NCBI GenBank assembly: GCA_937989885.1
Contig: CALKBP010000035.1
Location: 5,427-69,426 of the forward strand
Direction: 5' to 3'
Source: an uncultured Collinsella sp.
GTDB taxonomy: Bacteria; Actinomycetota; Coriobacteriia; Coriobacteriales; Coriobacteriaceae
Length of the DNA stretch: 64,000 nucleotides
Below the pieces are notes generated by a model, which did not search any database, was not told where the DNA came from, and was given only the letters and a program-made list of their open reading frames with translations. The position numbers were made by a program, and so were the translations under genes. Below, piece after piece: positions 1-64,000 of this stretch; positions within the stretch are counted from its first letter, which is position 1, and each line of letters opens with the position of its first letter.

Positions 1-2
1 GC

Positions 3-1169
3 ATGAACGTGGTGCTGCGCGAGAACATCGTGGGCGTGCGCGTCATTCGTGCATTTAACAAGGAGCGCCACGAGGAGCAGCGCCTGGACGAGGTGTTTAG
101 CGATTACGCGGCCAACGCCATCAAGGTCAACCACCTGTTTGTGGGTCTCGACAGCTCCAGCTTCTTTTTGATGAATATCGCCGAGGTGGCGGTGCTGTGG
201 GTGGGCGGCAACCGCGTGGGCGTCCACGCCATGCAAATCGGTAGCATTTCGGCCGTGCTGGAGTACGCGATCCTGATCCTGTTCTTTGTGATGATGGCGC
301 AGATGGTGATTCTGACGCTTCCGCGCGCCGCGGCGTGCCTCAACCGCGCGCAACAGGTGCTCGAAATCGAGCCGAGCATCGTGGACGGCAAGGCAACGCT
401 GGGCGACGGGGCGCCTGAGTCCGCAGATGGTGCCGACGCGGTTGCCGTGTTCGACCATATGTCGTTCCGTTTTGACGATGCCGACGAGGACACCCTGTGC
501 GACCTGAGCTTTGCCTGTCGCCGTGGCCAGACCACGGCGATTGTAGGCTCAACGGGCTCGGGCAAGTCAACGGTGGCCAAGCTCTTGTTGCGTTTCCACG
601 ATGCCACGAAGGGCGCCATTCGCCTGAATGGCATCGATCTGCGCGACCTTTCGCAAGGTGAGATTCGCGGGCATATCGCTTACGTGCCGCAGAAGGCGTG
701 GCTGTTCTCGGGTACGGTGGCGAGCAACCTGCGCTTTGGCAACGAGGGCGCGACCGAGGCTGACATGCTCCATGCGCTGGAGGTTGCCCAGAGCACCTTT
801 GTGCTCGATCAGCCCCAGGGGCTCGATACTCCGGTATCCCAGGGCGGCACGAACTTCTCGGGCGGTCAGCGCCAGCGCCTGGCGATCGCCCGCGCACTCA
901 TGAAGCATGCCGATCTATATATCTTCGATGACAGTTTTTCGGCCCTGGACTTTAAGACCGATGCCGCCCTGCGCCATGCGCTGCAGGACGAGACGCGCGA
1001 TGCCGCGGTGCTCATCATCGCGCAACGTATCTCGACTATTTTGCATGCCGATCAGATCGTGGTGCTCAAAGACGGCGAGATCGTGGGCCTAGGCACGCAC
1101 GACGAGCTCATGGAAACCTGCGAGGTGTACCGCGCTATCGCGGAATCGCAGATGAAGGGAGGTGAGTAG
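3..1169 (+). CDS. ABC transporter ATP-binding protein/permease (C-terminal part; 5' end outside window)
   Basis: Walker A GSTGSGKST, ABC signature FSGGQRQRLAIARAL, Walker B LYIFDDSFSALD and H-loop; preceded by the end of a TM domain. First member of a heterodimeric exporter pair. Confidence 0.8.
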   Translation: MNVVLRENIVGVRVIRAFNKERHEEQRLDEVFSDYAANAIKVNHLFVGLDSSSFFLMNIAEVAVLWVGGNRVGVHAMQIGSISAVLEYAILILFFVMMAQMVILTLPRAAACLNRAQQVLEIEPSIVDGKATLGDGAPESADGADAVAVFDHMSFRFDDADEDTLCDLSFACRRGQTTAIVGSTGSGKSTVAKLLLRFHDATKGAIRLNGIDLRDLSQGEIRGHIAYVPQKAWLFSGTVASNLRFGNEGATEADMLHALEVAQSTFVLDQPQGLDTPVSQGGTNFSGGQRQRLAIARALMKHADLYIFDDSFSALDFKTDAALRHALQDETRDAAVLIIAQRISTILHADQIVVLKDGEIVGLGTHDELMETCEVYRAIAESQMKGGE

Positions 1170-1170
1170 C

Positions 1171-3171
1171 ATGACCGAGGAGCTCAAGAAGCAGGCCATC
1201 GCCGAGGATGCCGCGGTTGCAGAGACAGTTGAGGAGACGGGCGCCACACCCGGCCTGGACGAAGCCGCCAAGGCGGCGGAGCGCGAGGCTCGCCGCCAGG
1301 CACTCTACGAGGAAAACGAGCGCGCCGAGGACGAGCGCGCCCGCGCCGAGGCGGAACGCATGCGCGACGTTGACGACGAGGACGAGGACGAGACGCCCCG
1401 CGACACCTGGGCGACGGTGCGCCGCCTGTGGAGCGAAGCCGCCGGCGACCATTGGCGCTTCTATATCGTGTTCGCGAGCATCGTGTTCTATGTCATCTTT
1501 AACACCGCGGCGCCGGCTTACAGCGCCCGCGTGATCGATGAGCTGTGGGGGCACATGAAGCTGGCGTTTGCCAACAACGCTACCTTCAGCATTACCTGGG
1601 AGAACTGCGGCAGGACCATCTTCATCTACTTTATGATCTGGACCGCCGCCGCCTCGTTCTACGCACTCCAGAGCTTTTTGATGTCGAGCGTTGCCGAGCG
1701 CCTCAACCTGCGCCTACGCAACCGCATCGCACAAAAGCTCAACCGTCTGCCGCTTGCCTACTTTGACGCGCATCGTCCCGGCGAGGTCGTCAGCCGTGCG
1801 ACCAACGACTTGGACAAGATGTCCGAGAGCATGCAGCGCGGCTTGCTGCAGCTTCTGGTGTCAATCGGTACCGTGGTGGGCGCCGTGAGCGTGATGTTCG
1901 TGTTTAGTGTGCCGCTCACGCTTGTATTTTTGTTCTTTACGGCGCTTTCGCTGCTGGTGACGAAGGTCGTTTCGCGCCGCACGCACGATGTGACGGGCGA
2001 GCGCCAGGAGTGGGTGTCCAAGATTACGAGCGCGGTCGAGGAAGGCTACTCGGGCCGTCTGGTAATCCGTGCGTTTAACCGCGAGCGCCAGAGCTCTGCC
2101 GAGGTGCACGAGGCTTCGAAGGAGCTGGCGCGCGTGAGCACCAAGGCCGACTTTATGATTAACGCCGTCGGTCCCGCAGTGCGCTTTATCGGCCGCTTGG
2201 CGCAAATCGTGATTGCGCTTGTGGGCTGCAGTATGTTGGTTGCCGGGCATATGACCGTCGGCGTGTTCCAGGCGTTCTTCCAGTTTATCTACGAGGCATC
2301 CGAGCCCATGACGCAGCTGTCGTTTACCTTTAACTCGCTGCAGAGCGCGCTGGCGAGCGCCGAGCGCGTGTTCGACCTGCTCGACGAGCCCGAGATGGAA
2401 GCCGATCCGTTGCCGGCGGCCGCCGCCAAGCTGCCGGGCAAGGTGGAGGGCCGTGTTGCCTTTGAACACGTGCGTTTTGGCTATGCGCCCGACAAGCCGC
2501 TCATGCGCGACGTGTCGTTTGCCGCCGAGCCGGGCCAAAAGATCGCGGTGGTGGGAACCACGGGCGCGGGCAAGACCACGCTCATCAATCTGCTCATGCG
2601 CTTCTACGAGATCGACGGTGGTCGCATTACCCTCGACGGCGTGGACACGAGCCGCATGGATCGTGGCGAGCTGCGCCAGCAGTTTGGCATGGTGTTGCAG
2701 GACGCCTGGCTGTTCGATGGCACCATTGCCGAGAACATCGCCTATGGCTGTCCCGAGGCGACGCGCGAGGAGATTGTCGCGGCCGCGCGTGCCGCTCAGG
2801 TCGACTTCTTTGTGCGCACTATGCCGCAGGGCTACGACACGCGTGTGGCTAACGATGCCGAGAGCATCAGCCAGGGCCAACGTCAGCTGCTGACCATCGC
2901 GCGCGTGCTGCTCAACAACCCGGCGATCCTCATCCTGGACGAGGCGACGTCGAGTGTGGACACGCGCACCGAGCTCGCCATCGGCCGCGCCATGGACGCG
3001 CTTATGCGCGGGCGCACGAGCTTTGTGATCGCGCACCGTCTGTCGACGATCGTGGATGCCGACCTGATTCTGGTCATGGATCACGGCAACATTATCGAGC
3101 AGGGCACGCACAAGGAGCTGCTGGCTGCCGAGGGCGCTTATGCCGACCTCTATCTAAGCCAGTTCGCATAA
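1171..3171 (+). CDS. ABC transporter ATP-binding protein/permease (exporter type) with ~90-aa acidic N-terminal extension
   Basis: ATG at 1171 with RBS gaagggagg upstream, overlapping the stop of the previous ABC gene. Six-TM region followed by Walker A GTTGAGKTT, signature ISQGQRQLLTIARVLL and Walker B ILILDEATS. Confidence 0.8.
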   Translation: MTEELKKQAIAEDAAVAETVEETGATPGLDEAAKAAEREARRQALYEENERAEDERARAEAERMRDVDDEDEDETPRDTWATVRRLWSEAAGDHWRFYIVFASIVFYVIFNTAAPAYSARVIDELWGHMKLAFANNATFSITWENCGRTIFIYFMIWTAAASFYALQSFLMSSVAERLNLRLRNRIAQKLNRLPLAYFDAHRPGEVVSRATNDLDKMSESMQRGLLQLLVSIGTVVGAVSVMFVFSVPLTLVFLFFTALSLLVTKVVSRRTHDVTGERQEWVSKITSAVEEGYSGRLVIRAFNRERQSSAEVHEASKELARVSTKADFMINAVGPAVRFIGRLAQIVIALVGCSMLVAGHMTVGVFQAFFQFIYEASEPMTQLSFTFNSLQSALASAERVFDLLDEPEMEADPLPAAAAKLPGKVEGRVAFEHVRFGYAPDKPLMRDVSFAAEPGQKIAVVGTTGAGKTTLINLLMRFYEIDGGRITLDGVDTSRMDRGELRQQFGMVLQDAWLFDGTIAENIAYGCPEATREEIVAAARAAQVDFFVRTMPQGYDTRVANDAESISQGQRQLLTIARVLLNNPAILILDEATSSVDTRTELAIGRAMDALMRGRTSFVIAHRLSTIVDADLILVMDHGNIIEQGTHKELLAAEGAYADLYLSQFA

Positions 3172-3172
3172 G

Positions 3173-3203
3173 GTGGCAAAGGGGCAGTCCCGCATGTCAC
3201 ATC
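3173..3203. repeat. Degenerate copy of the 'gtggcaaaggggcagtccc...atgtcacat' REP-like palindrome family
   Basis: ggtggcaaaggggcagtcccgcatgtcacat lies immediately after the ABC gene stop. The motif is shared with copies at 25094, 38474, 48139, 49686, 52137 and 53619. Confidence 0.45.
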
Positions 3204-3282
3204 GAAAAGAAGGCGCGCCGGGGGCGGATTCCCTGGCGCGCCGTTTGTGTTGGCGTTCATGCTGTGGCGGTTGCCCGCGGCC

Positions 3283-3987
3283 CTAGCGTTCGTCCACAAG
3301 TTTGGCGACGAGGGCTTTGAGCTCGGCCACCTCTTGCTCGAGTTCCTTGACGCGACGGGCGTTTTCGGTGATGCCCTGACGGTTGAGGGCGCTCTGCTCG
3401 GCGGCATCGTCGGGCATGTACTCGCGATGCTGCTTGGCGTCGAAGCTCTCCTCGAACACGCGGCAGCCGTTGCGCTTGATGATGCGCCCGGGCACGCCCA
3501 CGACGGTGCAGTTGTCGGGGACGTCCTTAACGACGACCGAGTTGCCGCCGATCTTGACGTTGTTGCCAATGTGGATGTTGCCAAGCACCTTTGCGCCCGT
3601 GCCCACCGTGACATTGTTGCCCAGGGTGGGGTGGCGTTTGCCGGTCTCGTTGCCGGTGCCGCCGAGCGTGACGCCCTGGTAGAGCACGCAGTTGTCGCCC
3701 ACGATGGCAGTCTCGCCGATGACGACGCCCATGGCGTGGTCGATAAAGAAGTGCTTGCCGAGCTGCGCGGCGGGATGAATCTCGACGCCGGTGATATGGC
3801 GGGTGATTTGCGAGAGCACACGGGCGAGTGAGCGATGGCCGTGTTTCCAGAGCCAGTGCTCGGGCACGTGGTTCCACTTGGCGTGCAGACCAGGATAGGA
3901 AAGGAAGATGACCAGACCGTTTTGCGCGGCGGGGTCCTGCGCCTGGACGGTCTTGATGTCCTCGCGAATGGTATTGATAAAGCTCAC
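3283..3987 (-). CDS. cysE: Serine O-acetyltransferase
   Basis: Left-handed beta-helix hexapeptide region [71 protein letters not shown], typical of CysE. Probable GTG start at 3987 preceded by aagggagggcgg. C-terminal coiled-coil-like tail ([17 protein letters not shown]). Confidence 0.85.
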
Positions 3988-4171
3988 TGGCCGCCCTCCC
4001 TTAGCGCCATGGCAATGCGATTCACTAAAGTATAGCGATTCGCTAGGGATTAGGAAGGACAATCTTGGCGGCTTTGGGTGACAAGTGTCAGTTATGCAAA
4101 CTTGCTGGTAATGAAGTAAGACTTTTGAGGGGTTTGGCCCGCGCCCGCGCCGCAACCGTATACTGGTCAAC

Positions 4172-4858
4172 TTGGACGTGTCCGCGCCCACAACTGAGAG
4201 GTTTTACTTCATGGGTTTCATCAATTTTATCGCCGAGCTGCTTAAGGACCCGCGCACCGCGATCGCCAGCTGGATCGCCGCCGGCCCGCTTATGGCCTAC
4301 GGCTGCGTGTTCCTAATCATCTTTATCGAGACGGGCGTGGTGTTCTTCCCGTTCCTTCCCGGCGACTCGCTGCTGTTTGCCTCGGGCTTCTTTGCCCATA
4401 ATGGCGGCTTTAACATTGTTGCGCTTCTGGCCACCGCATGGGCCGCAGCCATCCTGGGCGATCAGTGCAACTTTATGATCGGCCACTTCTTTGGCCGCAA
4501 GATCATCGCCTCGGGCAAGGTAAAGGCCATGACGCCCGAGCGCATCAAAAAGTCCGAGGATTTCCTAGATAAGTGGGGCCATCTGGCCATCTTCCTCGGT
4601 CGCTTCTTCCCGTTCATCCGCACCTTTGTGCCTTTTATCGCCGGCATGGGCGGCATGCACTGGCGCAACTTTGTCGTCTTTAACGTGCTGGGTGGCATTA
4701 CCTGGTCGACGGTCTTTACGCTGCTGGGTTACTTCTTTGGTGGCATTCCGTTTGTGCAGGAGCACTTTGAGCTGCTGATCATCGGCATTGTCGCCGTGTC
4801 GATTATCCCGACCGTGGTCGGTCTGGTTAAGGCCAAGCTCGGTAAAAAGAACGCCTAG
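4172..4858 (+). CDS. DedA/VTT-domain family membrane protein
   Basis: [29 protein letters not shown], the characteristic DedA motif, within a multi-TM protein; divergent from cysE. Confidence 0.75.
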
Positions 4859-4888
4859 TCCGAGCTTGTTTTCGGACGTTGATTCCAA

Positions 4889-4922
4889 GGCCCGTCATCG
4901 GATTCGATGGCGGGCCTTTTGT
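4889..4922 (+). terminator. Rho-independent terminator after dedA
   Basis: ggcccgtcatcggattcgatggcgggcc hairpin followed by tttt. Confidence 0.6.
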
Positions 4923-5148
4923 GTTGAAGGCAAATGAAAATACTTTACTTAGTTAAAGAAAAACGTTTTATCCAAGGCGCGCGGGGAGTACAATCACCTG
5001 CATGCGAATCGACGCGTCATCGGCTTTGATGCTGCCCGCGTGTCCTACCCGGCTCTACGCTTCCGGGTATGCGACGTTGCGACGCGGCCGGCTTCGGTCC
5101 TTGCGTGCGGGTTCGCGAGTATGCAACCGTGTATGTAAGGAGCGACAT

Positions 5149-6201
5149 ATGACTGTCGAGAAGAAGGATATCGATTGGGGTAGCCTCGGCTTTGGCTACA
5201 TGAAGACCGATTACAGCTACGAGGCCCATTGGAAGGACGGCGAGTGGGACGAGGGCGGCCTGACCACCGACCACACCCTGCACGTCTCCGAGTGTGGCGG
5301 TATCTTCCACTACTGCCAGGAGGTCTTTGAGGGCCTGAAGGCCTACACCGCCGAGGACGGCAGCATCGTCTGTTTCCGCCCCGACATGAACGCCGAGCGT
5401 ATGTACAACTCCGCCCAGCGTCTGGAGATGCCCCCGTTCCCCAAGGACAAGTTTGTCGAGGCCGTCAAGCAGGTCGTCTCTGCCAACGCCGCATGGGTTC
5501 CGCCCTTCGGCTCTGGCGCAACCCTGTATGTGCGTCCGTTTATGATCGGCTCCGGTGACGTGATCGGCGTGGCTCCCGCTCCTGAGTACACGTTCCGCAT
5601 TCTCGTGACCCCGGTCGGTCCGTACTTTAAGGGTGGCCTCAAGCCTGTCAAGCTGCGCGTTTCCGAGTACGACCGCGCCGCACCGCACGGCACCGGCAAC
5701 ATCAAGGCCGGCCTCAACTACGCCATGTCCCTGAAGCCCACGATGGAGGCTCACCGCGAGGGCTATGCCGAGAACCTGTATCTCGACTCCGAGTCCCGCA
5801 CCTATGTCGAGGAGACCGGTGGCGCCAACGTCCTGTTCGTGAAAGAGGACGGCACGCTTGTCGTCCCGCAGTCGCACACCGACTCCATCCTGCCCTCCAT
5901 CACCCGTCGTTCGCTCGTTCAGGTCGCTGAGGACCTGGGCATGACCGTCGACCAGCGTCCCGTCGAGTGGGCCGAGGTCAAGGCCGGCACCTTTGTTGAG
6001 TGCGGTCTGTGCGGCACCGCTGCCGTTATCTCCCCGGTCGGCGAGATCGACAACAAGGTCTACGGTGCCGACGAGACTGTGACCTTCCCGGCTGGCTACA
6101 CCGAGATCGGTCCTGTGATGAAGAAGCTCCGCGAGACTCTGACGGGCATCCAGTCTGGTGCTGTTGAGGATAAGCACAACTGGGTTTACACCGTCGCGTA
6201 A
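5149..6201 (+). CDS. ilvE: Branched-chain amino acid aminotransferase (class IV)
   Basis: ATG at 5149 with RBS aaggagcgac. BCAT-like motifs throughout (EGLKAYTAEDGSIVCFRPDMNAERM, GNIKAGLNYA, C-terminal ...HNWVYTV similar to Gram-positive YbgE/YwaA-type BCAT). The ORF-track N-terminus upstream of 5149 is a leader, not coding. Confidence 0.85.
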   Translation: MTVEKKDIDWGSLGFGYMKTDYSYEAHWKDGEWDEGGLTTDHTLHVSECGGIFHYCQEVFEGLKAYTAEDGSIVCFRPDMNAERMYNSAQRLEMPPFPKDKFVEAVKQVVSANAAWVPPFGSGATLYVRPFMIGSGDVIGVAPAPEYTFRILVTPVGPYFKGGLKPVKLRVSEYDRAAPHGTGNIKAGLNYAMSLKPTMEAHREGYAENLYLDSESRTYVEETGGANVLFVKEDGTLVVPQSHTDSILPSITRRSLVQVAEDLGMTVDQRPVEWAEVKAGTFVECGLCGTAAVISPVGEIDNKVYGADETVTFPAGYTEIGPVMKKLRETLTGIQSGAVEDKHNWVYTVA

Positions 6202-6225
6202 GCTGTCTTGTATGTCCGGCCCGAG

Positions 6226-6332
6226 GGCGACCTTCCTTTCCGGCGCGTCCTCGGACATGAAAGAACCCCCGCTGCGCACTACGTGCGGCGGGGGTTCTTT
6301 CGTCCTGCGGAGTGCGCCGGAAAGGAAGGTCA
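6226..6332. repeat. Nested long palindrome downstream of ilvE (terminator-like, no T-tract)
   Basis: Inner perfect hairpin gaaagaacccccgc...gcgggggttctttc. Outer arms ggcgaccttcctttccggcgcg / gtgcgccggaaaggaaggtca. Confidence 0.5.
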
Positions 6333-6685
6333 CCCCCGGGCCTGCGTTACCTCGGCGCAGTCGTTACGGGCAATATAGATCTGAATAGAGATGGTGCGCG
6401 GCCTTTTGCCGCGCTTTTGTTTTGGTTCGCGCCATGTGGGGGTGGTGGCGACGTGCATTTTTGCGAGTATTCTGCAATCGAAGGCCACTGCATACCGACT
6501 TCGGGCGAAAAATCGGGATTTCTCGATGTTTTCTACGAATGATGGGCGGGGTTATGGGCTGACAGCGTTTGATTTGCAGGGATATTCGCGGTCTTTGGCA
6601 TTTATCGTGGCGCCCGAAGCCCTTGGTTATGTTGAATACTCCTAAAAATGCACGGTGCTTAGAGGGGGACCTTCGCAACAAAGGA

Positions 6686-6720
6686 AACCGCCCCGTCGAA
6701 GTATGCATTCGACGAGGCGG
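6686..6720 (-). terminator. Rho-independent terminator for lemA (hairpin also usable on + strand)
   Basis: aaaccgccccgtcgaagtatgcattcgacgaggcggttt. On the minus strand the hairpin is followed by a T-rich run (tttcctttgtt). Confidence 0.55.
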
Positions 6721-6759
6721 TTTATGCATATACCCGATTAAGGATACGCTGCGGATCTG

Positions 6760-7311
6760 TTAGAACTTGACGGTCGGTGCCTGGCGGGCAGCTTCGGCGG
6801 CCTCGAAGCCCTGGCGCTCCTTAAACTGGAAGATGCCGGCAAAGATGACGGCCGGGAAGGTCTGGATGGCGTTGTTGTAGCTAAGCACGCAGTCGTTGTA
6901 GCTCTGGCGTGCGTAGCTCACCTTGTTCTCGGTGTCTTCGAGCGTGGCTTGGAGCTGCGTAAAGTTGGTGTTCGCCTTAAGATCGGGGTAAGCCTCGGCC
7001 ACGGCGAAGAGCTGGCGCAGGGCGCCGGTCAGCACGTTGTCGGCTTCCATCTTGGCTTCGGGCGTGGTGGCGCTCACGGCGGCGTTGCGCGCGTTGACCA
7101 CGGCGGCAAGCGTGTCCTGCTCGTGTTTGGCGTAGCCCTTGACGGTTTCGACCAGGTTAGGGATCAGGTCGTTGCGGCGCTGCAGCTGCGTGTCGATGTT
7201 CTGCCAGGCGTTATCGATACGATTGCGCTTGGTGACCATGTTGTTGTAGATGCCGGCGATGGCGCAGACAATCACAACGACAACAACGATACCGATGATG
7301 ACGGGAATCAT
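6760..7311 (-). CDS. lemA: LemA family protein
   Basis: N-terminal TM (MIPVIIGIVVVVVIVCAIAG) followed by a conserved LemA region (NAWQNIDTQLQRRNDLIPNLVETVKGYAKHEQ...). Confidence 0.8.
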   Translation of the reverse strand: MIPVIIGIVVVVVIVCAIAGIYNNMVTKRNRIDNAWQNIDTQLQRRNDLIPNLVETVKGYAKHEQDTLAAVVNARNAAVSATTPEAKMEADNVLTGALRQLFAVAEAYPDLKANTNFTQLQATLEDTENKVSYARQSYNDCVLSYNNAIQTFPAVIFAGIFQFKERQGFEAAEAARQAPTVKF

Positions 7312-7523
7312 GGTGTCTCCGTTTCGAATGGCCGCGGCGTCTTCCGCCGGCTGCCGTTGGTGTAACGCTACTAGTATACCCGCAACCTTTGGCGATACCG
7401 AACTTTCCGGTAAGCGTTATGTTTCCACCAAGGTAAGGCCATTCGCCAGGGGGCGGGCGATACAGGTGTAAGATATGCGACAGATTAGTGAGCGCTGTCT
7501 TTTCCTTGAGGAGGGCGATATAT

Positions 7524-8108
7524 ATGGACCTTCGCATCAAGAAAACCTATCGGGCCCTGTTCGAGGCCTTTACCGAGCTGCTCGAAGAGCATCGGTTTGA
7601 GGACGTGACGGTTGCCATGCTGTGCGACCGCGCTATGATTCGTCGGACGACGTTCTACAAGCACTTCCGCGACAAAAACGATTACTTTGCCTTCTATATC
7701 GATGAACTCATGTCGGGCCTGCCGCAAAAGCGGGCCGATGCGGATGGCGCGGAGGGCGCCGAGGACGTACGCGCGCTTCGCCACGAAGTGTTCGCCGATG
7801 CTATGGATCTGATTCTGGCGCATGAGCAGCTCATGGATAACATTTTGGCGAGCAGCATGTCGGGTATGCTGACCAGCATGATTTGCGACCGCATCGCGCG
7901 CTCCATACGCGGGCGCGTGATGATCGCGCTTGACGAGGACGCGCTCGCGCCCGTATCGCTCGAGACAACGTCTGAGTTTGTCGCCGGCGGTATTATTCGA
8001 CTCTTTACCATGTGGTGGGAATCGGGCCACGTACTAGAGCGCCGATCCGAAATCGCCGACGTGGTCGATGCGCTGTTCGAGCGGACCATGACGCCGGTGA
8101 ATCACTAA
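7524..8108 (+). CDS. TetR/AcrR family transcriptional regulator
   Basis: N-terminal HTH IKKTYRALFEAFTELLEEHRFEDVTVAMLCDRAMIRRTTFYKHFRDK. ATG at 7524 with RBS gaggagggcg. Confidence 0.75.
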   Translation: MDLRIKKTYRALFEAFTELLEEHRFEDVTVAMLCDRAMIRRTTFYKHFRDKNDYFAFYIDELMSGLPQKRADADGAEGAEDVRALRHEVFADAMDLILAHEQLMDNILASSMSGMLTSMICDRIARSIRGRVMIALDEDALAPVSLETTSEFVAGGIIRLFTMWWESGHVLERRSEIADVVDALFERTMTPVNH

Positions 8109-8110
8109 GG

Positions 8111-8200
8111 TGGCGGAGAGAGGGGGATTCGAACCCCCGGAACGCTCTCGCGCTCAACGGTTTTCAAGACCGCCGCATTCAACCGCTCTGCCATCTCTCC
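8111..8200 (-). tRNA. tRNA-Ser (anticodon UGA)
   Basis: Reverse complement reads GGAGAGATGGCAGAGCGGTTGAATGCGGCGGTCTTGAAAACCGTTGAGCGCGAGAGCGTTCCGGGGGTTCGAATCCCCCTCTCTCCGCCA. Cloverleaf with anticodon loop CTTGAAA (UGA), long variable arm, T-loop GGTTCGAATCC and encoded CCA. Confidence 0.85.
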
Positions 8201-8251
8201 GTGAGTCGTAATGATAGCATCGTTTTGGATTTGCAACAGGGGAGGCGAACG

Positions 8252-10033
8252 ATGACGAGCACCGGAATCGATGAGAAGTTCATGTGCGAGGCGCTGACGG
8301 AGGCGCGCGCAGCCGCTGCGGTGGGCGAGGTACCGATCGGTGCCGTAGTGGTGCGCGCGGGTGAGATCGTCGCGCGGGCGCATAATCGCCGCGAGCTCGA
8401 CCAGGACCCTTCGGCACATGCAGAGTTTGCGGCCCTATGCGCCGCCGCGCAGTCGCTCGGTCGTTGGCGCCTTTCCGATTGTACGGTCTACGTGACGCTT
8501 GAGCCCTGCTGCATGTGCGCGGGGCTTATGGTTAACGCGCGCGTGGGGCGCTGCGTGTACGGCGCGGCCGATGCTAAAGCGGGCGCTCTGGGGTCGCTAT
8601 ACGACCTCAATGCCGATTCGCGCCTGAACCATCGGTTTAATGTGACCGCCGGCGTGCTGGCAGAAGAGTGCCGCGCGGTGCTAAGTGGTTATTTTAGTGG
8701 GCTGCGTGGCGCCGATGGTGCTGGCCGCGGTTGTGGGGCCGATCTTGAGGCACATGCCGCTCATGCCGAGGCGCTCGCGTGTGTCGAAGATACTGCCGTT
8801 GAGGCGGTCGATTTTGGTGCCGCGTGCCGCCGGCCCCGCCGTGTGCTGCTGGCGATTGATTCCTTTAAGGGCAGCGTTTCGAGCGCGCAGGCGGAGGAGG
8901 CCGTTGCCGAAGGTGTGCGCCGCGTGTGGCCCGATGCCCAGGTAAGCGCGCTGCCGCTGGCGGATGGTGGCGAGGGAACGCTCGATGCCGTTGCCGCGTG
9001 CGGCGGTGAGGTCGTGGCATGTGAAGTCGCAGGCCCTCTGGGCGACTGTGTGTCTGCCCGGATGCTGGTGGACGGCGAGCACGAGTCGGCTGTAATCGAG
9101 ATGGCCGAGGCGGCGGGTATTGGGTATTCGCCTTGCACAGAGCCGGCGGCGTTGGCCGCTACGACCTATGGCGTGGGCGAGCTCATGCTTCGAGCGGTTC
9201 GTGCTGGGGCAAAGACTATCTATATTGGTCTGGGCGGCAGTGCCACCAACGACGGTGGCGCCGGCATGCTGCAGGCGCTGGGCGCGCGTGTGGTCGATGA
9301 TCAGGGCTGCGATGTCGCCCCTGGTCTCGCGGGGCTTGAGCAGGTGGCGAGTATCGATTTGGCACCGGCGCTTCGGGCGCTGAATAGCGCGCGTATCGTC
9401 GTGCTCTCTGATGTCGAGAACCCGCTCGTGGGGCGTCGTGGGGCACTTGCAGTGTTTGGCGGGCAAAAGGGCCTGCCGACAGACGATGTCGAAGCGCTGG
9501 GCAGGTACGACAGCTGGATGGTCGGCTACGGCCGCCTGCTCGATGCGGCGATTACCGGGGTGCGGGCTCAGGGGTTGTTGCGCGTGCCCGAGGGCGTGCG
9601 GACATTTGGCTCGGTGCTCGGCGTGCCTGGCGCGGGCGCGGCAGGTGGCTTGGGCGCCGCGCTGCTGGCGCTCGGTGCTGAGTTGCGTTCGGGCGTGGAG
9701 ACGGTGCTCGATCTGATTGGGTTTGACGAGCGCGTGCGCGATGTCGACCTGGTCATTACAGGCGAGGGCAACATGGACGAGCAATCCGCTGCCGGCAAGG
9801 CGCCGGTGGGCGTGGCCCGCCGTGCCAATCGCTATGGCAAGCCGGTAGTCGCCGTCGTGGGCGGTCGTGCGGATAATTTGGATGCGGTGTATGGTCAGGG
9901 CATCGACTTGGTCCTGCCGGTCTGCCGCAGGCCCATGCCTCTTGACCAAGCGCTCGACCCCCAGGAAGCCACAACCAACCTCATCTGCGCCGGTGAAGCA
10001 GCCGTCCGATCCTTCGACCTTGGCCGTATCTAA
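8252..10033 (+). CDS. tRNA-specific adenosine deaminase (TadA) domain continuous in-frame with glycerate kinase (GarK/GlxK family): fusion or unresolved overlap of two genes
   Basis: ATG at 8252 with RBS aggggagg. Residues 1-153 carry the CDA motifs HAEFAAL and LEPCCMCAG. After a ~40-aa linker, a complete glycerate kinase (LLAIDSFKGS, LPLADGGEGT, GLGGSATNDGGAGMLQALGARV, VITGEGNMDEQSAAGKAPVGVA). No stop codon between the two; a possible internal GTG lies at 8843. The ORF-track start at 8012 runs across the tRNA and is not credible. Confidence 0.6.
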   Translation: MTSTGIDEKFMCEALTEARAAAAVGEVPIGAVVVRAGEIVARAHNRRELDQDPSAHAEFAALCAAAQSLGRWRLSDCTVYVTLEPCCMCAGLMVNARVGRCVYGAADAKAGALGSLYDLNADSRLNHRFNVTAGVLAEECRAVLSGYFSGLRGADGAGRGCGADLEAHAAHAEALACVEDTAVEAVDFGAACRRPRRVLLAIDSFKGSVSSAQAEEAVAEGVRRVWPDAQVSALPLADGGEGTLDAVAACGGEVVACEVAGPLGDCVSARMLVDGEHESAVIEMAEAAGIGYSPCTEPAALAATTYGVGELMLRAVRAGAKTIYIGLGGSATNDGGAGMLQALGARVVDDQGCDVAPGLAGLEQVASIDLAPALRALNSARIVVLSDVENPLVGRRGALAVFGGQKGLPTDDVEALGRYDSWMVGYGRLLDAAITGVRAQGLLRVPEGVRTFGSVLGVPGAGAAGGLGAALLALGAELRSGVETVLDLIGFDERVRDVDLVITGEGNMDEQSAAGKAPVGVARRANRYGKPVVAVVGGRADNLDAVYGQGIDLVLPVCRRPMPLDQALDPQEATTNLICAGEAAVRSFDLGRI

Positions 10034-10051
10034 AACCCATTCCCTCGATAA

Positions 10052-10116
10052 GTTGCGGTGAAATACGGAGTGTTTTTGCCTTTAAGGTGCCAATTCAGTC
10101 CGTATTCCACCGCAAC
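10052..10116. repeat. Conserved hairpin element, family 1 (gttgcggtgaaatacgg ... ccgtattccaccgcaac), copy 1
   Basis: 18-bp perfect stem with a ~30-nt loop. Second copy at 30025-30088 with identical stems and flanks (agttgcgg / caacttcg) and a different loop. Both sit in convergent intergenic gaps. Confidence 0.7.
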
Positions 10117-10169
10117 TTCGAGAATGGCTATCCGAGGCTGACTGCCTTGGGTCTCGAGCCGGACCGCTT

Positions 10170-10329
10170 GCCACGAAATGCGGCCATCTACTACGTTTAG
10201 TCGAGCATCCTCGACTATCCCGGAATATGCGAAAATAAAACCGCAGGTAGACGACTTGCCGATTTTTGAAAAAGCCGGCTATGGTTGGCTCCTGCGGCTT
10301 AAACGTAGTAGATAGGCCCCTTTCGTGGC
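10170..10329. mobile_element. MITE-like element (~160 bp, ~28-bp terminal inverted repeats), copy A (inverted relative to copy B)
   Basis: Ends gccacgaaatgcggccatctactacgttt ... aaacgtagtagataggcccctttcgtggc. Internal core aaaaccgcaggtag (= ctacctgcggtttt on the other strand) and a small internal palindrome ccggctttttcaaaaatcgg. Near-identical to 37075-37234; related to 46651-46810. Confidence 0.7.
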
Positions 10330-10344
10330 ACAGCGTCAGACCAG

Positions 10345-10425
10345 TCCAATTGGGACGGGGCTTATTTGACCACTTGTCGATCTGATTGCCCAAGTAGTCA
10401 AAAAAGCCCCGTCCCAAATTAGCTA
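10345..10425. repeat. ~25-bp inverted repeat (ttgggacggggcttatttgaccacttg / caagtagtcaaaaaagccccgtcccaa)
   Basis: Read directly; lies between the MITE copy and the SRP RNA. Confidence 0.5.
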
Positions 10426-10461
10426 CCTTGCCCCATCGGGCTGGAGCGGGTAAGATATACC

Positions 10462-10586
10462 GAGCGCCTAGCGCGTTCGATGGGTTCGGATGACGACATG
10501 TTCCGAATCTGGTCAGGTCCGGAAGGAAGCAGCCATAAGGAGCCTCTGTCGGGCATCCGAATCCATCGAGCGCACGGGCGCTTTTT
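10462..10586 (+). ncRNA. ffs: Signal recognition particle RNA (small 4.5S-type SRP RNA)
   Basis: Contains the invariant domain IV sequence GGUCAGGUCCGGAAGGAAGCAGCC (24/24 identical to E. coli 4.5S RNA). Flanking arms pair as one long hairpin (gcgcctagcgcgttcgatgggttcggatg / catccgaatccatcgagcgcacgggcgc) followed by ttttt. Confidence 0.85.
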
Positions 10587-10599
10587 GGTGCCGCGACAT

Positions 10600-10694
10600 G
10601 GCCCGGCCGGCGACGAGGTATTTGGTGTCTCGCTGGTCCTCGGCTGCGCCTGCGGGATCGCTCGACTACCAAATACCTCGTCGCCGGCCGGGCC
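10600..10694. repeat. Perfect 27-bp inverted repeat with 41-nt spacer immediately downstream of ffs
   Basis: ggcccggccggcgacgaggtatttggt ... accaaatacctcgtcgccggccgggcc, read directly. Confidence 0.7.
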
Positions 10695-10913
10695 CCGTCG
10701 TCCAAAAATCACCCGTAAAGGCGCGTTTAGCTGAACAATTCAATCCCGTGCTTAGTGGCGCTCGCTGGCGTTGCCAAAACATTGGCTGCTACGTGCCTTG
10801 GGCGCTAGTGACCGTTGCCCTTACATCTGTAACGAGTTGCTTACGCATCCCCAGGGTTCGCCGTACTATCATGAATCAGATTGAATAGAGATGATGATAG
10901 GGAGCGCCTTTTT

Positions 10914-12755
10914 ATGATTGAGCTGCTCAGGCGTTTTGGTGGTAAGTTTCGCCGGTATATGGTGATTGGTCCTGCGTGCAAGTTGATCGAAGTAATCTTT
11001 GACCTGCTTACGCCGCTGGTGATTGCCCAGATGATTGATAGGGGCATCGGCGTGCACGATGTGAACGCTGTCGTCCACTACGGTATATTGCTTGCCGCCA
11101 TGGCCGTGATCGGCATCTCGTTTACGCTCGTCTGCCAAAAGATGGCGGCGCTGACCTCGCAGGGCATGGGCACCGACATTCGCGGTGCGCTCTACCAGCA
11201 CATCAACAAGCTGAGCTATGCTGAGCTCGATCGCTTTGGCACGCCGTCGCTCATCACGCGCATCACCAACGACGTCAATCAGGTGCAGCTCGCCGTGGCG
11301 CTGGGCGTGCGCATGCTTATCCGCTGGCCTTTCCTGGCGGTGGGCTCCATGGTTACGGCCCTCGCCATCGACCTTAAGCTCGGCATTATCTTTTTAATCT
11401 GCACGCCCGCCATCGGCCTGGTGTTTTGGTTTGTCATGGCGCGCTGCATTCCGTACTACAAGCAGCTGCAGGCAAAGCTCGACCGCATTGCGCTCATTTG
11501 CCGCGAGGGGCTTTCGGGCGCTCGTGTGGTCCGCGCGTTTGTGCGCGAGGATCACGAGCGCGAGCGTTTTGCCCAGGCGGCTGACGATCAGGCGCATGTC
11601 GCCATCGCGGTGGGCAAGCTCTCGTCGATTCTCAACCCCGTCACGTTTTTGGTGATGAACCTGGGCGTGTGCGCCATCCTGTGGGTGGGCGGCATCCAGG
11701 TGAATGTGGGCGAGCTCACGCAGGGCCAGGTCATGGCGTTTGTCAACTACATGACGCAGACGCTCACCTCCATCGTGTACGTCGCCAACCTGGTCGTGGT
11801 CTTTACCAAGGCGAGCGCCAGTGCGTCGCGTCTCAACGAGGTGCTCAATTGCGTGCCGAGCATCACCGACGAGGGCAACCAGCCGGTCGCGCTGCCCAAG
11901 CCGGGCAATGTCGCTCCCGTTCCTGCGCTGAGCTTGAGCCATGCGAGCTTCTCGTTTGGCGCCGGCGCGGCCAATGCTGTCAACGATGTGACGCTGGAAC
12001 TCCCACTGGGCAAAACGCTCGGCATTATCGGCGGCACGGGCAGTGGTAAGTCCACGCTCGTCTCGCTCATTCCGCGCCTGTACGATGCGGGTACCGGCAG
12101 CGTGAGCGTAATGGGTGCCGACGTGCGCACCTGGCTGCTCGACCAGCTGCGCCACGTGGTCGCGACCGTCCCGCAGCGCGCGTCGCTGGTGAGCGGCACC
12201 ATTCGCAGCAACCTGACCTGGCGCGACGAGTCGGCGACCGACGAGGAGCTCTGGGCGGCGCTCGATATGGCGCAGGCCAGCGAGTTCGTGCGCAACAAGC
12301 CGCAGGGCTTGGATGCCCCGGTCGAGGCGGGCGGCAAGAACTTCAGCGGTGGTCAGCGTCAGCGCCTGACCATTGCGCGTGCCCTAGTGGGCTCGCCGCA
12401 GGTTCTGATCATGGACGATTCCGCCTCGGCGCTCGACTTTAAGACCGATGCGGCGCTTCGCCACGCCATCCGCGAGCGCAGCGTGCGCGGCGCCGCCGAG
12501 GGCGGGCTGCCGCTGACGACCGTCATCGTGAGCCAGCGCGTCTCGACCGTGCGCGATGCCGACATGATCTGTGTGCTCGATCACGGTTCGGTTGCGGGCC
12601 TGGGTACGCACGACGAGCTGTACGCAAGCTGCCAGCTCTACCGCGAGATTTGCCAGTCGCAGCTCCGCCGTGAGGAGCTCGAGGGCCAGCAGGGGAGTGC
12701 GACGCCCGCTTCGGACTCCGCCCCTGCATCCACCCGCGCAAAGGAGGGCTGCTAA
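10914..12755 (+). CDS. ABC transporter ATP-binding protein/permease (exporter; first of a pair)
   Basis: TM domain followed by Walker A GGTGSGKST, signature FSGGQRQRLTIARAL, Walker B VLIMDDSASALD. ATG at 10914 after gatagggagcgcc. Confidence 0.8.
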   Translation: MIELLRRFGGKFRRYMVIGPACKLIEVIFDLLTPLVIAQMIDRGIGVHDVNAVVHYGILLAAMAVIGISFTLVCQKMAALTSQGMGTDIRGALYQHINKLSYAELDRFGTPSLITRITNDVNQVQLAVALGVRMLIRWPFLAVGSMVTALAIDLKLGIIFLICTPAIGLVFWFVMARCIPYYKQLQAKLDRIALICREGLSGARVVRAFVREDHERERFAQAADDQAHVAIAVGKLSSILNPVTFLVMNLGVCAILWVGGIQVNVGELTQGQVMAFVNYMTQTLTSIVYVANLVVVFTKASASASRLNEVLNCVPSITDEGNQPVALPKPGNVAPVPALSLSHASFSFGAGAANAVNDVTLELPLGKTLGIIGGTGSGKSTLVSLIPRLYDAGTGSVSVMGADVRTWLLDQLRHVVATVPQRASLVSGTIRSNLTWRDESATDEELWAALDMAQASEFVRNKPQGLDAPVEAGGKNFSGGQRQRLTIARALVGSPQVLIMDDSASALDFKTDAALRHAIRERSVRGAAEGGLPLTTVIVSQRVSTVRDADMICVLDHGSVAGLGTHDELYASCQLYREICQSQLRREELEGQQGSATPASDSAPASTRAKEGC

Positions 12756-14615
12756 ATGAATCCGTATACTTCTTCCGGTTCGGTCGCCACGATGACGGCC
12801 AACGTGTCCGGTAATGATAACCTCAACGACCTGGACGACGGCCCACGCCAGCCCGGCGACCCTGAGCGCTATCCCGTGGGCGCGGTGACCCGCCGCCTGC
12901 TGGGCTATGTTCGCCCGCACCGCGTCTCGTTTGCGGCGTCGTTTGTGAGCGCCGCCATCTCGGTGATCTTGCAACTCTATACGCCCATCCTCATCGGCGA
13001 GGGCATCGACCTCATCGTCGCCGCCGGGCGGGTGGACTTCGACGCGCTGCTGCCGCTTGTCACCAAGCTCGCAATTGTCGTCGTAGGCGCTGCGGCCTTC
13101 CAGTGGCTGCAGGGCTACTGCGTTAACCGCCTGTCCTACGAGACGGTGCGCGACATGCGCGTGGAGGCGAGCGACAAGCTCAGCCGCATGCCGCTCAGCT
13201 TTATCGACAGCCATGCCCACGGCGACCTTATGAGCCGCGTGGTCAACGATGTCGACCAGGTTGGCGATGGCTTGCTGCAAGGCTTCACGCAACTCTTTAC
13301 CGGTGTTATCACCATCGTTGGCACGCTCGCGTTTATGCTCTCCATTAACCTGACCATGACGCTCGTGGTGGTGCTCGTCACGCCGCTTTCCATCTTTGCA
13401 GCCGGCGCCATCGCCAAGCTTTCTAACAAAAGCTTTACGGCCCAGCAGCGTATTCAAGGGCAGCTCGGTGGTCATATCGAGGAGTACGTGGGCGAGCAGA
13501 AGCTTGTCGACGCCTTTGCCTACGGCCCCAACGCCCAGCAGCGCTTCGATGCCCTCAATGCCGAGCTCTACACCGCGGGCGAGCGCGCGCAGTTTATGGG
13601 TTCGCTCTCCAACCCCGGCACGCGCTTTATCAACAACATCATCTATGCCGTGGTCGCTGTGATCGGCTGCGTGGGCGTGATCACGGGCGTGCCCGCGGCG
13701 CTTACGGTGGGCGGCGTGCAGATCTTCCTGTCCTATGCCAACCAGTACACCAAGCCGTTCAACGAGGTCACCAACGTCATTACGCAGATCCAGACCGCGT
13801 ACGCCTCGGCGCGCCGCATGTTTGCGCTGCTCGATGCGCGCGAGCAGGAGCCCGATGCGCCGGATGCCGTGGAACTTGCCGCCCCGAAGGGCGAGGTTTC
13901 GTTTGAGCATGTGGACTTTAGCTATGTGCCCGACCGCAAACTGCTGCAGGACATCTGCATCGAGGCCAAGCCCGGCATGCGCTTTGCCCTGGTCGGCCCC
14001 ACGGGCTGTGGCAAGACGACGCTCATCAATTTGCTACTGCGTTTTTACGATATCGATGCCGGTCGCATTGCGGTCGATGGTCGTTCCTCGCGTGACTACA
14101 CGCGCGCAAGCCTGCGCCGCGCCTTTGGCATGGTGCTGCAGGACACTTGGCTGTTCGAGGGCACGGTGGCGGAAAACATCGCCTACGGCTGTCCCGACGC
14201 CACGCGCGAGCAGGTTATCGAAGCTGCCAAGCGCGCGCATGCGCACAAGTTTATCGTGCAGCTGCCAGGCGGCTACGATACGGTCATCGGCGAGGACGGC
14301 GGCACGTTTAGCCAGGGTCAAAAACAGCTGCTGTGCATCGCGCGCGTCATGCTCACTGACCCGGCGATTTTGCTGCTGGACGAGGCAACGTCGAGCATCG
14401 ATACACGTACCGAGCTGCAGGTGCAGGCGGCATTCGATGAGCTCATGGCCGGTCGCACAAGCTTTGTCGTGGCGCACCGCCTGAGCACCATCCGCAACGC
14501 CGACTGCATTCTGGTGATGCGCGACGGCCAGATTATCGAGCGCGGCACGCACGACGAGCTGCTAGTGGCAGACGGCTTCTACGCCGAGCTCTACCGCAGC
14601 CAATTCGCCCAGTGA
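12756..14615 (+). CDS. ABC transporter ATP-binding protein/permease (exporter; second of the pair)
   Basis: ATG immediately after the taa of the upstream gene. Walker A GPTGCGKTT, signature FSQGQKQLLCIARVML, Walker B ILLLDEATSSID. Confidence 0.8.
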   Translation: MNPYTSSGSVATMTANVSGNDNLNDLDDGPRQPGDPERYPVGAVTRRLLGYVRPHRVSFAASFVSAAISVILQLYTPILIGEGIDLIVAAGRVDFDALLPLVTKLAIVVVGAAAFQWLQGYCVNRLSYETVRDMRVEASDKLSRMPLSFIDSHAHGDLMSRVVNDVDQVGDGLLQGFTQLFTGVITIVGTLAFMLSINLTMTLVVVLVTPLSIFAAGAIAKLSNKSFTAQQRIQGQLGGHIEEYVGEQKLVDAFAYGPNAQQRFDALNAELYTAGERAQFMGSLSNPGTRFINNIIYAVVAVIGCVGVITGVPAALTVGGVQIFLSYANQYTKPFNEVTNVITQIQTAYASARRMFALLDAREQEPDAPDAVELAAPKGEVSFEHVDFSYVPDRKLLQDICIEAKPGMRFALVGPTGCGKTTLINLLLRFYDIDAGRIAVDGRSSRDYTRASLRRAFGMVLQDTWLFEGTVAENIAYGCPDATREQVIEAAKRAHAHKFIVQLPGGYDTVIGEDGGTFSQGQKQLLCIARVMLTDPAILLLDEATSSIDTRTELQVQAAFDELMAGRTSFVVAHRLSTIRNADCILVMRDGQIIERGTHDELLVADGFYAELYRSQFAQ

Positions 14616-14642
14616 GCAAGACGCGGGACATGTAACGCAGCG

Positions 14643-15908
14643 CTAGGGCGCGAGCGTGTCAACGGGGGCAACGATGATGCCCTCGGGCGTTGTGTGGACC
14701 GGCATGCCGAACCCGATGACGATGAGTTTGGCCGCGGGAGGCCTCTCGCCGCGTTCGACCAGCTTGCGCTCGAGTCGAAGCAGGTTTGCAGACGCCTCGG
14801 GGATCTGCGGGCTTCCGAGTTTTACTTCCACGGCAATCCAAGTTCCATCGCGCCTGTGTATAACGGCATCGACCTCGAGATCGTCGGCGTCGTGGTAGTG
14901 GGACACCGATGAGTCATTTGCGGCGGCATAGACCTTAAGGTCGTGCAGGACGAGGGATTCGAAGAGCAGCCCCAGTGTCTTCGGGTCGGATGCCAATGAC
15001 TCCGGATTTGCTCCGAGCAGCGCAACGGCAAGCGAAGGGTCGGCGAGGTGCCTTTTCGCACTTTGCCGCAGCTTTACCGGCGACCTGAGCGCCGGATGCC
15101 AAGCCGGGATATCGTCGATGATATTGATTCGTCTCAGAGCATCCATGTATCTGGAGACCGAATTCTTCGAAACGCCGGTACCGATATCTTTATCGATGGA
15201 CTTCGATCCAGCAAGTGTCGACTCATTTCGCGCAAGCGATGTCAAAAGAGACCTGACCTTGACCGGATCACGTTTGACGCCGTCAGTTCTAGAAACATCC
15301 GATTCGCATACGCCATCAACATAAGCAGCGGCAATCCGCATAGCATTTTCAGTTGTTTTCCCCATCGCTTGAGGCCAACCACCGCGACACAGCAAATCGG
15401 CGATGCCGGCGACACCAGCGATCGATCCGACCGCCTGCTTGGCGGGGTGGCCGGAAAGCAGCGCTCTAATCGAAGCCGCGCCCGAAGAAACGCCGAGCTC
15501 AAACAGCGTCATGGTATCCATTCGCAATCTAGCTATTCGCCCAACGCCGCTATGCATTGGCTGCTTCGAATCTTGCGGCGTTGCTGAGCCCGTAAGAATA
15601 AACTGTCCGGATTCTCCCTGTCTTGCGTCACACTCGAAACGTATGGCATCCCATAGTTTTGGTTCTTCCTGCCATTCGTCGATGAGTCTAGGCGACGGTC
15701 CTGCTATTGCCTGCGCTGGGTCGATCCGAGCCAACTGGAGAGCGGAAAAATTTCCAGCCGGATCGGAAAGAGACAAGGATGATTTGGCAAAACGTCTGGC
15801 CGTAGTGGTCTTTCCGCACCACTTCGGGCCTTGAATGAGAACCGCACCGAAGATATCGAGATTATGCCTGATTGCCTTGTCGATGCATCTGTCTACATAC
15901 CTATCCAT
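14643..15908 (-). CDS. AAA+ ATPase fused to a C-terminal PD-(D/E)xK-like domain (COG1373 / AAA_14 + DUF4143 architecture), paralog 1
   Basis: Walker A LIQGPKWCGKTT near the N-terminus. C-terminal LEVDAVIHRRDGTWIAVEVKLG matches a D...E-V-K nuclease-like motif. Same architecture as the genes at 48312 and 52281. Confidence 0.7.
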   Translation of the reverse strand: MDRYVDRCIDKAIRHNLDIFGAVLIQGPKWCGKTTTARRFAKSSLSLSDPAGNFSALQLARIDPAQAIAGPSPRLIDEWQEEPKLWDAIRFECDARQGESGQFILTGSATPQDSKQPMHSGVGRIARLRMDTMTLFELGVSSGAASIRALLSGHPAKQAVGSIAGVAGIADLLCRGGWPQAMGKTTENAMRIAAAYVDGVCESDVSRTDGVKRDPVKVRSLLTSLARNESTLAGSKSIDKDIGTGVSKNSVSRYMDALRRINIIDDIPAWHPALRSPVKLRQSAKRHLADPSLAVALLGANPESLASDPKTLGLLFESLVLHDLKVYAAANDSSVSHYHDADDLEVDAVIHRRDGTWIAVEVKLGSPQIPEASANLLRLERKLVERGERPPAAKLIVIGFGMPVHTTPEGIIVAPVDTLAP

Positions 15909-15954
15909 ACCGTCACCTTCTCAACTTGCCTTGATTATGTATTTTACCAGCTGC

Positions 15955-16045
15955 GTGGTGACGATTGACGGTAATCTGTGGTGACGATTGATTACGAACT
16001 ATGGTGACGATTGGCGGGTATCTGTGGTGACGGTTGTCATCGATT
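15955..16045. promoter_or_regulatory. Four direct repeats of tggtgacgattg at ~22-25-bp spacing, upstream of the AAA+/nuclease gene start (15908)
   Basis: gcgtggtgacgattgacgg / tgtggtgacgattgattac / tatggtgacgattggcggg / tgtggtgacggttgtcatcgattc, read directly. Confidence 0.5.
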
Positions 16046-16240
16046 CGGGGCATAGGGCAGCTTAGCTGTCTCAAAGCTTATAGATTTCGGGGCTTACACC
16101 GCGGACGTTTTGCCCCCATCGGTGTCGCCCATGTCGCCAATCGACAGACGGTGGTTTACATCTGTCACGTTAGTACTAAGATATTCATCTAATAAATTGC
16201 ATTAGTGGCTTTAGTTTTGGGGGAAACGAGCAACGTGACT

Positions 16241-16792
16241 ATGACATGCTCTTTGGTGGTCAACAGCAAGAGCGGTAATACCAGGATGGTTTCGGGCGCG
16301 ATCAAGCGTGCCCTACAGGCTGCGGGCGTTGAGTTTGTCCATGCCGCGGCGTTGAGCGACGATGCGGATGCAGATCAGGTTGCGCTCGAGGCGCAGGGCG
16401 CCTGCGCGGCCGACACGGTGCTCGTCGGTTTTTGGTGCGACAAGGGCGCGTGCACGCCTTCGGTTGCCGCGCTGCTCTCCGCTCTGCACGGCAAGCGCGT
16501 TTTCCTCTTTGGTACCTGCGGTTTTGGCGCCGACCAGAGCTATTATCAGCAGATTATCGATCGCGTGTCGTCCAATTTGGCAGAGGATGCCGAGCTTGCG
16601 GGCTGGGCGATGTGCCAGGGCAAGATGGGCCCCGCGGTCAAGCAGCGTTACGAGGCCATGCTCGAGCAAGATCCCGACAATGCCCGTTTTAAGATGCTGC
16701 TCGACAACTGGGTAGCCGCAAAGGATCACCCCACCAAGGAGGATCTGGACAACATGGCGATGGCGGCCAAGAAGGCCGTTCTGGGGGAGTAG
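16241..16792 (+). CDS. Flavodoxin-like fold family protein
   Basis: N-terminal MTCSLVVNSKSGNTRMVSGAIKRAL resembles the flavodoxin phosphate-binding loop (SxTGNT); size ~180 aa. Assignment from a weak motif only. Confidence 0.45.
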   Translation: MTCSLVVNSKSGNTRMVSGAIKRALQAAGVEFVHAAALSDDADADQVALEAQGACAADTVLVGFWCDKGACTPSVAALLSALHGKRVFLFGTCGFGADQSYYQQIIDRVSSNLAEDAELAGWAMCQGKMGPAVKQRYEAMLEQDPDNARFKMLLDNWVAAKDHPTKEDLDNMAMAAKKAVLGE

Positions 16793-16879
16793 GTCCATCT
16801 TCTAAATGCAATGCCCTCCCGGGTGGCGGCCCTTTATCGATGGAAGGCCTCATAAGCTGAAGTTCAATCCCCGGGATGC

Positions 16880-17125
16880 GTCCAGAGTGGGACGTGCTTT
16901 CCCGATGGGTGGGGTTTCGGAAAGTGGGGACTGGATTTTGAGCCTAGAGTGGGACATGCTTTCCCAAAGGCCGCTCAACGGGAAACCGCATCCCACTATT
17001 AGCCCGAGAAACGGGATGCACTTTCCCAAAGAGAGCCAACGGGAAACTACGTCCCACAATCAGCTTCCAAAGTGGGACACACTTTCCCGTTGAGGGTTGT
17101 TCCGGAAAGTGCATCCCGGAAATGG
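16880..17125. repeat. BIME-like array of ~15-bp palindromic units (GGGAYRYGCWTTCCC) in alternating orientation at a ~32-bp period, upstream of the giant surface-protein gene
   Basis: agtgggacgtgctttccc, agtgggacatgctttccc, gggaaaccgcatcccact, gggatgcactttccc, gggaaactacgtcccaca, agtgggacacactttccc, ggaaagtgcatcccgg. The related array downstream of the same gene is at 21447-21590. Confidence 0.65.
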
Positions 17126-17165
17126 GCTTTGAGCTTGGACGATGCTCCCCCAGTACCTCCGCTTT

Positions 17166-17245
17166 TAAAAATGAGACACGCCGTTGGCGAAAATGAGACA
17201 CGTGATATCGGGCATCGGATGTATCATTTGCAAAAATGAGTCCAC
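17166..17245. promoter_or_regulatory. Three direct repeats aaaatgagacacg / aaaatgagacacg / aaaatgagtccac in the promoter region of the surface-protein gene
   Basis: Read directly; ends ~25 bp before the ATG at 17272. Confidence 0.4.
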
Positions 17246-17271
17246 TCCACTCGAATAAAGCGAGGTCCCTC

Positions 17272-20200
17272 ATGTACGTTCCACACCCCCGTATCCGTAG
17301 GCTGTCGAAAATCCCGCTTGTTGGGACGGCGGCGCTTGCTGCGTTGATCGCCACGAGCGTCGCCTGCTTCACGGCCACGCCCCAGGTTGCCCAGGCGGCA
17401 GACGCGCCCGCAATCACCGATATGACCGAGCAGGATTATCAAGCCCTGGGTCTGGGCACGAGCGAGGACATTCCGGCCGATACCGTTGGCCCCTATTCCA
17501 CTGATACCCCCACGACGTTTGCCACGCGCAGCGAGGTCTATATGGCAGCTAACGGTAGCCATGGCAATCGCTACACTCTGCGCGACAAGCTCGAGAACGT
17601 CGAGCGCGGTGACATTGGCGGCAGCAGCAAACTCACCGATGGCTATGGAAGTGTGTGGGGCGCCGCAAAGTTCTGACAAAACGTCAACAACTTCGATACG
17701 AACAGCGATCTCTACAAGCATAGCGACTACGGTGGCGGCACCTGGTCGTACCTAAGCAACAATGAGTCCTCAACAGTACTCGCCAACGACAACAACGGTT
17801 TCTCGGGCATTCACGCCACGAGTGTTGAGTTCTGCAGCGACGCCAGCACGGGCAAAAAGAGCCGCGTTGCCGAGCTCCGTGCCTACGGCGACAGTTCCTC
17901 CACGACGATTGACGGCAAGTCATACGCCGGAAAGGTTGAGCTGGTCCTCTACTCGTTTAGCAACGGGCGTACGCGCACTCTCGACACACACCTGCCGGTG
18001 ACGGTCAACACTAATATGATGTACGAAGGCCGTTTTAAGTACCTGGATGCCGGTTACCTGCAAGAGCACGACGCCGTCTTTGATGTCGAGGCGGGCGATG
18101 TCGATGGCGACGGCGTCGACGAGCTTTTTGTCTACGCGGGCTGCTATGTCGACGAGAACGGCGTGCGCAAGGCTGTAGTCGACATGTATGACTTGGAGGG
18201 CGGCAACTGGAAGCAAAGCGTCGTCAAGATCGATGCCGGTAACGCCGCGGACTACACCACGCACAACAAGGGCGGGGACGACTCCTGGACGCAGCTTCAG
18301 TCAGCTCCTGTCGTTTCGCTAGCGGCCGGCGACCTCGATCGCGATTTTTGCGATGACCTCGCCATCGTGGTCTCGGCACCCTACGGCAAGAAGAATATTG
18401 ATAAGTCGACGCATTGCGAGCTGTTTTCGTGGGATGCATCCAAGGGTGCGCTCGTCCATGTCGATGCTCTGGGCGACACGGGCGCAATCTCCCTCTCCGC
18501 GAACGGCAAGACCATGGTCGCTGCGAATGCGACGTTCGGCACGTTTGCCGCCTACGATGAAGAAGGAAAAAAGACGGGTGAAACCGTCACGGGCCTTATT
18601 CTTGCGGGCTATGACTGGCAACGCAGCGCTTTTGATTACGGCGCTTCTGACGGCAGCAAGGGGCTGTACGGCGCGCTGTACCGCTACGCGTATTTTGACT
18701 CGGAGTCTGGCGAGTTCAAGCTTTCCGATTGCAAGGAATACAGAGACGGGCTCCTCGCCTCCTATGGGCTGATGCATGTGCCCAACAGCGCATGGAAGGA
18801 TAGCGCTCAGGATAAGCGCTATCCGTGCACCTTGGCGCCTATTGCCCTTGCCACTGCCAACCTTGACGGCCTGTCCGAGCAGCTGGCGGTCGACGAGGTG
18901 CTCGTGGGCGGCGATGTGTTCCGCGACTTTGCCTGCAACACGGCACAGAGCGGGGCTCAGGGCTTGGGGTCCATGGTCGGAACCATGAGCATGTGCGGTC
19001 AGCAATACAACAGCAGCAACAAGCATGACCACAAGGGTATAGAGCAGGTGTGGATCAGCGACGTCAAGGCGGGCAGCGTCTCGGGTTCGGACCGCTATAA
19101 CGAGAGCTTTATCGCCGTGGTGGGCAAGCACCGCGACGAGGACCTGCGCAAGAACGATGACTACTATTGGATGACCGCCTCGCATTTTTCGCTCGACGAG
19201 AACGGAAAGGTGCGCCGCGGCGAGGAGCAGGTGATTAGCGAGAGCAACCGTCGCGGCACTACCTACGGCACATTTATCTCGCTCGCGCTGCCCGATGTCG
19301 ACAACGACAGCGTCAAGATCACGTACAAGGACCGCTACAAGGTCTATACCAACCCGCGCGTGCTTGCCGTGCTGCAGGATGCGCCCTATGTTGAGGATCT
19401 GGAGCAGGCATACGGCTATCTGGTGTTGGGCGGCACGTCATACGGAGAGGAAAAGGGCACGGGGACATCCCAGGGCTATACCATTGGCGCCGAGTTGGGC
19501 GTTGCCGTCGAGGTGCAGACCGGTCCGCCCCTGGTCGCGATGAATGCTTCAGTCGATTTTGCCGCCGAGGGATGCTATGACTACCGGAGCGAGCGCACGG
19601 TCAGCGCAAGCGTAAGCTATGAGTCGCATGCCGGCGAGGGTGACAAGGCCGTGCTCTACACGATTCCGATGGTCTATTACGAGTATGAGATCGAAAATGA
19701 GGAAACTGGTGGCAAGGGCGTGATGGCGGCGCCCGTGTCGCTCGGCGCGCAGACCTCGGTCGTTAATGTCGAGGCCTATGACCGCATTGCCAAACAGCAC
19801 AATATGACGCCGCTCAGCTACTTTTTGACCAACCGGTCGGGAGAACCCGGAACCTATCAAACGACGCTCAACGGCGAGACTCCCGTTGGGGATTCCTTTG
19901 GCCTGGGCAAGCCTGGCGTAACGCGCGCCTACACGCACGATGGGTTTAACGGCGCCGCCGCGCAGTCGGGGGCGAGCATTGAGCAGACCATCGAAGTCGA
20001 GGAGGGCAAGGAGCAGGAGCTCGAGCTCGGCTTGACGCTGAACGGCAGCGTTGTCATGGGCGCGAAGCTCGCAAAGCACGAGTTGTTTGGCGGCCTGTGC
20101 TTTGGTGCCAACGCCGGCTTTACTACGGGTAACTCCTCGAGTGAATCGACCGAATACGGCGGCACCGTCGACAACCTGCCCGAGGCCGCGCAGGGCAAGT

Positions 20201-21360
20201 ACGGTTTTGTGTGGCGTCTGGGCGTCAACGCGGTGGATGTCGACAAGTTCGAGGCAGATTCGGGCGACAAGCTCGGCACCAAGGACACCGACCAGTTCTG
20301 GATCGTGGGCTATGACGTTAAGGACGTCGAGATGCCCGACGCGCCGGCCGTGACGGGCTTTACGGCAAACGCCGTCGATTCGACCAGCGTTACGTTTAGC
20401 TGGGACGATGTGCTCGCAAACAAGAGTGGCTTTAGCTACGGCGTGGGCATGCTGCAGAGCAATGCGGCGGATGCGGTCGTCAATAGCTGGAAGATTGCCG
20501 ACAACACGCAGACCTCGCTCAAGTGGGATGGGCTGCAGCCCAATACGGAGTATCGATTCGCCATCGCCGCCGTTAAGAATGGATCCACGACCGAAACAGG
20601 TATTCGCTCGGCAATCATCACGGTCAAGACCATGCCCGATGGCATGACGATGACCGTGAGCGGACCTGCGGCGGATGCTGCGGAGGGGTCGGATCTTGGA
20701 TACGACTCTTCGGTTGAGCGCACGGCGGGAAGCCACCTGACGCTCTCGGCGATTGGCCATGTGAAGCAACTCGGTGCCGACGATAGCGAAACAGGGCTGG
20801 CACCGACCTATATGTGGTACCGCAAGGGCCGCGGCGAGACAGAGTTTAAGCTCGTGGGTGCCGATGGCAACCTCGCGGCTGGAACGGCCTCAAAGCTCGA
20901 GATTGACCTGACCGCAGACGATGACGGTGCGCAGTATTACTGCCACGTGGGATACAACGAGGTGGGCCTCGACACCGGCACGACGCTCGTGAATATCGAG
21001 GCCGAGGAGACGGCGCTCACAACGGTGAACGCCACCCCGATCCGCACGCGCCGCCTGTTCTCACAGGCAAGTGCGGGCGCCAAGAAGTTCCTGGACCATA
21101 CGCTGGTAAACACCGCCGGCCCAACCGATTCCGAAGGCTCAAAGGACCCCGAGACTCCTGAGACCCCGACGAACCCGGACAAGCCCAAGTCCGACAACGG
21201 AGCTAAGACCGACACCAAGGTCAAGGCTACGACCACAGCGAAGAACCTCGCAAACACCGGCGACCAAACATTCGCCCTAGTCGCCACCGCAGCAGCAGCG
21301 GGAGCAACGCTCGTAGTGATAGCCCTCATCATGCTGATCAAGCGCCGCAAGACCCACTAG
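17272..21360 (+). pseudogene. Giant LAXTG-anchored cell-surface protein (FG-GAP-like repeats + fibronectin type III domain) interrupted by one in-frame TGA at 17674-17676
   Basis: The N-terminal piece (17272-17676) has a Sec-type signal peptide (MYVPHPRIRRLSKIPLVGTAALAALIATSVACFTATPQVAQA) but no anchor. The downstream piece (open in the same frame from 17677 to 21360) has no Met/signal peptide for >100 codons but ends with the sorting signal LANTG + hydrophobic segment + KRRKTH. FG-GAP-like motifs DVDGDGVDELFVYAG and AAGDLDRDFCDDLAIVV; FN3-like VTGFTANAVDSTSVTFSWDD...TEYRFAIAAV. So it is one gene split by a single stop codon. Confidence 0.65.
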
Positions 21361-21446
21361 TAGCCAGTCGAACATATCGACAACCCAAAAACCCGGGTAG
21401 CCAAAAACAGGCCACCCGGGTTTTCTGTTGAGTGGAGACTCCGCAA

Positions 21447-21590
21447 GCGGAAACTGCATCCCACAATTAGCGCCCGGAACGGGACACATTTTCCGTCAAG
21501 CCCTCATCCGGAAAATCCATCCCAGTTTGAGCGGAAACTGCATCCCATTCCAGACAAGAATTCCGGGACACGCTTTCCGGATACAAAGAA
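21447..21590. repeat. BIME-like alternating-orientation repeat array (same unit family as 16880-17125), downstream of the giant surface-protein gene
   Basis: cggaaactgcatcccaca, gggacacattttccg, ccggaaaatccatccca, cggaaactgcatccca, ccgggacacgctttccgg. Confidence 0.6.
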
Positions 21591-21700
21591 GGCCACATGA
21601 CGTGGCCTTCAACTTATATATGTTCAGCAGATTCCCCCATGACAAGCCGCGCTTCAATACCGAGGCGCCGGCCGGGCAGACGAACCGGGATACAGGCCCG

Positions 21701-24016
21701 CTACTTGATCTTGGTCGTACCCGGCGCCAGGTTGGGGTCGGTCTCGTTGGCCTCGGTCTGGAAGTGCTCGGTGTACACATTCTTGCCGTCACGGAACATC
21801 TCGTAGTACTGCATCTTGGCGTAATCCTCGCGCGCCTTGGTTGCGGCTGCGGCATCGGCGTCGTCACCGGTGACGTTGGAGGAAAGCGCCCAGCGCAGGC
21901 TGGCGTCCTCGTAGCCCACCGAGTTGATAGCGGGCAGCGACTCGCGCAGCGTCATGTGCGCCTTCTGGTAGTCGGTCAGCGGTGCGCCGATCAGCTGCAT
22001 AAGCTGCGTGGACAGGTAGTTGGTGGACAGGTCGTCGACCTCGCTCGTCTGGTTGCAGCCGGCAACGTCGTAGTTAGCCCAAATGATGTAGTCGGTCTGC
22101 CACAAGCGCTCCTGGTGGGTGGCGTCGTCCTCGCCGGTAAACCACTTATCGTTGAATTTGGACGGGAAGAACGGCTGATGGTCGCCCCAGAACACCACGA
22201 CCACCTTGCGGTCGAGTTTGCTCAGGGCGTTGAGGAAGTAACGCAGCGCCTGGTCGGACTGCTCGATGCACGAGACGTACTCGTCGACATCGGAGAGCGT
22301 GCCGTCCTCGATGGTCTTGGCGTCCAGATCGGTCGTGTCGATGTTCAGGTGCATCTGCTTGTCGACCGGCAGCAGGCCCGTATCGTAGCCCGAGTGGTTC
22401 TGCATGGTCACGTCGAAGATAAACTGCGGATCGGCGTTCTGGTTGAGCATCTCAAGAATCTTGTCGTAGGTAGCCTGGTCGGTCACCATGCCGCGCAGGG
22501 TATCGGCGCCCTGGAAATCGTTGATGGACAGGAACTGGTCAAAGCCAAAGTCCTTGTAGACGTTCTCGCGGTTCCAGTTGGTGGCGTGGTTGGGGTGCAT
22601 GGCCGTGGTGGAATATCCGAGCGACTTGAACTGCTCTGCCAGGTTCCCGGTCGTTTCCATGTTGTAGATGGTGTAGGGGTACACGCCCGAGCCCAGGTTG
22701 GCCATGGAGTTGCCGGTCATAAACTCAAACTCGGTATTGGCGGTGCCGCCGCCGTAGGCGCTCACGTAGAGCTTGCCGCGGCTGAGGCAGTTGGACAGGT
22801 TCTTAAAGTACTGCGGGCCTTCGTAGCCGGCGCGCATGTTCTGGTAGATCGAAAGATCCGAGAAGGTCTCGTTCATGATGGCGATGACCGTGGGCTTCTC
22901 GCTGTCGAACTGCTCCTTTGCGGCGGCGCGCTCGTCGCTCTCGGCCGCGTCGGACTTGTCGTAGGCCTTGGCGTACTTTTTGAGCGTGGCCTTGGCATCG
23001 TCGACGGAGTAGTCGGCGGGTTTGGGCGGCTTGATGGACTGCGCTGCGCTAATGAAAGCGGGCAGGTAGCCCTCGCGCCAGTAGCTCTCGAGCGGGCGCC
23101 AGGTGTAGACGGTGATGCCGAGGGTGTTGTAGTAGTCGATGAGCGTGACGTGTGCGGTCACACCGCCCAGGCACAGCACGGCGACGAGCAGGTTGGTGAG
23201 CAGCATGCGCTTGGCGTTGGCGGCGCCCTTCTGACGGTGCGGTGCCACCAGGCCGGCGTACTCGCACAGCAGCATGGCGATGGCGGTAAAGCCCATGGAC
23301 AGCACGCAGAACAGTGAGATCGAGAAGGTGTAGCCGGTGCCGGCGACCGCGGCGGCGGTGGAGATGGCCGAAAGGTCGCCCGGCTGGATGGGCATGGATT
23401 TAAATGTGATGACGAAGAACTCGGCAATGCCCAGGACAAAGAGGGCAAAGGCCAGGACCGCGGGAGCTGCGCCGTGGCGCTGGAACAGGAAGAACAGGCC
23501 GGTCATGAGCGTGGTGATGATGGCCCACTCGAGCAGGATGCACAGGGGGTAGACCCAGGTAAAGTCGTGGTTGGACGATACCTCCATGCCTAGCAGCGCA
23601 AAGACGCCGGCGAGCAGCAGGCACAGCACGGCGGCGACGAGTGGCTTGCCCACAAAGGCGCCGCGCAGGCGGGCGAGCTTGCCGGTGGGAGCGGGGGCGT
23701 CGGGCGCGGCGAACGCAAAGACGCGCGGGGCGATGCGGTCGCGTGCGATGCTGGCCCAAGCGCAGCCGGTGAGGATGGCGTTGGTCAGGATGAGCATCAC
23801 AAAGGCGAGCGGCTCGTTTTGGGCGACGAGGCCAATGGCGCCCCAAATGGTCAAAAAGAGCTGGAACAGGCCGAAGGCGACGCTCCACCCAAGAGCGCTT
23901 TTGGCAACGGTGCCCGACTGAGCGCGAATGGCCTTGGCCTCGCGCAAGACAAGGTAGACGGTCGCCGCAAGACCGACGAGCGAGATGGCGGCAGCGAACA
24001 TGCTGAGACTCCTCAC
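21701..24016 (-). CDS. LTA synthase / sulfatase-family membrane protein (LtaS-like phosphoglycerol transferase family)
   Basis: N-terminal ~5 TM helices followed by a large extracytoplasmic alkaline-phosphatase-superfamily domain (e.g. VVVFWGDHQP). Confidence 0.65.
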   Translation of the reverse strand: MRSLSMFAAAISLVGLAATVYLVLREAKAIRAQSGTVAKSALGWSVAFGLFQLFLTIWGAIGLVAQNEPLAFVMLILTNAILTGCAWASIARDRIAPRVFAFAAPDAPAPTGKLARLRGAFVGKPLVAAVLCLLLAGVFALLGMEVSSNHDFTWVYPLCILLEWAIITTLMTGLFFLFQRHGAAPAVLAFALFVLGIAEFFVITFKSMPIQPGDLSAISTAAAVAGTGYTFSISLFCVLSMGFTAIAMLLCEYAGLVAPHRQKGAANAKRMLLTNLLVAVLCLGGVTAHVTLIDYYNTLGITVYTWRPLESYWREGYLPAFISAAQSIKPPKPADYSVDDAKATLKKYAKAYDKSDAAESDERAAAKEQFDSEKPTVIAIMNETFSDLSIYQNMRAGYEGPQYFKNLSNCLSRGKLYVSAYGGGTANTEFEFMTGNSMANLGSGVYPYTIYNMETTGNLAEQFKSLGYSTTAMHPNHATNWNRENVYKDFGFDQFLSINDFQGADTLRGMVTDQATYDKILEMLNQNADPQFIFDVTMQNHSGYDTGLLPVDKQMHLNIDTTDLDAKTIEDGTLSDVDEYVSCIEQSDQALRYFLNALSKLDRKVVVVFWGDHQPFFPSKFNDKWFTGEDDATHQERLWQTDYIIWANYDVAGCNQTSEVDDLSTNYLSTQLMQLIGAPLTDYQKAHMTLRESLPAINSVGYEDASLRWALSSNVTGDDADAAAATKAREDYAKMQYYEMFRDGKNVYTEHFQTEANETDPNLAPGTTKIK

Positions 24017-24214
24017 AAACTAAAACGTACGAAAGCGGGGGTTTACCCGATTGTTACCAAGATATGCGCTGCAATTGGTGTCTGCGCACAACAACCAGCC
24101 ATATTAACGCGCACGTGTGGCGGTGTGGCGCAATGTAGTGGCGACCTGCGCGATAATGGACGGGAATTACACGGAAACGTAAAGGCTTCTTAAAGAATTA
24201 GCGAGGATAGAGCT

Positions 24215-25090
24215 ATGGGCGAGCAGGTTTGTATGACGGGTGCCGAGTACTGCGGCGGAGCTGCGGGCGTGGATGCGAACGGTTATCCGGTCGAGACTAC
24301 GGGTAATGCGGTGCTGGACACGTTGGAGCACCGTTCCTCCACGCGTGCCTTCGCGCGTGATGACGACGACCGCCCCGTGGCGGTGACCGACGAGCAGCGG
24401 GCGGCGATTTTGCATGCGGCGAGTCGCGCGCCGTCGGCGGGCGCCATGATGATGTATTCCATCGTGAGCATCCGCGAGCAGGCAACGCTCGACCGCCTGG
24501 CCGACCTGTGCGACCACCAACCCATGATTGCCAAGGCGCCCTGGGCACTAATATTTGTGGTCGATTATGCCAAGTGGATCGATCTGTTTGAGCACGTGGG
24601 CTGCTTTGAGCCCGAGTTTGTCGAGCGCACGGGCAAGGCACCCCGCCGCGCGCCGGGTTTGGGCGACTTTGCCATCGCGGCGCAGGATGCCGTGATCGCC
24701 GCGCAAAACGCCGTGGTTGCCGCCGAGGCCCTGGGGCTGGGGAGCTGCTACATCGGCGATATCGTCGAGAATGCCGAGGAAGTCGCCGAGCTGCTCGATC
24801 TGCCGCCCTATACCATGCCGCTATCGATGCTCATCATCGGCACGCCCCGTAAGGAGCGCCCGGCAATCGCGCATCCCGTGGTGAACCTGGTGCACGAGGA
24901 GCGCTACTGCCGCGCGGATGCCGCGACCATGGACGCGCAGGTGGCCGAGATGGACGCAATGTTCCGTCCGCATGCCCGCGAGGTGGGGGAGCGCGTCGTG
25001 GACATCTATACCCGCAAGCACACGAGTCCCTTTATGGCCGAGATGAGCCGATCCATGGAATGGTGGTTCAAAAACTGGCTTGGAAAATGA
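24215..25090 (+). CDS. Nitroreductase family protein
   Basis: LEHRSSTRAFARDD...AILHAASRAPSAGAMMMYSIVSI... and ALIFVVDYAKW are consistent with the nitroreductase (NADH oxidase/flavin reductase) fold. Confidence 0.65.
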   Translation: MGEQVCMTGAEYCGGAAGVDANGYPVETTGNAVLDTLEHRSSTRAFARDDDDRPVAVTDEQRAAILHAASRAPSAGAMMMYSIVSIREQATLDRLADLCDHQPMIAKAPWALIFVVDYAKWIDLFEHVGCFEPEFVERTGKAPRRAPGLGDFAIAAQDAVIAAQNAVVAAEALGLGSCYIGDIVENAEEVAELLDLPPYTMPLSMLIIGTPRKERPAIAHPVVNLVHEERYCRADAATMDAQVAEMDAMFRPHAREVGERVVDIYTRKHTSPFMAEMSRSMEWWFKNWLGK

Positions 25091-25093
25091 CGA

Positions 25094-25125
25094 ATGTGAC
25101 AAAGGGGCAGTCCCTTTGTTACATT
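25094..25125. repeat. REP-like palindrome family 2, copy 2 (aatgtgacaaaggggcagtccctttgttacatt)
   Basis: Near-perfect palindrome directly after the nitroreductase stop. Confidence 0.65.
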
Positions 25126-25249
25126 TCATATCGCCGCGGTGGCCTAAAGGCCGTATAAATGTTTATTTAGCTGGGAAAACAGTGCCATTCAAACATGGGC
25201 CGATTACCTATAATTCCTTCGAACATTAAAGTTGGGAGGAAACCGGCTT

Positions 25250-27277
25250 ATGGAACAAAAGGCCAAGGAGGCAGCCTCGCACGCTGCGATTCCTGTGAGC
25301 ATCTCGGCGATGCTCGTCACGCTGGGCGTGGTGTACGGCGATATCGGCACCAGCCCTATGTATGTAACCAAGGCGCTCGTTGCCGGCAACGGCGGCATCG
25401 GAAGCGTGACGGAGGAGTTCGTGCTTGGCGCGCTCTCCCTTGTCGTGTGGACGGTCACGCTGCTGACCACCATCAAGTATGTGCTCATCTCGCTGCGCGC
25501 CGATAACCATGGTGAGGGCGGCATCTTTGCCCTGTACAGCCTGGTCAAGCGCTGTGGCAAGTGGCTTATCATCCCCGCCATGCTGGGTGGCGCCGCGCTG
25601 CTCGCCGACGGCATCCTGACGCCGGCCGTTACCGTTACCACGGCCATCGAGGGCCTGCGCACCATCCCGGCGGTCCATGCCGTGCTGGGCGATGACCAAG
25701 GCCGCGTCGTCGCCATTACGCTCGCCATCATCATCGCGCTCTTCTTGGTACAGCGCATCGGTACGGCCAAGATCGGTCACGCCTTTGGCCCCATCATGAC
25801 GCTGTGGTTCCTGTTCCTGGGCGGCACGGGTCTGTTCTTTGTCTTCCAGCACCCCGCCGTGCTGCTGTGCCTCAACCCGGTGCGCGGCATCGCCTTTTTG
25901 CTGAGCCCCAACAACCACGCGGGCATCATGATTCTGGGCAGCTGCTTCCTCGCCACCACCGGTGCCGAGGCGCTCTACTCCGACATGGGCCACGTCGGCC
26001 GCGGCAACATCTACGCTACCTGGCCGTTCGTTAAGTGCTGCTTGCTGCTGTCCTACATGGGCCAGGGCGCGTGGCTTATCAACAATGCCGCCAACCCCGA
26101 GCTCATGGGTATCGCCGACCTCAACCCCTTCTACCAGATGCTCACCCCGGGCCTGCGTCCCTTTGCCGTCGGCCTTTCCACCGTCGCGGCCATCATTGCC
26201 TCGCAGGCGCTCATCACCGGCGCATTCTCGCTGGTGTCCGAGGCCAGCCGCCTGGACCTTATGCCGCACATGCAGGTTTTCTACCCTGCTGAGACCAAAG
26301 GCCAGCTTTATATTCCCATGGTCAACAACGTCATGCTCGTGGGCTGCGTCATCGTGGTGCTGCTGTTCCAGAACTCGGCGCATATGGAAGCCGCCTACGG
26401 CCTTGCCATTACGCTGACTATGATGTGCACCACGATGCTGCTCTTCTTCTACCTGCACGAGGAGCGCAAACTCAAGGTTGCTCCGTGGATCTTCGCGGCC
26501 TTCTTCCTTTTGCTCGAAGGCTTCTTCTTCGTGAGTTCGCTCACCAAGTTCTTCCACGGCGGCTACTTCACCATCCTTATGGCCATGCTCATCATGGGCA
26601 TTATGGTGTGCTGGTACAACGGCACGGCGGTCGAGCAGCGCCAGTTTACGCTGCTGCCGCTGCGCAGCTACCTGCCGCAGCTCAAGCGCCTGCGCGACGA
26701 CGACCGTTACGAGCGCATGAGCGACAACGTCGTGTACCTGACCAAGGACACCCATACCGACTACATCGACCGCGATATCGTCTATTCGATCTTGGACAAG
26801 CATCCCAAGCGCGCCCGCGCCTGGTGGTTTGTGAATGTCGAGACCATGGACGAACCGCACACCTTTGCCTATTCGGTCGAGACGTTCGGCACCGACTACG
26901 TGTTCCGCGTGCATCTGTACCTGGGCTACAAGATCAACCAGCGCGTCAATGCCTACCTGCGTCAGGTTGTTCAGGACCTGGCTGCCACCGGCGAGTTGCC
27001 GCCGCAGACGCATGACTACTCGGTCTACAAGGATCCGGGTAACATCGGCACGTTCAAGTTCGTCCTGATCCGTAAGCTTCTGGCGCCCGAAAGCGATGTG
27101 GAGCCCAGCGAGCGTACGGCCATCACGCTCAAGTACATCATCCGTCGCGCCGCCGGCACGCCTGCGCGTTGGTACGGCCTGGAGAACTCCAACGTGAGCT
27201 TTGAGTACGTGCCGCTGTTCACCAAGTTCAAAGCCGTGAACAAGATGCAGCGCCTGGCCCCCAACGAGCGCCCGTAG
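25250..27277 (+). CDS. kup: Potassium uptake protein Kup (KUP/HAK/KT family)
   Basis: GVVYGDIGTSPMYV motif at the N-terminus; 12 TM region + cytoplasmic C-terminal domain. RBS gggagga 7 nt upstream of ATG 25250; -10-like tataat at 25210-25215. Confidence 0.85.
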   Translation: MEQKAKEAASHAAIPVSISAMLVTLGVVYGDIGTSPMYVTKALVAGNGGIGSVTEEFVLGALSLVVWTVTLLTTIKYVLISLRADNHGEGGIFALYSLVKRCGKWLIIPAMLGGAALLADGILTPAVTVTTAIEGLRTIPAVHAVLGDDQGRVVAITLAIIIALFLVQRIGTAKIGHAFGPIMTLWFLFLGGTGLFFVFQHPAVLLCLNPVRGIAFLLSPNNHAGIMILGSCFLATTGAEALYSDMGHVGRGNIYATWPFVKCCLLLSYMGQGAWLINNAANPELMGIADLNPFYQMLTPGLRPFAVGLSTVAAIIASQALITGAFSLVSEASRLDLMPHMQVFYPAETKGQLYIPMVNNVMLVGCVIVVLLFQNSAHMEAAYGLAITLTMMCTTMLLFFYLHEERKLKVAPWIFAAFFLLLEGFFFVSSLTKFFHGGYFTILMAMLIMGIMVCWYNGTAVEQRQFTLLPLRSYLPQLKRLRDDDRYERMSDNVVYLTKDTHTDYIDRDIVYSILDKHPKRARAWWFVNVETMDEPHTFAYSVETFGTDYVFRVHLYLGYKINQRVNAYLRQVVQDLAATGELPPQTHDYSVYKDPGNIGTFKFVLIRKLLAPESDVEPSERTAITLKYIIRRAAGTPARWYGLENSNVSFEYVPLFTKFKAVNKMQRLAPNERP

Positions 27278-27316
27278 TCGACGCTCGAGGTTTGTCTGCG
27301 AACGGGCGGGCTTGTA

Positions 27317-27541
27317 TTGATGGGGATTGAGTCCTGGGAGGAAACCATGGATGCAAAGGTGCTTGACGGTTGCGATCTTGCTGCCGAGATGGTGCGTGAG
27401 GCACGCGCCGATGCCGCCGAAGATCGGTTCTTTACGAATCGTGCCAACATGGACATGGCCGATCGCGTGATTTCGATCGTGGTGACGGTGCTTGTCGCGG
27501 CGTGCGTGTGCGCACTGCTCGCGCACGTGCTGTTTGTCTAA
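27317..27541 (+). CDS. Hypothetical small protein with C-terminal transmembrane helix
   Basis: 74-aa ORF ending VISIVVTVLVAACVCALLAHVLFV, followed by a strong terminator; no recognisable family. Could be non-coding. Confidence 0.3.
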   Translation: MMGIESWEETMDAKVLDGCDLAAEMVREARADAAEDRFFTNRANMDMADRVISIVVTVLVAACVCALLAHVLFV

Positions 27542-27573
27542 CGACCGCAGGTTGCAAAGGCTTTACACTTGGA

Positions 27574-27635
27574 ACCACCACAAGGGGAAACCACCACAAG
27601 GGTGCCTGTCCCCTTTGTGGTGGTTTTTGTTTTTG
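27574..27635 (+). terminator. Rho-independent terminator
   Basis: accaccacaagggg(x2) ... cccctttgtggtggt followed by ttttgttttt. Confidence 0.65.
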
Positions 27636-27654
27636 AGAGAGGGGCGGGACGCTG

Positions 27655-29280
27655 ATGGACGTTCGTACGGACGGCGATATTGCCGATAGTTTTTGGTGGC
27701 GGCGCACAACGCTGACGCGCCGCACTCCTCTGTATGACGCCTGCGTATCGGTGGGACTGCTGGTCGCGGCGACGATTGTGGGCGCGCTGCTCGACCATCC
27801 GGGTCTCGCGCCGAGCATCATGATCGTCTATGTGTTCGCCGTTCAGCTGTGCGCATTCTTTACTTGGAGTCGCCTGTATTGCTTGCTGAGCTCGGCTGCC
27901 GCCGTGGCGCTCTACAACTTCTTGTTTGTCGACCCGCGCTACTCGCTGTCGCTTATCGACCGCGGCTATCCCGGCATGTTCTTCATCATGTTCGTGGTCT
28001 CGCTTGTGTCGAGCTCGATTGCGTTGGCCCTGCGCCGCGCCTTGGCACAGGCTGCCGCCAGCGACCGCCGCACGCATATGGTGCTCGAGACCAACCGCAT
28101 GCTGCAGCGGTGCGCCGATCAGCATCAGATCGTTCATGCCATGGCTACGCAGCTGGCGCGTCTTTCGGGCTGTCCGGTCGTGTGGTACAGCGCCGACGCC
28201 GAGGGCGATGACCTGCTGCCGCGTGCGACGTACACAGCCGTGGGCGATGCCGCGCCGGTGCACGAGCTGGCGCCGCAGATGCCGCCGCGGCTCTCGGCGT
28301 CCGCCTACGTGGGAACGCCGCTTGACGCCACGTTTGGCGGATCGGCGTTCTATGGCATCTACCTGACGGTTCGCACGGGCGACGGCTTCGTGCGCTCGGG
28401 CGACCCCGCCTCGGTGGTGGGCGTGCTGGCTATCGTTGCCGAGCCCGACGTGCTGACGCATGAGGAGCGGACACTTGCCGATGCCATCGTGAGCGAAGGC
28501 GAGCTGGCGCTCGATCGCGCCCGCGCCATGGAGGCCCGCGAAGAAGCGGCGGTACTCGCCAAAAACGAACAGCTGCGCGCCAACCTGCTACGTTCCATCT
28601 CGCACGACCTGCGCACGCCGCTCACCAGTATTTCGGGCAATGCCGATGTCCTGCTCGACCAGGGTTCAACCGGCACCGCGGTGCTCGATGCCCAGACGCG
28701 CCGCGGCCTGCTTCTATCCATTCGCTCGGATGCACTGTGGCTCAACGCCACTGTCGAGAACCTGCTCGCCATCACCAAGCTCGAGGGCGGCGGCATGCAT
28801 CTGTCGACTACGCTCGAGCTCATGGACGATATCGTCGAGGAGGCGCTGCGCCACGTAAGTCCGGCCGTGCGCGAGCACGATCTTAAGGTGGTGCCGTGCG
28901 ACGAGCCGGCGCTCGTCAACGTCGATGCGCGTCTGATGGTGCAGCTGGTGGTCAATCTGGTGAACAACGCCATCACCTATACGCCCGCAGGCTCGCATAT
29001 CATGATTTCGATAAGCGTCGACGATGGACGCGTGGCGTGCTCGGTGGCCGATGACGGCCCGGGCATTGCGCCCGAGGACCGCCAGCGGATCTTTGAGTCG
29101 TTCTACACCGCCAACCACGGTCTTGCCGACAGCCATCGCAGCGTGGGTCTGGGTCTTTCGCTCTGCCGCTCCATTGCGCTGGCGCATGGCGGTAGCATAG
29201 AGGTTGCCGCGGCGGACCCGCACGGCTCGGTCTTTACGATTGAGCTTCCCGTCGCCGACGTTTCGTTTGATAAGGAGTAG
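27655..29280 (+). CDS. Sensor histidine kinase, KdpD C-terminal type (DUF4118 membrane domain + HisKA + HATPase_c; lacks the N-terminal KdpD/Usp domains)
   Basis: Four TM helices near the N-terminus; H-box SHDLRTPLTSISGNADVL; ATPase motifs NLVNNAITYTP, DDGPGI, GLGLSL. Confidence 0.75.
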   Translation: MDVRTDGDIADSFWWRRTTLTRRTPLYDACVSVGLLVAATIVGALLDHPGLAPSIMIVYVFAVQLCAFFTWSRLYCLLSSAAAVALYNFLFVDPRYSLSLIDRGYPGMFFIMFVVSLVSSSIALALRRALAQAAASDRRTHMVLETNRMLQRCADQHQIVHAMATQLARLSGCPVVWYSADAEGDDLLPRATYTAVGDAAPVHELAPQMPPRLSASAYVGTPLDATFGGSAFYGIYLTVRTGDGFVRSGDPASVVGVLAIVAEPDVLTHEERTLADAIVSEGELALDRARAMEAREEAAVLAKNEQLRANLLRSISHDLRTPLTSISGNADVLLDQGSTGTAVLDAQTRRGLLLSIRSDALWLNATVENLLAITKLEGGGMHLSTTLELMDDIVEEALRHVSPAVREHDLKVVPCDEPALVNVDARLMVQLVVNLVNNAITYTPAGSHIMISISVDDGRVACSVADDGPGIAPEDRQRIFESFYTANHGLADSHRSVGLGLSLCRSIALAHGGSIEVAAADPHGSVFTIELPVADVSFDKE

Positions 29281-29284
29281 CGCT

Positions 29285-29998
29285 GTGCCGAACTCTGCCG
29301 TAAAACCGCTCATCTTGGTCGTTGAGGACGACCCCGCCGTTCGCAATCTTATTGTTGCCGCGCTCGAGGCGCACGGCTTGCGTCATATGGCCGTGGAGAC
29401 CGCCCATGCCGCCATTGCCGCTGCCTCATCGCAGGCACCGAGCATTGTGCTGCTCGATCTTGGTCTGCCCGATATGGACGGCGTCAAGGTGGTGGAGTCG
29501 GTGCGCGCATGGTCGGGCATGCCGATCATCGTGGTCTCGGCGCGCAGTGAGGATGCGGACAAGATTCGCGCACTCGATGCCGGCGCCGACGATTACCTGA
29601 CCAAGCCGTTTTCGGTCGAGGAGTTGCTCGCGCGCATTCGCACGACGCTCAGGCGTCTTTCGTATGCGCAGACGGGCGGCGTTGTCTCTGAGGGTTCGTT
29701 TGATACCGGTGAGCTGCATATCGATTTTGACGCCGGCATCGCCACGATGGATGGCGAGGAGCTGCATCTGACGCCGATCGAGTACAAACTGCTATGCCTG
29801 CTGGCGCATAACGCCGACAAAGTGCTGACGCACCAGTTTATCCTGCACGAGATTTGGGGCACGGCAACTAAGAGCGACCTGGCGAGCCTGCGTGTCTTTA
29901 TGGGCACGCTGCGCAAGAAGATCGAGTCCGACCCCGCGCACCCGCGCTATATCCAAACGCACGTGGGTATTGGTTACCGATTGGTCATCCAGGGATAG
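29285..29998 (+). CDS. OmpR/KdpE-family response regulator
   Basis: GTG at 29285 after aaggagtagcgct. Receiver domain ILVVEDDPAVRNL...LLDLGLPDMDG...DDYLTKPF plus C-terminal winged-helix (LTPIEYKLLCLLAHN...YIQTHVGIGYRL). Confidence 0.8.
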   Translation: MPNSAVKPLILVVEDDPAVRNLIVAALEAHGLRHMAVETAHAAIAAASSQAPSIVLLDLGLPDMDGVKVVESVRAWSGMPIIVVSARSEDADKIRALDAGADDYLTKPFSVEELLARIRTTLRRLSYAQTGGVVSEGSFDTGELHIDFDAGIATMDGEELHLTPIEYKLLCLLAHNADKVLTHQFILHEIWGTATKSDLASLRVFMGTLRKKIESDPAHPRYIQTHVGIGYRLVIQG

Positions 29999-30024
29999 GT
30001 CGGCATCCGCCATCCCACTATGAG

Positions 30025-30088
30025 TTGCGGTGAAATACGGTCTAAATTTGCCTAATTCCAGGCAAAACAGTCCGTATTCCACCGCAAC
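30025..30088. repeat. Conserved hairpin element, family 1, copy 2
   Basis: gttgcggtgaaatacgg ... ccgtattccaccgcaac; same stems/flanks as 10052-10116. Sits between the convergent kdpE-like and rlmKL genes. Confidence 0.7.
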
Positions 30089-30092
30089 TTCG

Positions 30093-32660
30093 TTATTTGC
30101 CCTTGGGCTTGCTGGCGTAGAACTTTTTCTTTTTGGGCTTGCCGGCGGGGGAGGGCTTGCCGACAAAGTTGGGCTTGCCGTTGCCGGTCTGCGCGTGCGC
30201 GGGCGCCGTTGCGCGAGGCTTGCGCGCCTCGGGGTTGCGCAGCTCCTCGGTTCGCTCGGCAATCTCCTCGGCGCTAAAGCCGACCTCGGCCATGGCGTCC
30301 TCGATGGGCAGGCGGCGCACGATATAGCAATGGTGCACCTTCTGGTTGCGCGCGAAGTCCTCTGGGATGGTTTGCGCCGTAATGTCCTCCAGCACGACGC
30401 CCGCGCGCGCGAGCTTGCGCGTCTCGGGGCGGAAGCCACGCAGGTTGCAGCTAAAGATGGCGTGGCCGCCCTGTGCGAGCAGGCGCGATACGCCGGCCAA
30501 AAGCTCGACATGGTCGCGCTGGACATCCCAGGTGCGGCGGCCCATCTTGGACGAGTTCGAGAACGTGGGCGGGTCGACAAAGATCAGGTCCCAGCGGTTG
30601 CGCGTCTGGCGTTGGTCGCGAATCCAGGCGAGCACGTCGTCGCGCACAAAATGATGCTGCGGTCCCACAAAGTCGTTTTGGCGCATGTTGCGCTCGGCCC
30701 AGTCCAGGTAGGTGTTGGAGAGGTCGACCGTCACGGTCTCCTCGACGCCGCCGTCCGCCGCGTAGCAGGTGGCGGTGCCGGTATAGGCAAACAGGTTGAG
30801 GAAGCGACGCGCCTGCTTGGCGTGCTCGCGCACCAGGTTGCGGGTGACGCGGTGATCCAGGAAGATGCCCACATCCAGATAATCGTCAAAGTTGACGGCA
30901 AAGGTGAGTCCGCCCTCTTCGATGAGCGGCAGGCGACGGCGAGCGATGTTGGCGCGCTCGCCTGATGCGCCCTTACCGGCGCCCTGCTTGCCGTACTGCG
31001 AGCCGCCACGCGAGCGCATGCGGGCCTTGGCGTGCACATGCTCGGCCGGAACATCCAGGATGCGCGGCGCGATGGCCAAGATGTCGAGCATGCGGGCCTG
31101 GGCTAGCGCGGGATCGATGGTCTTAGGCGCGGCGTACTCGGCGATGACGAGCCAGCGGCCCGGCGTCTGCGGGCAGCCCTCGTACAGATCGATGGCGGCG
31201 GAGTAGTCGGGTAGGTCGGCATCGTAGACGCGGTAGCAGCTCACGCCCTCGCGCTTGGCCCACTTGCGACGCAGACGGGCATTCTTACGCAGGCGGTTGG
31301 CGAACTGCTCGGACTCGGGGATGAGCACGGGCAGCGGCTTGCCGTCGCCCAGGTCGAGCATGGCGGCAGGTTCGGGCATGGGGGTGTTGGCGGCGTTGTC
31401 GTTGACTTCGTTGGCATCCGCAACCTCGGCCTCGGCATCCGCACTGGTCGAAGCCTCAAACGCCGCGGCGGCGTGGTCGAGCGAGGGCCAAACCTCAATA
31501 GTTGCCTCCTCGTTATTGGGCATGACGGCGATCGAGCGCTCGGGCTCGGCGTGGAGCGCGCGGGCCAGCAATCCATCGCGGGTGAGCGCGGCGACCGGCG
31601 CCGCGGAAAGCTCGGGCGCGCGGCGCAGCTCACCGACCAGCGTCATGGCGTCGTGCATGAGCGAAAGCGGGGTCTCGGTGGTGTCCGCGACCACGGCGGC
31701 ACCGGCGACGGCGCCCGCGTGGTCCAGCACGGTGGCTGGCTTGGCAGCGCAAAAGTCGACAAAACGCTTGTAGCCGGCGCACTTGACCATGCGCTCGGCA
31801 GTCTTGCGGGCGGCGGGGTCAATGTCCACGGCGACGATGCGCGCCTGGCGCTCACGCGCCGCGGTCTCGCGCTCGCGCGCCTCGGCAAGCAGCTGCTCCC
31901 ACAGGGCGGCGTCGTGCAGCTGCCAGCCCTCAAAGCCCCAGCGCTCGCGTGCGGCGCCCGGGGCGCGGTCGGTCAGAATGTTCACGGCCTCCAGCAGCAG
32001 ACCGCCGCCGGCGCACGAGGCGTCGATCAGCGTAGGCAGCGCTTCGTTTTCGTAATCATCGGCCGTCAGCTCGCGCTCGCACAGTGCGGTCCAGCCGACC
32101 TGCGCCAGCACCAGGGCGGCGTAGTCGGGGCGCAGCACGTGCGCGCCCTCGCCGGCGCGGGTCGCTGCGGGCGGCAGGCGTTTGAACAGCGGGTCGCCTG
32201 AAAGGTCCAGGCTGATGCTCGCGCGGCGCTGGCGCAGCGAAAGCAGCAGGTGAACGTCGGGGTCGGCAGCATCGACGTCGGCGCGACGGCCCGTGGTCTC
32301 GGCCAGACGGTCGCACAGCGCGTCTTTGGCGCGCAGGGCCGAGAAGCGCGTGTTGCGCAGCTGCTCGGTCACGCCGCGGGCTGTGATGGCGATGGTGGCG
32401 CCGGGGCGGACGATGCTCTCCCAGGCGATGTCGTAAACGCTATCGTACAGTTCATCGGCATTCTGCGCCTCAAAGCGCCCGAGCACCACGAACACGCGGC
32501 TCGCCAGGCGCGACCACAGGCATGCTCGGTAGCCTTGCTCGAGCTCGCCCTCAAATGTAGCGCGGCCCTTCAGCCGGCGAACATGCGAAAGCCCGAGGCG
32601 TTTAAGCTCATCGGCGAGTGCGGACTCAAAGCCCTCGGGGCAGCTTGCGTAAAATTCCAT
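30093..32660 (-). CDS. rlmL: 23S rRNA (guanine2445-N2 / guanine2069-N7) methyltransferase RlmKL, with lysine-rich C-terminal tail
   Basis: N-terminal THUMP + methyltransferase (WSRLASRVFVVLGRF, ISLDLSGDPLFKR, LDASCAGGGLLLEA) and C-terminal RlmK-like module (RVYDADLPDYSAAIDLYEG, FVDPPTFSNSSKMGRRTWDVQRDH, DFARNQKVHHCYIVRR). Colinear with E. coli RlmL. The C-terminus adds KPNFVGKPSPAGKPKKKKFYASKPKGK. Confidence 0.8.
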   Translation of the reverse strand: MEFYASCPEGFESALADELKRLGLSHVRRLKGRATFEGELEQGYRACLWSRLASRVFVVLGRFEAQNADELYDSVYDIAWESIVRPGATIAITARGVTEQLRNTRFSALRAKDALCDRLAETTGRRADVDAADPDVHLLLSLRQRRASISLDLSGDPLFKRLPPAATRAGEGAHVLRPDYAALVLAQVGWTALCERELTADDYENEALPTLIDASCAGGGLLLEAVNILTDRAPGAARERWGFEGWQLHDAALWEQLLAEARERETAARERQARIVAVDIDPAARKTAERMVKCAGYKRFVDFCAAKPATVLDHAGAVAGAAVVADTTETPLSLMHDAMTLVGELRRAPELSAAPVAALTRDGLLARALHAEPERSIAVMPNNEEATIEVWPSLDHAAAAFEASTSADAEAEVADANEVNDNAANTPMPEPAAMLDLGDGKPLPVLIPESEQFANRLRKNARLRRKWAKREGVSCYRVYDADLPDYSAAIDLYEGCPQTPGRWLVIAEYAAPKTIDPALAQARMLDILAIAPRILDVPAEHVHAKARMRSRGGSQYGKQGAGKGASGERANIARRRLPLIEEGGLTFAVNFDDYLDVGIFLDHRVTRNLVREHAKQARRFLNLFAYTGTATCYAADGGVEETVTVDLSNTYLDWAERNMRQNDFVGPQHHFVRDDVLAWIRDQRQTRNRWDLIFVDPPTFSNSSKMGRRTWDVQRDHVELLAGVSRLLAQGGHAIFSCNLRGFRPETRKLARAGVVLEDITAQTIPEDFARNQKVHHCYIVRRLPIEDAMAEVGFSAEEIAERTEELRNPEARKPRATAPAHAQTGNGKPNFVGKPSPAGKPKKKKFYASKPKGK

Positions 32661-32735
32661 GGGTGACCTCTCTGGTTGCGTCGCTTCATTATATGATGGA
32701 TGCTTCGTTTGCCCTTATCCTCGAAAGGAACCCAT

Positions 32736-33563
32736 ATGATTGATGCGTGCCCCGATTCCGCCGTGCTCTTTTTTGACGTGGACGGCACGCTGACGTCGTT
32801 CGATCCCGACGATATGACCGATAAGGACTTTTCGGCGGTTCGCCCCTCGCAGATGGTCGTCGAGGCGTTTCATCGTCTGCGCGACGCGGGGCACAAGGCG
32901 TTTATCTGCACGGGTCGCCCCCTGTGGCTCATCGCGGACAGCTTGCGTGCGCTCGACCCCGCGGGTGTCGTTGCCATGGCGGGCGCCACGCTCGAGGTCG
33001 AGGGCCGCGTGGTGCATGAGGACTGCTTTGGCGAGGACGTTATCGAGGAGCTTGCACGCCGTATGGCCGCGGCAGGGATTGAGGCCTTTTTCGAGACCAA
33101 CGTGGCTACTTTTGCCCTGGAACCCGCGGGTGTTGAGCAGTCGTCTCTGATCGGCACTTCTGTGGTGCACAGCGCCGAGGAAATGCGCGTCGACGGCAGT
33201 CTGCGCGTGGGCAAGGTATGCCTCAATGTGCCCAGTTTGGCTCGCGTTGCCAACGATGACGGCTTTATCGATCGCGAGTTTGAGCTGTGCAATACCGGTG
33301 GTCGGAATCGCGAGCTGAGCCCCAAGGGCATCAACAAGGGCGTGGGCGTGGCGCGAGCGCTGGCGTATCTGGGCCGCGAGGGAAATGCGCGCACCTTTGG
33401 CTTTGGCGATTCGGGCAACGACCTGGGCATGCTCGCTGCCGTCGAGACGGCTGTCGCCATGGGCAACGCCATGTCCGAGGTCAAAGCGGTCGCCGACTAC
33501 GTGACTGACGATGTCGCACACGACGGCACCGTCACCGCCATGCAGCATTTCGGCCTCATCTAA
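32736..33563 (+). CDS. Cof-type HAD-IIB family hydrolase
   Basis: N-terminal FFDVDGTL (HAD motif I), C-terminal GDSGNDLGML (motif IV). Confidence 0.65.
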   Translation: MIDACPDSAVLFFDVDGTLTSFDPDDMTDKDFSAVRPSQMVVEAFHRLRDAGHKAFICTGRPLWLIADSLRALDPAGVVAMAGATLEVEGRVVHEDCFGEDVIEELARRMAAAGIEAFFETNVATFALEPAGVEQSSLIGTSVVHSAEEMRVDGSLRVGKVCLNVPSLARVANDDGFIDREFELCNTGGRNRELSPKGINKGVGVARALAYLGREGNARTFGFGDSGNDLGMLAAVETAVAMGNAMSEVKAVADYVTDDVAHDGTVTAMQHFGLI

Positions 33564-33756
33564 TGAATCCCGCATTCTGACGTTTGCCTAAACTGCGGCT
33601 CTTTGCTTTTGCATGCTCAATCGATTTATCAAACCAAACACTAAAGCGTTTATACCGTTCGCCGAGAAGATAAAAACCCGCAGCTCACGCCTTGATAAAC
33701 ATAGGTAAAGTGTTTAGCAGTTTATCGGCCGTATGCTAACGAAAGGAATCAGGCAG

Positions 33757-34461
33757 ATGGCAATCAAGGTGTTCGCTGACGGTGCAAACCTCGAGGGCAT
33801 GCTCGACATGTACGAGAACGGCAACGTTCAGGGTTTCACGACCAACCCGTCCCTTATGAAGAAGGGTGGCGTGACGGATTACCGCGCGTTTGCCAAGGAG
33901 GTTCTGGCTCACATCACCGATGTGTCCGTCTCGTTTGAGGTCTTTGCCGATGACGTCGAGACCATGGAGGTCGAGGCCCGCGAGATCGCTACCTGGGCCG
34001 AGAACGTCTACGTCAAGATTCCGTGCGTGACCACCAAGGGCGAGTCCACCGCCGAGCTGGTCCGCAAGCTTTCGGCCGACGGCATCAAGGTCAACGTCAC
34101 CACCATCTTTACGCCCGAGCAGGTCGACGAGATGGTCGAGGCCGTTGACGCCGAGACGCCGTCAATCATCTCGCTCTTTGCCGGCCGTATCGCCGATACC
34201 GGCGTCGATCCCATTCCGTTTATGACGGAGTCGGTCAAGAAGGCCGCCGCCAAGCCCAACTGCGAGGTCCTGTGGGCGTCCACACGCGAGCTCATCAACA
34301 TCTACCAGGCCGAAGCCTGCGGTTGCCAAATCATCACGGTGCCCAACAGCATCCTGGCCAAGCGCAAGAACATCGGCCGCGACCCGTACGAGGTCTCGCT
34401 CGACACCGTGCGCGGCTTTGCCAAGGATATCGCCGCTTTGGGCTTCCATATTCTGCCGTAA
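33757..34461 (+). CDS. Transaldolase-family protein (fructose-6-phosphate aldolase / TalC-like, short form)
   Basis: FTTNPSLM motif and ~235-aa size typical of Fsa/TalC. ATG at 33757 after gaaaggaatcaggcag. Confidence 0.75.
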   Translation: MAIKVFADGANLEGMLDMYENGNVQGFTTNPSLMKKGGVTDYRAFAKEVLAHITDVSVSFEVFADDVETMEVEAREIATWAENVYVKIPCVTTKGESTAELVRKLSADGIKVNVTTIFTPEQVDEMVEAVDAETPSIISLFAGRIADTGVDPIPFMTESVKKAAAKPNCEVLWASTRELINIYQAEACGCQIITVPNSILAKRKNIGRDPYEVSLDTVRGFAKDIAALGFHILP

Positions 34462-34491
34462 CGCGAACACTGGCTGCGCCGCGGGTTGTTC

Positions 34492-34564
34492 GCCCCGGCC
34501 TTTCCTTTCCCTATCGCTCACGCGCTTCGCGAGGGTCGCGCTAGGCAAAGGAAAGGCCGGGGCT
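34492..34564. repeat. ~26-bp inverted repeat hairpin (gccccggcctttcctttccctatcgc / gcgctaggcaaaggaaaggccggggc)
   Basis: Read directly, 30 bp after the transaldolase stop. It is followed at 34598-34616 by a duplicate of the last ~19 nt of that gene (ggcttccatatcctgccgt). Confidence 0.5.
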
Positions 34565-34699
34565 GCCGACACGAGCTTGCCGGTAGGTTGGTAATCGGCT
34601 TCCATATCCTGCCGTGGGCAAAGGTACCCCCTGCAGCGACGTGCAAAATCGAGAGTATTCAGCAAGGTAAAGGCTTTTACCAGCTAGATAAAGCACGGA

Positions 34700-34747
34700 A
34701 CAGCCCCCGTTTTGGCTCTGATGATGCTAAAACGGGGGCTGTTTTTG
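34700..34747 (+). terminator. Rho-independent terminator
   Basis: aacagcccccgtttt...aaaacgggggctgtt followed by ttttt. Confidence 0.6.
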
Positions 34748-34844
34748 ACTTTATTGCCTCTGAGGGGCGTTCGGAGCGGCAGAAATTGCAGAATACTCGC
34801 GATTTTGCACATCGCGAGAGGGGGGGGGCCTTGCTTTAGGTGGT

Positions 34845-36992
34845 TTACTTCCCCTGCACCATGGTGAGCGAGATCTTCTTGCGGTCGCGATCGACCTTTT
34901 CCACCCACACCTTTACCGTGTCGCCGACGCGTACCACGTCGCTCGGGTGCTTGACGAAGCGGTTGGCCAGCTTGGAGATGTGTACGAGGCCGTCCTGGTG
35001 CACGCCCACGTCGACGAAGGCGCCAAAGTCCACAACGTTGCGCACCGTGCCCTTGAGCTCCATGCCGGGCTCCAGGTCATCGATGGAAAGTGCCGAGCGG
35101 CTAAAGACCACCTCGGGCGCGTCGTCGCGCGGGTCGCGGCCGGGCTTCTTGAGCTCGTTGACGATGTCGATGAGCGTGAGGGTGCCGCAGTCCAGGTCGC
35201 TTGCCAGCGCCGAGATGCTGCCCAGACGGCGCTCAATGTCGGGCACGCCGCCACGGCTGAGCTCGCTGGCTTTAACGCCTGCGCGCTCCAGGACGGACGT
35301 GGCCACCTCGTAGCTTTCGGGGTGGACGCTCGTCGCGTCGAGCGGGTTCTTGCCACCGCTGATGCGCAGGAAGCCCGCGGCGTTGAGATATGCCTTGGGC
35401 CCCAGTTTGGGGACCTTCTTAAGCTGGCGGCGATCGGTAAAGGCACCGTTTTCCTCGCGGTAGGCCACGATGTTCTTGGCCACGCTCGGCGTAATGCCCG
35501 ATACGTATCCCAGCAGGCTCGCGCTCGCGGTGTTCACGTCGACACCCACGCGGTTGACGACGTCCTCCACCACGTGGCCCAGGGTGCGCGAGAGCTCGGC
35601 CTGGTCAAGGTCGTGCTGGTACTGGCCCACGCCGATGGACTGGGGCGGAATCTTGACGAGCTCTGCCAGTGGGTCCTGCAGGCGGCGGCCCAGGCTCATG
35701 GCGCCGCGCACGGTGACGTCCAGGTCGGGATACTCCTGGCTCGCGAGCTCGGAGGCGGAGTACACCGACGCGCCGGCCTCGTTAACAATGGTGTATCGCA
35801 GCCCAGGCGCCTGCTCGGCAATGAACTCCGAGACGACTTCCTCGGTCTCGCGGCTGGCGGTGCCGTTGCCGATGACGATGGTGTTGACGCCGTCCTTCTT
35901 GACGAGGCGGGCGAGTTCGCGCTTGGTGCCGGCGACGTCGTGGCGCGGCTTGGTGGGGTAGACCACGCCGTGGTCGAGCAGTTTGCCGGTCTCGTCCATG
36001 ACGGCGACCTTGCAGCCCGTGCGGTAGCCCGGGTCGAGCGCGAGCACGCGGGCGCCACGGACGGGGCGTGCCGAGAGCAGGCCTTCGAGATTCTTGGCAA
36101 AGACGTTGATGGCCTCGGTCTGGGCGCGGACGGTGAGCTTAGCACGGGCCTCGCGCTCCAGCGAGGGGGCCATGAGGCGCTTGTAGCCGTCAGCGATAGC
36201 GGCGTCAAAGACGGGCGCGAACACGCCCTGGCGTCGGGGCCAACGGCTGCCGAGGCGTGCCGTGGCGGCGGCGCCGTCGACGTTCACGCGCACGCGGAGC
36301 TTGCCCTCGCGCTCACCGCGGTCGATAGCCAGCACGCGGTGGTTGGGTATACGGCGCAGCGGCTCATCATAGCTGTAGTACGGCTCGTAGGGAGTCTTTT
36401 CGGCGGGGTCGGTGGCCTCGACGACGATGTCGGCGGTGTTTTGCGTAAAGGCGCGCAGGTCGGCGACGTTCTCGGGGTCCTCGGCTACCGTCTCGGCCAC
36501 GATGTCGGCGGCGCCGGCGAGCGCCTTCTCGGGCGTGTCGAAGCCGGCCTCCTCGTTGACGTATGCCGCGGCGGCGTCGAGTGCGCTGCCCTTGGCCGAG
36601 GCCTGCATGATGATCATGTTGGCGAGCGGCTCCAGGCCGGCCTCGCGGGCCTTTTGCGCGCGGGTCATGCGCTTTTTGCGGTAGGGCTTGTAGAGGTCCT
36701 CGACACGCTGGAGCTGCGTGGCCTCGCGAATCTGCTGCTCGAGTTCGGGCGTGAGTTTGCCCTGGGCGTCGATGAGCAGAACGACGTCCTCTTTACGCTG
36801 CTCGAGATTGCGCAGGTAGGACAGGCGCTCGTCGAGTGCGCGCAGGGCGACGTCGTCCATGCCGCCCGTGGCTTCCTTGCGGTAGCGCGAGATAAAGGGG
36901 ATGGTGTTGCCCTCGTCGATGAGCTTGACGGCTGCCTCGACGTTGGCGGCCTTAAGGTTGAGCTCGCGGGCGAGCTGGGCGATAAGATCCAT
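34845..36992 (-). CDS. tex: Transcription accessory protein Tex (S1 + YqgF + HhH domains)
   Basis: MDLIAQLARELNLKAANVEAAVKLIDEGNTIPFISRYRKE, the hallmark Tex N-terminus; C-terminal S1 domain GMELKGTVRNVVDFGAFVDVG...ISLTM. Start taken at the internal ATG 36992 preceded by aaggag; the ORF-track 5' extension is not supported. Confidence 0.85.
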   Translation of the reverse strand: MDLIAQLARELNLKAANVEAAVKLIDEGNTIPFISRYRKEATGGMDDVALRALDERLSYLRNLEQRKEDVVLLIDAQGKLTPELEQQIREATQLQRVEDLYKPYRKKRMTRAQKAREAGLEPLANMIIMQASAKGSALDAAAAYVNEEAGFDTPEKALAGAADIVAETVAEDPENVADLRAFTQNTADIVVEATDPAEKTPYEPYYSYDEPLRRIPNHRVLAIDRGEREGKLRVRVNVDGAAATARLGSRWPRRQGVFAPVFDAAIADGYKRLMAPSLEREARAKLTVRAQTEAINVFAKNLEGLLSARPVRGARVLALDPGYRTGCKVAVMDETGKLLDHGVVYPTKPRHDVAGTKRELARLVKKDGVNTIVIGNGTASRETEEVVSEFIAEQAPGLRYTIVNEAGASVYSASELASQEYPDLDVTVRGAMSLGRRLQDPLAELVKIPPQSIGVGQYQHDLDQAELSRTLGHVVEDVVNRVGVDVNTASASLLGYVSGITPSVAKNIVAYREENGAFTDRRQLKKVPKLGPKAYLNAAGFLRISGGKNPLDATSVHPESYEVATSVLERAGVKASELSRGGVPDIERRLGSISALASDLDCGTLTLIDIVNELKKPGRDPRDDAPEVVFSRSALSIDDLEPGMELKGTVRNVVDFGAFVDVGVHQDGLVHISKLANRFVKHPSDVVRVGDTVKVWVEKVDRDRKKISLTMVQGK

Positions 36993-37074
36993 GAAACTCC
37001 TTGCGGTAAAGGTGCGTTTGCAGCACAGAGCTACCAAGGATACCACCCGTCCCAAAAGACTGTTTTGGGGTTGC

Positions 37075-37234
37075 GCCACGAAAGGGGCCTATCTACTACG
37101 TTTGAACCGTATGGGTCGACCATCCCCCGGTTTTCCGAAAATCGGCAAGCCGTCTACCTGCGGTTTTAATTTCGCGAAATTCGGCATGGTTGAGGGTAAT
37201 CGGTTAAACGTAGTAGATAGGCCCATTTGGTGGC
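37075..37234. mobile_element. MITE-like element, copy B
   Basis: gccacgaaaggggcctatctactacgtttgaacc ... ggttaaacgtagtagataggcccatttggtggc. Internal ccggttttccgaaaatcgg palindrome and ctacctgcggtttt core. Confidence 0.7.
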
Positions 37235-37403
37235 GAACGAATCAAGCCGAGGTGCAAAATAGCCCCCGCCCCAGAAAAATCGTCGTTAAGGTAGCAAAAA
37301 GCCCCGCGGGCAGGAGGCTGCTCGCGGGGCAAAGAAGAGGGGCATATTTGTGGCGGACCGAGGGGTTCGGCATGGGGTTTCTGCCGCGGCCGCTCTTAAG
37401 GCA

Positions 37404-38444
37404 TTACAGCTCGACGAGCTGGCCGGTCTCGGCGGCCTCCTTGATGGCGTTAAGCAGCGTGAGCGTCTTAACGTTGTCGGCGGGGGTCACGACGGGCTCG
37501 ACCTCGCGGCGAACGACCTTCACAAAGTGCTTGAGCTGCATCTTGTGCGGCAGCGCCGGGTCGACGGCCGGAATCTCCATCTGCAGCGGCTTGTGCCAGT
37601 TGGAGGCTCCGTCGTAGGAGAACTGGTGCAGGCGGGGCAGCGAAAGGGCACCCAAGGTTCCGCCAATAAAGTAGGCGTCGGCGTCGAAGGGGCGGTACTG
37701 CGGATCCTCGCGAGCGGTGGCCTCCCAGTTCCAGGGGCTGGCGGTGGCGTCGGAGATGGTCATGCTCGCAAGCGCGCCATCGGCAAAACGGACGTTGACC
37801 ACGGCGGAGTCCTCGGTCTCAAAACCGCGGGCGGCGCTGGACTGCATGCCCTGGACGGCAACGGGCTCGCCCAGCAGGTAGCGGAGCAGGTCGACGTCGT
37901 GCACCAGGTTGACCAGGATCGGGCCGGCACCCTTCTTGCGGCGCCACTCGACATCGAAGTACTCGTCATTCTTATAGATCATGTAGTGGAAGCTCGACAC
38001 GGTGAGCTTGCCCAGCTCGCCGGACTCGATGATCTCCTTGGCCTTGTTGACGAGGGGATTGTGGCGACGGTGCTGACCCACGAGTACGGGCACGCCGGCG
38101 GTCTCGGCCTCGGCGGCAAAGGCCTGGGCATCCTCGAGGTCGTTGGAGATCGGCTTTTCGACCAGCGGCACGATGTTGCGCTTCACGGCCTCGCGGGCAA
38201 CGCCCAGGTGCAGGTCGTTGGGGGTGGCGATGATGACGGCCTCGGGCTTGACCTCGTCCATCATCTGGGCGGGATCGGTAAAGAACGGCACGCCGGCGGC
38301 CTCGGCCGTGGCGCGGGCGCCCTCAAAGGCGTCGGCGATGGCGACGAGCTCGGCCTCGGGCTCCTCGGTGACAAAGCGGATGTGGTTGCGGCCCATGGCG
38401 CCGGCGCCGATAACGGCAATGCGGACGGGGTTGAGCTCAGACAT
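37404..38444 (-). CDS. Gfo/Idh/MocA family NAD(P)-dependent oxidoreductase
   Basis: N-terminal Rossmann RIAVIGAGAMGRNH, EKP motif (VEKPISN). Confidence 0.8.
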   Translation of the reverse strand: MSELNPVRIAVIGAGAMGRNHIRFVTEEPEAELVAIADAFEGARATAEAAGVPFFTDPAQMMDEVKPEAVIIATPNDLHLGVAREAVKRNIVPLVEKPISNDLEDAQAFAAEAETAGVPVLVGQHRRHNPLVNKAKEIIESGELGKLTVSSFHYMIYKNDEYFDVEWRRKKGAGPILVNLVHDVDLLRYLLGEPVAVQGMQSSAARGFETEDSAVVNVRFADGALASMTISDATASPWNWEATAREDPQYRPFDADAYFIGGTLGALSLPRLHQFSYDGASNWHKPLQMEIPAVDPALPHKMQLKHFVKVVRREVEPVVTPADNVKTLTLLNAIKEAAETGQLVEL

Positions 38445-38473
38445 TTCGACTCCTTAATACTGGTGACCGGTGG

Positions 38474-38506
38474 AATGCGACAGAGGGGCTGTCCCTTTGT
38501 CGCATC
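38474..38506. repeat. REP-like palindrome family 2, copy 3 (aatgcgacagaggggctgtccctttgtcgcatc)
   Basis: Between the MFS stop and the oxidoreductase start. Confidence 0.6.
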
Positions 38507-38513
38507 GGTAAAA

Positions 38514-39785
38514 CTAAGCGGACTTCTTCTTGCTGTCGGAGACCATCATGTAGACGGTGAGCACGACGGCGATGGCGGCGATCACAATGGCGCCGTAGAA
38601 AGACTGCTGGTAGGCGGCGCTGCCGGCCTCGGCGTGATACAGCACGGCGGTGATGGGCTGGCTGATCCAGGTGGAAGCGGCATAGCCCAGGAACATGATG
38701 CCGTAGTTGACGCCGATGTTGCTGGTGCCAAAGGCGCCACCGGTGAGCGGCGGGTAGATGACGAGCAGGGCGCCAAAGCTAAAGCCGAGCAGGGCGAGTG
38801 CCACAAAGAACATGCTCTGCGTAAAGCTCATCGACATGATGACGAGCGCGACGATGGTGACGACAAGGCTGATGAGCAGCGACTTATAGGCGCCGAGCTT
38901 GTCGATGATCTGGCCAAAGGACAGACGACCGACCAGGTTGGCGCAGGTGTTGACGGAGACGACCACACCGCCGAGGGCGACGGCCGCGGCGCTCGTGGGG
39001 TCGGCGAAGAGCTGGACGGCGGCGATGGAGGCAACCTTGCCGACGAGCAGGGTGCCCGCGGTGGCGGCAAAGGCGAAGGTGACGATGAGAACCCAGAAGC
39101 GCGGGGTCTTGACCATCTCGCCCGGAGTGAGGTCACCGAAGGTGCCGGCATGCGCGCCACCCTTGGGGGCCTCGAAGCCCTCGGGCAGCCAACCGGCCTC
39201 GGGGGCCTTCAGGAACAGGGCGGAGGCGGCAATCGTCACAAAGAAGATGACGCCGAGCGCCTTAAGGGCTCCAAAGATGCCCAGGCTCGGGATGAGCAGC
39301 GAGGCGAGCACCGGGGACAGCACGGCGGGGCCGGCGGTCGAAGCGGCCAGGGTGATGCCAGAGGCAAGGCCCTTCTTGTCGATAAACCACTTTTGGCCGG
39401 TGGTGAGCGCCGGGTTGTAGCCCAGGCCGTTGCCGACGGCGGCGACGAGCGAGAACCACAGGTAGAACTGCCACGGCTCGGTGACGGTGCCGGACATGAA
39501 CCAGCCAACGCCGTAGCACACGGCGGCAGCGATCACGACGTTGCGCGGGCCGATCTTATCGGAGATGCGGCCGGCGAAGATGCCCGTCACGGCCATGATG
39601 GTCTGGAAGACGGGGAAAGCCCAGGTAAGGGCGCTCGACCACTCGGGGTAGACGGCGAGCAGATTTTTGCTCACGACGGAATACAGCGCGATGGAGCTGA
39701 TGAAGAACATGGTGACGCACGCGGCGGAAAGCACGACGGCGCGACCCTTGTTGGAGTTGGTGGAAGCCATTGGACTCTTTCTCAT
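38514..39785 (-). CDS. MFS transporter (OFA/oxalate:formate-antiporter-like subfamily)
   Basis: 12 predicted TM helices; GRISDKIGPR loop motif after TM2. Confidence 0.7.
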   Translation of the reverse strand: MRKSPMASTNSNKGRAVVLSAACVTMFFISSIALYSVVSKNLLAVYPEWSSALTWAFPVFQTIMAVTGIFAGRISDKIGPRNVVIAAAVCYGVGWFMSGTVTEPWQFYLWFSLVAAVGNGLGYNPALTTGQKWFIDKKGLASGITLAASTAGPAVLSPVLASLLIPSLGIFGALKALGVIFFVTIAASALFLKAPEAGWLPEGFEAPKGGAHAGTFGDLTPGEMVKTPRFWVLIVTFAFAATAGTLLVGKVASIAAVQLFADPTSAAAVALGGVVVSVNTCANLVGRLSFGQIIDKLGAYKSLLISLVVTIVALVIMSMSFTQSMFFVALALLGFSFGALLVIYPPLTGGAFGTSNIGVNYGIMFLGYAASTWISQPITAVLYHAEAGSAAYQQSFYGAIVIAAIAVVLTVYMMVSDSKKKSA

Positions 39786-39836
39786 CGATACGGGGGAGGG
39801 GCGGGCGTGTCCGCGGGGCCTCCCTGTTAGGTTGGT

Positions 39837-40718
39837 TTACTGGTCAGTCGGCTTGGCGACGCCGGACTCATCGGACCAGAGCTCGACACCCTTGTTCTTA
39901 AGGTAGTTGTCGGCGTATGCGCGACGGCCGCCGGGCTTGGCGGTGAGGTCGCCCATCATGTTGGAGAAGCCGCCGTCGACCTTGATGGCGTCGCCGGTGG
40001 TAAAGTCCGAGCGCTTGGACGCCAGAAACATGACGGCGTTGGCGATATCGCTGACCTCGCCGATGCGACGCGTGGCGATCAGACGGCTGCGGCTCTTCTC
40101 TACCTCGGGGTCGGCATAGAAGTTGGCCGACATCGGGGTCTTGACGAAGCAGGGCTCGACGCAGTTGGAGCGCACGCCGTAGGGGCCCCATTCGGCAGCC
40201 AGCATCTTGGACATCATGTTGACGCCCGCCTTGGTGGAGCTGTACACGCCCGAGAACGTTTCGGGGGAGTGGCTGGCAACGGTCGAGATGTGCACCAGGC
40301 GACCCTGGCCGGCCTTGATCATCTCACGGCCAAAGCGCTGCGAGGTGATGAAGTAACCGGTGAGGTTGACGTTGATGACCTCGTTCCAGTCGGAGAGCGG
40401 CAGGTCTTCCATGGCTGCGAAGCGCAGGATACCGGCGGTGTTGACGAGAACGTCGACGTGGCCGAAGTCGGCGATGGTGGCATCGACGGCGGCCTGAACC
40501 TCGGCCTCGTCGGTGGCGTTCATCTTGTAGCCCTCGGCGTGGATGCCAAACTCGGCGGCGAGGTCGGCGGCTGCGGCCTTGACCTTTTCCTCGTCCAGGT
40601 CGAGCAGGACGACATTGGCGCCGTTGCGGGCGAACTCGCGGCAGATCTCGACGCCCATACCGCCGAGTGCGCCAGTCACGGCGCAGACATCGCCCTCGAG
40701 CTTAAGCCAGTTGCTCAT
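39837..40718 (-). CDS. SDR family oxidoreductase
   Basis: TGALGGMG cofactor-binding motif; YSSTK catalytic motif. Confidence 0.8.
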   Translation of the reverse strand: MSNWLKLEGDVCAVTGALGGMGVEICREFARNGANVVLLDLDEEKVKAAAADLAAEFGIHAEGYKMNATDEAEVQAAVDATIADFGHVDVLVNTAGILRFAAMEDLPLSDWNEVINVNLTGYFITSQRFGREMIKAGQGRLVHISTVASHSPETFSGVYSSTKAGVNMMSKMLAAEWGPYGVRSNCVEPCFVKTPMSANFYADPEVEKSRSRLIATRRIGEVSDIANAVMFLASKRSDFTTGDAIKVDGGFSNMMGDLTAKPGGRRAYADNYLKNKGVELWSDESGVAKPTDQ

Positions 40719-40951
40719 AGGAACTTCCCTTCTTGTGCCTCCCGGTGGGTCGCTCCCATTAACCGACCCACGTGGTTTTCGCTGGTTATCGTATGCTTTG
40801 CATTTGCGCAGGTGAATTGCATATTTGTTAGAATAGCGTTAACCGTAGGTTTACACTGTGCGATGCAGTTTATTCTCAATTGAGCGCGTGACCTGCGAAA
40901 ACAACCCCCTGTGGCCCCATGCGGTCACGGGCGCGAAAACGGGAGATTGAC

Positions 40952-41830
40952 GTGTACGATCGACGACTCGAGGCCATATCGGCCGCCGCGGAGCTGGGAA
41001 GCTTCTCGCGTGCGGCGGCAAAATTGCGTGTGTCGACTCCGGCGCTCGTCAAGCAGGTGTCGGGCTTCGAGGCCGAGTTTGGCGTCACGTTGTTCGAGCG
41101 CTCGCACTCGGGCGTCAAGGTGACGCCGGCGGGCGCTCTGCTGGTGGACGACGCACGCTCGATCATGCGGCAGTCCGAGGACGCGCTGCGCCGTGCCCGA
41201 CGCGCGGCGGGCGATGGCGGTGCCGTGCGCCTGGGCGTGTCGATGATGTGCCCGGGGCGCCAAACGCTGTCGATGTGGACGGGCATCCACGAGCTGGAGC
41301 CATCGTTGCGATTTGAGATCGCGCCGGTAAGCGACCTCTACGACGAGCGCGAATCCGTCATGCGCAGCTTGGGCCGCGAGGTCGATGTGGTGCAGTCGAG
41401 TTTTTCGACCCCGCGCTGGGGCGACACCTGCCAAAAGCTCCGCATCGTCAACGTGCCGTTTTATATCGACGTGCCGCGCACGAGCCCGCTGGCGCGCAAG
41501 ACACGCATTACGGTCGCCGACTTGGAGGGCATGCGCCTGCGCGTGCTCCGCCACGGCAACGACGCCATGGACAGCCTGCGCATCGACCTGTTGGCCGACG
41601 GCGGCGTGGACGTGATCGACGTGGATAGCTTCGACTTTGCGCTCTTTAACGAGGCGGAGGAAAAGGGTGACGCGGTGCTCACCTGCGGAGCGTGGTCGGG
41701 GGTGCACCCGGCCTTTGTGGGCGTGCCGTTCCTGTGCGGTCGCGAGGTACCGGTCTTTCTGCACTACCCGCTCGAGCCCACCCTCCAAGTCCAAAAATTC
41801 GTGAACGCCATGGCCCAACTCCTCAAGTAG
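40952..41830 (+). CDS. LysR family transcriptional regulator (divergent from the SDR–MFS–Gfo/Idh cluster)
   Basis: N-terminal HTH LEAISAAAELGSFSRAAAKLRVSTPALVKQVSGFEAEFGVTLFER; GTG at 40952 after gggagattgac. Confidence 0.7.
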   Translation: MYDRRLEAISAAAELGSFSRAAAKLRVSTPALVKQVSGFEAEFGVTLFERSHSGVKVTPAGALLVDDARSIMRQSEDALRRARRAAGDGGAVRLGVSMMCPGRQTLSMWTGIHELEPSLRFEIAPVSDLYDERESVMRSLGREVDVVQSSFSTPRWGDTCQKLRIVNVPFYIDVPRTSPLARKTRITVADLEGMRLRVLRHGNDAMDSLRIDLLADGGVDVIDVDSFDFALFNEAEEKGDAVLTCGAWSGVHPAFVGVPFLCGREVPVFLHYPLEPTLQVQKFVNAMAQLLK

Positions 41831-41868
41831 CTCACCTGGAACGGGACTTTTTTGACTCCTTACAAAAT

Positions 41869-41910
41869 GAGGCCCTGGCCAAACGGCCAGGGCCTCACCA
41901 CTTCTTTTTA
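41869..41910 (+). terminator. Rho-independent terminator after the LysR gene
   Basis: gaggccctggccaaacggccagggcctc followed by ...cttcttttt. Confidence 0.6.
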
Positions 41911-41934
41911 GGCTGCGAGAAAAGGCTGCGCGTA

Positions 41935-42038
41935 GGAGTTCCCCGAGGGAGACGGGGTGTTTGCTCCGCGCGCAGTTTCGCAGCGAAGCGAGAATGTTTG
42001 AGCACGGAGTAAACACCCCGTCTCCCTCGGGGAACTCC
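41935..42038. repeat. 33-bp near-perfect inverted repeat with ~38-nt spacer (ggagttccccgagggagacggggtgtttgctccg / cggagtaaacaccccgtctccctcggggaactcc)
   Basis: Read directly; lies in the convergent gap between the LysR gene and the ABC exporter. Confidence 0.65.
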
Positions 42039-42064
42039 GTTGGGAGCGTTGGGGCTGTTTTGAG

Positions 42065-43984
42065 CTACTCCAGCTCAAACGCTCCGGTGTAGAGCTGGTA
42101 GTAATACCCGCGCTTGGCGATCAGCTCGTCGTGGTTGCCGCGCTCGATGATGCGGCCGTGGTCCAGACAGATGATCGCGTCGGAGTTGCGCACGGTGGAC
42201 AGGCGGTGCGCGATGACAAACGTCGTGCGACCCTCCATGAGCTTGTCCATGCCCGCTTGCACGATGGCCTCGGTGCGGGTGTCGATGGAGCTCGTGGCCT
42301 CGTCCAGAATCATCGCCGGCGGATCGGCGACGGCGGCGCGTGCGATCGAAATCAGCTGGCGCTGGCCCTGCGACAGCTGCGCGCCGTTGCCGGTGAGCAT
42401 CGTGTCGTAGCCGTCGGGCAGGCGGGTGATAAAGTCGTCCGCGCCCGCGAGCTTGGCCGCCGCGATGCACTCCTCGTCGGTGGCGTCCAGGTTGCCGTAG
42501 CGGATGTTATCCATCACGGTGCCGGTGAACAGGTTCACGTCCTGCAGCACCACGCCCAGCGAGCGGCGCAGATCGGCCTTGCGGATCTTGTTGACGTTGA
42601 TGCCGTCGTAGCGGATCTTGCCATCGGCGATGTCATAGAAACGGTTGATGAGGTTGGTGATGGTCGTCTTGCCGGCACCGGTGGCACCGACAAACGCGAC
42701 CTTCTGGCCCGGCTTAGCAAACACGGACACGCCGTGCAGCACCTCGTGGTCGGGCGTGTAGCCAAAGTCGACGTTGTCCATGACCAGGTCGCCGCGCAGC
42801 GGTACGTACTCGATCTCGCCGGTCGCGCGGTGCGGATGCTTCCACGCCCACATGCCGGTGTGGTGGTCGGCCTCCTCGAGCTGCCAGGTATCGGGGTTCA
42901 CCTGCGCGTTGACGAGCGTCACGTAGCCTTCGTCGGCCTCGGGCTCCTCGTCGATGAGCTCAAAGATGCGGTCGGCGCCGGCGAGGCCCATGACCACGGC
43001 GTTGATCTGCTGCGAGATCTGACCGATCTGTCCGCAGAACTGCTTGGTCATGTTGAGGAACGGCACCACGACGGCGATGGACAGTGTCATGCCCGAGATG
43101 CTCAGGTTGGGCACGCCCAGCGCCAGGAAAATGCCGCCTGCCAGTGCGACCAGCACGTAGAGCAGGTTGCCCAGGTTCATAAGGATAGGCATGAGGATGT
43201 TGGCGTACATGTTGGCCTTCTGCGAGACCTCGAAGAGCTTTTCGTTGCGCTCGTCAAAATCAGCCTCGGCGGCAGACTCGTGGCAGAATGCCTTGACGAC
43301 CTTCTGGCCGTTCATGACTTCCTCGATATGGCCCTCGACCACGCCGAGCTCGGACTGCTGCGCAATAAAGAAACGCGCGGAGTTGGAGCCGAGCAGCTTG
43401 GTCATAAAGGTCATAAAGACGACGCCGGCCACAATGACCAGGCACATCCACACGCTGTAGTACAGCATGATAAAGAATACCGTGACGATGACGATGGTCG
43501 TCATGAGCAGGTTGGGCAGCGACTGGCTGATCATCTGGCGCAGCGTGTCGATGTCGTTGGTGTAGTGGCTCATGATGTCGCCGCGCTGGTGCGTGTCGAA
43601 GTAGCGAATCGGCAGGTCCTGCATGCGGTTGAACATCTTCTCGCGCAGCTTCTCGAGCGAGCCCTGCGTGACGATGGCCATGGCGCGGTTCCAGAAGAGC
43701 GAAGACAGGATGCCGATGCCGTAGATGCAGGCGAGGGTAGTCACGAGCTGTGCGATCTTGGGCTGTGCGGCTTCCCAATCGCCCGACTGCCACGATTCGC
43801 TAATAATCTGCAGGGCGCTCTGAAGGAAGGTCGCGCCGATGGAGTTGATGATGGCGCAGAGCACCACGCCGACGACGACGAGGGGCAAAAGCACGGGGTA
43901 GAAGCCAAAGAGCGTCTTGATGAGGCGCGACATGGTGCCGCCCTTGCGGTTGAGCGCGCGCTCGGCGGTCGTTGCCTTACTCAT
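42065..43984 (-). CDS. ABC transporter ATP-binding protein/permease (exporter; distal gene of the MarR-linked pair)
   Basis: Walker A GATGAGKTT, signature LSQGQRQLISIARAA. ATG (MSKATT...) at 43984 overlapping the stop of the upstream ABC gene; the longer ORF-track N-terminus is not supported. Confidence 0.8.
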   Translation of the reverse strand: MSKATTAERALNRKGGTMSRLIKTLFGFYPVLLPLVVVGVVLCAIINSIGATFLQSALQIISESWQSGDWEAAQPKIAQLVTTLACIYGIGILSSLFWNRAMAIVTQGSLEKLREKMFNRMQDLPIRYFDTHQRGDIMSHYTNDIDTLRQMISQSLPNLLMTTIVIVTVFFIMLYYSVWMCLVIVAGVVFMTFMTKLLGSNSARFFIAQQSELGVVEGHIEEVMNGQKVVKAFCHESAAEADFDERNEKLFEVSQKANMYANILMPILMNLGNLLYVLVALAGGIFLALGVPNLSISGMTLSIAVVVPFLNMTKQFCGQIGQISQQINAVVMGLAGADRIFELIDEEPEADEGYVTLVNAQVNPDTWQLEEADHHTGMWAWKHPHRATGEIEYVPLRGDLVMDNVDFGYTPDHEVLHGVSVFAKPGQKVAFVGATGAGKTTITNLINRFYDIADGKIRYDGINVNKIRKADLRRSLGVVLQDVNLFTGTVMDNIRYGNLDATDEECIAAAKLAGADDFITRLPDGYDTMLTGNGAQLSQGQRQLISIARAAVADPPAMILDEATSSIDTRTEAIVQAGMDKLMEGRTTFVIAHRLSTVRNSDAIICLDHGRIIERGNHDELIAKRGYYYQLYTGAFELE

Positions 43985-45791
43985 GTGCCTCGCCTCCTTC
44001 CTGGGTCTGAGCTTGCGTTGTGGATGCCTCGGTGTCGGCCTCGACGGCCCCTTCGCCCTCGGCAGACATCTTGTTTTGCGAGGTAAAGGTCTCGCGGTAG
44101 ATCTCGCTTGTCTTAAGCAGCTCGTCATGGTTGCCGATTTGCGCGATGCGGCCACCTTCCATGACGATGATGCGGTCTGCGTCCTGCACGGAGCTAATGC
44201 GCTGGGCGATGATGAGCTTGGTCGTGTTAGGCAGATAGCTTGCCAGCCCTGCGCGAATCTTGGCGTCGGTCTTGGTGTCGACGGCGCTGGTGGAGTCGTC
44301 CAGGATCAAGATCTTGGGGCGACGCAGCAGGGCACGCGCAATGCACAGGCGCTGCTTCTGACCGCCGGAAACATTGGAGCCGCCCTGCTCGATCCAGGTG
44401 TCGTAGCCCTTGGGGAAACCGTCGACAAACTCATCGGCGCAGGCCAGATGTGCCGCCTCGCGGACCTCCTCGTCGGTGGCATTCGGGTCGCCCCAGCGCA
44501 GATTTTCGGCGATGGTGCCGCTAAACAGCACGTTTTTCTGCAGCACCATGGCGACCTGGTGGCGCAGGGCGTCCAGGTCGTAGTCGCGCACGTCCATGCC
44601 GCCCACGCGCACGGTGCCTTCGGTGGCGTCGTACAGGCGGGCGATGAGGTTTACAAGCGTGGACTTGGCCGAGCCAGTGCCGCCGATGATGCCGATGGTC
44701 TCGCCGCTCTTAATGTGCAGGTCGATATCGTCGAGCGCCTGGCGCTTCGCATGCGCGGAATACTTAAAGCTCACGTGGTCAAAGTCGATGGAACCGTCGA
44801 CAACCTCGAGCACGGGCTCGGCGGGATTGGCGATCGTGGGCTCGGCGGCCAACACCTCGGTAATGCGGTGCGCCGATTCGTCGGCCATGGTCACCATGAC
44901 AAAGATCATCGACAGCTGCATCAGGCTCATAAGGATCTGGAAACCATAGGTAAAGATCGAGGAGAGCTGGCCCACATCGAACAGCGTGCCCTGGCTCGTG
45001 ATGATGAGCTTGGAGCCCAGGTAGATGATGACGACAAACGCGCCGTTGACGCAGATGTTCATCATGGGGTTGTTAAAGGCCAGCAGTTTCTCGGCGCGGG
45101 TGAAGTCCATCTGGACGTCGCGCGCGGCGGTCGCGAACTTCTCCTTCTCAAAGTCTTCGCGCACATAGCTCTTGACCACGCGCATGCCGGTGACGTTTTC
45201 CTCGACAGACTCGTTAAGTGCGTCGTACTTGTGGAACACGCGCGAGAAGATGGGGCGCACCTTAAAGATGATAAAGAACAGTCCAAAGCCCAGTAGCGGA
45301 ATGATGACCAGGTAGACCATGGCGACGCTGCCGCCCATGATAAACGCCATGGTAAAGGCGAAGATCAATACCAGCGGCGCGCGCACGGCGATACGGATAA
45401 TCATCATAAAGGCCTGCTGCACGTTGTTGATGTCGGTGGTCAGGCGCGTGACGAGCGAGGAGCTCGAGAACTCATCGATGTTGGCAAAGCTGAACGTCTG
45501 GATCTTGTAGAACAGGTCGTGACGCAGGTTCTTGGCGAAGCCGCAGCTCGCATGGCTGCAGGTGACGCCGGCAGCGGCGCCAAAAGCAAGCGACGTCAGC
45601 GCGATGAGCACCAAAAAGCCTGCGGTGGGAAGCATCTCGGCTACGGTGGTGCCGTCTTTGATGGCGTCGATCAGGTTGGCGGTGATAAATGGAATCAGCA
45701 TCTCGCAGAGCACCTCGCCAAGCACGAGCAATGGCGTGGCAACAGCGACTTTCATATAGTCGCGGATGCTGCCCATGAGGGTTTTAATCAT
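43977..45791 (-). CDS. ABC transporter ATP-binding protein/permease (exporter; proximal gene of the MarR-linked pair)
   Basis: Walker A GGTGSAKST, signature VSGGQKQRLCIARALL, Walker B ILILDDSTSAVD; overlaps the marR stop by 8 nt. Confidence 0.8.
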   Translation of the reverse strand: MIKTLMGSIRDYMKVAVATPLLVLGEVLCEMLIPFITANLIDAIKDGTTVAEMLPTAGFLVLIALTSLAFGAAAGVTCSHASCGFAKNLRHDLFYKIQTFSFANIDEFSSSSLVTRLTTDINNVQQAFMMIIRIAVRAPLVLIFAFTMAFIMGGSVAMVYLVIIPLLGFGLFFIIFKVRPIFSRVFHKYDALNESVEENVTGMRVVKSYVREDFEKEKFATAARDVQMDFTRAEKLLAFNNPMMNICVNGAFVVIIYLGSKLIITSQGTLFDVGQLSSIFTYGFQILMSLMQLSMIFVMVTMADESAHRITEVLAAEPTIANPAEPVLEVVDGSIDFDHVSFKYSAHAKRQALDDIDLHIKSGETIGIIGGTGSAKSTLVNLIARLYDATEGTVRVGGMDVRDYDLDALRHQVAMVLQKNVLFSGTIAENLRWGDPNATDEEVREAAHLACADEFVDGFPKGYDTWIEQGGSNVSGGQKQRLCIARALLRRPKILILDDSTSAVDTKTDAKIRAGLASYLPNTTKLIIAQRISSVQDADRIIVMEGGRIAQIGNHDELLKTSEIYRETFTSQNKMSAEGEGAVEADTEASTTQAQTQEGGEAHE

Positions 45792-46290
45792 CCAGTTCCT
45801 CCCAGGTTACACGGATTTTCTCGAGCATTTCGGCGAGCTGCTCGCGCTCGTCGTGAGTGAGGGCACTAAAGGCCCGTTCTCTAAAGCGGATGCGGGCCGC
45901 CTGGTCGATGCGGGCGTTTTCCCGGCCGGTTTCGGTCAGGCGAATGGTGAGTTGCCGTCGATCCTTGGGGTTACGGCTGCGCTCGATGAGGCCGTTGACC
46001 TCGAGCTTGGACAGGATCTCGGAAAGCGACCCCGGCTTGAGGTCAAAGTGCATGCCGAGTTCCTGCTGCGACATCTCGCCGCCGGGCTGCTTGGCCAGCA
46101 GGCAGATGATGGGCGCCTTGCCGGACACGCCTCCGCCATGAAAATGCATGTAATGGCCGCAAAAACCCAGGCCGCTCAGGATGCGCTTGGCGAGTTTGTC
46201 TTCGGCGCTGACCGCTTCGAGTATGTCTACCGGTTGCGACGGGTCACCGCCGGGCTCGTGCGAACAAAGGTTAAGAGGTTCATCGCACAT
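45784..46290 (-). CDS. MarR family transcriptional regulator
   Basis: Winged-HTH region LLAKQPGGEMSQQELGMHFDLKPGSLSEILSKLEVNGLIERSRNPKDRRQLTIRLTETG. N-terminal ~45 aa are Cys/His-rich (CSH...CGHYMHFHGGG). Confidence 0.75.
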   Translation of the reverse strand: MCDEPLNLCSHEPGGDPSQPVDILEAVSAEDKLAKRILSGLGFCGHYMHFHGGGVSGKAPIICLLAKQPGGEMSQQELGMHFDLKPGSLSEILSKLEVNGLIERSRNPKDRRQLTIRLTETGRENARIDQAARIRFRERAFSALTHDEREQLAEMLEKIRVTWEELDD

Positions 46291-46391
46291 GAATTAGTGT
46301 TGCTCCTTTCTTTAGTTAGGTAGTGGAATTGTTTTGTGCCTAACCAATTTAGGAGCGTGAGAAATCAATGTCAAGGTACCAAACTTATTAA

Positions 46392-46419
46392 GTTACGGCG
46401 TTTTGCCAAACGCCGTAAC
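46392..46419. repeat. Hairpin gttacggcgttttgccaaacgccgtaac followed by gctcgacgctgc (family 4), copy 1
   Basis: The same hairpin + flank recurs at 61531-61570 directly after prfA. Confidence 0.6.
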
Positions 46420-46650
46420 CGCTCGACGCTGCAAGCGTTCCTAAGCGGCAATCTGGCGTTCAATCGTCGGGCATGGCCACAAGGCCTATGCCCTCCTCTT
46501 TCACGCCACCTTGCTCGCTTAGGAACGCTTTCGCTGTCCGTCCTCAACCTGTGATTCCGCCACGGTCCGCTTCGGTGCATGTGGTCCCTTGGGGACGGAG
46601 GAAAAGGGATCACTTTGAGCTGTGATGACGCCATTCGAAGCGGCCTCGCC

Positions 46651-46810
46651 AAAAACTATGCCTAATTACTACGATGAATCCGGCATCCCCGACCACAACG
46701 GCTGTTTCTGAAAAAGCGCAAGCTATCTACCTGCGGTTTTGTTGGAGCGAAATTTGTTGTGGTTGGAGGTGGGCGGTTAAACGTAGTAAATAGGCATAGT
46801 TTTGAAATGG
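46651..46810. mobile_element. MITE-like element, copy C (diverged)
   Basis: aactatgcctaattactacgatgaa ... ttaaacgtagtaaataggcatagtt TIRs; internal aagctatctacctgcggtttt core. Confidence 0.6.
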
Positions 46811-46983
46811 CACTATATGAGTAGAGTCAACTAGGCCGTTATGGAGCAAACAGTCCCCATTTCCGAAACCTATCCGCAACAATCTGCTCTTCGCACTGCT
46901 CGACTCCGCTCGCAACGTCCCCTGCGCTACACTTAGTTGCACTGTGGCGCCGTTGCGCCGCGCCCGACCCAAGGGGGACACTC

Positions 46984-47808
46984 ATGAAGAACACTCAGCT
47001 GCTGCTGATCAACGATATGTGCGGATACGGCAAGGTCGCGCTTTCCGCCATGCTGCCGGTGCTGTCGCACATGGGCTACCGTATCCATAACCTGCCGACG
47101 GCACTTGTGTCCGATACGCTCAACTATCCCAAGTTCTACATCCACGACACCACCGAGTACGTGCGCCAAAGCCTCGCTATCTGGGAGGAGCTCGGCTTTG
47201 AGTTCGACGCCATCTCGACCGGCTTTATCGTGACCGAGGAAGAGACGCGCATCATCTCGGACTTTTGCCACCGCCGTGCGCAAAAGGGCACCAAGGTGTT
47301 CGTTGACCCCATCATGGGCGACAACGGCAAGCTCTATGCGGGCGTGCCCGAGTCCACAATCGGTCTCATGAGGCACCTGCTCGAGTGCGCCGACTACGCG
47401 GTTCCCAACTACACCGAGGCCTGTTTGCTCACCGACACGCCTATCGTCGAGCAAATTACGCCCGATGAGGCCCGCGCCCTTGTGGACGCTGTGCGCGAGC
47501 TGGGTGCCAAGTCGGTGGTCATTACGAGCGCCGTAGTCAATGGCACGAACGCGGTTATTGGTTACGACCATGTGGCGGGGGAGTACTTTACGATTCCCTT
47601 TGAGCTCATTCCGGTCTATTTCCCGGGCACGGGCGACACGTTCTCGGCGGTGCTCGTCGGCCGCGTTATGGCAGGCTGGAGTCTGCAGCGCGCGACGTCC
47701 GATGCCATGCGCGTGGTGGCAGAGCTTATCGAACGCAATGCCGACCAAGAGGACAAATCGGCCGGCCTTCCCATCGAGGCCTGCCTGGATGTGATCGACC
47801 ATGAGTAA
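46984..47808 (+). CDS. pdxK: Pyridoxal/pyridoxamine kinase (PdxK/PdxY, ribokinase superfamily)
   Basis: N-terminal LLINDMCGYGKVALSAMLPVLSHMGY and C-terminal GTGDTFSAVL motifs characteristic of PdxK/PdxY. Confidence 0.7.
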   Translation: MKNTQLLLINDMCGYGKVALSAMLPVLSHMGYRIHNLPTALVSDTLNYPKFYIHDTTEYVRQSLAIWEELGFEFDAISTGFIVTEEETRIISDFCHRRAQKGTKVFVDPIMGDNGKLYAGVPESTIGLMRHLLECADYAVPNYTEACLLTDTPIVEQITPDEARALVDAVRELGAKSVVITSAVVNGTNAVIGYDHVAGEYFTIPFELIPVYFPGTGDTFSAVLVGRVMAGWSLQRATSDAMRVVAELIERNADQEDKSAGLPIEACLDVIDHE

Positions 47809-48130
47809 CGCCGGCGAGGGCGGCATCAGGCCTGCGGGCGAGAGCAAGCCGCTCGGCGCGTCGCGTGGCAAGCGTCCGCGTATCCGCGTGAGCTGCGTGG
47901 ACCAGCTGGGTGCGTGCCGTTGTCACCATGGTCACAAGCCCGGCGACGTTTTTGACTTCGACCGAGACCGCGGCAAGATGTGCGCCATGGCCTGCCATGT
48001 GGGCTTTCCCTATATCGATATCCTGCGCTATGGCGGGACCGTGCCTGGAAACGAGCCCGGCGCGGCAAAGTTCTGCTGCCCCGAAGTCGATACACTGAAC
48101 GTCTGGCTTGCCGAGATCGTTGACGAGTAG
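47801..48130 (+). CDS. Small Cys/His-rich protein of unknown function (possibly TIGR04076-like)
   Basis: 109 aa with clustered C/H (CVDQLGACRCHHGHKPGDVFDF..., CAMACHVGFPY, FCCPEV). Start overlaps the pdxK stop by 8 nt (ATGA-type coupling). Family assignment from memory only. Confidence 0.45.
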   Translation: MSNAGEGGIRPAGESKPLGASRGKRPRIRVSCVDQLGACRCHHGHKPGDVFDFDRDRGKMCAMACHVGFPYIDILRYGGTVPGNEPGAAKFCCPEVDTLNVWLAEIVDE

Positions 48131-48138
48131 TCGAGCGC

Positions 48139-48170
48139 AATGTGGCAAAGGGACAGCCCCTTTGCCACAT
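48139..48170. repeat. REP-like palindrome family 2, copy 4 (aatgtggcaaagggacagcccctttgccacatt, perfect)
   Basis: Read directly. Confidence 0.7.
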
Positions 48171-48211
48171 TCGCCGGTGGTGCCCCTTCTTTTGCTTATA
48201 ATCTCAAATCT

Positions 48212-48292
48212 CTGCATTTCATTTGATTTTAGGTTCTAAAATTCTGCGTTTCATCGATAATCAAGCGTATAAAACTTTGCATTTCATTTGAT
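48212..48292. promoter_or_regulatory. Three direct repeats ctgcatttcatttgat / ctgcgtttcatcgat / ttgcatttcatttgat (~33-bp spacing) immediately upstream of AAA+/nuclease paralog 2
   Basis: Read directly; the last repeat ends 20 bp before ATG 48312. Confidence 0.5.
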
Positions 48293-48311
48293 GACACTGA
48301 GGAGAGAGCCT

Positions 48312-49673
48312 ATGCTGCGCAGGAAAATAGCGGCAGAGCTGGAGCGTTGGCTGAAGTCTTCCGAGCAAAAGGCCTTGTTCATTACGGGTTCTCGCCAGAT
48401 TGGCAAAAGCTATTCGATTCGCGCATTTGGCAAAGCCAACCATGCAACCTACATCGAGCTTAACCTCATGGAAAACCGCCAGGCAAAAGATGCTCTTCTC
48501 GAGGCGCGGGATGCCGATGATTTCATCAGCAGGGTGACGCTTCTTTCGGGAAAGTCGATTGCACCAGGCAAAACGCTCGTGTTTATCGATGAGGTCCAAG
48601 AGGCCCCCGACATCATGACGATGGCAAAGTTCCTTGTTGAGGACGGGAGGTGCCGTTGGGCGTTTTCGGGGTCAATGCTCGGGACCCAGTTCAAGGGCGT
48701 CAGGTCCTATCCCGTGGGGTATGTCCACGAGCTTAGGATGTTCCCGCTCGATTTTGAGGAGTTTTGCTGGGCAATCGGGGTGAGCGAGGGGGCTCGCCAA
48801 ACGATACGTGACGCCTGTATCAGCGAGAGGCCCATTCCTGATTACATTCATGACGCGATGATGGCAAACTTCAGGACCTATACCGTTGTCGGCGGAATGC
48901 CGGAGGTCGTGCAGCGTTTCCTTGACACGCGGGGCGACCTTGCCTCTGTTCGTCAGCTGCAGTCAGAGCTCAACGAACAGTACCGGCGGGATATCTCCAA
49001 GTATGCAAGCGGGCGAGCCCTTCAGGCGCAGAGCATCTACGATCAGCTCCCTATTATGCTCGAGGGCGAAAACAAGCGCTTCGTGCTCAATTCCATTGAC
49101 CCTAAGGCGCACTACGAGAAGTATCAGCGAGATTTTGTATGGCTTGTCGATGCCGGCGTTGCTCTCAAAGCCGATATCGTAACCGAGCCAAAATCGCCCC
49201 TGCTCAAGACGGCACGACCATCGCAGTTCAAGCTATATCAATCGGATACGGGCATGTTGATGGCGCGCTACCCCGTTGGAGTCGCCCAAGCGGCGTATCT
49301 TGATAGCAAGGAGCCCAACCTGGGCGGCATTTACGAAAACGTGGTGGCCCAGCAGCTGGCTGCCCAAAACCGCCAGCTTTACTACTATCAGACAAAAAAG
49401 CGCGGTGAAGTGGACTTTGTGGTCGATGGGCCGGATGGGACGGCTGTTCCGATCGAGGTTAAATCGGGCTCCTATTACCACGCGCACGCTGCGCTCGGTC
49501 ATGTGCTTGATACGGCTGAATATGGCGTAAGGCTCGGGATTGTTTTCTCGAGAGGGAACGTTGAGCGCAACGGAGCGGTTCTCTATTTGCCGCTATATGC
49601 GACCTGGGCCCTTTCGGATGTTTTGGGCGACTCCTGTGCCGAGGGGATAAAGTTGGAGGTCAAGCCGGTCTAG
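48312..49673 (+). CDS. AAA+ ATPase fused to a C-terminal PD-(D/E)xK-like domain (AAA_14 + DUF4143 architecture), paralog 2
   Basis: Walker A ITGSRQIGKSYS; C-terminal GEVDFVVDGPDGTAVPIEVKSG (D..E-V-K). ATG 48312 after ggagagagcc. Confidence 0.7.
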   Translation: MLRRKIAAELERWLKSSEQKALFITGSRQIGKSYSIRAFGKANHATYIELNLMENRQAKDALLEARDADDFISRVTLLSGKSIAPGKTLVFIDEVQEAPDIMTMAKFLVEDGRCRWAFSGSMLGTQFKGVRSYPVGYVHELRMFPLDFEEFCWAIGVSEGARQTIRDACISERPIPDYIHDAMMANFRTYTVVGGMPEVVQRFLDTRGDLASVRQLQSELNEQYRRDISKYASGRALQAQSIYDQLPIMLEGENKRFVLNSIDPKAHYEKYQRDFVWLVDAGVALKADIVTEPKSPLLKTARPSQFKLYQSDTGMLMARYPVGVAQAAYLDSKEPNLGGIYENVVAQQLAAQNRQLYYYQTKKRGEVDFVVDGPDGTAVPIEVKSGSYYHAHAALGHVLDTAEYGVRLGIVFSRGNVERNGAVLYLPLYATWALSDVLGDSCAEGIKLEVKPV

Positions 49674-49685
49674 GGCCAGTCCCGG

Positions 49686-49716
49686 ATGTGACAAAGGGAC
49701 AGTACCTTTGCCACAT
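49686..49716. repeat. REP-like palindrome family 2, copy 5 (atgtgacaaagggacagtacctttgccacat)
   Basis: Read directly; 13 bp after the AAA+ gene stop. Confidence 0.65.
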
Positions 49717-49730
49717 TCATAAGCGTGGAT

Positions 49731-49833
49731 TTATGAGCGTGGATTTTCTCCCACCGAGATAACGAGCGTGGATTTTCTTCCGTTTAGAGCGCACTCGAAC
49801 GCTCAAAGTGGGAGAAAATCCACGCTCGTTTTA
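49731..49833. repeat. Three direct copies of gagcgtggattt(tct) plus one inverted copy, forming a long hairpin that ends in tttt (complex terminator-like structure)
   Basis: gagcgtggattttcttcc ... gggagaaaatccacgctcg followed by tttta. The 28-nt loop contains its own small palindrome gagcgcactcgaacgctc. Confidence 0.5.
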
Positions 49834-49873
49834 TGCCGATGGCGTGGCCCGTGTGTCCGCGCCGCCCGAGCGC

Positions 49874-50320
49874 CTACAGCTGCTCAAGCATAGCGGTGCA
49901 ACCGGCGAGTACATCGCGGTAGGTGGCGTCGAAATTGCCGGTGTACCAGGGATCGGCCACGTCGCCGGGGCGATCGGTCCAATCGAGCAAGCGCGTAATC
50001 TTGACGTCGGGGTCGTCGCCAAAAATGCGACGCAGGCCGCGCGCGTTCTCAGCATCCATATATACAATGTGGTCCCAGTCGCCATACTCCGCGCGACGCA
50101 CCTGGCGGGCACGGTGCGCGACGACGGGAATCCCGACTTCGCGCAGCTTGGCGACCGTGCCATGATGCGGCGGGTTGCCAAGCTCCTCGGTCGAGGTCGC
50201 AGCGGAATCGATGACAAACTCCGTCTCGCGCCCGGCGCGCCGCACCAGCTCGGTAAACACCGACTCAGCCATCGTCGAGCGACAGATGTTGCCATGGCAG
50301 ATAAAAAGAACGCGTTGCAC
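49874..50320 (-). CDS. Low-molecular-weight protein-tyrosine phosphatase (arsenate reductase/LMW-PTP fold)
   Basis: P-loop VLFICHGNICRS (CX5R) at the N-terminus, DP motif (DVADPWY) near the C-terminus. Confidence 0.8.
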   Translation of the reverse strand: MQRVLFICHGNICRSTMAESVFTELVRRAGRETEFVIDSAATSTEELGNPPHHGTVAKLREVGIPVVAHRARQVRRAEYGDWDHIVYMDAENARGLRRIFGDDPDVKITRLLDWTDRPGDVADPWYTGNFDATYRDVLAGCTAMLEQL

Positions 50321-50628
50321 AGGGTTTCCTTTCTAGACAGGGCCGTACGGCCTGCGGTGGCACTGTAACACAGCCCTTTCCAATGAAGCCAACTGCGCAG
50401 AGTGGAGGATGACGCAGCTCACGCCCACCGTCTGATGTAAAGCGGGCAAAAACGTTTTCCACGAAGACAGGGGTGCTCAAGATTTCATGTGTTCCAGATA
50501 CATGAAATCGAAGAAAAACGTGTATCTGAAATACACGAAATTGCACTGCTGAAGCTTCCAGGCGGATAAACACTACTCGTATGGGACGGTTTTCATCGGT
50601 TGCTCGCCACCTTGGGCTATGTTCGCTC

Positions 50629-51930
50629 CTATGCCTGCATCCGGGGCTGTGCTGATTGACGCTTGCGCTCCCAGCGAGCCAACTTAATCGTCACCAGTGT
50701 GAGGGCCCAGGCCACAAGCGAGAACGCGGCGCCCACTGCGCCCACGTACGCAATGCCAATGCTGCTTACCACGGCGCCGCCCACTGCGGTGCCAAACGAA
50801 ATGCCGATATTAAATGCCATGGGCTCAACCGAACTTGCGAGTACCATCGACTTGGGATGGCGGCTGCGTGCCACGTCCATAAAGTGCGTGATGCACGACA
50901 CCGAGAACAGGTACATGAGTAGCGCCAAGCTAAAGACAAAGACCAGCGCGAGCGGCATGGTGCCGCCCACAGCAAACAGCCCGAGTAACGCCGCGGCCTG
51001 CAGCACAAACGTCACAAGCAGTGCCTTCATGCCAAAGCGCGCGTCGATCCATCCGCCCAGGATGTTCGAGATCAGGCAGAACACGCCGTAGGCCATAAGC
51101 GTGGTACTGGCTTGGACCGTGCCCATGCCCAGCACCTGCTCAAGATAAGGCGTCACGTAGCCGTAGAACACATAGACCGAGCCCACGCCAAACAAGAAGA
51201 TGAGCATGCCGGTGATGATGCTCGGCTCGCGTAGCAGCCCCGCCTGCTCGCGGAAGGTGGCGGGCTCATCGGTCTGCCCGGCGCGAGGCATAAACGCCAC
51301 GAGCGCTCCGCAGATCAGAACGGCAAAGGTCAGCGTGCCGTACATGGCTACGTGCCAATCGAGCGTGTCGGCTACAAACTTGCCGATCGAAGTGACAAAG
51401 ACCATTGCCACGGAAAACGCACCATATACCACCGAGATGGCAAGCGAAGTTTGCTGCGGGGACAGAAGCTCAGGAATGTACGTCACGCCCACGGCGAGCA
51501 GCGCACCCGAGACAGAGCCCAGGACAATGCGCGAGGCGAACAGCACTTGAAAGTTGGGCGCCAACGCCATGACTAGGTTGCCGAGCACAAAGACGATGCT
51601 GTAGCACACGAGCAGCTGGTAGCGGCGGAAGCGCCCCGTGCTGAGCGCAAGTACCGGCGTGGCGATAGCGTAGACGAGCGCGAATACGCTGATGAGCTGG
51701 CCTGCGGTGGCAAGCGATATGCCGAGCTCCGTCGCCAGGTCGCTCTCGATGCCGATGACCACGAACTCGGAGCAGCCGAGCGAGAATCCCAACAGCACGA
51801 GCAGCGCCAGGCAGAGCTTGGTGCGCGCGGGGGAGAGCGCGGCGGCGGTTGGCTTACTTTTAGGCGTGGTTGCGGCGGTCAAGGTTGTCACTCCAATGTC
51901 GCATGAATAAGCTGAATTCAGTCCCTGCAA
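50629..51930 (-). CDS. MFS transporter (DHA1-like efflux)
   Basis: 12 TM helices, typical MFS loop motifs; ~40-aa N-terminal leader before TM1. Confidence 0.65.
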   Translation of the reverse strand: MQGLNSAYSCDIGVTTLTAATTPKSKPTAAALSPARTKLCLALLVLLGFSLGCSEFVVIGIESDLATELGISLATAGQLISVFALVYAIATPVLALSTGRFRRYQLLVCYSIVFVLGNLVMALAPNFQVLFASRIVLGSVSGALLAVGVTYIPELLSPQQTSLAISVVYGAFSVAMVFVTSIGKFVADTLDWHVAMYGTLTFAVLICGALVAFMPRAGQTDEPATFREQAGLLREPSIITGMLIFLFGVGSVYVFYGYVTPYLEQVLGMGTVQASTTLMAYGVFCLISNILGGWIDARFGMKALLVTFVLQAAALLGLFAVGGTMPLALVFVFSLALLMYLFSVSCITHFMDVARSRHPKSMVLASSVEPMAFNIGISFGTAVGGAVVSSIGIAYVGAVGAAFSLVAWALTLVTIKLARWERKRQSAQPRMQA

Positions 51931-52136
51931 CTATACCAGAATGTGTCAGGTGCCCGCCCCCTTTGTCGCAGGCTGCGCTTGCCTGTATAGTCGCAATGCA
52001 GGCGAAGATGGTCTCAGGTACATCGCGGGCGACAGGAGATCCCGTGGGCATGCACACGACAAAGGTTGCAGTGGGCGAGGGCAAGTTTGCGCTCGAGGAG
52101 GCCCTCGAGGCCCCCTCCATTCGCGTTGCCCTCGCG

Positions 52137-52168
52137 ATGTGACAAAGGGACAGTCCTTTTGTCACATT
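52137..52168. repeat. REP-like palindrome family 2, copy 6 (atgtgacaaagggacagtccttttgtcacat)
   Basis: Read directly. Confidence 0.65.
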
Positions 52169-52174
52169 CCATTC

Positions 52175-52247
52175 CTTAGAAACTTGCAAATTCTGCAAGT
52201 TTCTAAGGTAACATCTTATAAACTTGCAAAAAATGCAAGTTTATAAG
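52175..52247. promoter_or_regulatory. Two tandem perfect 33-bp palindromes (cttagaaacttgcaaattctgcaagtttctaag and cttataaacttgcaaaaaatgcaagtttataag) upstream of AAA+/nuclease paralog 3
   Basis: Read directly; operator-like, AT-rich relative to the genome. Ends ~33 bp before ATG 52281. Confidence 0.55.
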
Positions 52248-52280
52248 GTTTCATGTCTGGTCGGGCGCTAGGGAGACTCT

Positions 52281-53597
52281 ATGGATATCGTTCGCCGAAG
52301 CCGTTATCTTGATCGACTCATTGCTTTTCAGGATACCGACCTCATCAAAATCGTGACGGGCATACGCCGTTGTGGCAAATCAACGTTATTGGACATGATG
52401 AGGGACTATCTGGCGCAACAGGGGGTGCCAGCCGAGCGTTTGCTGACCTTTAAGATGGAATCTCTAGAGTACGCGGGAATTACGGATTATCTGACGTTTT
52501 ATCGTATGGTTCGGGAGCGCATCGACGGCATCGATCATCCCTACCTGTTCTTTGACGAGCTCCAGAATGTCGAAGGTTGGGAAAAGGCAGTCAACTCGCT
52601 CCGAGTGGATTTGCCGTGCGATATCTATGTCACGGGCTCCAATGCCTTTTTGCTATCGAGCGAGCTCGCAACGCTTATCTCGGGCCGATATGTCGAGGTC
52701 AAGATGCAGCCTCTCACGTTTAGCGAATACCTTGTTTTTCGCTCGATTGATGCGGTCGCCGCTGAAGGGCTTGGTGAGAGGGTCGAACTCGTTTCCAAGA
52801 CGGGCGATCGCCTTAATTCAAATACCGTGCTTGAGCAGTACATAACCTATGGCGGCATGCCGTTTCTGGCCCATGATGAGCCGAGACGTGAGCTGTGTCG
52901 CGACTATATCCGTAGCCTTTACCAGACGATCGTCGCGCGCGATATCCTGTCGCGTGCGACGCGTAGGGGTCGCGGAGCTATCACCAAGCGCGATGTTCTC
53001 GAGCGGCTCTGTGCGTATCTGGCAGACAACATCTCCAACCAAACCTCGGTCAACAAAATCGTAGGGACGCTCAACGAATCGGCAGGCGGTAAGACCAACG
53101 CATCGACGGTGTCGGCATATATTGACGCTCTGGAAGAGACGTACCTGTTTACCAAAGTAAAAAGGTATGACATCAAGGGGCGGGAGCTTCTTAAGACAGG
53201 CGGTAAATTTTACATAGCTGATACGGGAATTCGCAGCTATCTTGACGGATATAGAGGTAGCGATAGCGGAAGGATGCTCGAGAACGTTATCTACAACCAG
53301 CTTGTATTTGAAGGATACGAAGTGTTTTGCGGCCATCTGCGCGCGGGGGAAATCGACTTTGTCGCAATCGGCGAGGGATCGGACCGCAAATATATCCAGG
53401 TTACCGAACGGATCGATGCCGAGGCGACGAGAGAACGCGAGCTGCGACCGCTCAAGCTAAGCACGCTAGGAAAAATTCCTGATTCGTATGAGAAGATCCT
53501 GATTGTCAGGGATGGCGACCATCCAACGGACATCGATGGCATCAGAATCGTGGGGGCAGTCGACTTCTTGTTGAGAAATAAGATTACCCGCGGCTAA
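52281..53597 (+). CDS. AAA+ ATPase fused to a C-terminal PD-(D/E)xK-like domain (AAA_14 + DUF4143 architecture), paralog 3
   Basis: Walker A VTGIRRCGKSTL; C-terminal GEIDFVAIGEGSDRKYIQVTER (D..Q-V-T variant). Confidence 0.7.
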   Translation: MDIVRRSRYLDRLIAFQDTDLIKIVTGIRRCGKSTLLDMMRDYLAQQGVPAERLLTFKMESLEYAGITDYLTFYRMVRERIDGIDHPYLFFDELQNVEGWEKAVNSLRVDLPCDIYVTGSNAFLLSSELATLISGRYVEVKMQPLTFSEYLVFRSIDAVAAEGLGERVELVSKTGDRLNSNTVLEQYITYGGMPFLAHDEPRRELCRDYIRSLYQTIVARDILSRATRRGRGAITKRDVLERLCAYLADNISNQTSVNKIVGTLNESAGGKTNASTVSAYIDALEETYLFTKVKRYDIKGRELLKTGGKFYIADTGIRSYLDGYRGSDSGRMLENVIYNQLVFEGYEVFCGHLRAGEIDFVAIGEGSDRKYIQVTERIDAEATRERELRPLKLSTLGKIPDSYEKILIVRDGDHPTDIDGIRIVGAVDFLLRNKITRG

Positions 53598-53618
53598 ACG
53601 CAAGCAGATTCGTTTCGA

Positions 53619-53649
53619 TGCGACAAAGGAGCAGCCCTTTTTCGCATTC
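53619..53649. repeat. REP-like palindrome family 2, copy 7 (atgcgacaaaggagcagccctttttcgcat, diverged)
   Basis: Read directly; 22 bp after the paralog 3 stop. Confidence 0.55.
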
Positions 53650-53723
53650 CGTGCGAGCCCTCGTGCCGTCTGAGGGTATAAGGCTAGCAAGTGTTTATTT
53701 GCGAGGCCTAAGGGGCGCCCCGT

Positions 53724-54581
53724 ATGGATATCGATAACTTTGAATGGTGGTATAGCGAGGGCGAGGCTCCGGACGAGGGGTGGGACGAGCCCGCGTCGCG
53801 TGACGTGTCGAGCGACGAGGACGAGACCGGCAACGATGCCGCTGTCGAGCCTGATGCCGCCGAGCCCCTAACCTTTGAACAGGCCTGGGCCCAGGCCGAG
53901 GCCGACGAGGCTAAGGCCGATGCCACGGCCACACTCGGTGAGCCGGCCGACATGTCCATCTCGCCGGCCAAGACCCCGCAGCCGCGCCATAACATCGACC
54001 CCGGCAGCACGGCATCCTTCAGCATTCTCGACGTGCCCGCGCAAGGCGCCCAGGCGCCTGCGCCCACGCATCGCCCCGACCTGGCTCGCGAGGAAGACGC
54101 GGGCCGCCGCTCACCACTCGGCCCCATCCTCATCGCCTTCATGGCCGGCGTCATCGCTTGCTCGGCGATCGGAAATGTCTGGAGCCATGTGGAGCAACAG
54201 CGCAAAGATGCTGCCAAGGTCGAGATGTCTGTCGAGCAATCGCTCAGCCGCACGCGTTCGGTGCATGTGTCGGTCGAGGTCAAGGACGGCGCGACGTGGG
54301 ACACCGCCCGCGGCGACAGCCAGATGCTCATCCACATCGTGGGCCGCGCACTCAGGGGGCAGGCGATTGACGAGTATCAATATGTCAACTCCGCTGGCGA
54401 CGGCATCGAACTCAAGCCCGGCGACTACGAGCTCACGGTCGACGAGCCGCCCGTCGCCACCGATGGCACGCGCTTCCGCGCCTCAAAGCGCATGGTTCCC
54501 GTGAGCTTTAACTCGCAGGCGCCCGATACGGTCGACAGCACGCCGCAGGGCGGATTCGACCTTTACGCAATCGCTCAATAA
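53724..54581 (+). CDS. Hypothetical single-pass membrane protein with acidic, disordered N-terminal domain
   Basis: N-terminal ~130 aa rich in D/E/A/P (MDIDNFEWWYSEGEAPDEGWDEP...), a single TM helix (LGPILIAFMAGVIACSAIGNVW), and a ~140-aa C-terminal extracytoplasmic domain with no recognisable motifs. Confidence 0.5.
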   Translation: MDIDNFEWWYSEGEAPDEGWDEPASRDVSSDEDETGNDAAVEPDAAEPLTFEQAWAQAEADEAKADATATLGEPADMSISPAKTPQPRHNIDPGSTASFSILDVPAQGAQAPAPTHRPDLAREEDAGRRSPLGPILIAFMAGVIACSAIGNVWSHVEQQRKDAAKVEMSVEQSLSRTRSVHVSVEVKDGATWDTARGDSQMLIHIVGRALRGQAIDEYQYVNSAGDGIELKPGDYELTVDEPPVATDGTRFRASKRMVPVSFNSQAPDTVDSTPQGGFDLYAIAQ

Positions 54582-54660
54582 CTGCGCCTGCCGCTTCTCC
54601 TTGCCGCCAAGAGTGGCACAATAGCCCTCGACACTATTGTTTACTTTTGGAGGAAGTAGC

Positions 54661-55554
54661 ATGTCCACCGTCACCACTATCAAGCGCGGCGGCCTCACCG
54701 CGGCCATCGATTCCATGGGAGCCCAGCTCACGAGCCTTGCCCTCGACGGCAACGAGTATCTGTGGCAGGGCGACCCGGCCTTTTGGGGCAAGCATGCGCC
54801 CATTCTGTTCCCCATCGTGGGCTCGCTGCGCAACAACACGGCGACGTCTGCGGCTGGCACCTGCGAGATGCCGCGCCACGGACTCGCGCGCATCGTCGAG
54901 CACAAGCTGGTCGAGGTCTCGGAGGACGGCTCCTCGGTAACTTACGAGATCACCGATACGCCCGAGTCGCTCAAGGCTTTCCCCTTCCACTTTAAGCTCA
55001 ACATGACCTATGCCCTAACCGGCGACGCCACGCTCACGCAGACCTTTGCCGTTGCGAACACCGGCGACGTAGAACTGCCGTTCTCGGTGGGCGGTCACCC
55101 TGCATTTAACGTGCCCGCTCCCGGTGCCGAGGACGAGGCATTCGAGGATTACGAGCTGGCATTTACCGAGGCTTGGACCAACGAGGCCCCCATCATCACG
55201 CCCGATGGCCTCATGACGTTCGAGGACAGCTACAAGGCTCCCGATAACTCGGACGTGCTGCCCATCACGCACCGCAGCTTCGATAACGATGCCATCATGT
55301 TCACCGATACCCCGGGTTCCACGCTCACGCTGCGCGGTCGCAAGTCGGGCCATGGCGTCAAGATCGACTTTGAGGGCTTTAAGTACATCGGCGTGTGGTC
55401 TGCTGCCAACGACGCCCCGTTTGTGGCGCTCGAGCCCTGGACCGGTCACACCACCATGGACACCGAGGACGACGTCTTTGAGCACAAGGTCAACACCATC
55501 ACGCTGGCGCCGGGCGAGACGGACGTCCGCAGCTTTAGCGTCACTTTGCTCTAG
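54661..55554 (+). CDS. Aldose 1-epimerase family protein (galactose mutarotase-like, LacX type)
   Basis: ATG 54661 after ggaggaag. Motifs PILFPIVGSLRNN, FHFKLNMTYAL and GGHPAFNVP are typical of the family. Confidence 0.7.
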   Translation: MSTVTTIKRGGLTAAIDSMGAQLTSLALDGNEYLWQGDPAFWGKHAPILFPIVGSLRNNTATSAAGTCEMPRHGLARIVEHKLVEVSEDGSSVTYEITDTPESLKAFPFHFKLNMTYALTGDATLTQTFAVANTGDVELPFSVGGHPAFNVPAPGAEDEAFEDYELAFTEAWTNEAPIITPDGLMTFEDSYKAPDNSDVLPITHRSFDNDAIMFTDTPGSTLTLRGRKSGHGVKIDFEGFKYIGVWSAANDAPFVALEPWTGHTTMDTEDDVFEHKVNTITLAPGETDVRSFSVTLL

Positions 55555-55555
55555 A

Positions 55556-55712
55556 GGTTCCGCCGTTCTGACGAACGGCGGGCCGGTCGACGCTGCGCGC
55601 CATCCAGGGCGACAATTTGTCATTCAAAAGGCACGGCATGACCAGAAGGTCTATGCCGTGCCTTTTTCATGCCAACTTGTTCGCTCTGGGTGGCGCTCGC
55701 TGGCATTGTCAA
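55556..55712. repeat. ~155-bp intergenic repeat containing a small hairpin (ggttccgccgttctgacgaacggcgggcc) and an intrinsic terminator (ggcacggcatgaccagaaggtctatgccgtgcc + ttttt); copy 1
   Basis: ~90% identical to 61579-61732. Confidence 0.7.
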
Positions 55713-55832
55713 AACATCGACGTTCCCAATGACTACCGTGTGTCTATTAATTTTTCGAGCTTGTGCTGCGCTGCTGGTCGGTGGCGTATCCTGTTAAGTC
55801 GTCAGCATACGATTCAACAGGGAAGGCAGATT

Positions 55833-56759
55833 ATGCATTCTCCCCAACAGCGCGGCATGCAGGCCCAGCCGATATGCAGCCGTCGCATCTTTTTGGGTAG
55901 CGCTCTCGCTGCGAGCGCTTCCGTCGTCGCCGGCGCGCTCGCCGGCTGTCAGCGCCCGTCCACGCTCAAGGTGGTTCAGCCCACGACGGGCGGCGGTCGC
56001 GACGACCTGTCCGATTCCGTGATCGGCAAGGATAAGATCCGCATTGGCATGGAGGCGGCCTACGCCCCGTACAACTGGCAGGTTTCCGAAGCCAGTGAGT
56101 ACACCATCCCCATCGACAACGTGCAGGGCGCCTATGCCGATGGCTACGACGTACAGATCGCCAAGATCGTCTGCAAGGCCCTCGGTGGCGAGCCCGTTGC
56201 CGTCAAGCAGAGCTTCTCGGGCCTTATCGATTCGCTCAACAACGGCCAGATCGACCTCATCATCGCCGGTATGAGCGCCACGCCCGAGCGCGAGGAGTCG
56301 GTCGGCTTTTCCGACCCGTACTTCATTGGCTACTTTGGCCTGTTCGTAAAAGAGGGTTCCCCCTACCAAAACGCGACCAAGCTCAGCGACTTCAGTGGTG
56401 CTACGGTCCTCGGCCAAAAGGACACCATGCTCGATACCGTTATCGACGAGATCCCGGGCGTTGTGCACAAAAACCCGGTCGACTCCGTCCCCACGGTGTT
56501 TTCGAACCTGCTGCAGGGCACGTGCGACGCCGTGACCTACAACACCGAGAACGAGAAGGGCTATATGGCCCAAAACCCGGGTATCGTGCCGATTCATTTT
56601 GCCGAGGGCGAGGGCTTCAAGCAGGAGGTCGCGGCAAATGTCGGTTGCCGCAAGGGCTCGGACAAACTGCTTAAGCTCATCGACAAGACACTCAAGGGCA
56701 TTAGCCAAGAGGAGCGCGACCAAATGTGGGACGCGTGCCTCGACCGTCAGCCGGCATAG
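55833..56759 (+). CDS. Amino-acid ABC transporter substrate-binding lipoprotein (PBP type 3)
   Basis: ATG 55833 after gggaaggcag. Signal peptide with an RR motif and lipobox (SRRIFLGSALAASASVVAGALAGC); PBP3-like body (GMSATPEREESVGFSDPY). Confidence 0.75.
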   Translation: MHSPQQRGMQAQPICSRRIFLGSALAASASVVAGALAGCQRPSTLKVVQPTTGGGRDDLSDSVIGKDKIRIGMEAAYAPYNWQVSEASEYTIPIDNVQGAYADGYDVQIAKIVCKALGGEPVAVKQSFSGLIDSLNNGQIDLIIAGMSATPEREESVGFSDPYFIGYFGLFVKEGSPYQNATKLSDFSGATVLGQKDTMLDTVIDEIPGVVHKNPVDSVPTVFSNLLQGTCDAVTYNTENEKGYMAQNPGIVPIHFAEGEGFKQEVAANVGCRKGSDKLLKLIDKTLKGISQEERDQMWDACLDRQPA

Positions 56760-56768
56760 GGAGGCAGC

Positions 56769-57917
56769 ATGAAAACCATCAATCGTCTGGCCTCCTTTAT
56801 CAAGGCCGACCATCGCTATGTATATCTGGGCACGAGCGTTATCGCGGCGCTCGGCCTGGCGTTTAGCCAGCGCAACCCCACGCCGCTGAGCTTTTTGGCG
56901 CCTACGGGCGTGTTCCAAGACTGCCTCTGGGCAATTCTTTGGGCCTGGCTCGTCGTGTCGGCGGCGGCGCTGGTCACCAAGCTCATGCACTGGAACGACT
57001 ATCGCGAAACGTCGCCGTTCGCATCCGAGCGTTTCCGTCGCGGCACACGCTTGGGCAGCTACGTCGTGGCCGCCATCGCGGCAATCTTTTTCGTGGACCG
57101 TTGCGTCATGTCGTTTATCGATCTGGTGCAGGTGAGCATTGTCTCGGACTCCAACCCCAGCGACTTTTTGTCGAGCCTGGTCTACATGACCTACAAGAGC
57201 GGCGACTTCTTTATCCGCGGCATCGAGATCACCATCGCACTTGCGACCCTTGGTACCGTCATCGCCTTTTTCCTGGCGCTGCTCTTTGTGTTCCTGCGTA
57301 TTCAGACGTTCGACCGCGTGGATAACGATCTCACGCGCTTCTTTAAGAGTATCGGCCGCGGCCTTGCGACTGTCTACTCCACCATCGTGCGCGGCACGCC
57401 CATGATGGTTCAGGGCCTGCTCATCTATTACGCGGGCTTCACCGTTTTGCGCGGCATGGGCTTCGAGACCGCCCAGGCCAACCAGATTTGGAGTACCTTC
57501 ACCGCCGGCCTCGTCACCATCTCGCTCAACTCCACCGCCTACATGATGGAGGTCCTGCGCGGCGGCATCGAGTCCATCGATCCCGGCCAGGCCGAGGCGG
57601 CGCGCTCGCTGGGCCTGTCGCAGTGGCAGGCTATGCGCAAGGTCGTGTTCCCCCAGGGCATTAAAAACGCGATTCCCGCACTCACCAACGAGCTCATCAT
57701 CAACATCAAGGACTCGTCGGTGCTCTCGGTCATCGGCGTGTTCGACCTCATGTACGCCACCACCACCGTCGCCGGCGTGTACTACCGTCAGATGGAGGTC
57801 TACTGCGTGGCGCTCGTGGTTTACCTGATCCTGACGCTCGTGGCGAGCCGCCTGCTCGAGGCCTTTGGCAAAAAGCTCGGCGCCGAGGCCCCGGCAACGC
57901 TGCCCAGCTCCAACTAG
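56769..57917 (+). CDS. Amino-acid ABC transporter permease (His/Glu/Gln/Arg/opine family) with long N-terminal membrane extension
   Basis: EAA-loop region [49 protein letters not shown]. Confidence 0.75.
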
Positions 57918-57939
57918 GCTCAAGACGAGGAGAATCATC

Positions 57940-58725
57940 ATGGCAGATACCGCCACTACCGGCACCGCGGCCGCCGCACAGACCAATGAGCCGCTCATCC
58001 GCGTCGAGGGCCTGCGCAAGAGCTTCGGCTCGCTCGAGGTGCTCAAGGGCATCGACCTGTCCGTTAACCCCGGCGAGGTCGTTACCATTATCGGCGCCTC
58101 GGGCTCGGGCAAGTCGACCTTCCTGCGCTGCCTCAACCTGCTCGAGACCCCGGACGCGGGCCACATCTGGTTCCACGGCCAGGACCTCACGGCCGAGCGC
58201 TGCAATATCAATAAACTCCGCGAGGACATCGGCATGGTGTTCCAGGGCTTTAACCTGTTCAACAACATGGACGTGCTCGACAACTGCACGCTTGCGCCCG
58301 TCACGCTCAAAAAGATGAGCAAGGCCGAGGCCGAAAAGGTCGCGATGGAGCATCTGACGAGTGTGGGGCTCGAAAAGTTCGCGCACGCCGCTGTGGGTCG
58401 CCTGTCCGGTGGCCAAAAGCAGCGCGTGGCCATCGCGCGCGCCCTATGCATGAATCCGCAGATCATGCTGTTCGACGAGCCGACCTCCGCACTCGACCCC
58501 GAGATCGTGGGCGAGGTGCTCGAGGTCATGCGCAAGCTCGCTGCCGACGGCATGACCATGGTCGTCGTCACGCACGAGATGGCCTTTGCCCGCACGGTGT
58601 CCGACCGCGTGGTCTTTATGGACAAGGGCGTGGTGCTCGAGGACGCCGCGCCGGCCGAGCTCTTCGGTAACCCCAAACACCAGCGCACTCGCGAGTTCCT
58701 CTCTCGCTATCTCGAGGACAAATAA
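57940..58725 (+). CDS. Amino-acid ABC transporter ATP-binding protein
   Basis: Walker [10 protein letters not shown], signature [15 protein letters not shown], Walker [13 protein letters not shown]. Confidence 0.85.
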
Positions 58726-58797
58726 CCGACCGCAAACGCTTGCGTTGCAGGGCCGCTCCCGTGGGGCGGCCCTCGTCATCACAATCGAAAGGATGTC

Positions 58798-60213
58798 ATG
58801 GCCGAGGTTTGGCGCTTCTTTGCGCATGAGGACGATTTTGCCGATATAGACGAGGCAGGCGCGTGCGAGCGCTTGGGCCGTGTGCTGTCGTTTCCGACTA
58901 TCTCGAGCATGGATGCCGAGGCGGTGGACTGGCGGCCCTTCGACGACCTGCGCGCCTATATGCAGCAGGCCTGGCCGCATGTATTTGCGGCGGGCGAGGT
59001 CGAGCTTATCGACCATTCGTTGCTGGTGACGCTTTCCGGCTCCGACCCCGCACTCAAACCCGTTATGCTCATGGGTCACATGGATGTGGTTCCCGTGGTG
59101 CCGGGTACCGAGGCCGACTGGACGCACGCCCCCTTTAGCGGGCACGTGGACGACACCTACATCTGGGGCCGCGGCGCGATCGACATGAAGGACCAGGTCG
59201 CAGGCATTCTCGAGGCTGTCGAGTATGCGCTGGCGCACGGTTGGCAGCACGAGCGCACGCTGCTCCTGGCCTTTGGCCAGGACGAGGAGACGACGCAGCA
59301 CGGCGCAGGCGCCATCGGCCGCGTGCTCGAGGAGCGCGGCATTGAGCTTGAGTACCTGATCGACGAGGGCGACTACCGCATCGTTCCGGCTGCCGAGTAC
59401 AGCGCGGGCGAGGGTTGGCTCATGCACGCCGACCTGGCTGAGAAGGGCTATGCCGACATTGTGCTCAAGACAAAGAGCGCGGGTGGACATTCTTCCAACC
59501 CCTACGGCGGCACGTCGCTCGAGGTGCTCAGCCGTGCCATCACCGCAATCTGCGATATCGAGTGGCCGACGCGCGTGACCGATTTACTTGCCGCCCAGCT
59601 CGTCGAGCTGGGGCTCTACACGGCGGATGAAATTGCCGCCAACGGGGGCGCCATTGTCCGCGATTGCCTCGCCAGCAAGAAGCTCTATCCGCTGGTGACG
59701 ACCACCTGCGCACCCACGCAGATCGAGGGTGGCAGCACCGGCGCCAACGTAATGCCGCAGGATATGTGGGCCAACATCAACTTCCGTATGCTCGAGGGCA
59801 CGAGCGTGGCCGACGTTGTGGCGCGCTGCCGTGAGGCGGTTGCCGGGGCGGACCTTGCCGGTCGTGTCGAAGTGGAGCTAGGCCCCGGCAGCTCCGAACC
59901 CTCGCCGTCCCCGCGCATCGGTGGTCCCGGCCTCGAGGCGGTTCGCTCCATCGCCGCCCGCTATTTCCGTGATCCAAAGGAGACGGAGGAAAATGGATCA
60001 TTCGAGCCAGTGGCAATTGTGCCCTCGACCGTGATCGGTGCGACCGACGCTGCCAACTACCAGCACATTTGCCCTGAGTGCATTCGCTTCTCGGCCTTCG
60101 TGGTTGATGACGACGAGTGTGATCGCGGCGTCCACGGCACCAACGAGCGCATCACCCGCCGCGCCTACCTCCAAGGCATCCGCTTCCTCGTCGCTCTACT
60201 CCAAACGCTCTAG
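58798..60213 (+). CDS. M20 family metallopeptidase (dipeptidase/carboxypeptidase-like)
   Basis: MGHMDVVPVV, GRGAIDMKD and GQDEE motifs = M20 metal-binding residues. Confidence 0.75.
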   Translation: MAEVWRFFAHEDDFADIDEAGACERLGRVLSFPTISSMDAEAVDWRPFDDLRAYMQQAWPHVFAAGEVELIDHSLLVTLSGSDPALKPVMLMGHMDVVPVVPGTEADWTHAPFSGHVDDTYIWGRGAIDMKDQVAGILEAVEYALAHGWQHERTLLLAFGQDEETTQHGAGAIGRVLEERGIELEYLIDEGDYRIVPAAEYSAGEGWLMHADLAEKGYADIVLKTKSAGGHSSNPYGGTSLEVLSRAITAICDIEWPTRVTDLLAAQLVELGLYTADEIAANGGAIVRDCLASKKLYPLVTTTCAPTQIEGGSTGANVMPQDMWANINFRMLEGTSVADVVARCREAVAGADLAGRVEVELGPGSSEPSPSPRIGGPGLEAVRSIAARYFRDPKETEENGSFEPVAIVPSTVIGATDAANYQHICPECIRFSAFVVDDDECDRGVHGTNERITRRAYLQGIRFLVALLQTL

Positions 60214-60462
60214 CCAAAAAGCAAGCCCTTGGTGCAATGGGGTCAGGTTTGTTTGCACCAATCATTCCGTGCGGGTTATATGCAGGTTTGCCTGCGCACG
60301 CTATCATGTATGGGTTAGACCGCAACTATGTACCCCATACGCGAAGGGATGCGCATGTATCTGAAGATCGACATGTTCTAGCCGGGCTTACCCCCGCAGC
60401 GGCGCCGTGTGCCCCATCAATTCTGCCGATTTTCACCTTCACGCATATAAAGGAGTCCCGCC

Positions 60463-61530
60463 ATGCGCGACAAGCTCGAAAAGATCATCAAGGCCTACGA
60501 GGAGCTCGAGAAGAAGCTTTCCGACCCGGCCGTCGCCTCCGATATCAAGGAGTTTACGCGTCTCAACAAGGAGTACGCGCACCAGTCCGACCTCATTGCC
60601 GCCTCGCGCGAGTACATCGGTGCGCTCGATGACATCGAGGCTGCCAAGGAAATGCTGCACGATACCACCGATGCCGATGAGAAGGAGATGCTCCAGATGG
60701 ACATCTCCGAGAACGAGGAGAAGCTTCCCCAGCTCGAAGAAGACATTAAGTACATGCTCATCCCGAGCGACCCCAACGACGACAAGAACACCATCGTCGA
60801 GATCCGTTCCGCCGCCGGTGGCGACGAGGCGGCCATCTTTGCCGGCGATCTGTACAAGATGTACCAGCGCTTCTGCGAGTCGCGCGGCTGGAAGACCACC
60901 GTGCTCGATTCCAGCCCCAGCGAGGCCGGCGGCTTTAAGTCCATCGAGTTCAAGGTCGAGGGCGACCGCGTCTACTCCGTCATGAAGTACGAGTCCGGCG
61001 TGCATCGCGTCCAGCGCGTCCCCAAGACCGAGTCCCAGGGTCGCATCCAGACCTCCACGGCAACCGTCGCCGTGCTTCCCGAGGCCGAGGAGATCGACGT
61101 TCAGATCAACCAGTCCGACCTGCGCATCGATACCTACTGTGCCTCCGGCCCTGGCGGTCAGTGCGTTAACACCACCTACTCCGCCGTGCGCATCACCCAC
61201 CTGCCCACCAACACCGTGGTGCAGTCGCAGGAGCAGCGTTCCCAGATCCAGAACCGCGAGGTCTGCATGCAGATGCTGCGTGCCCGTCTGTACGAGATGG
61301 AACTCGAGAAGCAGCAGGCCGAGCTCGGCGCCGAGCGCCAGAGTCAGATCGGTCACGGCAACCGTTCCGAGAAGATCCGTACCTACAACCAGCCCCAGGA
61401 CCGCGTGACCGATCACCGTATCGGTTTCAACTCCACCTACAACGGCGTCCTTCTGGGCGATCAACTCGGCACCGTCATCGAGGCGCTTGCCGCCGCCGAG
61501 CGAGCCGAGAAGCTGGCACAAGCAGTTTAA
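60463..61530 (+). CDS. prfA: Peptide chain release factor 1
   Basis: GGQ motif (SGPGGQCVNTTYSAVRITHLPTN); PxT-type tripeptide region (RVPKTESQGRIQTSTATVAVLPE) consistent with RF1 rather than RF2. RBS aaaggag before ATG 60463. Confidence 0.85.
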   Translation: MRDKLEKIIKAYEELEKKLSDPAVASDIKEFTRLNKEYAHQSDLIAASREYIGALDDIEAAKEMLHDTTDADEKEMLQMDISENEEKLPQLEEDIKYMLIPSDPNDDKNTIVEIRSAAGGDEAAIFAGDLYKMYQRFCESRGWKTTVLDSSPSEAGGFKSIEFKVEGDRVYSVMKYESGVHRVQRVPKTESQGRIQTSTATVAVLPEAEEIDVQINQSDLRIDTYCASGPGGQCVNTTYSAVRITHLPTNTVVQSQEQRSQIQNREVCMQMLRARLYEMELEKQQAELGAERQSQIGHGNRSEKIRTYNQPQDRVTDHRIGFNSTYNGVLLGDQLGTVIEALAAAERAEKLAQAV

Positions 61531-61558
61531 GTTACGGCGTTTTACCAAACGCCGTAAC
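61531..61558. repeat. Hairpin family 4, copy 2 (gttacggcgttttaccaaacgccgtaac)
   Basis: Identical stem to 46392-46419 and the same gctcgacgctgcg flank. Confidence 0.6.
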
Positions 61559-61578
61559 GGCTCGACGCTGCGCCCTTA

Positions 61579-61732
61579 GGTTCCGCCGTTCTAACGAACG
61601 GCGGACCAGCTGACGCTGCGCGCCGCCCAGAGCGACAATTTGTCATTCAAAAGGCAAGGCATGACCAGAAGGTCTATGCCTTGCCTTTTTCATGCCAACT
61701 TGTTCGCTCTGGACGTCGCTCGCTGTCCGCTT
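61579..61732. repeat. ~155-bp terminator-containing intergenic repeat, copy 2
   Basis: ggttccgccgttctaacgaacggcggacc ... ggcaaggcatgaccagaaggtctatgccttgcc + ttttt. Relative to copy 1 the terminator stem carries a compensatory pair change (c>a on the 5' arm, g>t on the 3' arm). Confidence 0.7.
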
Positions 61733-61755
61733 TCTACCTGCGGCGTTCTCTTGGG

Positions 61756-61946
61756 TAGTCATTGGGGACGTTCTTAAATGACTAGTCAAAAGGGACATTC
61801 TTGCGGCACTTGGCACTTGGGGACGCTCCTTTTGTGCCGGCAGTTGGGGACTGTCCCTAAAGGCTGGCAGATGGGGACGGTTCTTTGTGGCTGGCTGCGA
61901 AGACTGTCCCTGACAGCTAGTCGTTTAAGAACGTCCCCAATGACTA
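61756..61946. repeat. ~190-bp element bounded by 23-bp perfect inverted repeats (tagtcattggggacgttcttaaa / tttaagaacgtccccaatgacta), internally rich in GGGGAC/GTCCC motifs and nested inverted repeats
   Basis: Read directly; the internal gactagtcaaaagggacattctt ... aagactgtccctgacagctagtc repeats resemble the family 2 REP core (caaagggacag). Confidence 0.6.
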
Positions 61947-62327
61947 GGTCGGGCACATTGCTTTGTGAGTTTATTCAATCTTCTTTAATAGCAATTAAGT
62001 TGTTTACCTGCTTAAATTTACTTATCATTTTTAAAAATAATGCTCGAAAAATCGTTCAAGAAGTCGCGGGGCGATTTTTGATGCGTCGCGCGTCAAACGA
62101 TATGGCAAGTATTTGGTTAGATATTGGTCAGTTTTGGGGCAACCTTACCAAAAGCTTGACGGATGCAGATTTAGACGTCGGCGAATGAACGCTTCGATTG
62201 CAATCCAAGCAAAATTCTGGGCTGATTCTCGATAATCGCTTCCAATCGTCCCTTGCTGCGTGCCACCCTCGCGTACAATCTGCTCCGACATTCGCGCGCC
62301 GCTCGGCGCTTAAGAGGGGAGGACCCC

Positions 62328-63575
62328 ATGGCAAACGAGATCTGGACCATCAAGCGTTGTCTCGAGTGGACCAAGGAGTACCTGGCCGAGCGCGGTGAGG
62401 AGCATCCCCGTCTTTCTGCCGAGTGGCTGCTGTGTGCGGCAACGGGCCTGGCGCGTATCGACTTGTATATGCGCATGGACGAGACACTTGACGCAGCGCA
62501 GCTCGAGACCATGCACGCGGCGGTCGTCCGTCGCGCGAAGGGCGAGCCGCTGCAATACATCACCGGTAGCACGCAGTTTCGCATGATCGACGTCGCGTGC
62601 GCCCCCGGTGTGCTCATTCCGCGCCCCGAGACCGAGATGCTCGTCGAAGAGGTCCTGAACTATCTGGATGCCGAGGTGCTGAGCCCCGAGGCCGCCGCCC
62701 GCCAGCGCGTGGAGCTGCCTTGGAACGATGAGGTCGAGCAGGCTCGCAAAGCCGAGGCCGCGCTGGCAGGCGAACGCGCGACCGCCGAGCGCCGTGCCGC
62801 CAACCTGACGGCCGCCGATGAGGCTGCGCTGGGTAGCGACGTGCTCGGTAGCCGCGCCTATGCCGAGGAGCTAGCCGATCGCGAGGCCGAGGAAGCCGCG
62901 CAGGCAGCAGAAGCCGAAGCCGCGGAAGCCGCCGAGCCCGAGCTCGACGAATACGGCATCGCCATTGAGGGCGCCGACCAGGAGACGGCTTCGGCTCAGG
63001 ATGCTGCTGCACCCGCCCCAGCCGAGCCCCGCACTGCCCGCGTTCTCGAGGTCGGCTGCGGCACGGGCTGCATCTCGCTCTCGCTTGCCTGGGAGCGTCG
63101 CGGCCACGTCACCTGCACTGCTACCGATATCGAGCCGCGCGCCATCGACCTTGCTACCAAAAACCGCGATGCGCTTGGCCTCACGTCCGACGAGGTCGCC
63201 TTTAGCCTCACGAACCTGGTGAGCTCCATTCCCCGCGAAGAGTGGGGCACCTTTGACGTACTCGTCTCCAACCCGCCCTACATCCCCACCGATGTCATGC
63301 GCTCACTGCCGCGCGAGGTCAAGGACTTTGAGCCCGACCTGGCGCTCGAGGGCGGCGCCGACGGCCTCGATATCTTCCGCCGTCTGCTCAACGCGGCGCC
63401 CTACATGCTGCGCGCCGGCGGCCTGTTTGCCTGCGAGCTCTACGAGGGCGCGCTCGACGCTGCGGCCGAGCTCTGTCGTCAAGCGGGTCTGTCGGACGTG
63501 CGCATCGTCCACGACCTCACCGATCGCCCCCGCATCGTCCGAGCCATCGTCACCGAGCCCAAACAGCGCCAGTAA
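62328..63575 (+). CDS. prmC: Release factor glutamine methyltransferase PrmC/HemK with ~120-aa low-complexity acidic/Ala-rich insertion
   Basis: ATG 62328 after agaggggagg. N-terminal HemK domain (EPLQYITGSTQFRMIDVACAPGVLIPRPETE), methyltransferase motifs VLEVGCGTGCISL and NPPY. Between them, an insertion rich in A/E (EAEEAAQAAEAEAAEAAEPELDEYG...APAPAEP). Confidence 0.8.
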   Translation: MANEIWTIKRCLEWTKEYLAERGEEHPRLSAEWLLCAATGLARIDLYMRMDETLDAAQLETMHAAVVRRAKGEPLQYITGSTQFRMIDVACAPGVLIPRPETEMLVEEVLNYLDAEVLSPEAAARQRVELPWNDEVEQARKAEAALAGERATAERRAANLTAADEAALGSDVLGSRAYAEELADREAEEAAQAAEAEAAEAAEPELDEYGIAIEGADQETASAQDAAAPAPAEPRTARVLEVGCGTGCISLSLAWERRGHVTCTATDIEPRAIDLATKNRDALGLTSDEVAFSLTNLVSSIPREEWGTFDVLVSNPPYIPTDVMRSLPREVKDFEPDLALEGGADGLDIFRRLLNAAPYMLRAGGLFACELYEGALDAAAELCRQAGLSDVRIVHDLTDRPRIVRAIVTEPKQRQ

Positions 63576-63643
63576 TATTTATTAACTGGTTAGCAAAAAT
63601 TATAAAGTAGTTTATAATTAGGACGGCTGAAAGAGGTCGGCCC

Positions 63644-63829
63644 ATGCAACCTCCTACCTTTCGGGAAATCATTGCCCTACTCAAGCACGATGGATTCGTG
63701 AAGGTCGCGCAAGTCGGTAGTCATGCTAAGTATGTTTCTGGTGACCGTGCTGTCACCGTGAACGGCTCTGGTGGTGATCGACCAAAGAAGGGCACGTGGG
63801 CAAGTATTCGTCGCCAAGCTGGATGGTAG
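63644..63829 (+). CDS. hicA: Type II toxin-antitoxin system toxin HicA (mRNA interferase)
   Basis: 61 aa; FREIIALLKHDGF...GSHAKY matches the HicA dsRBD-like toxin family with the catalytic His. AT-rich promoter (tttataatt) upstream. Confidence 0.75.
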   Translation: MQPPTFREIIALLKHDGFVKVAQVGSHAKYVSGDRAVTVNGSGGDRPKKGTWASIRRQAGW

Positions 63830-63840
63830 TTGGAGGCAAA

Positions 63841-64000
63841 ATGAGGCAGCGATTTACCTATGACTGCGTTCTCATAAAAGAAGACGACGGTTACTGCGCC
63901 AGCTTCCCGCAGATTCCCGGCGCCTTTGCCGATGGCGATACGCGCGAAGAAGCGATTGCCCATGCCACCGAGGCGCTGATGGCGTTTTTGGCCGACGATC
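63841..64000 (+). CDS. hicB: Type II toxin-antitoxin system antitoxin HicB (N-terminal part; continues beyond window)
   Basis: MRQRFTYDCVLIKEDDGYCASFPQIPGAFADGDTREEAIAHATEALMAFL matches the HicB RNase-H-like N-domain; starts 12 nt after the hicA stop. Confidence 0.7.
   Translation, partial: MRQRFTYDCVLIKEDDGYCASFPQIPGAFADGDTREEAIAHATEALMAFLADD

Follow-up and report, generated by a model that had tools for sequence, protein, structure and literature searches.

REP and BIME sequences of Enterobacteria and Pseudomonas are palindromes of approximately 30 nt that are strictly extragenic and lie at the 3′ ends of genes and between cistrons. They form stable hairpins with compensatory changes and are hot spots for rearrangement and insertion. 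To our knowledge, the RAYTs associated with REPINs are known mainly from Proteobacteria. The attC sites of integrons and the VCRs of Vibrio are imperfect palindromes at the 3′ end of cassette ORFs, often overlapping the stop codon, with a fixed orientation relative to the ORF, paired changes that conserve the structure, and an organization into cassette arrays. The pdif modules of Acinetobacter are discrete accessory modules (toxin-like or of defence/resistance type) without a recombinase of their own, each with a short palindromic site at both borders, and whole modules are present in some genomes and missing from others. The paired DUS of Neisseria and USS of Haemophilus are genus-specific and form hairpins downstream of genes. 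Collinsella is an abundant and extremely strain-diverse genus of the human gut that has been linked to metabolic and inflammatory conditions in the literature. Here, we describe a 31-base palindrome, termed PAL, with eight copies in a window of 64 000 nt from a gut Collinsella. The reading that we prefer, with a probability of about 0.45, is that PAL is a 3′-end RNA/DNA hairpin repeat that doubles as a recombination breakpoint.

The PAL family and its copies in the window

The PAL consensus is ATGYGRCAAAGGGRCWGYCCCTTTGYCRCAT, a near-perfect palindrome with a unit length of 31–33 nt that comprises a 13-bp stem and a 5-nt loop. A scan with the core 27-mer, allowing up to three mismatches, detected four sites in the window as compared to 0.00 in 100 shuffles, while a scan with two half-sites, allowing up to ten differences, detected eight as compared to 0.25 in shuffles. 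An earlier note on this DNA had listed seven palindromes. PAL was present at all seven of these sites, with none expected by chance, and the eighth, a decayed copy at 51941–51971, is new. The same note had also related an element at 61756–61946 to the palindromes. This link is weak, as there is only one GGGACTGTCCC inside the element, and the TIRs of this element are also present at other loci where PAL arms are lacking, indicating a separate repeat family.

Copy 1 (3171–3202, plus strand) is degraded (AGGTGGCAAAGGGGCAGTCCCGCATGTCACAT), with one extra base in the right arm and an RNA fold of −12.7 kcal/mol (z=−0.8). The last base of the TAA of an ABC transporter gene (1162–3171; this and the next four gene assignments are from Pfam) is part of this copy, which lies in a convergent gap, opposite a gene at 3283–4191 on the minus strand, and has intact orthologues in two sampled loci (L093 and L099; orthologous group 10). 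Copy 2 (25094–25124, plus strand; −21.5 kcal/mol, z=−5.5) is located 3 nt past the TGA of a nitroreductase gene (24215–25090), with a K+ transporter gene (25232–27277) starting 107 nt after it, and represents orthologous group 4, found in 10 genomes. Copy 3 (38475–38505, minus strand; −21.7 kcal/mol, z=−5.2) has its centre A on the minus strand, which is the sense strand. This copy follows the stop codon of an MFS gene (38514–39785, minus strand) by 8 nt, and an oxidoreductase gene (37404–38444, minus strand) starts 30 nt beyond it, an intercistronic position in a probable SDR–MFS–oxidoreductase operon. The position parallels that of E. coli REPs within operons. Alleles of this copy (group 6) have either TGCGAC/GTCGCA or TGTGAC/GTCACA.

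Copy 4 (48140–48170, plus strand; −31.4 kcal/mol, z=−6.1) is 9 nt past the stop codon of an ORF at 47801–48130 and forms the left border of a cassette encoding an ATPase, A1. Copy 5 (49686–49716, plus strand; −17.1 kcal/mol, z=−3.6) is 12 nt past the A1 stop codon in a convergent gap with an LMW phosphatase gene (49874–50320, minus strand). The decayed copy at 51941–51971 (ATGTGTCAGGTGCCCGCCCCCTTTGTCGCAG; no strand assigned) does not fold (z=0.05). It is located 10 nt upstream of the start of an MFS gene (50629–51930, minus strand) and is orthologous to intact copies in five sampled loci (L003, L013, L037, L042 and L108). Copy 6 (52137–52167, plus strand; −20.3 kcal/mol, z=−5.2) is the left border of a module encoding a second ATPase, A2, and sits within a divergent gap of 350 bp, with the A2 start codon 113 nt downstream. 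Copy 7 (53618–53647, plus strand; −18.4 kcal/mol, z=−3.6) has a 1-nt deletion (ATGCGACAAAGGAGCAGCCCTTTTTCGCAT) and is found 20 nt past the A2 stop codon and 76 nt before a gene at 53724–54581. Thus, six PALs of the window fold at −17 to −31 kcal/mol, with z-scores of −3.6 to −6.1.

Taxonomic range and copy number

All matches in a genome-collection search (120 of 120) were from Collinsella or Coriobacteriaceae, the one exception being a MAG with a Ruminococcus label and 98 % identity to the window, and there were zero matches in phage. PAL was found only in Collinsella and is specific to this genus, in which it is widespread. A total of 162 copies from ~115 genomes collapsed into only 28 orthologous sites (Chao1 estimate ~34). 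Copy number is low, at roughly 30–50 sites per genome, and the copies are clustered, with eight of roughly 35 sites within the window. One PAL was present in 350 kb of contiguous, unbiased C. aerofaciens DNA, and BLAST detected seven PAL places in 900 kb. The sampled loci were collected using the PAL pattern itself, and hence both the invariance of positions and the occurrence of PALs at orthologous sites arise partly by construction. Solo PALs were decayed in place rather than cleanly absent, an empty-site test that is weak given this PAL-based collection.

The earlier note had classed the palindromes as REP-type. This description holds for a dispersed, extragenic, gene-end palindrome with compensatory arm changes that preserve the hairpin, and does not hold for copy number, doublets or flanks. 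It is very unlikely that PAL is a classical REP that is mobilized or maintained by a RAYT from another part of the genome. Collinsella does have Y1 (HUH) transposases, as exemplified by an IS200 copy in one sampled locus (L109). However, PAL copies number dozens and not hundreds, and the recurrence of the same ~28 sites in ~115 genomes points to old, fixed copies. PALs are singletons with no REPIN doublets or BIME mosaics, and have no conserved 5′ tetranucleotide of the GTAG/GGAG type beside the hairpin, the flanks being conserved only at position 0 (A/G) and position 32 (T/C). A phmmer search of all ORFs in 1.35 Mb with approximate RAYT and IS200 queries recovered no RAYT and only the ordinary IS200 of L109, which has its own unrelated hairpins and no flanking PAL, the nearest being 5.8 kb away. 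A classification of PAL as a MITE was rejected, as internal DNA and flank duplication are both lacking, and the 1.35 Mb, in which orphan half-sites were absent, contained no parent IS ending in PAL sequence.

Gene-end position, orientation and hairpin structure

PAL position was determined relative to gene ends called with a crude in-house gene caller. For the set of 162 copies, a stop codon was within 30 bp for 103 of 154 PALs and within 10 bp for 90, and 30 distinct copies overlapped it. The next start codon was a median of 107 nt away. In co-directional gaps, 63 PALs were closer to the stop codon and 21 closer to the start codon, while convergent 3′/3′ gaps contained 26 % of copies. The earlier note placed every window copy within a few bp of a gene end or in a short intergenic gap. 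The gene-end position was true of six out of seven (at −1, 3, 8, 9, 12 and 20 nt from the nearest stop codon) and not of the copy at 52137. Equal frequency in coding regions, which the note had named as an outcome against its own reading, was not observed: no intragenic PAL was verified among the 162 copies. Eight were apparently intragenic, of which three were checked directly and found to reflect over-extended starts, with the other five probably having the same origin. Orientation was also non-random. Relative to the adjacent gene, the sense strand had A as the centre base for 71 copies versus 18, and for 16 of 18 orthologous groups. In discordant cases, PAL orientation tracked gene direction over GC skew (20 versus 9).

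Of the stem cells, 91 % were paired. Matched substitutions on both arms, as described in the earlier note, were confirmed in 88 distinct copies, with 30 double-change cells versus 12.8±2.8 in shuffled data and none of 500 shuffles reaching 30. Covariation between the arms was significant at pairs 4–28 and 6–26. Outside the loop, the asymmetry of G–T versus A–C wobbles was 16 versus 20, and A–C was commoner on the sense strand at pair 14–18. The sense strand was not favoured, which differs from the prediction of selection on an RNA stem alone. The paired changes may have been kept by either hairpin selection or palindrome-templated repair (template switching), a known property of quasipalindromes.

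Paralogous PALs share sequence beyond pairing, which could instead signal a sequence-specific protein site. PAL would then be a dsDNA binding site for a homodimeric protein, such as a nucleoid- or domain-organizing factor of the matS/MatP type, a REP binder of the gyrase/IHF type or a regulator, and its gene-end location would be secondary. As dsDNA, the degenerate consensus is perfectly palindromic right through its CWG centre, and the outer half-sites (GTGAC/GTCAC) recall what we take to be matS. The presence of dozens of regionally clustered copies per genome, and of a window that may sit near a GC-skew switch, would also be compatible with such a site. We consider this reading unlikely. 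A symmetric dimer predicts neither the orientation bias observed in 16 of 18 groups nor the covariation at pairs 4–28 and 6–26, the 26 % of copies in convergent gaps have no promoter to regulate, and the search pattern itself makes most positions look more invariant than they are.

One transcriptional role would be that of a canonical Rho-independent terminator whose sequence happens to recur between genes. PAL provides a stable G+C-containing hairpin directly after stop codons, its inner AAAGGG…CCCTTT resembles the A-tract, stem and T-tract of bidirectional terminators, and the pckA terminator of C. aerofaciens has a PAL-like core. However, the stem is not followed by a U-tract, the downstream consensus being T, then C/G, then mixed bases, whereas 10 of a set of 15 mostly highly expressed Collinsella genes have a run of four to six Ts right after the stem. 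This indicates that highly expressed genes own hairpin and U-tract terminators and that PAL is unneeded as a general terminator. No enrichment was detected in a terminator scan, and the PAL at 38475 is intercistronic with the next start codon only 30 nt away. Of the readings considered here, a canonical terminator is the least probable.

The most likely role for PAL, based on position and orientation, is that of a REP-type transcript 3′-end or intercistronic hairpin. Situated at the very end of a gene, on the stop codon or 0–20 nt beyond it, and oriented with transcription, a transcribed or single-stranded PAL would form a stem of 13 bp closed by an RCWGY loop of 5 nt. This hairpin may act as a barrier to 3′ exonucleases or as a weak or factor-assisted stop, as opposed to a canonical intrinsic terminator.

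Strain-variable segments at PAL borders

Four of the seven PALs bracket two unrelated AAA_14/DUF4143 ATPase genes, which were absent from the earlier note. The products, A1 and A2, are barely alignable and are candidate defence ATPases (PADLOC PDC-S01; E=6.5e-189 for cassette A1). The A1 cassette (48138–49762, plus strand) consists of a PAL, a 117-bp leader with TGCATTTCATTTGAT repeats, the ATPase gene (48288–49673), a second PAL and a 46-bp tail. One sampled locus (L037) is without this cassette and has a single CGAGCG at the junction, while the window has CGAGCG on both cassette sides. This empty allele does not contain a PAL, indicating that simple PAL–PAL exchange does not cover every event. 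The A2 variable segment (51972–53652, plus strand) consists of a PAL, the ATPase gene (52281–53597) and a PAL. In L108 and L037, ~100 bp stand in place of this segment, and their ‘empty’ alleles have a single intact PAL that is the orthologue of the relic at 51941–51971. In L013 and L009, it is replaced by a 5.9-kb segment with PALs at its borders that contains a NUDIX gene and a transporter/UbiD/UbiX/MerR operon.

Large indels in Collinsella frequently adjoin PAL, a new point with respect to the earlier note. For indels of at least 100 bp between genomes, 28 of 76 observations, or about 13 of 34 independent events, adjoined a PAL, while PAL±45 bp covers ~2 % of the sequence. Related genomes differ as ‘PAL’ versus ‘PAL–cassette–PAL’, and 15 of 17 doubly PAL-bounded events had exactly one PAL at the empty allele. 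Neighbouring PALs are separated by 82 bp to 6 kb of unrelated DNA, mostly in direct orientation, with arrays reaching four in 2.2 kb. PALs therefore often mark the borders of strain-variable DNA segments, including those with candidate anti-phage genes. In our preferred reading, PAL copies are near-identical and hence also act as crossover points, and DNA between two PALs is gained or lost as one unit, a process that may involve RecA or slippage between direct repeats, or a dedicated recombinase. The movement of PAL–PAL segments as units would account for the PALs on both sides of each of the two unrelated candidate defence ATPase genes.

A dedicated enzyme is central to a further reading, in which PAL is an att-, attC- or pdif-like site for a trans-acting site-specific recombinase. 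Such an enzyme would cut out gene-plus-PAL modules as circles and reinsert them at other PALs, generating PAL–cassette–PAL arrays of accessory and defence genes. Inverted arms of ~13 bp around a 5-nt centre have the architecture of a core site, the copies are few and clustered, and their orientation is fixed relative to the ORF, with copies beginning at or within the stop codon as for attC. The n+1 rule was kept in the 15 of 17 events above, arrays reach the density given above, and the downstream PAL of L024 retains a private right-arm variant of the single PAL of L017. Cassettes without their own recombinase fit this reading, none having been found inside any cassette. However, direct-repeat deletion and homologous exchange would yield the same n+1 pattern with no dedicated enzyme, and the A1 empty site has no PAL. 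Many PALs follow core housekeeping genes spaced 13–22 kb apart, outside arrays. No candidate recombinase adjoins a PAL in the window or sampled loci, and Pfam searches detected no integrase in the scanned part of the window (34 of ~45 predicted genes, including all PAL-adjacent genes). The one tyrosine recombinase observed (record 95078–95998) is an isolated Xer-like gene. There is also no sequence similarity to dif or attC core sites. A recombinase site is thus a doubtful reading of PAL. Slightly more doubtful is a specific form in which PAL is the attachment site of an unrecognized chromosomal cassette-exchange system of Collinsella, with a host recombinase moving gene-plus-PAL modules between gene ends. 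By analogy, this system might be functionally like attC or Acinetobacter pdif while being unrelated in sequence, and its candidate modules would include the PDC-S01 ATPases, a 41-aa toxin-like peptide and the UbiD/UbiX operon.

Comparison with known systems

PAL provides a concrete hypothesis for part of the strain diversity of Collinsella and a landmark for variable cassettes in fragmented MAGs of this genus. As a REP-like family in Actinomycetota, it also permits comparison of a gene-end hairpin role with the proteobacterial paradigm. Involvement of a dedicated recombinase would make this a new cassette system; otherwise, PAL would be an ordinary repeat on which recombination acts. No PAL family of this kind was found in the searched literature, although PAL is REP-like and otherwise an ordinary kind of element.

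The properties outlined at the start for each system are shared with PAL or its cassettes, and the differences are as follows. DUS and USS, uptake sequences whose inverted repeats double as terminators, are repeated as 10–12-mers, whereas in PAL the palindrome is the repeated unit and half-sites never occur alone (271 of 271 half-sites were partnered, with 0 orphans in 1.35 Mb). Xer/dif sites, as in pdif modules and IMEX, are 28 bp in length, with 11-bp XerC and XerD arms and a 6–8-bp centre; PAL does not match this structure and has no resemblance to what we take to be the dif consensus. In contrast to the 11+6+11 organization of pdif, the XerC/D-like sites at module borders on Acinetobacter plasmids, PAL consists of 13-bp arms around a centre of 5 nt, is chromosomal and tied to stop codons, and has flanking sites that are mostly direct rather than alternating in orientation. 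PAL is shorter than attC (31 bp versus 57–141 bp) and does not have the R″/L″–L′/R′ boxes (GTTRRRY core). We observed no IntI, attI or Pc platform of the kind present in integrons, and most copies follow core genes scattered over the chromosome. Relative to REP/BIME, PAL has dozens of clustered copies versus hundreds, no RAYT in the 1.35 Mb sampled, and a near-perfect palindrome without a conserved asymmetric flank, doublets or BIME mosaics, and its host is a gut anaerobe of the Actinomycetota.

Palindrome copies in the window

The earlier note reported seven REP-like palindromes at gene ends, and all seven were present by pattern scan and direct reading. Four copies in the window matched a 27-nt core when three mismatches were allowed, compared with 0.00 in 100 shuffles, while a scan for both 15-nt half-sites with up to ten differences identified eight compared with 0.25 in shuffles. 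The eighth copy of this 31-33-bp palindrome (PAL), at 51941-51971, is a decayed relic that had been overlooked. The copy at 3171-3202 is also eroded and has one extra base in its right arm. Strong hairpins were predicted for six window copies (-17 to -31 kcal/mol, z = -3.6 to -6.1) and for neither of these two eroded copies. Distances from stop codon to PAL in the window were -1, 3, 8, 9, 12 and 20 nt. Only 69 nt separate the MFS and oxidoreductase genes on either side of the copy at 38475, whose position is probably intercistronic.

Structure and covariation of the arms

The repeated unit is the palindrome alone, with the consensus (A)ATGYGRCAAAGGGRCWGYCCCTTTGYCRCAT(T) and no conserved flanking bases. 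As a single strand, it comprises a 13-bp stem and a 5-nt loop. Half-sites were always paired (271 of 271 in 1.35 Mb searched), and an uptake-sequence-like word or an insertion sequence with PAL termini was excluded because half-sites never occurred alone. Similarly, the count of zero orphan half-sites in 1.35 Mb ruled out PAL as two abutted insertion sequence ends or a minimal MITE.

Among 88 distinct copies, 91.3 % of stem cells were paired. The matched substitutions on both arms described previously were confirmed, with compensatory double changes in 30 cells compared with 12.8 +/- 2.8 in shuffles, none of which (0 of 500) was as high. All double changes were located at pairs 4-28 (U-A to C-G) and 6-26 (A-U to G-C), a confinement to the degenerate positions of the pattern used to collect the loci, ATGYGRCAAAGGGRCWGYCC, that arises partly by construction, as does the invariance of fixed positions on one arm. 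This does not apply to the covariation as such, since the pattern does not cover the partner positions (21-31). The same alternative stem states reappeared within several orthologous groups, and reverse-complement states of the asymmetric loop positions 14, 16 and 18 flipped among close relatives. Template-switch repair is a known property of quasipalindromes. Matched arm changes and loop flips can be explained by selection for a hairpin or, equally, by this form of repair. Taken over its full length, PAL is no better conserved than the sequence beside it (4.6 % compared with 4.8 %), and the per-position profile permits no conclusion on selection because it is confounded by the collecting pattern.

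Distribution and copy number

When one genome per GTDB species was scanned with an exact pattern, at least 120 stretches were detected. Those listed were all from Collinsella/Coriobacteriaceae records except for one MAG labelled Ruminococcus, which has 98 % identity to the window. These matches assign the window to a Collinsella species. A phage origin was ruled out by zero matches in IMG/VR and zero in INPHARED. In PLSDB, copies were found in one record only, a 900-kb 'plasmid' of C. aerofaciens TSDC17.2-1.1 that is plainly chromosomal as it carries ribosomal protein genes, recA, ftsK and rho. BLAST of this whole record placed PAL at seven sites, and 350 kb of its contiguous, unselected DNA contained a single copy (31123-31171 of locus L122, NZ_OY725717.1). 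This copy is situated between the convergent genes for a glycosyltransferase and dut, and its flanks, AGTAAGCCG and CGGCTTACT, extend the palindrome to a perfect 49 nt.

The 162 copies from the 120 listed loci and the window, an ascertained sample collected with a PAL pattern, were assigned to 28 orthologous sites, with seven singletons and four doubletons and a Chao1 estimate of ~34 sites. Copies are strongly clustered, as eight orthologous sites fall within this 64-kb window. PAL is a genus-restricted family and is not high-copy.

An Rfam scan of the window detected only the SRP RNA and one tRNA, with no family at PAL. The PAL sequence was absent from all texts of the searched literature, which contained no relevant link between Collinsella and REP elements. 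Fremin & Bhatt (2021) describe a 50-nt Collinsella-only motif, HMP2_10134, located beside many unrelated genes, and this motif may be PAL.

Position and orientation relative to genes

Gene calls were made with a crude, codon-usage-trained ORF caller of our own, except for the PGAP-annotated record. With these calls, a stop codon lay no more than 30 bp away from 103 of 154 copies and no more than 10 bp away from 90 of them. The stop codon was overlapped by 30 distinct PALs, either as a TGA at positions 4-6 or as a TAA ending at position 1, while the next start codon followed at a median distance of 107 nt. In co-directional gaps, 63 copies were closer to the stop and 21 closer to the start. Eight copies were called inside genes. 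Three of these (orthologous group 8) were found on checking to reflect over-extended starts, and the remaining five, at an MFS-gene site, are probably the same artefact.

PAL also follows the direction of transcription. On the strand of the stop-adjacent gene, 71 copies had A as the central base and 18 had T, and the central-A orientation predominated in 16 of 18 groups of orthologues (one-sided binomial, 7e-4). Among copies for which local GC skew was discordant with gene direction, 20 followed the gene and nine the skew. This orientation bias and the arm covariation make a role as a double-stranded protein site less likely.

Several other functions were rejected. A canonical intrinsic terminator was ruled out as the stem is not followed by a U-tract, the hairpin-then-T-run form being that of Collinsella rpsO, rpsT, tsf, pnp, rplS, rpmA, rho, argS and pckA. 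The pckA terminator of C. aerofaciens (L127 ~3110-3205) consists of a hairpin, CCACCACAAAGGGGACAGGCACCTTTGTGGTGG, followed by TTTTG, and combines a PAL-like core with a U-tract. An operator was ruled out as 26 % of copies are in convergent 3'/3' gaps and the rest hug stop codons and not promoters. A role as supplier of a -35 box was also rejected: the right arm contains TTGTCA, but its spacing to -10-like hexamers is inconsistent, and the relic was the only PAL that scored in a promoter scan.

PALs at the borders of gene cassettes

Four of seven window PALs bracket two AAA_14 + DUF4143 ATPase genes, A1 (48288-49673) and A2 (52281-53597), which are scarcely alignable to one another and both match the PADLOC candidate defence family PDC-S01. 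Other Collinsella genomes show that these are variable cassettes. The A1 cassette (48138-49762) is wholly missing from the related Collinsella locus L037, and the hexamer CGAGCG, which flanks the window cassette on both sides, is found as a single copy at the L037 junction. The LMW phosphatase gene has a downstream inverted repeat with 20-bp arms, GAGCGTGGATTTTCTCCC...GGGAGAAAATCCACGCTC (window 49717-49830; L037 2424-2519). The insertion point of the A1 cassette is where the left arm of this repeat begins, and additional partial arm copies are found at the right end of the cassette. At the position of A2, where the window has PAL-ATPase-PAL, loci L108 and L037 have ~100 bp with one PAL, and loci L013 and L009 have a PAL-bounded 5.9-kb segment with a NUDIX gene and a transporter/UbiD/UbiX/MerR operon.

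This alternation of a lone PAL with a cassette between two PALs was also observed elsewhere. One case is the interval between HAD hydrolase and TetR genes, where only some Collinsella genomes contain a ~380-bp insert between two PALs (L024 2056-2432; L121 19724-19849, C. aerofaciens NZ_OY725717.1). It encodes a 41-aa peptide, MTDLIDFVRLLTAVVSFFTALVGLSEALKQRSKRNRRGRRR (PGAP WP_022094649.1), whose predicted hydrophobic helix and Arg-rich tail resemble a type I toxin. In another case, the interval between Dus and ABC transporter genes, the insert measures 150 or 280 bp or consists of one or two genes.

Every indel of 100 bp or more between collected loci was surveyed. PALs abutted 28 of 76 locus-level observations and ~13 of 34 independent events, far above chance given that PAL +/-45 bp comprises only ~2 % of the surveyed sequence. 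For events with PALs at both borders, the empty allele had exactly one PAL in 15 of 17. The main rival explanation is that PAL is the site of a true site-specific recombination system, which would fit the cassette contents, the constant orientation, the 13-5-13 architecture and the occurrence of as many as four PALs in 2.2 kb. However, no recombinase candidate was found beside PALs in the window or in the sampled loci, the surveyed cassettes contained no recombinase genes, and the empty allele of the A1 cassette is without PAL.

The favoured interpretation is that PAL forms a REP-like transcript-end or intercistronic hairpin, whose copies double as portable homology. Deletion between two direct PALs, together with homologous exchange with DNA of other strains, would generate the alternation of empty and filled alleles without a dedicated enzyme. 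Annotations of the C. aerofaciens record include comEC and dprA, which are competence genes.

The link between PAL and ATPase genes is not obligatory. An ATPase gene is present in only 7 of 120 listed PAL loci, which ruled out PAL as part of these genes, and several ATPase insertions are without PAL. PAL is absent at the third window ATPase gene (14643-15908, minus strand) and at the ATPases of L037 and L112. The three window genes, all AAA_14 + DUF4143, are highly diverged and all match PDC-S01. Private short repeats are found in their upstream regions (15915-16080, 48200-48290 and 52171-52250), in that order AATCGTCACCAC four to five times, TGCATTTCATTTGAT two to three times and two palindromes, TTAGAAACTTGCA...TGCAAGTTTCTAA, and these look like gene-specific operators.

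Other repeats and neighbouring features

The genome contains several further hairpin or MITE-like repeat families. The element at 61756-61946 is bounded by ~30-nt inverted ends (TAGTCATTGGGGACGTTCTTAAATGACTAG) that also occur in L091, L045, L006, L109 and L062. Its suggested relatedness to PAL extends to a common core, GGGACTGTCCC, and to that core only, and the element represents a separate MITE-like family. Another hairpin repeat, TTAAGTTACGGCGTTTnnnnAAACGCCGTAAC, has two copies of 95 % identity (46388-46432 and 61527-61571), and the second of these begins directly at the prfA stop codon (gene at 60463-61530). Two direct repeats of 148 nt (55555-55702 and 61578-61725) share 91 % identity, and self-complementary intergenic stretches of 70-150 nt were found at 6218-6342, 10350-10417, 10574-10716, 41935-42038, 46433-46530, 49761-49830, 55597-55696 and 61620-61719.

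The window contains an inverted pair of a ~190-300-bp repeat (10170-10359 and 37046-37234, 79 % identity), which also occurs in several other loci. The insertion at 37001-37298, a copy of this repeat, is missing from L101, and this variation between genomes is suggestive of a mobile non-coding element. A ~185-nt long-hairpin element (L074 5768-5950, L085 313-512, L043 4770-4963, L057 1594-1780, L086 1271-1464 and L049 1127-1322) directly adjoins PALs at two different genomic sites. Beside the densest cluster of PALs and cassettes, GC skew changes sign and cumulative skew reaches its maximum at ~52000-56000, which may be the replication terminus.

Comparison with known systems

The earlier assignment to REP elements was sustained in part. 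In form and position PAL is closest to REP elements, but it differs in copy number, doublets and flanking signal, and the suggested RAYT was not found. A search for RAYT/Y1 transposases among all ORFs of 1.35 Mb detected one ordinary IS200 only, a result of low weight. This IS200 (L109 6066-6566) encodes a 152-aa Y1 transposase, has its own terminal hairpins and lies 5.8 kb from the nearest PAL. It shows that HUH transposases occur in Collinsella and is unrelated to PAL. With three defining features of REP elements absent and the fourth, a RAYT, not found in the 1.35 Mb, PAL is not classed as a REP/RAYT member. As a module boundary, PAL is somewhat like pdif and attC sites, but is without their sequence features and without a known enzyme, and a possible role in cassette exchange is a testable hint. 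No extragenic palindromic repeats described for this phylum or genus were found in the searched literature, and PAL is best described as an addition to this broad class of repeats.

Follow-up and report, generated by a model that had tools for sequence, protein, structure and literature searches.

Three copies of a hairpin-shaped repeat

The window, the whole stretch of 64,000 nucleotides of Collinsella DNA analysed here, carries in three intergenic spacers a 160-base stretch, designated copies A, B and C. Copy A (10170..10329, minus strand) lies between a tadA/glycerate-kinase gene that ends at 10033 and the SRP RNA gene (10477-10572); copy B (37075..37234, plus strand) between the start of tex (37001) and the stop of a gene for a GFO/IDH/MocA oxidoreductase (37404); and copy C (46648..46812, plus strand) between two divergent genes, a marR-family gene (start 46290) and a pdxK-like gene (start 46984). 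Nucleotide comparisons confirmed that the three are real copies of one non-coding, hairpin-shaped repeat, named P, with nhmmer scores of 174, 188 and 128 bits for A, B and C, respectively. The reverse complement of A was 79% identical to B over 182 nt, B was 77% identical to C over 91 nt, and mean column identity in the three-way alignment was 78%, so that the three related copies reported by an earlier, sequence-only reading were borne out. Each copy was predicted to fold into one long hairpin (-59 to -87 kcal/mol), the GC content of the copies was 45-52% against 61% for the window, and all three (3/3) were intergenic and devoid of conserved coding potential.

The exact core TCTACCTGCGGTTTT occurs three times in the window, once per copy (A, 10237..10251, minus strand; B, 37153..37167, plus strand; C, 46726..46740, plus strand). 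Up to two mismatches gave six matches where 0.08 were expected, and the arm motif TTAAACGTAGTAGATAGGC was matched five times against an expectation of 0.00, far above chance. Copies A and B belong to subfamily 1a, the former being a 160-nt imperfect palindrome with the ends GCCACGAAA..TTTCGTGGC. Copy C was correctly recognised in the earlier reading, but its palindrome runs from about 46648 to 46812, and it is of a different subfamily with hybrid arms, combining a subfamily 2-type 5' arm (TTACTACGATGAATC) with a subfamily 1-type 3' arm (TTAAACGTAGTAA).

Palindrome, core and distribution of the family

In an alignment of 73 copies, columns 14-62 paired with columns 125-173 in a single register, and 72% of the cells were paired in that register versus 33-40% when the partner was slid; the 160 nt therefore form an imperfect palindrome over their full length, whose centre, some 40 nt long, is asymmetric. 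Changes on both sides of a pair were counted in 462 cells, compared with 296 +/- 18 in shuffles, indicating that the arms changed coordinately. The terminal inverted repeats (TIRs) of about 28 bp described earlier are thus real as complementary arms, although the pairing is not confined to the termini. A single arm does not by itself form a small palindrome, and no ORF was kept between copies.

Three subfamilies were distinguished, with different arms and a common core. Subfamilies 1 and 2 share invariant CGTAGTA/TACTACG arm motifs, which subfamily 3 replaces with TTACGGGGC. The core was exact in 162 of 191 copies, within a centre laid out as AAAA..GCA(A/G)GC..TCTACCTGCGGTTTT.TTTT; the small central palindrome ccggttttccgaaaatcgg, previously presented as a feature of the repeat, was found in B-type copies and not in others. 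One site has alleles (L131 and L163) in which the core runs the other way round with respect to arms and flanks. The asymmetry and near-invariance of the core hint at a function that depends on its sequence, beyond what selfish DNA alone would explain.

A scan of species genomes detected P in at least 120 loci, and nhmmer counted 169 copies in these loci and the window together, confirming the expectation of further copies elsewhere. Not one of the 169 lay inside a predicted gene, as expected of the small, non-coding and strictly intergenic element first described. The copies sorted into some 25-35 recurrent flank classes, and about 70 of the 80 matches listed were named Collinsella or Coriobacteriaceae. 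As a family of non-coding foldback repeats P is undescribed, and its occurrence in this survey was almost confined to Collinsella, a human gut genus of the Coriobacteriaceae. One 0.9-Mb replicon of C. aerofaciens carried only two subfamily-1 copies.

Copies grouped by locus and not by genome, and conserved orthologous positions of P were found in many species. Orthologous copies were about as diverged as their flanks, and not more conserved. No near-identical copies were identified at clearly different loci: the pairs with unrelated flanks and at least 96% identity that were traced to their flank class were all orthologous, and the remaining pairs reached at most 94%. Because near-identical paralogues were absent, orthologues diverged like their flanks and copies clustered by locus, P is judged to be old and mostly vertically inherited.

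GGGAC boxes and the module that is gained and lost

P is accompanied by a motif of 20-37 nt, the GGGAC box, which occurs as X or Y. Copy A is adjoined by a pair of X boxes forming a hairpin (AATTGGGACGGGGCTT..AAGCCCCGTCCCAAATT; 10345..10425, unstranded) and has on its other side a second hairpin, Z (AAGTTGCGGTGAAATA...TATTCCACCGCAACTT; 10050..10119, unstranded). The left box of copy B (CCCGTCCCAAAAGACTG; 37046..37062, plus strand) lies 12 nt ahead of the palindrome, and a degenerate direct copy, read from the sequence (AGCCCCCGCCCCAGAAAAATCGTCG; 37261..37285, plus strand), lies 26 nt past it. A Y box (46586..46616, minus strand; reverse complement CCCTTGGGGACGGAGGAAAAGGGATCAC) abuts the copy C module. 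In the species-genome loci, 54/55 Y boxes and 48/55 X boxes had a P copy no more than 200 nt away, the zone so defined amounting to 10% of the DNA scanned, and 90 of 121 Z motifs fell within the same distance. The X-P-Z order of copy A was repeated in several other flank classes, the architecture of copy B (a direct box on each side of the palindrome) was also present in others, and arrays such as sf2-Y-sf1-Y-sf3 (sf, subfamily) were common.

Filled and empty alleles of P were found at three independent loci, including that of copy C, providing the empty-site polymorphism that the sequence-only reading had proposed to look for. At the copy C site, sampled as 58 loci encoding a PdxK at least 97% identical, P was present in 14. 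A 246-nt module (linker, palindrome and linker; 46617..46862, plus strand) is missing there in closely related strains, its boundary being ambiguous by a common TTT, so that 46614-46859 is equally valid. The empty alleles L122 and L124 read GGGATCA/TTTTCCGAAACC and retain the Y box. Of the 58 contigs, 56 had a marR/pdxK spacer of between 210 and 725 nt, and the other two had one of about 1640 nt. The polymorphic unit was 239 nt at a second locus (L097/L058, filled, versus L020, empty) and 247 nt at a third (NZ_OY725717.1, filled, versus L205/L207, empty). The copy B spacer was identical and of the same length in the 10/10 contigs examined that encode an identical oxidoreductase protein.

What is gained or lost is therefore a unit of about 240-247 nt, comprising the palindrome, its linkers and a GGGAC box (X or Y), and the notion of a mobile element of 160 bp was not upheld. 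This unit reaches 30-90 nt past the palindrome arms, and no convincing inverted repeat is present at its own ends. At filled sites the palindrome is bracketed by two boxes in direct orientation. Of the three empty sites, two retain one complete Y box and one retains an incomplete X box. The module junctions show microhomology of only 3-5 nt (TTT at the copy C site, GATCA at the L097/L020 site) within imperfect direct repeats of 20-37 nt. Each of the three polymorphisms could have arisen by deletion between the flanking boxes instead of by insertion. The data show the repetition, the foldback architecture, the coordinated change of the arms, the restriction to intergenic DNA, the lack of a strand or orientation preference, the box association and the alleles, whereas the direction of change, the enzyme and any host function are matters that we infer.

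Candidate mechanisms and likeness to known repeats

At the palindrome ends of the 73 aligned copies no target-site duplication of at least 3 nt was detected, at offsets of +/-3 and in comparison with shuffles, and a search of about 1 Mb of Collinsella sequence found neither solo arms nor an insertion sequence with matching ends, the arm model matching inside P copies in 274 of 274 cases; the earlier reading had proposed to look for both the duplications and a complete insertion sequence sharing these TIRs. None of the 45 predicted genes of the window encoded a transposase, as had been noted before. Outside this window, Collinsella genomes encode a RAYT-like Y1 transposase of 267-270 aa (933 homologues) that appears to be fixed and single-copy; it matches Pfam Y1_Tnp at 2e-8 and scores 55 bits against NCBIfam REP_Tyr_transpos, under the cut-off of 80. 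Its gene had the same neighbours in 8/8 places examined, its flanks bear a different motif (U), and no P copy was present within 6 kb of it in eight contigs (L205-L212). The gene in NZ_OY725717.1 has a P copy 2.2 kb away, which is itself a polymorphic insertion.

Among known systems, REPIN/REP-RAYT and BIME repeats are said to have been described in E. coli and Pseudomonas by Gilson and Bachellier, by Nunvar in 2010, by Bertels and Rainey in 2011 and by Ton-Hoang in 2012. Like P, REPINs and BIMEs are long, imperfect intergenic hairpins without target-site duplications that form vertical populations with occasional gain and loss. BIME mosaics, in which linker motifs separate repeat subtypes, resemble the P arrays with their three subfamilies divided by Y, and the arm motif CGTAGTAG of P contains GTAG, recalling the conserved tetranucleotide of REPs, although subfamily 3 departs from it. 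The genus may also parallel REP-RAYT systems through its apparently fixed, single-copy RAYT-like gene, although that gene is not flanked by P. In REPINs the arms (REPs) are conserved and the spacer is variable, whereas in P the centre is most conserved and the arms vary by subfamily; P is also longer (160 nt) and has direct-repeat boxes.

ERIC/IRU elements of enterobacteria and Correia elements of Neisseria are likewise non-coding, intergenic imperfect palindromes of 120-160 bp with subfamilies and presence/absence among strains. They can act as terminators or promoters and can form hairpins as RNA, and Correia elements have defined TIRs of 26 bp and a TA duplication, which distinguishes them from P. 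P is dissimilar from ERIC and Correia in sequence, occurs in another phylum (Actinomycetota), and has an orientation-defining invariant core and GGGAC boxes. Integron cassette arrays offer a further likeness, by analogy only: attC sites are imperfect hairpins of 60-140 nt with variable sequence, and cassettes form arrays of units that are gained or lost, leaving a recombination site at the empty position. P units, however, contain no ORFs, have no intI nearby and no R/L box consensus, and are dispersed.

Classical MITEs, including the Tn3-derived TIMEs and MICs, share with P small size, lack of coding capacity, inverted ends, multiple copies and insertion polymorphism; P differs in having no target-site duplication, no matching autonomous element and a palindrome over its whole length. 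TIMEs and MICs carry inverted repeats of about 38 bp (GGGG...TAAG) and a 5-bp duplication. The P consensus lacks the terminal GGGG and the inner TAAG, and no 5-bp duplication was found, which speaks against this origin. The flank of copy A resembles the Tn3 inverted repeat (GGTCTGACGCT..ACGAAA..ACGTTTAAG); this likeness is confined to the copy A locus and does not appear in the family consensus.

The earlier assignment to MITEs accordingly holds for the multiple non-coding copies, the inverted arms and the filled and empty sites, but not for duplications, a parent insertion sequence or near-identical paralogues. That P derives by deletion from a DDE-type insertion sequence and moves through TIRs of about 28 bp, making short target-site duplications, seems to us quite unlikely: its size, inverted ends, multicopy intergenic spread and empty sites would suit such an origin, and TTT and GATCA at the module junctions could be remnants of a 4-5-bp duplication, yet the palindrome ends lack one, the unit gained and lost extends well beyond the supposed TIRs, complementarity is not limited to the ends, and neither the insertion sequence (in about 1 Mb) nor recent, near-identical copies were found. 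Equally little credit can be given to a structured small RNA or cis-regulatory RNA family, in which the long hairpin would be RNA structure and the core a seed or terminator. The predicted folds are stable, pairs have changed on both sides, and the core looks single-stranded and is followed by a U-run; against this, paired positions held 261 G:U and 263 A:C combinations, an equality that favours neither strand as RNA, the two orientations of P were equally frequent in tandem gene contexts (8:8), no promoter-like site was found inside or beside the copies scanned, presence varies among near-identical strains, and the core is inverted in L131 and L163. Rfam at gathering thresholds recovered from the window only the SRP RNA and one tRNA, and at E values up to 10 nothing relevant over 36900-37400. 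The sequence-only reading was to be given up if no other copies or empty sites existed, or if a conserved RNA gene family explained the similarity; as further copies and filled and empty alleles exist and no RNA family fits, it stands on these points.

A host-serving, possibly domesticated element, kept because its apical hairpin and T-run terminate or insulate transcription, whether one way or both ways, or because its conserved core and arms bind a host protein, is doubtful but deserves more weight. The core is almost invariant across the three subfamilies; a centre of the form AAAACCGCAGG-loop-CCTGCGGTTTT.TTTT, which is a hairpin flanked on both sides by A- and T-runs, occurs in about 30 of 73 copies, although two core-stem positions are mispaired in 40-43 of the 73. 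Terminator-like sites were flagged on the strand opposite the core in copy A (10243-10259 plus T-run), which is the strand transcribed from the upstream gene, and in copy C (46735-46717 plus T-run), but none was called in copy B, whose site is already served by another terminator, and in L115, with the full CCGCAGG...CCTGCGG centre, only a weaker hairpin just downstream of the core stem was flagged. Counts of such sites were within shuffle expectation. Orthologous positions are conserved in many species and divergent, promoter-only contexts were the rarest (4/27 classes), whereas copy C occupies just such a context and is dispensable in most strains at its locus, and orthologues are no better conserved than their flanks.

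We lean, by a modest measure, towards P being DNA of the REPIN/BIME/ERIC/MITE kind that is, or once was, selfish, and whose module is gained and lost as a unit at intergenic sites. The looser REP/REPIN/BIME/ERIC-like foldback class fits P better than a classical MITE with TIRs and target-site duplications, and P would then be an ordinary kind of bacterial repeat behaving as a small mobile or formerly mobile element. Recombination at the box would be the likeliest mechanism: a box-plus-palindrome unit might integrate beside a resident box with an enzyme acting in trans, producing box-P-box, and the unit might be lost again when the two boxes recombine or slip during replication, events that the palindrome would stimulate. 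As a secondary possibility, the core hairpin with its T-run may also serve as a terminator. A more specific and rather improbable version is that P modules are cassettes moved by a site-specific recombinase or by a dedicated HUH/Y1 (RAYT-like) enzyme fixed in the host, which would recognise the folded 160-nt hairpin by way of its invariant apical core and recombine at the GGGAC boxes.

Collinsella is a common human gut genus with hundreds of very close 'species', and P, which comes and goes among strains with 97-100% identity in the neighbouring proteins, provides a practical strain marker and is a source of assembly breaks and spurious ORFs. Were it merely decaying selfish DNA, its value would lie mainly in annotation. 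P is also a possible driver of regulatory differences, for example in the marR/pdxK promoter region. To our knowledge, little has been reported on REP-like systems in Actinomycetota, and P offers a first candidate substrate population for the conserved RAYT-like transposase of Collinsella. If the modules were indeed cassettes, P would represent a REPIN-like system of new design in a gut actinobacterium, in which the loop is conserved, the stem varies, integration yields box-P-box and arrays mix subfamilies; it would account for the extreme structural variation of some intergenic regions between otherwise near-identical strains, and termination or expression there could be rewired through it.

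Copies of P in the window and in Collinsella

The three stretches singled out by the sequence-only reading were confirmed as copies of P, a 160-nt non-coding imperfect palindrome: copy A at 10170-10329 (reverse strand), copy B at 37075-37234 and copy C at 46648-46812 (both forward strand), which were the only copies recovered by a profile search of the window. Identity was 79% over 182 nt between B and the reverse complement of A, and 77% over 91 nt between B and C, with a mean column identity of 78% in the three-way alignment. The 15-mer TCTACCTGCGGTTTT occurred exactly three times in the window, and six times when up to two mismatches were allowed (0.08 expected), while the P arm motif occurred five times (0.00 expected). 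Each copy folded as a single long hairpin (-59 to -87 kcal/mol), and the GC content of the copies was 45-52%, compared with 61% for the window. Their intergenic position was also borne out: copy A lies between a tadA/glycerate-kinase fusion gene (ending at 10033) and the SRP RNA (10477-10572); copy B between tex (start at 37001) and a GFO/IDH/MocA oxidoreductase gene (stop at 37404), past the terminator of the latter; and copy C between divergent marR-family and pdxK-like genes. The fusion gene beside copy A is one ORF (8270-10033), in which a tRNA-adenosine-deaminase-like domain (dCMP_cyt_deam_1/MafB19-deam) is joined to a complete glycerate kinase domain.

When one genome per species was scanned with the pattern CTACCTGCGGTTTT-N30-48-AACGTAGTA, at least 120 P loci were obtained. 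About 70 of the 80 loci whose titles were listed were named Collinsella or Coriobacteriaceae, the remainder being titled 'bacterium' only or bearing other genus names on 'cleanbin' assemblies. A profile built from the scan loci detected 169 copies in the 120 loci and the window, in agreement with the expectation of further copies elsewhere. Flank clustering gave some 25-35 recurrent locus classes; the class of copy A had 12 members and that of copy B nine, and the flanks of copy C were unique in this sample. P copies were more similar within a flank class than between classes, indicating that the positions are orthologous and that the paralogues arose before the species separated. Recent bursts were rejected, as no near-identical copies were found at clearly different sampled loci. 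The divergence of P orthologues equalled that of their flanks, and extra constraint was likewise ruled out, conservation being no greater than in the flanks.

The phage records searched gave no match to P, and the plasmid records only one chromosome-like C. aerofaciens replicon. In IMG/VR, two contigs carried one copy each (L201, 9898-10060; L202, 402-572), both adjoining stretches of about 150 nt that were 92-97% identical to stretches of the loci L040 and L090; given the GC content of these contigs (54-57%), the two copies are probably at junctions of prophage and chromosome, and not carried by phages. No report of MITE or REP elements, or of P-like repeats, in Collinsella was found in the literature searched.

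In an alignment of 73 copies, columns 14-62 and 125-173 were complementary in one register, in which 72% of cells were paired, against 33-40% when partners were slid, and two-sided changes numbered 462 cells, against 296 +/- 18 in shuffles. Outside GCCACG...CGTGGC, pairing dropped to background. Three subfamilies were distinguished, sf1 (GCCACGAAA..GGCC.ATCTACTACGTTTAA, including copies A and B), sf2 ((TGCCATTTC)AAAACTATGCCGGTTTACTACGATGAATC) and sf3 (CAAAACTATGCCGGATTACGGGGCT), with coordinated differences in the arms and a centre common to all; copy C is a hybrid, its 5' arm being of the sf2 type and its 3' arm sf1-like. The core TCTACCTGCGGTTTT was exact in 162 of 191 copies, including copies outside the search-pattern selection, the other 29 being counted under a tolerance of one or two mismatches. 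A full central hairpin (AAAACCGCAGG-loop-CCTGCGGTTTT) was present in about 30 of the 73 copies, and in the others, A, B and C among them, two stem positions were mispaired on the core strand. The idea that the core flips freely between the arms was rejected, since core-to-box orientation was almost fixed within subfamilies, an inverted core being seen only in the L131 and L163 alleles.

Boxes and presence/absence alleles

The unit gained or lost was larger than the palindrome, and at filled sites direct copies of a GGGAC-containing box lay on both sides of it. Two such boxes were recognized, X ((A)GCCCCGTCCCAAAAAGACTG) and Y (CCAAAATGATCCGTTTTCCTCCGTCCCCAAGGGATCAG); in the window, copies A and B have X boxes beside them, and copy C directly adjoins a Y box. 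Of the 55 Y boxes in the sampled loci 54, and of the 55 X boxes 48, were no more than 200 nt from a P copy. This zone made up 10% of the sampled DNA but is intergenic, where such motifs concentrate, so that chance alone would give well over 10%; a fairer comparison is with the unrelated palindromes D4 (8/26) and V (0/13), which showed no such association. Different subfamilies were often adjacent with Y between them, as in sf2-Y-sf1-Y-sf3. Z hairpins (AAGTTGCGGTGRAATA...CACCGCAACTT) were observed at 10050-10119, beside copy A, and at 30022-30090, between convergent genes; 90 of 121 Z motifs in the sampled loci were within 200 nt of a P copy.

Empty sites, which the sequence-only reading had proposed to look for, were found as presence/absence alleles at three loci. 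At the first, two filled alleles (L097 and L058) differed from an empty one (L020) by 239 nt; the filled order was Y, an 18-nt linker, P, a 29-nt linker and Y, and the empty allele retained a single Y identical to the left Y of the filled ones. The second was the site of copy C, for which 80 metagenome loci were gathered by their pdxK-like protein (all at 97-100% protein identity). P was present at this site in 14 of 58 loci. Two empty alleles, L124 and L122, otherwise like the window, read GGGATCA followed directly by TTTTCCGAAACC, and the filled window allele read GGGATCAC-TTT-G(AGCTG...P...CAGTCCCCA)-TTT-CCGAAACC, a module of 246 nt (46617-46862) with TTT microhomology. In other marR/pdxK alleles there was an sf3 copy whose core was inverted with respect to the flanking sequence. 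At the third locus, a P copy lay between GGGtGRT and FAD-binding genes on the C. aerofaciens replicon NZ_OY725717.1 (0.9 Mb, filed as a plasmid); this copy was found in none of eight syntenic contigs, and the spacer was 247 nt shorter in the two that were aligned. The spacer of copy B was of constant length in 10 contigs encoding an identical oxidoreductase.

All three polymorphisms can be read either way, as an insertion beside one box or as the deletion of what lies between two. Where direct repeats flank a palindrome, precise excision between them is known and frequent.

Other repeats in the window

The divergent marR/pdxK promoter region (46294-46983 in the window) was hypervariable among the loci L121-L200, with about 50 different spacer sequences assembled from differing combinations of the repeat modules W, V, Y and P; in 58 contigs with 97-100% identical PdxK the spacer measured 210-725 nt, and about 1640 nt in two. 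W is a repeat of about 150 nt with two hairpins, one of them terminator-like (46419-46551, 55555-55717 and 61578-61740); two copies come immediately after the aldose-epimerase and RF-1 genes, and the third, upstream of copy C, was present or absent between strains. V is a foldback element (61756-61946) with internal GGGGAC repeats and 47-nt arms (TAGTCATTGGGGACGTTCTTAAATGACTAG...) that show 85% complementarity and are separated by 97 nt; copies occurred in some marR/pdxK alleles.

Perfect palindromes of about 31 nt (ATGTGACAAAGGGACAGTCCCTTTGTCACAT) were located just outside gene ends (25094-25129, 38475-38510, 48140-48175, 49686-49721, 52137-52172, about 53620-53634, and 3173-3187), and bracket both AAA_14/DUF4143 ATPase genes (48312-49673 and 52389-53597). 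Tandem 23-nt units (TGGTGACGATTG..., three and a half) and a repeat of about 52 nt (CAACGGGAAAC.GCATCCCAC..., three copies, two as an inverted pair) were seen at 15956-16036, 16959-17109 and 21444-21495. Several paralogous ABC_membrane+ABC_tran exporter genes (1162-3171, 12756-14615, 10881-12755 and 42065-45791) could be mistaken for repeats, the pair 1162-3171 and 12756-14615 showing 72-80% DNA identity at a constant offset of 11441 nt.

RNA gene, mobile element or DNA repeat

Several observations bear on whether P acts as RNA. Mismatched stem cells were G:U in 261 cases and A:C in 263, which gives no preference to either strand as a folded RNA, and RNAalifold recovered the outer stems only. 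None of the 169 copies was inside a predicted gene, and the locus classes were convergent (7), tandem (16) or divergent (4), the tandem ones being split eight per orientation, which indicates no orientation preference relative to transcription. No promoter-like site was found in or beside P copies, and a known RNA family was rejected for lack of any Rfam match to P at gathering thresholds over the window or at E up to 10 over the region of copy B. The Collinsella-1 motif, reportedly described by Weinberg in 2010, was taken as a lead; it was absent among the Rfam matches to the window and to the region of copy B, and may not be an Rfam family. A small ORF (GGAGG..TTG) that begins within the Y box was rejected, as it was not conserved between alleles. 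The near-equal G:U and A:C counts, the lack of orientation preference and the absence of promoter-like sites and Rfam matches together argue against a strand-specific RNA gene or leader. A terminator-like hairpin with a T-run was predicted opposite the core strand in A and C and not in B, and terminator-like counts were within shuffle expectation. What remains is a repeat at the level of DNA, which may act to some extent as a terminator.

The sequence-only reading had taken P for a MITE with terminal inverted repeats of about 28 bp. Its statement that the window holds no cognate transposase stood, none of the 45 predicted genes matching a transposase or recombinase family; the classical MITE itself was not supported, as P had neither target-site duplications (no duplication of at least 3 nt at the ends of the palindrome) nor a partner insertion sequence. 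The full-length element with matching ends that it had proposed to look for did not appear, an arm-only HMM detecting no solo arm or longer element in about 1 Mb. Paired copies about 1 kb apart (L040, L002, L021 and L090) were considered as the ends of a parent element and rejected, the enclosed sequence reading as tRNA genes, not transposase. The flank of copy A, GGTCTGACGCT..ACGAAA..ACGTTTAAG, resembles the Tn3 inverted repeat; Tn3-type ends were ruled out, being absent from the family consensus and lacking a 5-bp target-site duplication.

The sole HUH-type candidate mover seen was a Y1/IS200-like 'transposase' with a C-terminal HTH, encoded outside the window, 2.2 kb from the P copy of NZ_OY725717.1 (220955-221767, corresponding to 2456-3268 in L204; 6001-6804 in L205-L212). 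The protein matched Pfam Y1_Tnp (2e-8) and scored 55 bits against the NCBIfam REP-associated tyrosine transposase (cut-off 80); 933 homologues were found at E<=1e-20, the best 120 of them at 86-96% identity. The gene is single-copy and conserved in Collinsella, and had a fixed place in 8/8 contigs, with the suf operon on one side and the nifU-like/GGGtGRT genes on the other, a placement that is RAYT-like behaviour. Its link to P is unsupported, since the eight syntenic contigs lacked that P copy and had none within 6 kb of the gene. The gene is flanked by a different inverted motif, U (GCAGAATACTCGCGATTTTGCAC), with U-like motifs at about 5699-5908 and 6948-7207 in L205, and U may be the RAYT-like enzyme's own repeat. 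In the window, U was observed at 34627-34824 and 6453-6475; it forms two inverted arms of 39 nt, separated by 120 nt, on the downstream side of the transaldolase gene.

P works like the bacterial foldback repeats of the REP/REPIN/BIME, ERIC and Correia types. It did not qualify as a classical MITE, a RAYT-flanking REPIN, a Tn3-derived element or a member of any Rfam family. It seems unlikely that a dedicated recombination system which recognises hairpins has P as its substrate. Among foldback repeats it is unusual in having a loop-side core more conserved than the stem, and in its box-P-box arrangement in units of about 240 nt.

Follow-up and report, generated by a model that had tools for sequence, protein, structure and literature searches.

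The 64,000-nucleotide stretch of an uncultured Collinsella sp. analysed here (the window) holds a large gene for a cell-wall-anchored surface protein, placed between a flavodoxin gene and a convergent gene for a sulfatase-family membrane protein, with an array of short repeated units on either side (Table 1). The surface protein carries a signal peptide and matches FG-GAP and fn3 weakly; at its C-terminus a LANTG motif precedes a hydrophobic segment and an RRK tail. It is 1362 aa long in other strains, and the window copy of its gene is broken by a TGG to TGA change at 17674–17676. The upstream array ends ~150 bp from the start codon of this adhesin, while the terminator hairpin of the gene is followed after 20 bp by the downstream array, which stops 10 bp before the hairpin of the sulfatase/LtaS-like gene and so lies between two convergent terminators. 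A search of both strands with GGGANNNNNTTTCC (GGGA-N5-TTTCC) gave 12 matches in the window, seven at 16889–17117, five at 21449–21578 and none elsewhere, whereas shuffles gave 0.36 on average and never more than 3. Matches to the richer pattern YGGGNYRYRSTTTCC, allowing up to one mismatch, are likewise confined to the two arrays, and this is the only array-bearing locus in the window. With all 12 matches inside them, the two flanking arrays described in the sequence-only reading are real, and their coordinates and unit counts were essentially right.

Table 1. Features of the surface-protein locus (positions in the window).
Feature	Position	Strand	Remarks
Flavodoxin (BilS-type) gene	16205..16792	+	Conserved left flank of variable locus
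Upstream array, 8 units	16889..17117	none	7 exact units and 1 in-phase degenerate unit
Upstream array cores, first half	16889-16902 (+), 16919-16932 (-, degenerate), 16951-16964 (+), 16981-16994 (-)		
Upstream array cores, second half	17013-17026 (+), 17042-17055 (-), 17074-17087 (+), 17104-17117 (-)		
Cell-wall-anchored surface protein gene	17272..21360	+	Between the arrays; outside the repeat family
Terminator-type hairpin of surface-protein gene	21388..21429	+	AAAACCCGGGTAGCC...GGCCACCCGGGTTTTCTGTT; inverted repeat; kept in all alleles
Downstream array, 5 units	21449..21578	none	Order - + - - +
Downstream array cores	21449-21462 (-), 21481-21494 (+), 21510-21523 (-), 21533-21546 (-), 21565-21578 (+)		
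Terminator-like hairpin of convergent sulfatase/LtaS-like gene	21588..21610	-	
Sulfatase-family (LtaS-like) membrane protein gene	21701..24016	-	Conserved right flank of variable locus

The units had been said to alternate strictly in orientation at a period of ~32 bp. Upstream the alternation is indeed strict across eight units, counting the degenerate one with its three core mismatches, but downstream it breaks once, at two minus-strand units 23 bp apart (21510 and 21533). When the array is set beside the 12-unit alleles found in other genomes, this 23-bp step proves to be the scar of an out-of-register internal deletion of ~7 units. As for the period, it survives analysis by Tandem Repeats Finder, which independently called a period of 61 at 16948–17088, but it is not a uniform 32 bp: successive upstream units lie 30/32/30/32/29/32/30 bp apart, with 29–30 bp from plus to minus (tail-to-tail) and 32 bp from minus to plus (head-to-head), and the true repeat is a double unit of 61–62 bp. 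A repeat search of the window also recovers the inverted unit pairs.

A paired-unit scan of species-representative genomes listed at least 120 stretches, and the array family is found almost only in Collinsella among the matches listed. These hold at least 759 units, in arrays of 2–17, with the same spacing as in the window: minus-to-plus neighbours are 32 bp apart in at least 254 cases, plus-to-minus neighbours 30 bp apart in at least 197 and 29 bp in at least 45, and same-strand neighbours 61–62 bp apart have a degenerate unit in between. The unit is ~20 bp long and its core is bipartite, roughly A.W.Y-GGG(A)-YRYRS-TTTCC-S, and the 14-bp cores are joined by linkers of 16 nt tail-to-tail and 18 nt head-to-head. 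Two flank subtypes, ATTCY and ARARY, alternate, such that a head-to-head pair never has ATTCY on both units; the commonest 5' flank is ATTCC or ATTCT. Pairing within a unit is limited to GGGA...TCCC and is possible only with C at position 15 (27% of units). A single unit is not an imperfect palindrome of the 20–40 nt stem-loop type, and hairpin potential arises between inverted neighbours.

Strong constraint acts on both core and phasing; linkers, by contrast, differ from locus to locus. Core conservation among the scan matches is partly by construction, since core positions are set by the search pattern, and in-phase degenerate units and orthologous arrays provide less biased tests. Of the 69 distinct in-phase degenerate units among the matches listed, 59 depart from the core at one position only, in most cases the A of GGGA. 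In orthologous downstream arrays from seven genomes, which are closely related and give non-independent pairwise counts, core sites showed 0 differences in 1610 comparisons compared with 118 in 3595 (3.3%) at other array sites. Within arrays linkers are near saturation (identity ~0.3–0.5) and cores are exact; among the matches listed, 139 of 254 tail-to-tail and 148 of 265 head-to-head linkers are distinct. Base pairing leaves no comparable trace: we observed no compensatory changes between neighbouring inverted units, and at variable positions these form Watson-Crick pairs as often as shuffled partners do, whichever register is used (z −1.9 to +1.5). What is conserved in the units is their sequence, and not base-paired stems. 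The arrays had also been expected to fold into a series of stem-loops; as single strands they do fold better than shuffles, upstream far better (z = −6.1) and downstream modestly (z = −2.5), but nested long-range pairings are predicted in place of a tidy row of stem-loops. Given the z of −6.1 for the upstream array, cruciform or hairpin DNA, or antisense or read-through RNA, may also have a role.

After de-duplication, arrays occur in at least 67 distinct gene-pair contexts across Collinsella, and the neighbouring proteins fall into at least 96 clusters which, by Pfam, come from ordinary, unrelated genes, including GH5, GH1, FeoB, patatin, DUF956 and Abi_2. The family is dispersed in BIME-like manner over many unrelated intergenic sites and is not adhesin-specific, dispersal being demonstrated genus-wide, across genomes; several genomes contribute two or three separate array loci among the matches listed. 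Both window arrays, and those in at least 120 other stretches, lie between genes or ORFs. Exact single units outside arrays are rare, with four in the examined loci, near a rough chance estimate derived from the shuffle rate of the window (0.36 per 64 kb).

Arrays tend to sit at the 3' ends of genes and between convergent genes, past the terminators, with no strand tie to transcription. Convergent contexts make up 36% with an array versus 22% without (odds ratio 2.0, p = 0.025, a modest excess after de-duplication), and divergent contexts 13% versus 24%. By gene and terminator calls that are both crude, a terminator-like hairpin precedes the array at 48 of 73 gene ends, compared with 213 of 435 controls, and in co-directional contexts array polarity shows no relation to gene direction (8:9 and 8:7). 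It is quite improbable that the arrays are RNA-level elements, that is, transcribed stem-loops which stabilise mRNA 3' ends, bring about termination or serve as a small RNA or protein sponge. The folding of the upstream array and the preference for gene 3' ends would suit such a role, for which there is precedent in E. coli, where most REPs are transcribed and some yield functional RNAs (PMC4550694). Against it, covariation is absent in either hairpin register, exact bases are kept where mere pairing would tolerate change, polarity ignores the flanking genes, about two-thirds of arrays lie beyond a terminator-like hairpin, folding of the downstream array is marginal, and a search of Rfam 15 over the array returned nothing at gathering score, with only chance-level hits (E ~1 or more) in a permissive search; the Rfam matches in the window, SRP RNA and one tRNA, are both away from the arrays. 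The suggestion of mRNA stabilisation by stem-loops finds no support, given the want of compensatory change, the indifference to gene direction and the position of the downstream array between convergent terminators.

Nor is there support for a special link to the adhesin gene, as had been proposed from the occurrence of the same units on both its flanks. Besides the many other gene-pair contexts, strain L004 has no adhesin gene and retains an array at the site, while the common L001-type adhesin allele is an intact gene without a downstream array, and an enrichment of sortase-anchored neighbours derives entirely from this one orthologous locus. Upstream arrays here number 8–14 sites depending on the strain, about three helical turns apart, and some of the largest arrays sampled are at this locus (12–14 units; the largest listed, 17 units, is at another locus, L106). 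The arrangement may be likened to that of the pap operon, in which six Lrp sites lie about three helical turns apart and are cooperatively bound. Like Lrp/AsnC arrays, those of Collinsella have ~15-bp sites every 30–32 bp on one helix face, compatible with wrapping of the DNA on a protein multimer, and one of them is upstream of an adhesin gene; Lrp arrays are, however, promoter-specific, AT-rich and few per genome, whereas the Collinsella arrays are GC-rich, dispersed, mostly at gene 3' ends, and contain up to 17 units among those listed. A gene-specific regulatory or phase-variation device, with a regulator on the phased upstream sites and unit number tuning or switching the adhesin, would fit the arrangement at this locus but is very improbable given arrays beside many unrelated genes and the behaviour of the L004 and L001-type alleles.

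Arrays grow and shrink by whole units. In the downstream array, alleles carry 0, 4, 5, 8, 10 or 12 units, those bearing an array differing mostly by in-register deletions, and the L001 upstream array has one extra 62-bp double unit at its adhesin-proximal end compared with the window. The interval between flavodoxin and sulfatase genes is itself variable, containing, according to strain, the adhesin, a small LAATG protein, a camelysin/signal-peptidase cassette or nothing. Genomes whose flanks differ by 4–7% share an adhesin block of 99.5% identity that stops at the downstream array; at this locus, a horizontally exchanged surface-protein allele has arrays at its edge. To this extent the earlier idea of a recombination target or island boundary holds in part, through the whole-unit deletion alleles and the end point of the adhesin block. 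Upstream and downstream arrays are also more alike (169–200 bits) than either is to arrays elsewhere (~85–150 bits), the L004 array resembles a fusion of an upstream part with a downstream part, and a 332-aa gene at another locus has arrays on both sides, as the adhesin does. All of this could be accommodated by dedicated recombination sites at which a site-specific recombinase swaps surface-gene cassettes, loosely like integron attC. We regard such sites as distinctly improbable: most arrays flank housekeeping-type genes, no recombinase gene adjoins the arrays, and the junctions seen are deletions of in-register units or between CGGCG microhomologies, of the kind that general recombination or slippage usually leaves, and not a fixed crossover.

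We found neither a publication describing the array family nor an Rfam family for it. It is not a CRISPR array, as units alternate and have 14-bp cores with 16/18-nt linkers instead of 23–50-bp direct repeats with unique spacers of similar length, and the array flanks showed no cas genes. It is not a MITE either, having a variable unit number, no fixed ends and allelic differences that are whole-unit deletions. BOX and RUP of Streptococcus and MIRU of Mycobacterium similarly lie between genes, are lineage-specific and vary in copy number, but they consist of direct tandem or modular repeats, or resemble MITEs with terminal inverted repeats; none is known to have 14-bp cores in strict alternation with 30/32-bp phasing. 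The likeness to BIMEs (bacterial interspersed mosaic elements, clusters of REP or palindromic units) was already named in the sequence-only reading, and here its judgement was sound. For the BIMEs of E. coli and other Proteobacteria, especially BIME-2, as for the Collinsella arrays, both are extragenic with regular alternating orientation, two alternating linker classes, two unit subtypes, strain-variable unit number, many loci and a preference for gene 3' ends. The Collinsella units nevertheless have no sequence similarity to BIMEs, are shorter (~20 bp) and form a poor stem-loop alone, and the arrays differ in their conserved bipartite sequence core, lack of compensatory change, lack of a GT(A/G)G head, lack of a detected RAYT, and host, a Gram-positive actinobacterium (Coriobacteriia).

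Their build also invites comparison with the REPIN/REP-RAYT elements of Pseudomonas, Stenotrophomonas and E. coli (yafM), which are likewise clustered, lineage-specific inverted pairs of short extragenic sequences with hairpin potential. It is conceivable, though unlikely, that the arrays are selfish REPIN- or MITE-like elements without host function, in which units or inverted pairs were dispersed by a transposase, RAYT-like or of another kind, whose gene lies elsewhere and whose recognition site is the core. In favour of this are the BIME-like, extragenic organisation and near-restriction to one genus, as in REP families (PMC2817692, PMC3333891), the inverted pairs and the varying array copy number. 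REPINs, however, are near-identical copies with palindromes kept by compensatory mutation, as described for REPs (PMC2817692), whereas here linkers are locus-specific, palindromy comes without covariation, and arrays from different contexts are 70–78% similar, far from a set of many near-identical copies. Sharing of the top-shared linkers that we inspected is among orthologous loci, arguing against fresh copies at new sites, and units within an array are old, as judged by their saturated linkers, yet have exact cores. Furthermore, the 5' flank ends in GT before GGGA (giving GTGG) in only ~19% of units, Pfam scans revealed no transposase among array neighbours, and tblastn with an approximate IS200 TnpA query, a weak test, gave no Y1-transposase-like match below E = 2 in a small sample of ~0.9 Mb of array loci.

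Taken as a whole, the evidence points to a DNA-level array of protein sites on one helix face, and neither to RNA stem-loops nor to a mobile element that is still active, which favours the DNA-binding-protein array among the options of the sequence-only reading, the binding itself being inferred. We consider it likely, with a probability of roughly 0.6, that the window arrays are local members of a BIME-like extragenic array family serving as docking sites for a DNA-binding protein. Each unit would be the recognition site of a candidate sequence-specific DNA-binding protein. Half-sites at ~0, 9.5, 30.5, 40 and 62 bp would lie on one helix face, so that proteins on an array would build up a cooperative nucleoprotein complex, possibly with the DNA wrapped around it. 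This complex could act on DNA, for instance on topology, nucleoid organisation or insulation at transcription-unit ends, and the same DNA-level role has been proposed for gyrase- and IHF-binding BIMEs. BIMEs are known to be bound by IHF, DNA gyrase and Pol I (PMC2817692). Copy-number changes and the breakpoint beside the adhesin gene would be by-products of repetitive structure and not its purpose. More tentatively, and with rather less confidence than in the docking sites themselves, we suggest that Collinsella independently evolved a BIME-like feature in which a putative protein reads GGG(A)-N5-TTTCC every three helical turns, the wrapped complexes acting as topological or insulating punctuation at transcription-unit ends, with breakpoints of inter-species surface-allele exchange as a side effect. 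If true, BIME-type architecture would be a convergent solution, independent of RAYT transposases and of stem-loop formation.

Collinsella is an abundant and very diverse genus of the human gut, the non-coding parts of whose genomes have hardly been studied. An invariant core with exact phasing at dozens of sites offers a handle on a DNA-binding protein in Coriobacteriia, whether a new one or a known one put to new use (such as gyrase or a nucleoid protein), and the arrays would test whether the architecture of proteobacterial BIMEs exists without REP stem-loops and RAYT transposases. They also mark a hot spot at which Collinsella lineages swap cell-surface genes, a matter of relevance to host interaction. 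In practical terms, the arrays are a strain-level length polymorphism useful for typing and a likely cause of assembly breaks. ORFs called over them are artefacts, as the sequence-only reading had held, because the 61–62-bp period is not a multiple of three and no frame is kept; those overlapping arrays are either short or upstream over-extensions of real genes, for example GH5, and annotators should mask them.

The core GGGA-N5-TTTCC is found 12 times in the 64-kb window when both strands are searched, all 12 matches lying in two arrays either side of the adhesin gene and none elsewhere, while shuffled sequences contain a mean of 0.36 and a maximum of 3. Matches to the stricter pattern YGGGNYRYRSTTTCC, with one mismatch tolerated, are confined to the same two arrays, and the proposal that alternating units flank the gene on both sides is thus borne out. 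The upstream array comprises 8 units if a degenerate in-phase unit at 16919-16932 is counted, whereupon alternation is strict, and the downstream array has the order - + - - +, with an anomalous 23-bp step from 21510 to 21533. Steps of 29-30 bp from plus to minus units (tail-to-tail) and of 32 bp from minus to plus units (head-to-head) follow in turn, and the true repeat is therefore a double unit of 61-62 bp; indeed, Tandem Repeats Finder independently found a period of 61, and inverted pairs of units were recovered by repeat search of the window. The spacing, read from sequence alone as ~32 bp, is therefore regular but not uniform. A super-period of four units (GGGAC-type and GGGAT-type), hinted at by the window's upstream array, fails across other loci.

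Features flanking and including the two arrays (window coordinates)
Feature	Position	Remark
BilS-type flavodoxin gene	16205-16792	left flank
Upstream array	16889-17117	7 exact core matches
Adhesin terminator hairpin	21388-21429	
Downstream array	21449-21578	5 exact core matches, between the two hairpins
Terminator-like hairpin of convergent sulfatase/LtaS-like gene	21588-21610	
Sulfatase/LtaS-like gene		right flank, convergent to adhesin

Flanked by the two arrays is a gene for a sortase-type surface protein, which has a signal peptide, weak matches to FG-GAP and fn3, and a C terminus in which an LANTG motif precedes a hydrophobic stretch and then RRK. In other strains the protein has 1362 aa, from a start equivalent to window position 17272. 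The window copy has an in-frame TGA at 17674-17676 where L001 and L039 (orthologous loci from other genomes) have TGG (Trp), the remaining frame being intact, and would be either a nonsense pseudogene or the product of a sequencing error in the assembly. The flavodoxin exceeds the NCBIfam cut-off for BilS, the bilirubin reductase-associated flavodoxin. Unrelated to the array motif is AAAATGAG(A/T)C, which is repeated directly at 17168, 17190 and 17233 (span 17168-17245), in the interval from the upstream array to the adhesin start codon; two of the three copies are the exact 13-mer AAAATGAGACACG, and the copies may be adhesin operator or promoter elements. Resembling iterons or operators, four direct copies of GTGGTGACGATTG with a 23-bp period (15955-16036) occupy the divergent region that separates the flavodoxin gene from an AAA_14/DUF4143 ATPase gene.

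Exact-protein look-up of this ATPase identified eight related contigs; the same look-up with the flavodoxin ORF as delimited gave no match, probably because its start codon is called differently. A scan of one genome per species for the pattern GGGA-N5-TTTCC-N14-18-GGAAA-N5-TCCC returned at least 120 stretches, nearly all from Collinsella or Coriobacteriaceae assemblies, and the few matches outside Coriobacteriaceae look like chance matches or mis-binned contigs. In the listed loci at least 759 units share the window's phasing, with head-to-head steps of 32 bp in 254 cases and tail-to-tail steps of 30 bp in 197 and 29 bp in 45; same-strand neighbours 61-62 bp apart have a single degenerate unit in between. 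Arrays hold 2-17 units among the matches listed, and the wider unit consensus in the listed loci is approximately A.W.Y-GGG(A)-Y-G-C-R-S-TTTCC-S. Exact lone units outside arrays are rare, and the four in the comparison loci are close to the number roughly expected by chance if the window's shuffle rate is extrapolated. A phage association was rejected, as the upstream array region had no match in a phage database and the paired-unit pattern occurs in only 4 stretches among 2.9 million viral contigs.

An adhesin-specific regulator or phase switch, as two arrays bracketing one gene might suggest, is the least likely of the alternatives we weighed. Family arrays occupy at least 67 distinct gene-pair contexts once orthologous loci are collapsed, and among the matches listed their flanking proteins form 96 clusters, including GH5 and GH1 glycosidases, FeoB, a patatin-like lipase, DUF956, an Abi_2 protein, molybdopterin dehydrogenase and sugar-phosphate isomerase-like proteins. 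L004, an orthologous locus lacking the adhesin gene, retains an array of at least 5 units between the flavodoxin and sulfatase genes, and in the L001-type allele an intact adhesin gene is accompanied by the upstream array but by no downstream array; the special tie to the adhesin put forward earlier is not supported. A seemingly significant association with LPXTG/LAXTG surface proteins as a general rule (15/176 versus 5/410) was rejected because every adjacent case is this single orthologous locus, represented by many species. A link to the neighbouring AAA_14/DUF4143 ATPase was also rejected, homologues being present in only a handful of array loci, and the ~480-aa ORFs overlapping array ends, considered as a candidate transposase, are GH5 genes with over-extended starts. 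A second case of an array-bracketed gene is a 332-aa gene without a Pfam match, which has family arrays on both sides in two comparison loci (L064, 1621-3411; L084, 6123-7983).

Genes and terminators in the comparison loci were called with simple in-house scripts. After de-duplication, 36% of array-bearing contexts are convergent pairs versus 22% of those without an array (odds ratio 2.0, p = 0.025), and 13% versus 24% are divergent pairs. With a crude detector, a terminator-like hairpin precedes the array at 48/73 array-followed gene ends versus 213/435 other ends. Array polarity bears no relation to gene direction in co-directional contexts (8:9 and 8:7).

A series of stem-loops had been suggested, and folding potential is present: as a single strand the upstream array folds much better than its shuffles (z = -6.1) and the downstream array slightly better (z = -2.5). 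The predicted folds of both are nested long-range pairings, however, and not the row of local hairpins envisaged. Hairpins under selection would show covariation between inverted neighbours at variable central positions and flanks. None was found at the 5 variable central positions or the flanks, Watson-Crick pairing at the central positions equalling that of shuffled partners in both head-to-head and tail-to-tail registers (z -1.9 to +1.5), so what is conserved is the sequence of each unit separately. An RNA element is improbable: the position and polarity data, together with the missing covariation, speak against an RNA role tied to one strand and in favour of action on duplex DNA. Rfam gave no family match to the arrays over the window at the gathering threshold, and only chance-level miRNA-like hairpins over the upstream array in a permissive search.

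Core positions are fixed by the search pattern, so that degenerate in-phase units and orthologous alignments provide less biased tests of conservation. Of 69 distinct degenerate in-phase units, 59 depart from the core at one position only, in most cases the A of GGGA. Across orthologous downstream arrays of 7 genomes, core sites show 0/1610 pairwise differences and non-core array sites 118/3595 (3.3%), counts that are non-independent among such close relatives. Within an array the cores are exact, but the linkers are nearly random when compared with each other (identity 0.3-0.5). By coordinate arithmetic, half-sites within a unit are 9.5 bp apart and successive half-sites fall at ~0, 9.5, 30.5, 40 and 62 bp, approximately multiples of the helical turn, so the half-sites lie on one face of the duplex. 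Head-to-head pairs, among the matches listed, always join two differing flank types, ATTCY with ARARY in 170/214 and ATTCY with ATTCY never, recalling the Y and Z units of BIMEs.

The reading best supported by these patterns is a BIME-like family of phased sites that bind protein and act at the level of DNA. Each unit would be bound by a putative protein, which at the ends of transcription units could influence topology, nucleoid structure or insulation, with recombination and copy-number change as consequences of the repetitive layout. Proteobacterial BIMEs, as outlined in PMC2817692 and PMC3333891, are regularly spaced, extragenic REPs of alternating orientation that bind protein. The Collinsella arrays are alike in spacing, alternation and extragenic site; in layout the family behaves like a BIME, and its arrays probably bind protein too. 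Unlike a REP, the Collinsella unit forms no stem-loop itself and its palindromy is without compensatory upkeep. A selfish REPIN-like element, which the inverted pairs resemble, is unlikely, though less so than the other alternatives: linkers are locus-specific, inverted units show no compensatory change, a GT(A/G)G head is not characteristic (~19% of units carry one) and no transposase or RAYT was seen in the comparison loci, a weak test. The top-shared linkers that we inspected are shared among orthologous loci, giving no sign of recent copy spread. On present evidence the family stands outside the REP/RAYT lineage. To our knowledge, CsrA-type GGA sponge RNAs, Type I restriction-site arrays and Chi-like, parS, dif and Ter sites do not fit the genus-wide conservation, alternation and location past terminators, and were set aside. 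The literature searched on Collinsella REP, inverted or intergenic repeats and on RAYT/REPIN in Actinobacteria yielded no description of the family. A direct tandem repeat at window 61811-61895 (27-bp period, 3.2 copies, motif GGGGAC..(G)TCC) is superficially like half of the array core, but its orientation is direct.

The arrays vary between strains. Downstream alleles have 0, 4, 5, 8, 10 or 12 units, and alignment indicates that most of the shorter array-bearing alleles derive from the 12-unit form by in-register deletion of whole units; the window allele is an out-of-register deletion of ~7 units, which explains its 23-bp step. In the upstream array, L001 has one 62-bp double unit more than the window. 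In L005, another orthologous locus, most of the adhesin gene is deleted, with one deletion end inside the array and CGGCG microhomology at the junction. The adhesin gene and first downstream units (window 17324-21533) are 99.4-99.5% identical to those of three orthologous loci, L024, L105 and L044, whereas the sulfatase flank is only 93-96% identical and the sequence immediately past the downstream array diverges by 14%, from which it follows that Collinsella lineages recently exchanged the adhesin allele horizontally. As placed by these alignments, the right-hand breakpoint of the exchanged allele is at the downstream array. The suggestion that the arrays are a recombination target or mark an island boundary is partly supported by the whole-unit deletions and this breakpoint; arrays serving as dedicated sites for cassette recombination are very unlikely, only marginally less so than the adhesin-specific switch. 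The upstream and downstream arrays are somewhat more alike (169-200 bits) than either is to arrays elsewhere (~85-150 bits). The L004 array corresponds to the first part of the upstream array and, weakly, to that of the downstream array, which may reflect either gene loss through recombination between flanking arrays or insertion into a single older array.

At least three further adhesin alleles are present, L001-type (5.7% divergent, in the 3' 1.5 kb), L003-type (3.7%) and L062-type (9%). The flavodoxin-sulfatase interval (window 16793-21700; L001-L008, L054, L081, L124) is a swap site for cell-surface genes, holding the 1362-aa LANTG adhesin, a 232-309-aa LAATG-anchored protein, a truncated adhesin remnant or nothing; in L008 the cassette encodes a 1820-aa protein, a camelysin-like protein and an S26 signal peptidase. 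In many strains the terminator-like hairpin 3' of the sulfatase gene is enclosed by an inverted repeat of ~120 nt with arms of ~25 bp (CCCGGGCGGCGCGGAATGTAAGGTTC...; L001 at ~2200-2330, also L039, L024 and L105). This repeat, which may be a separate small palindromic element, is cleanly missing from the window at the equivalent point (21665-21680), as if excised or never inserted.
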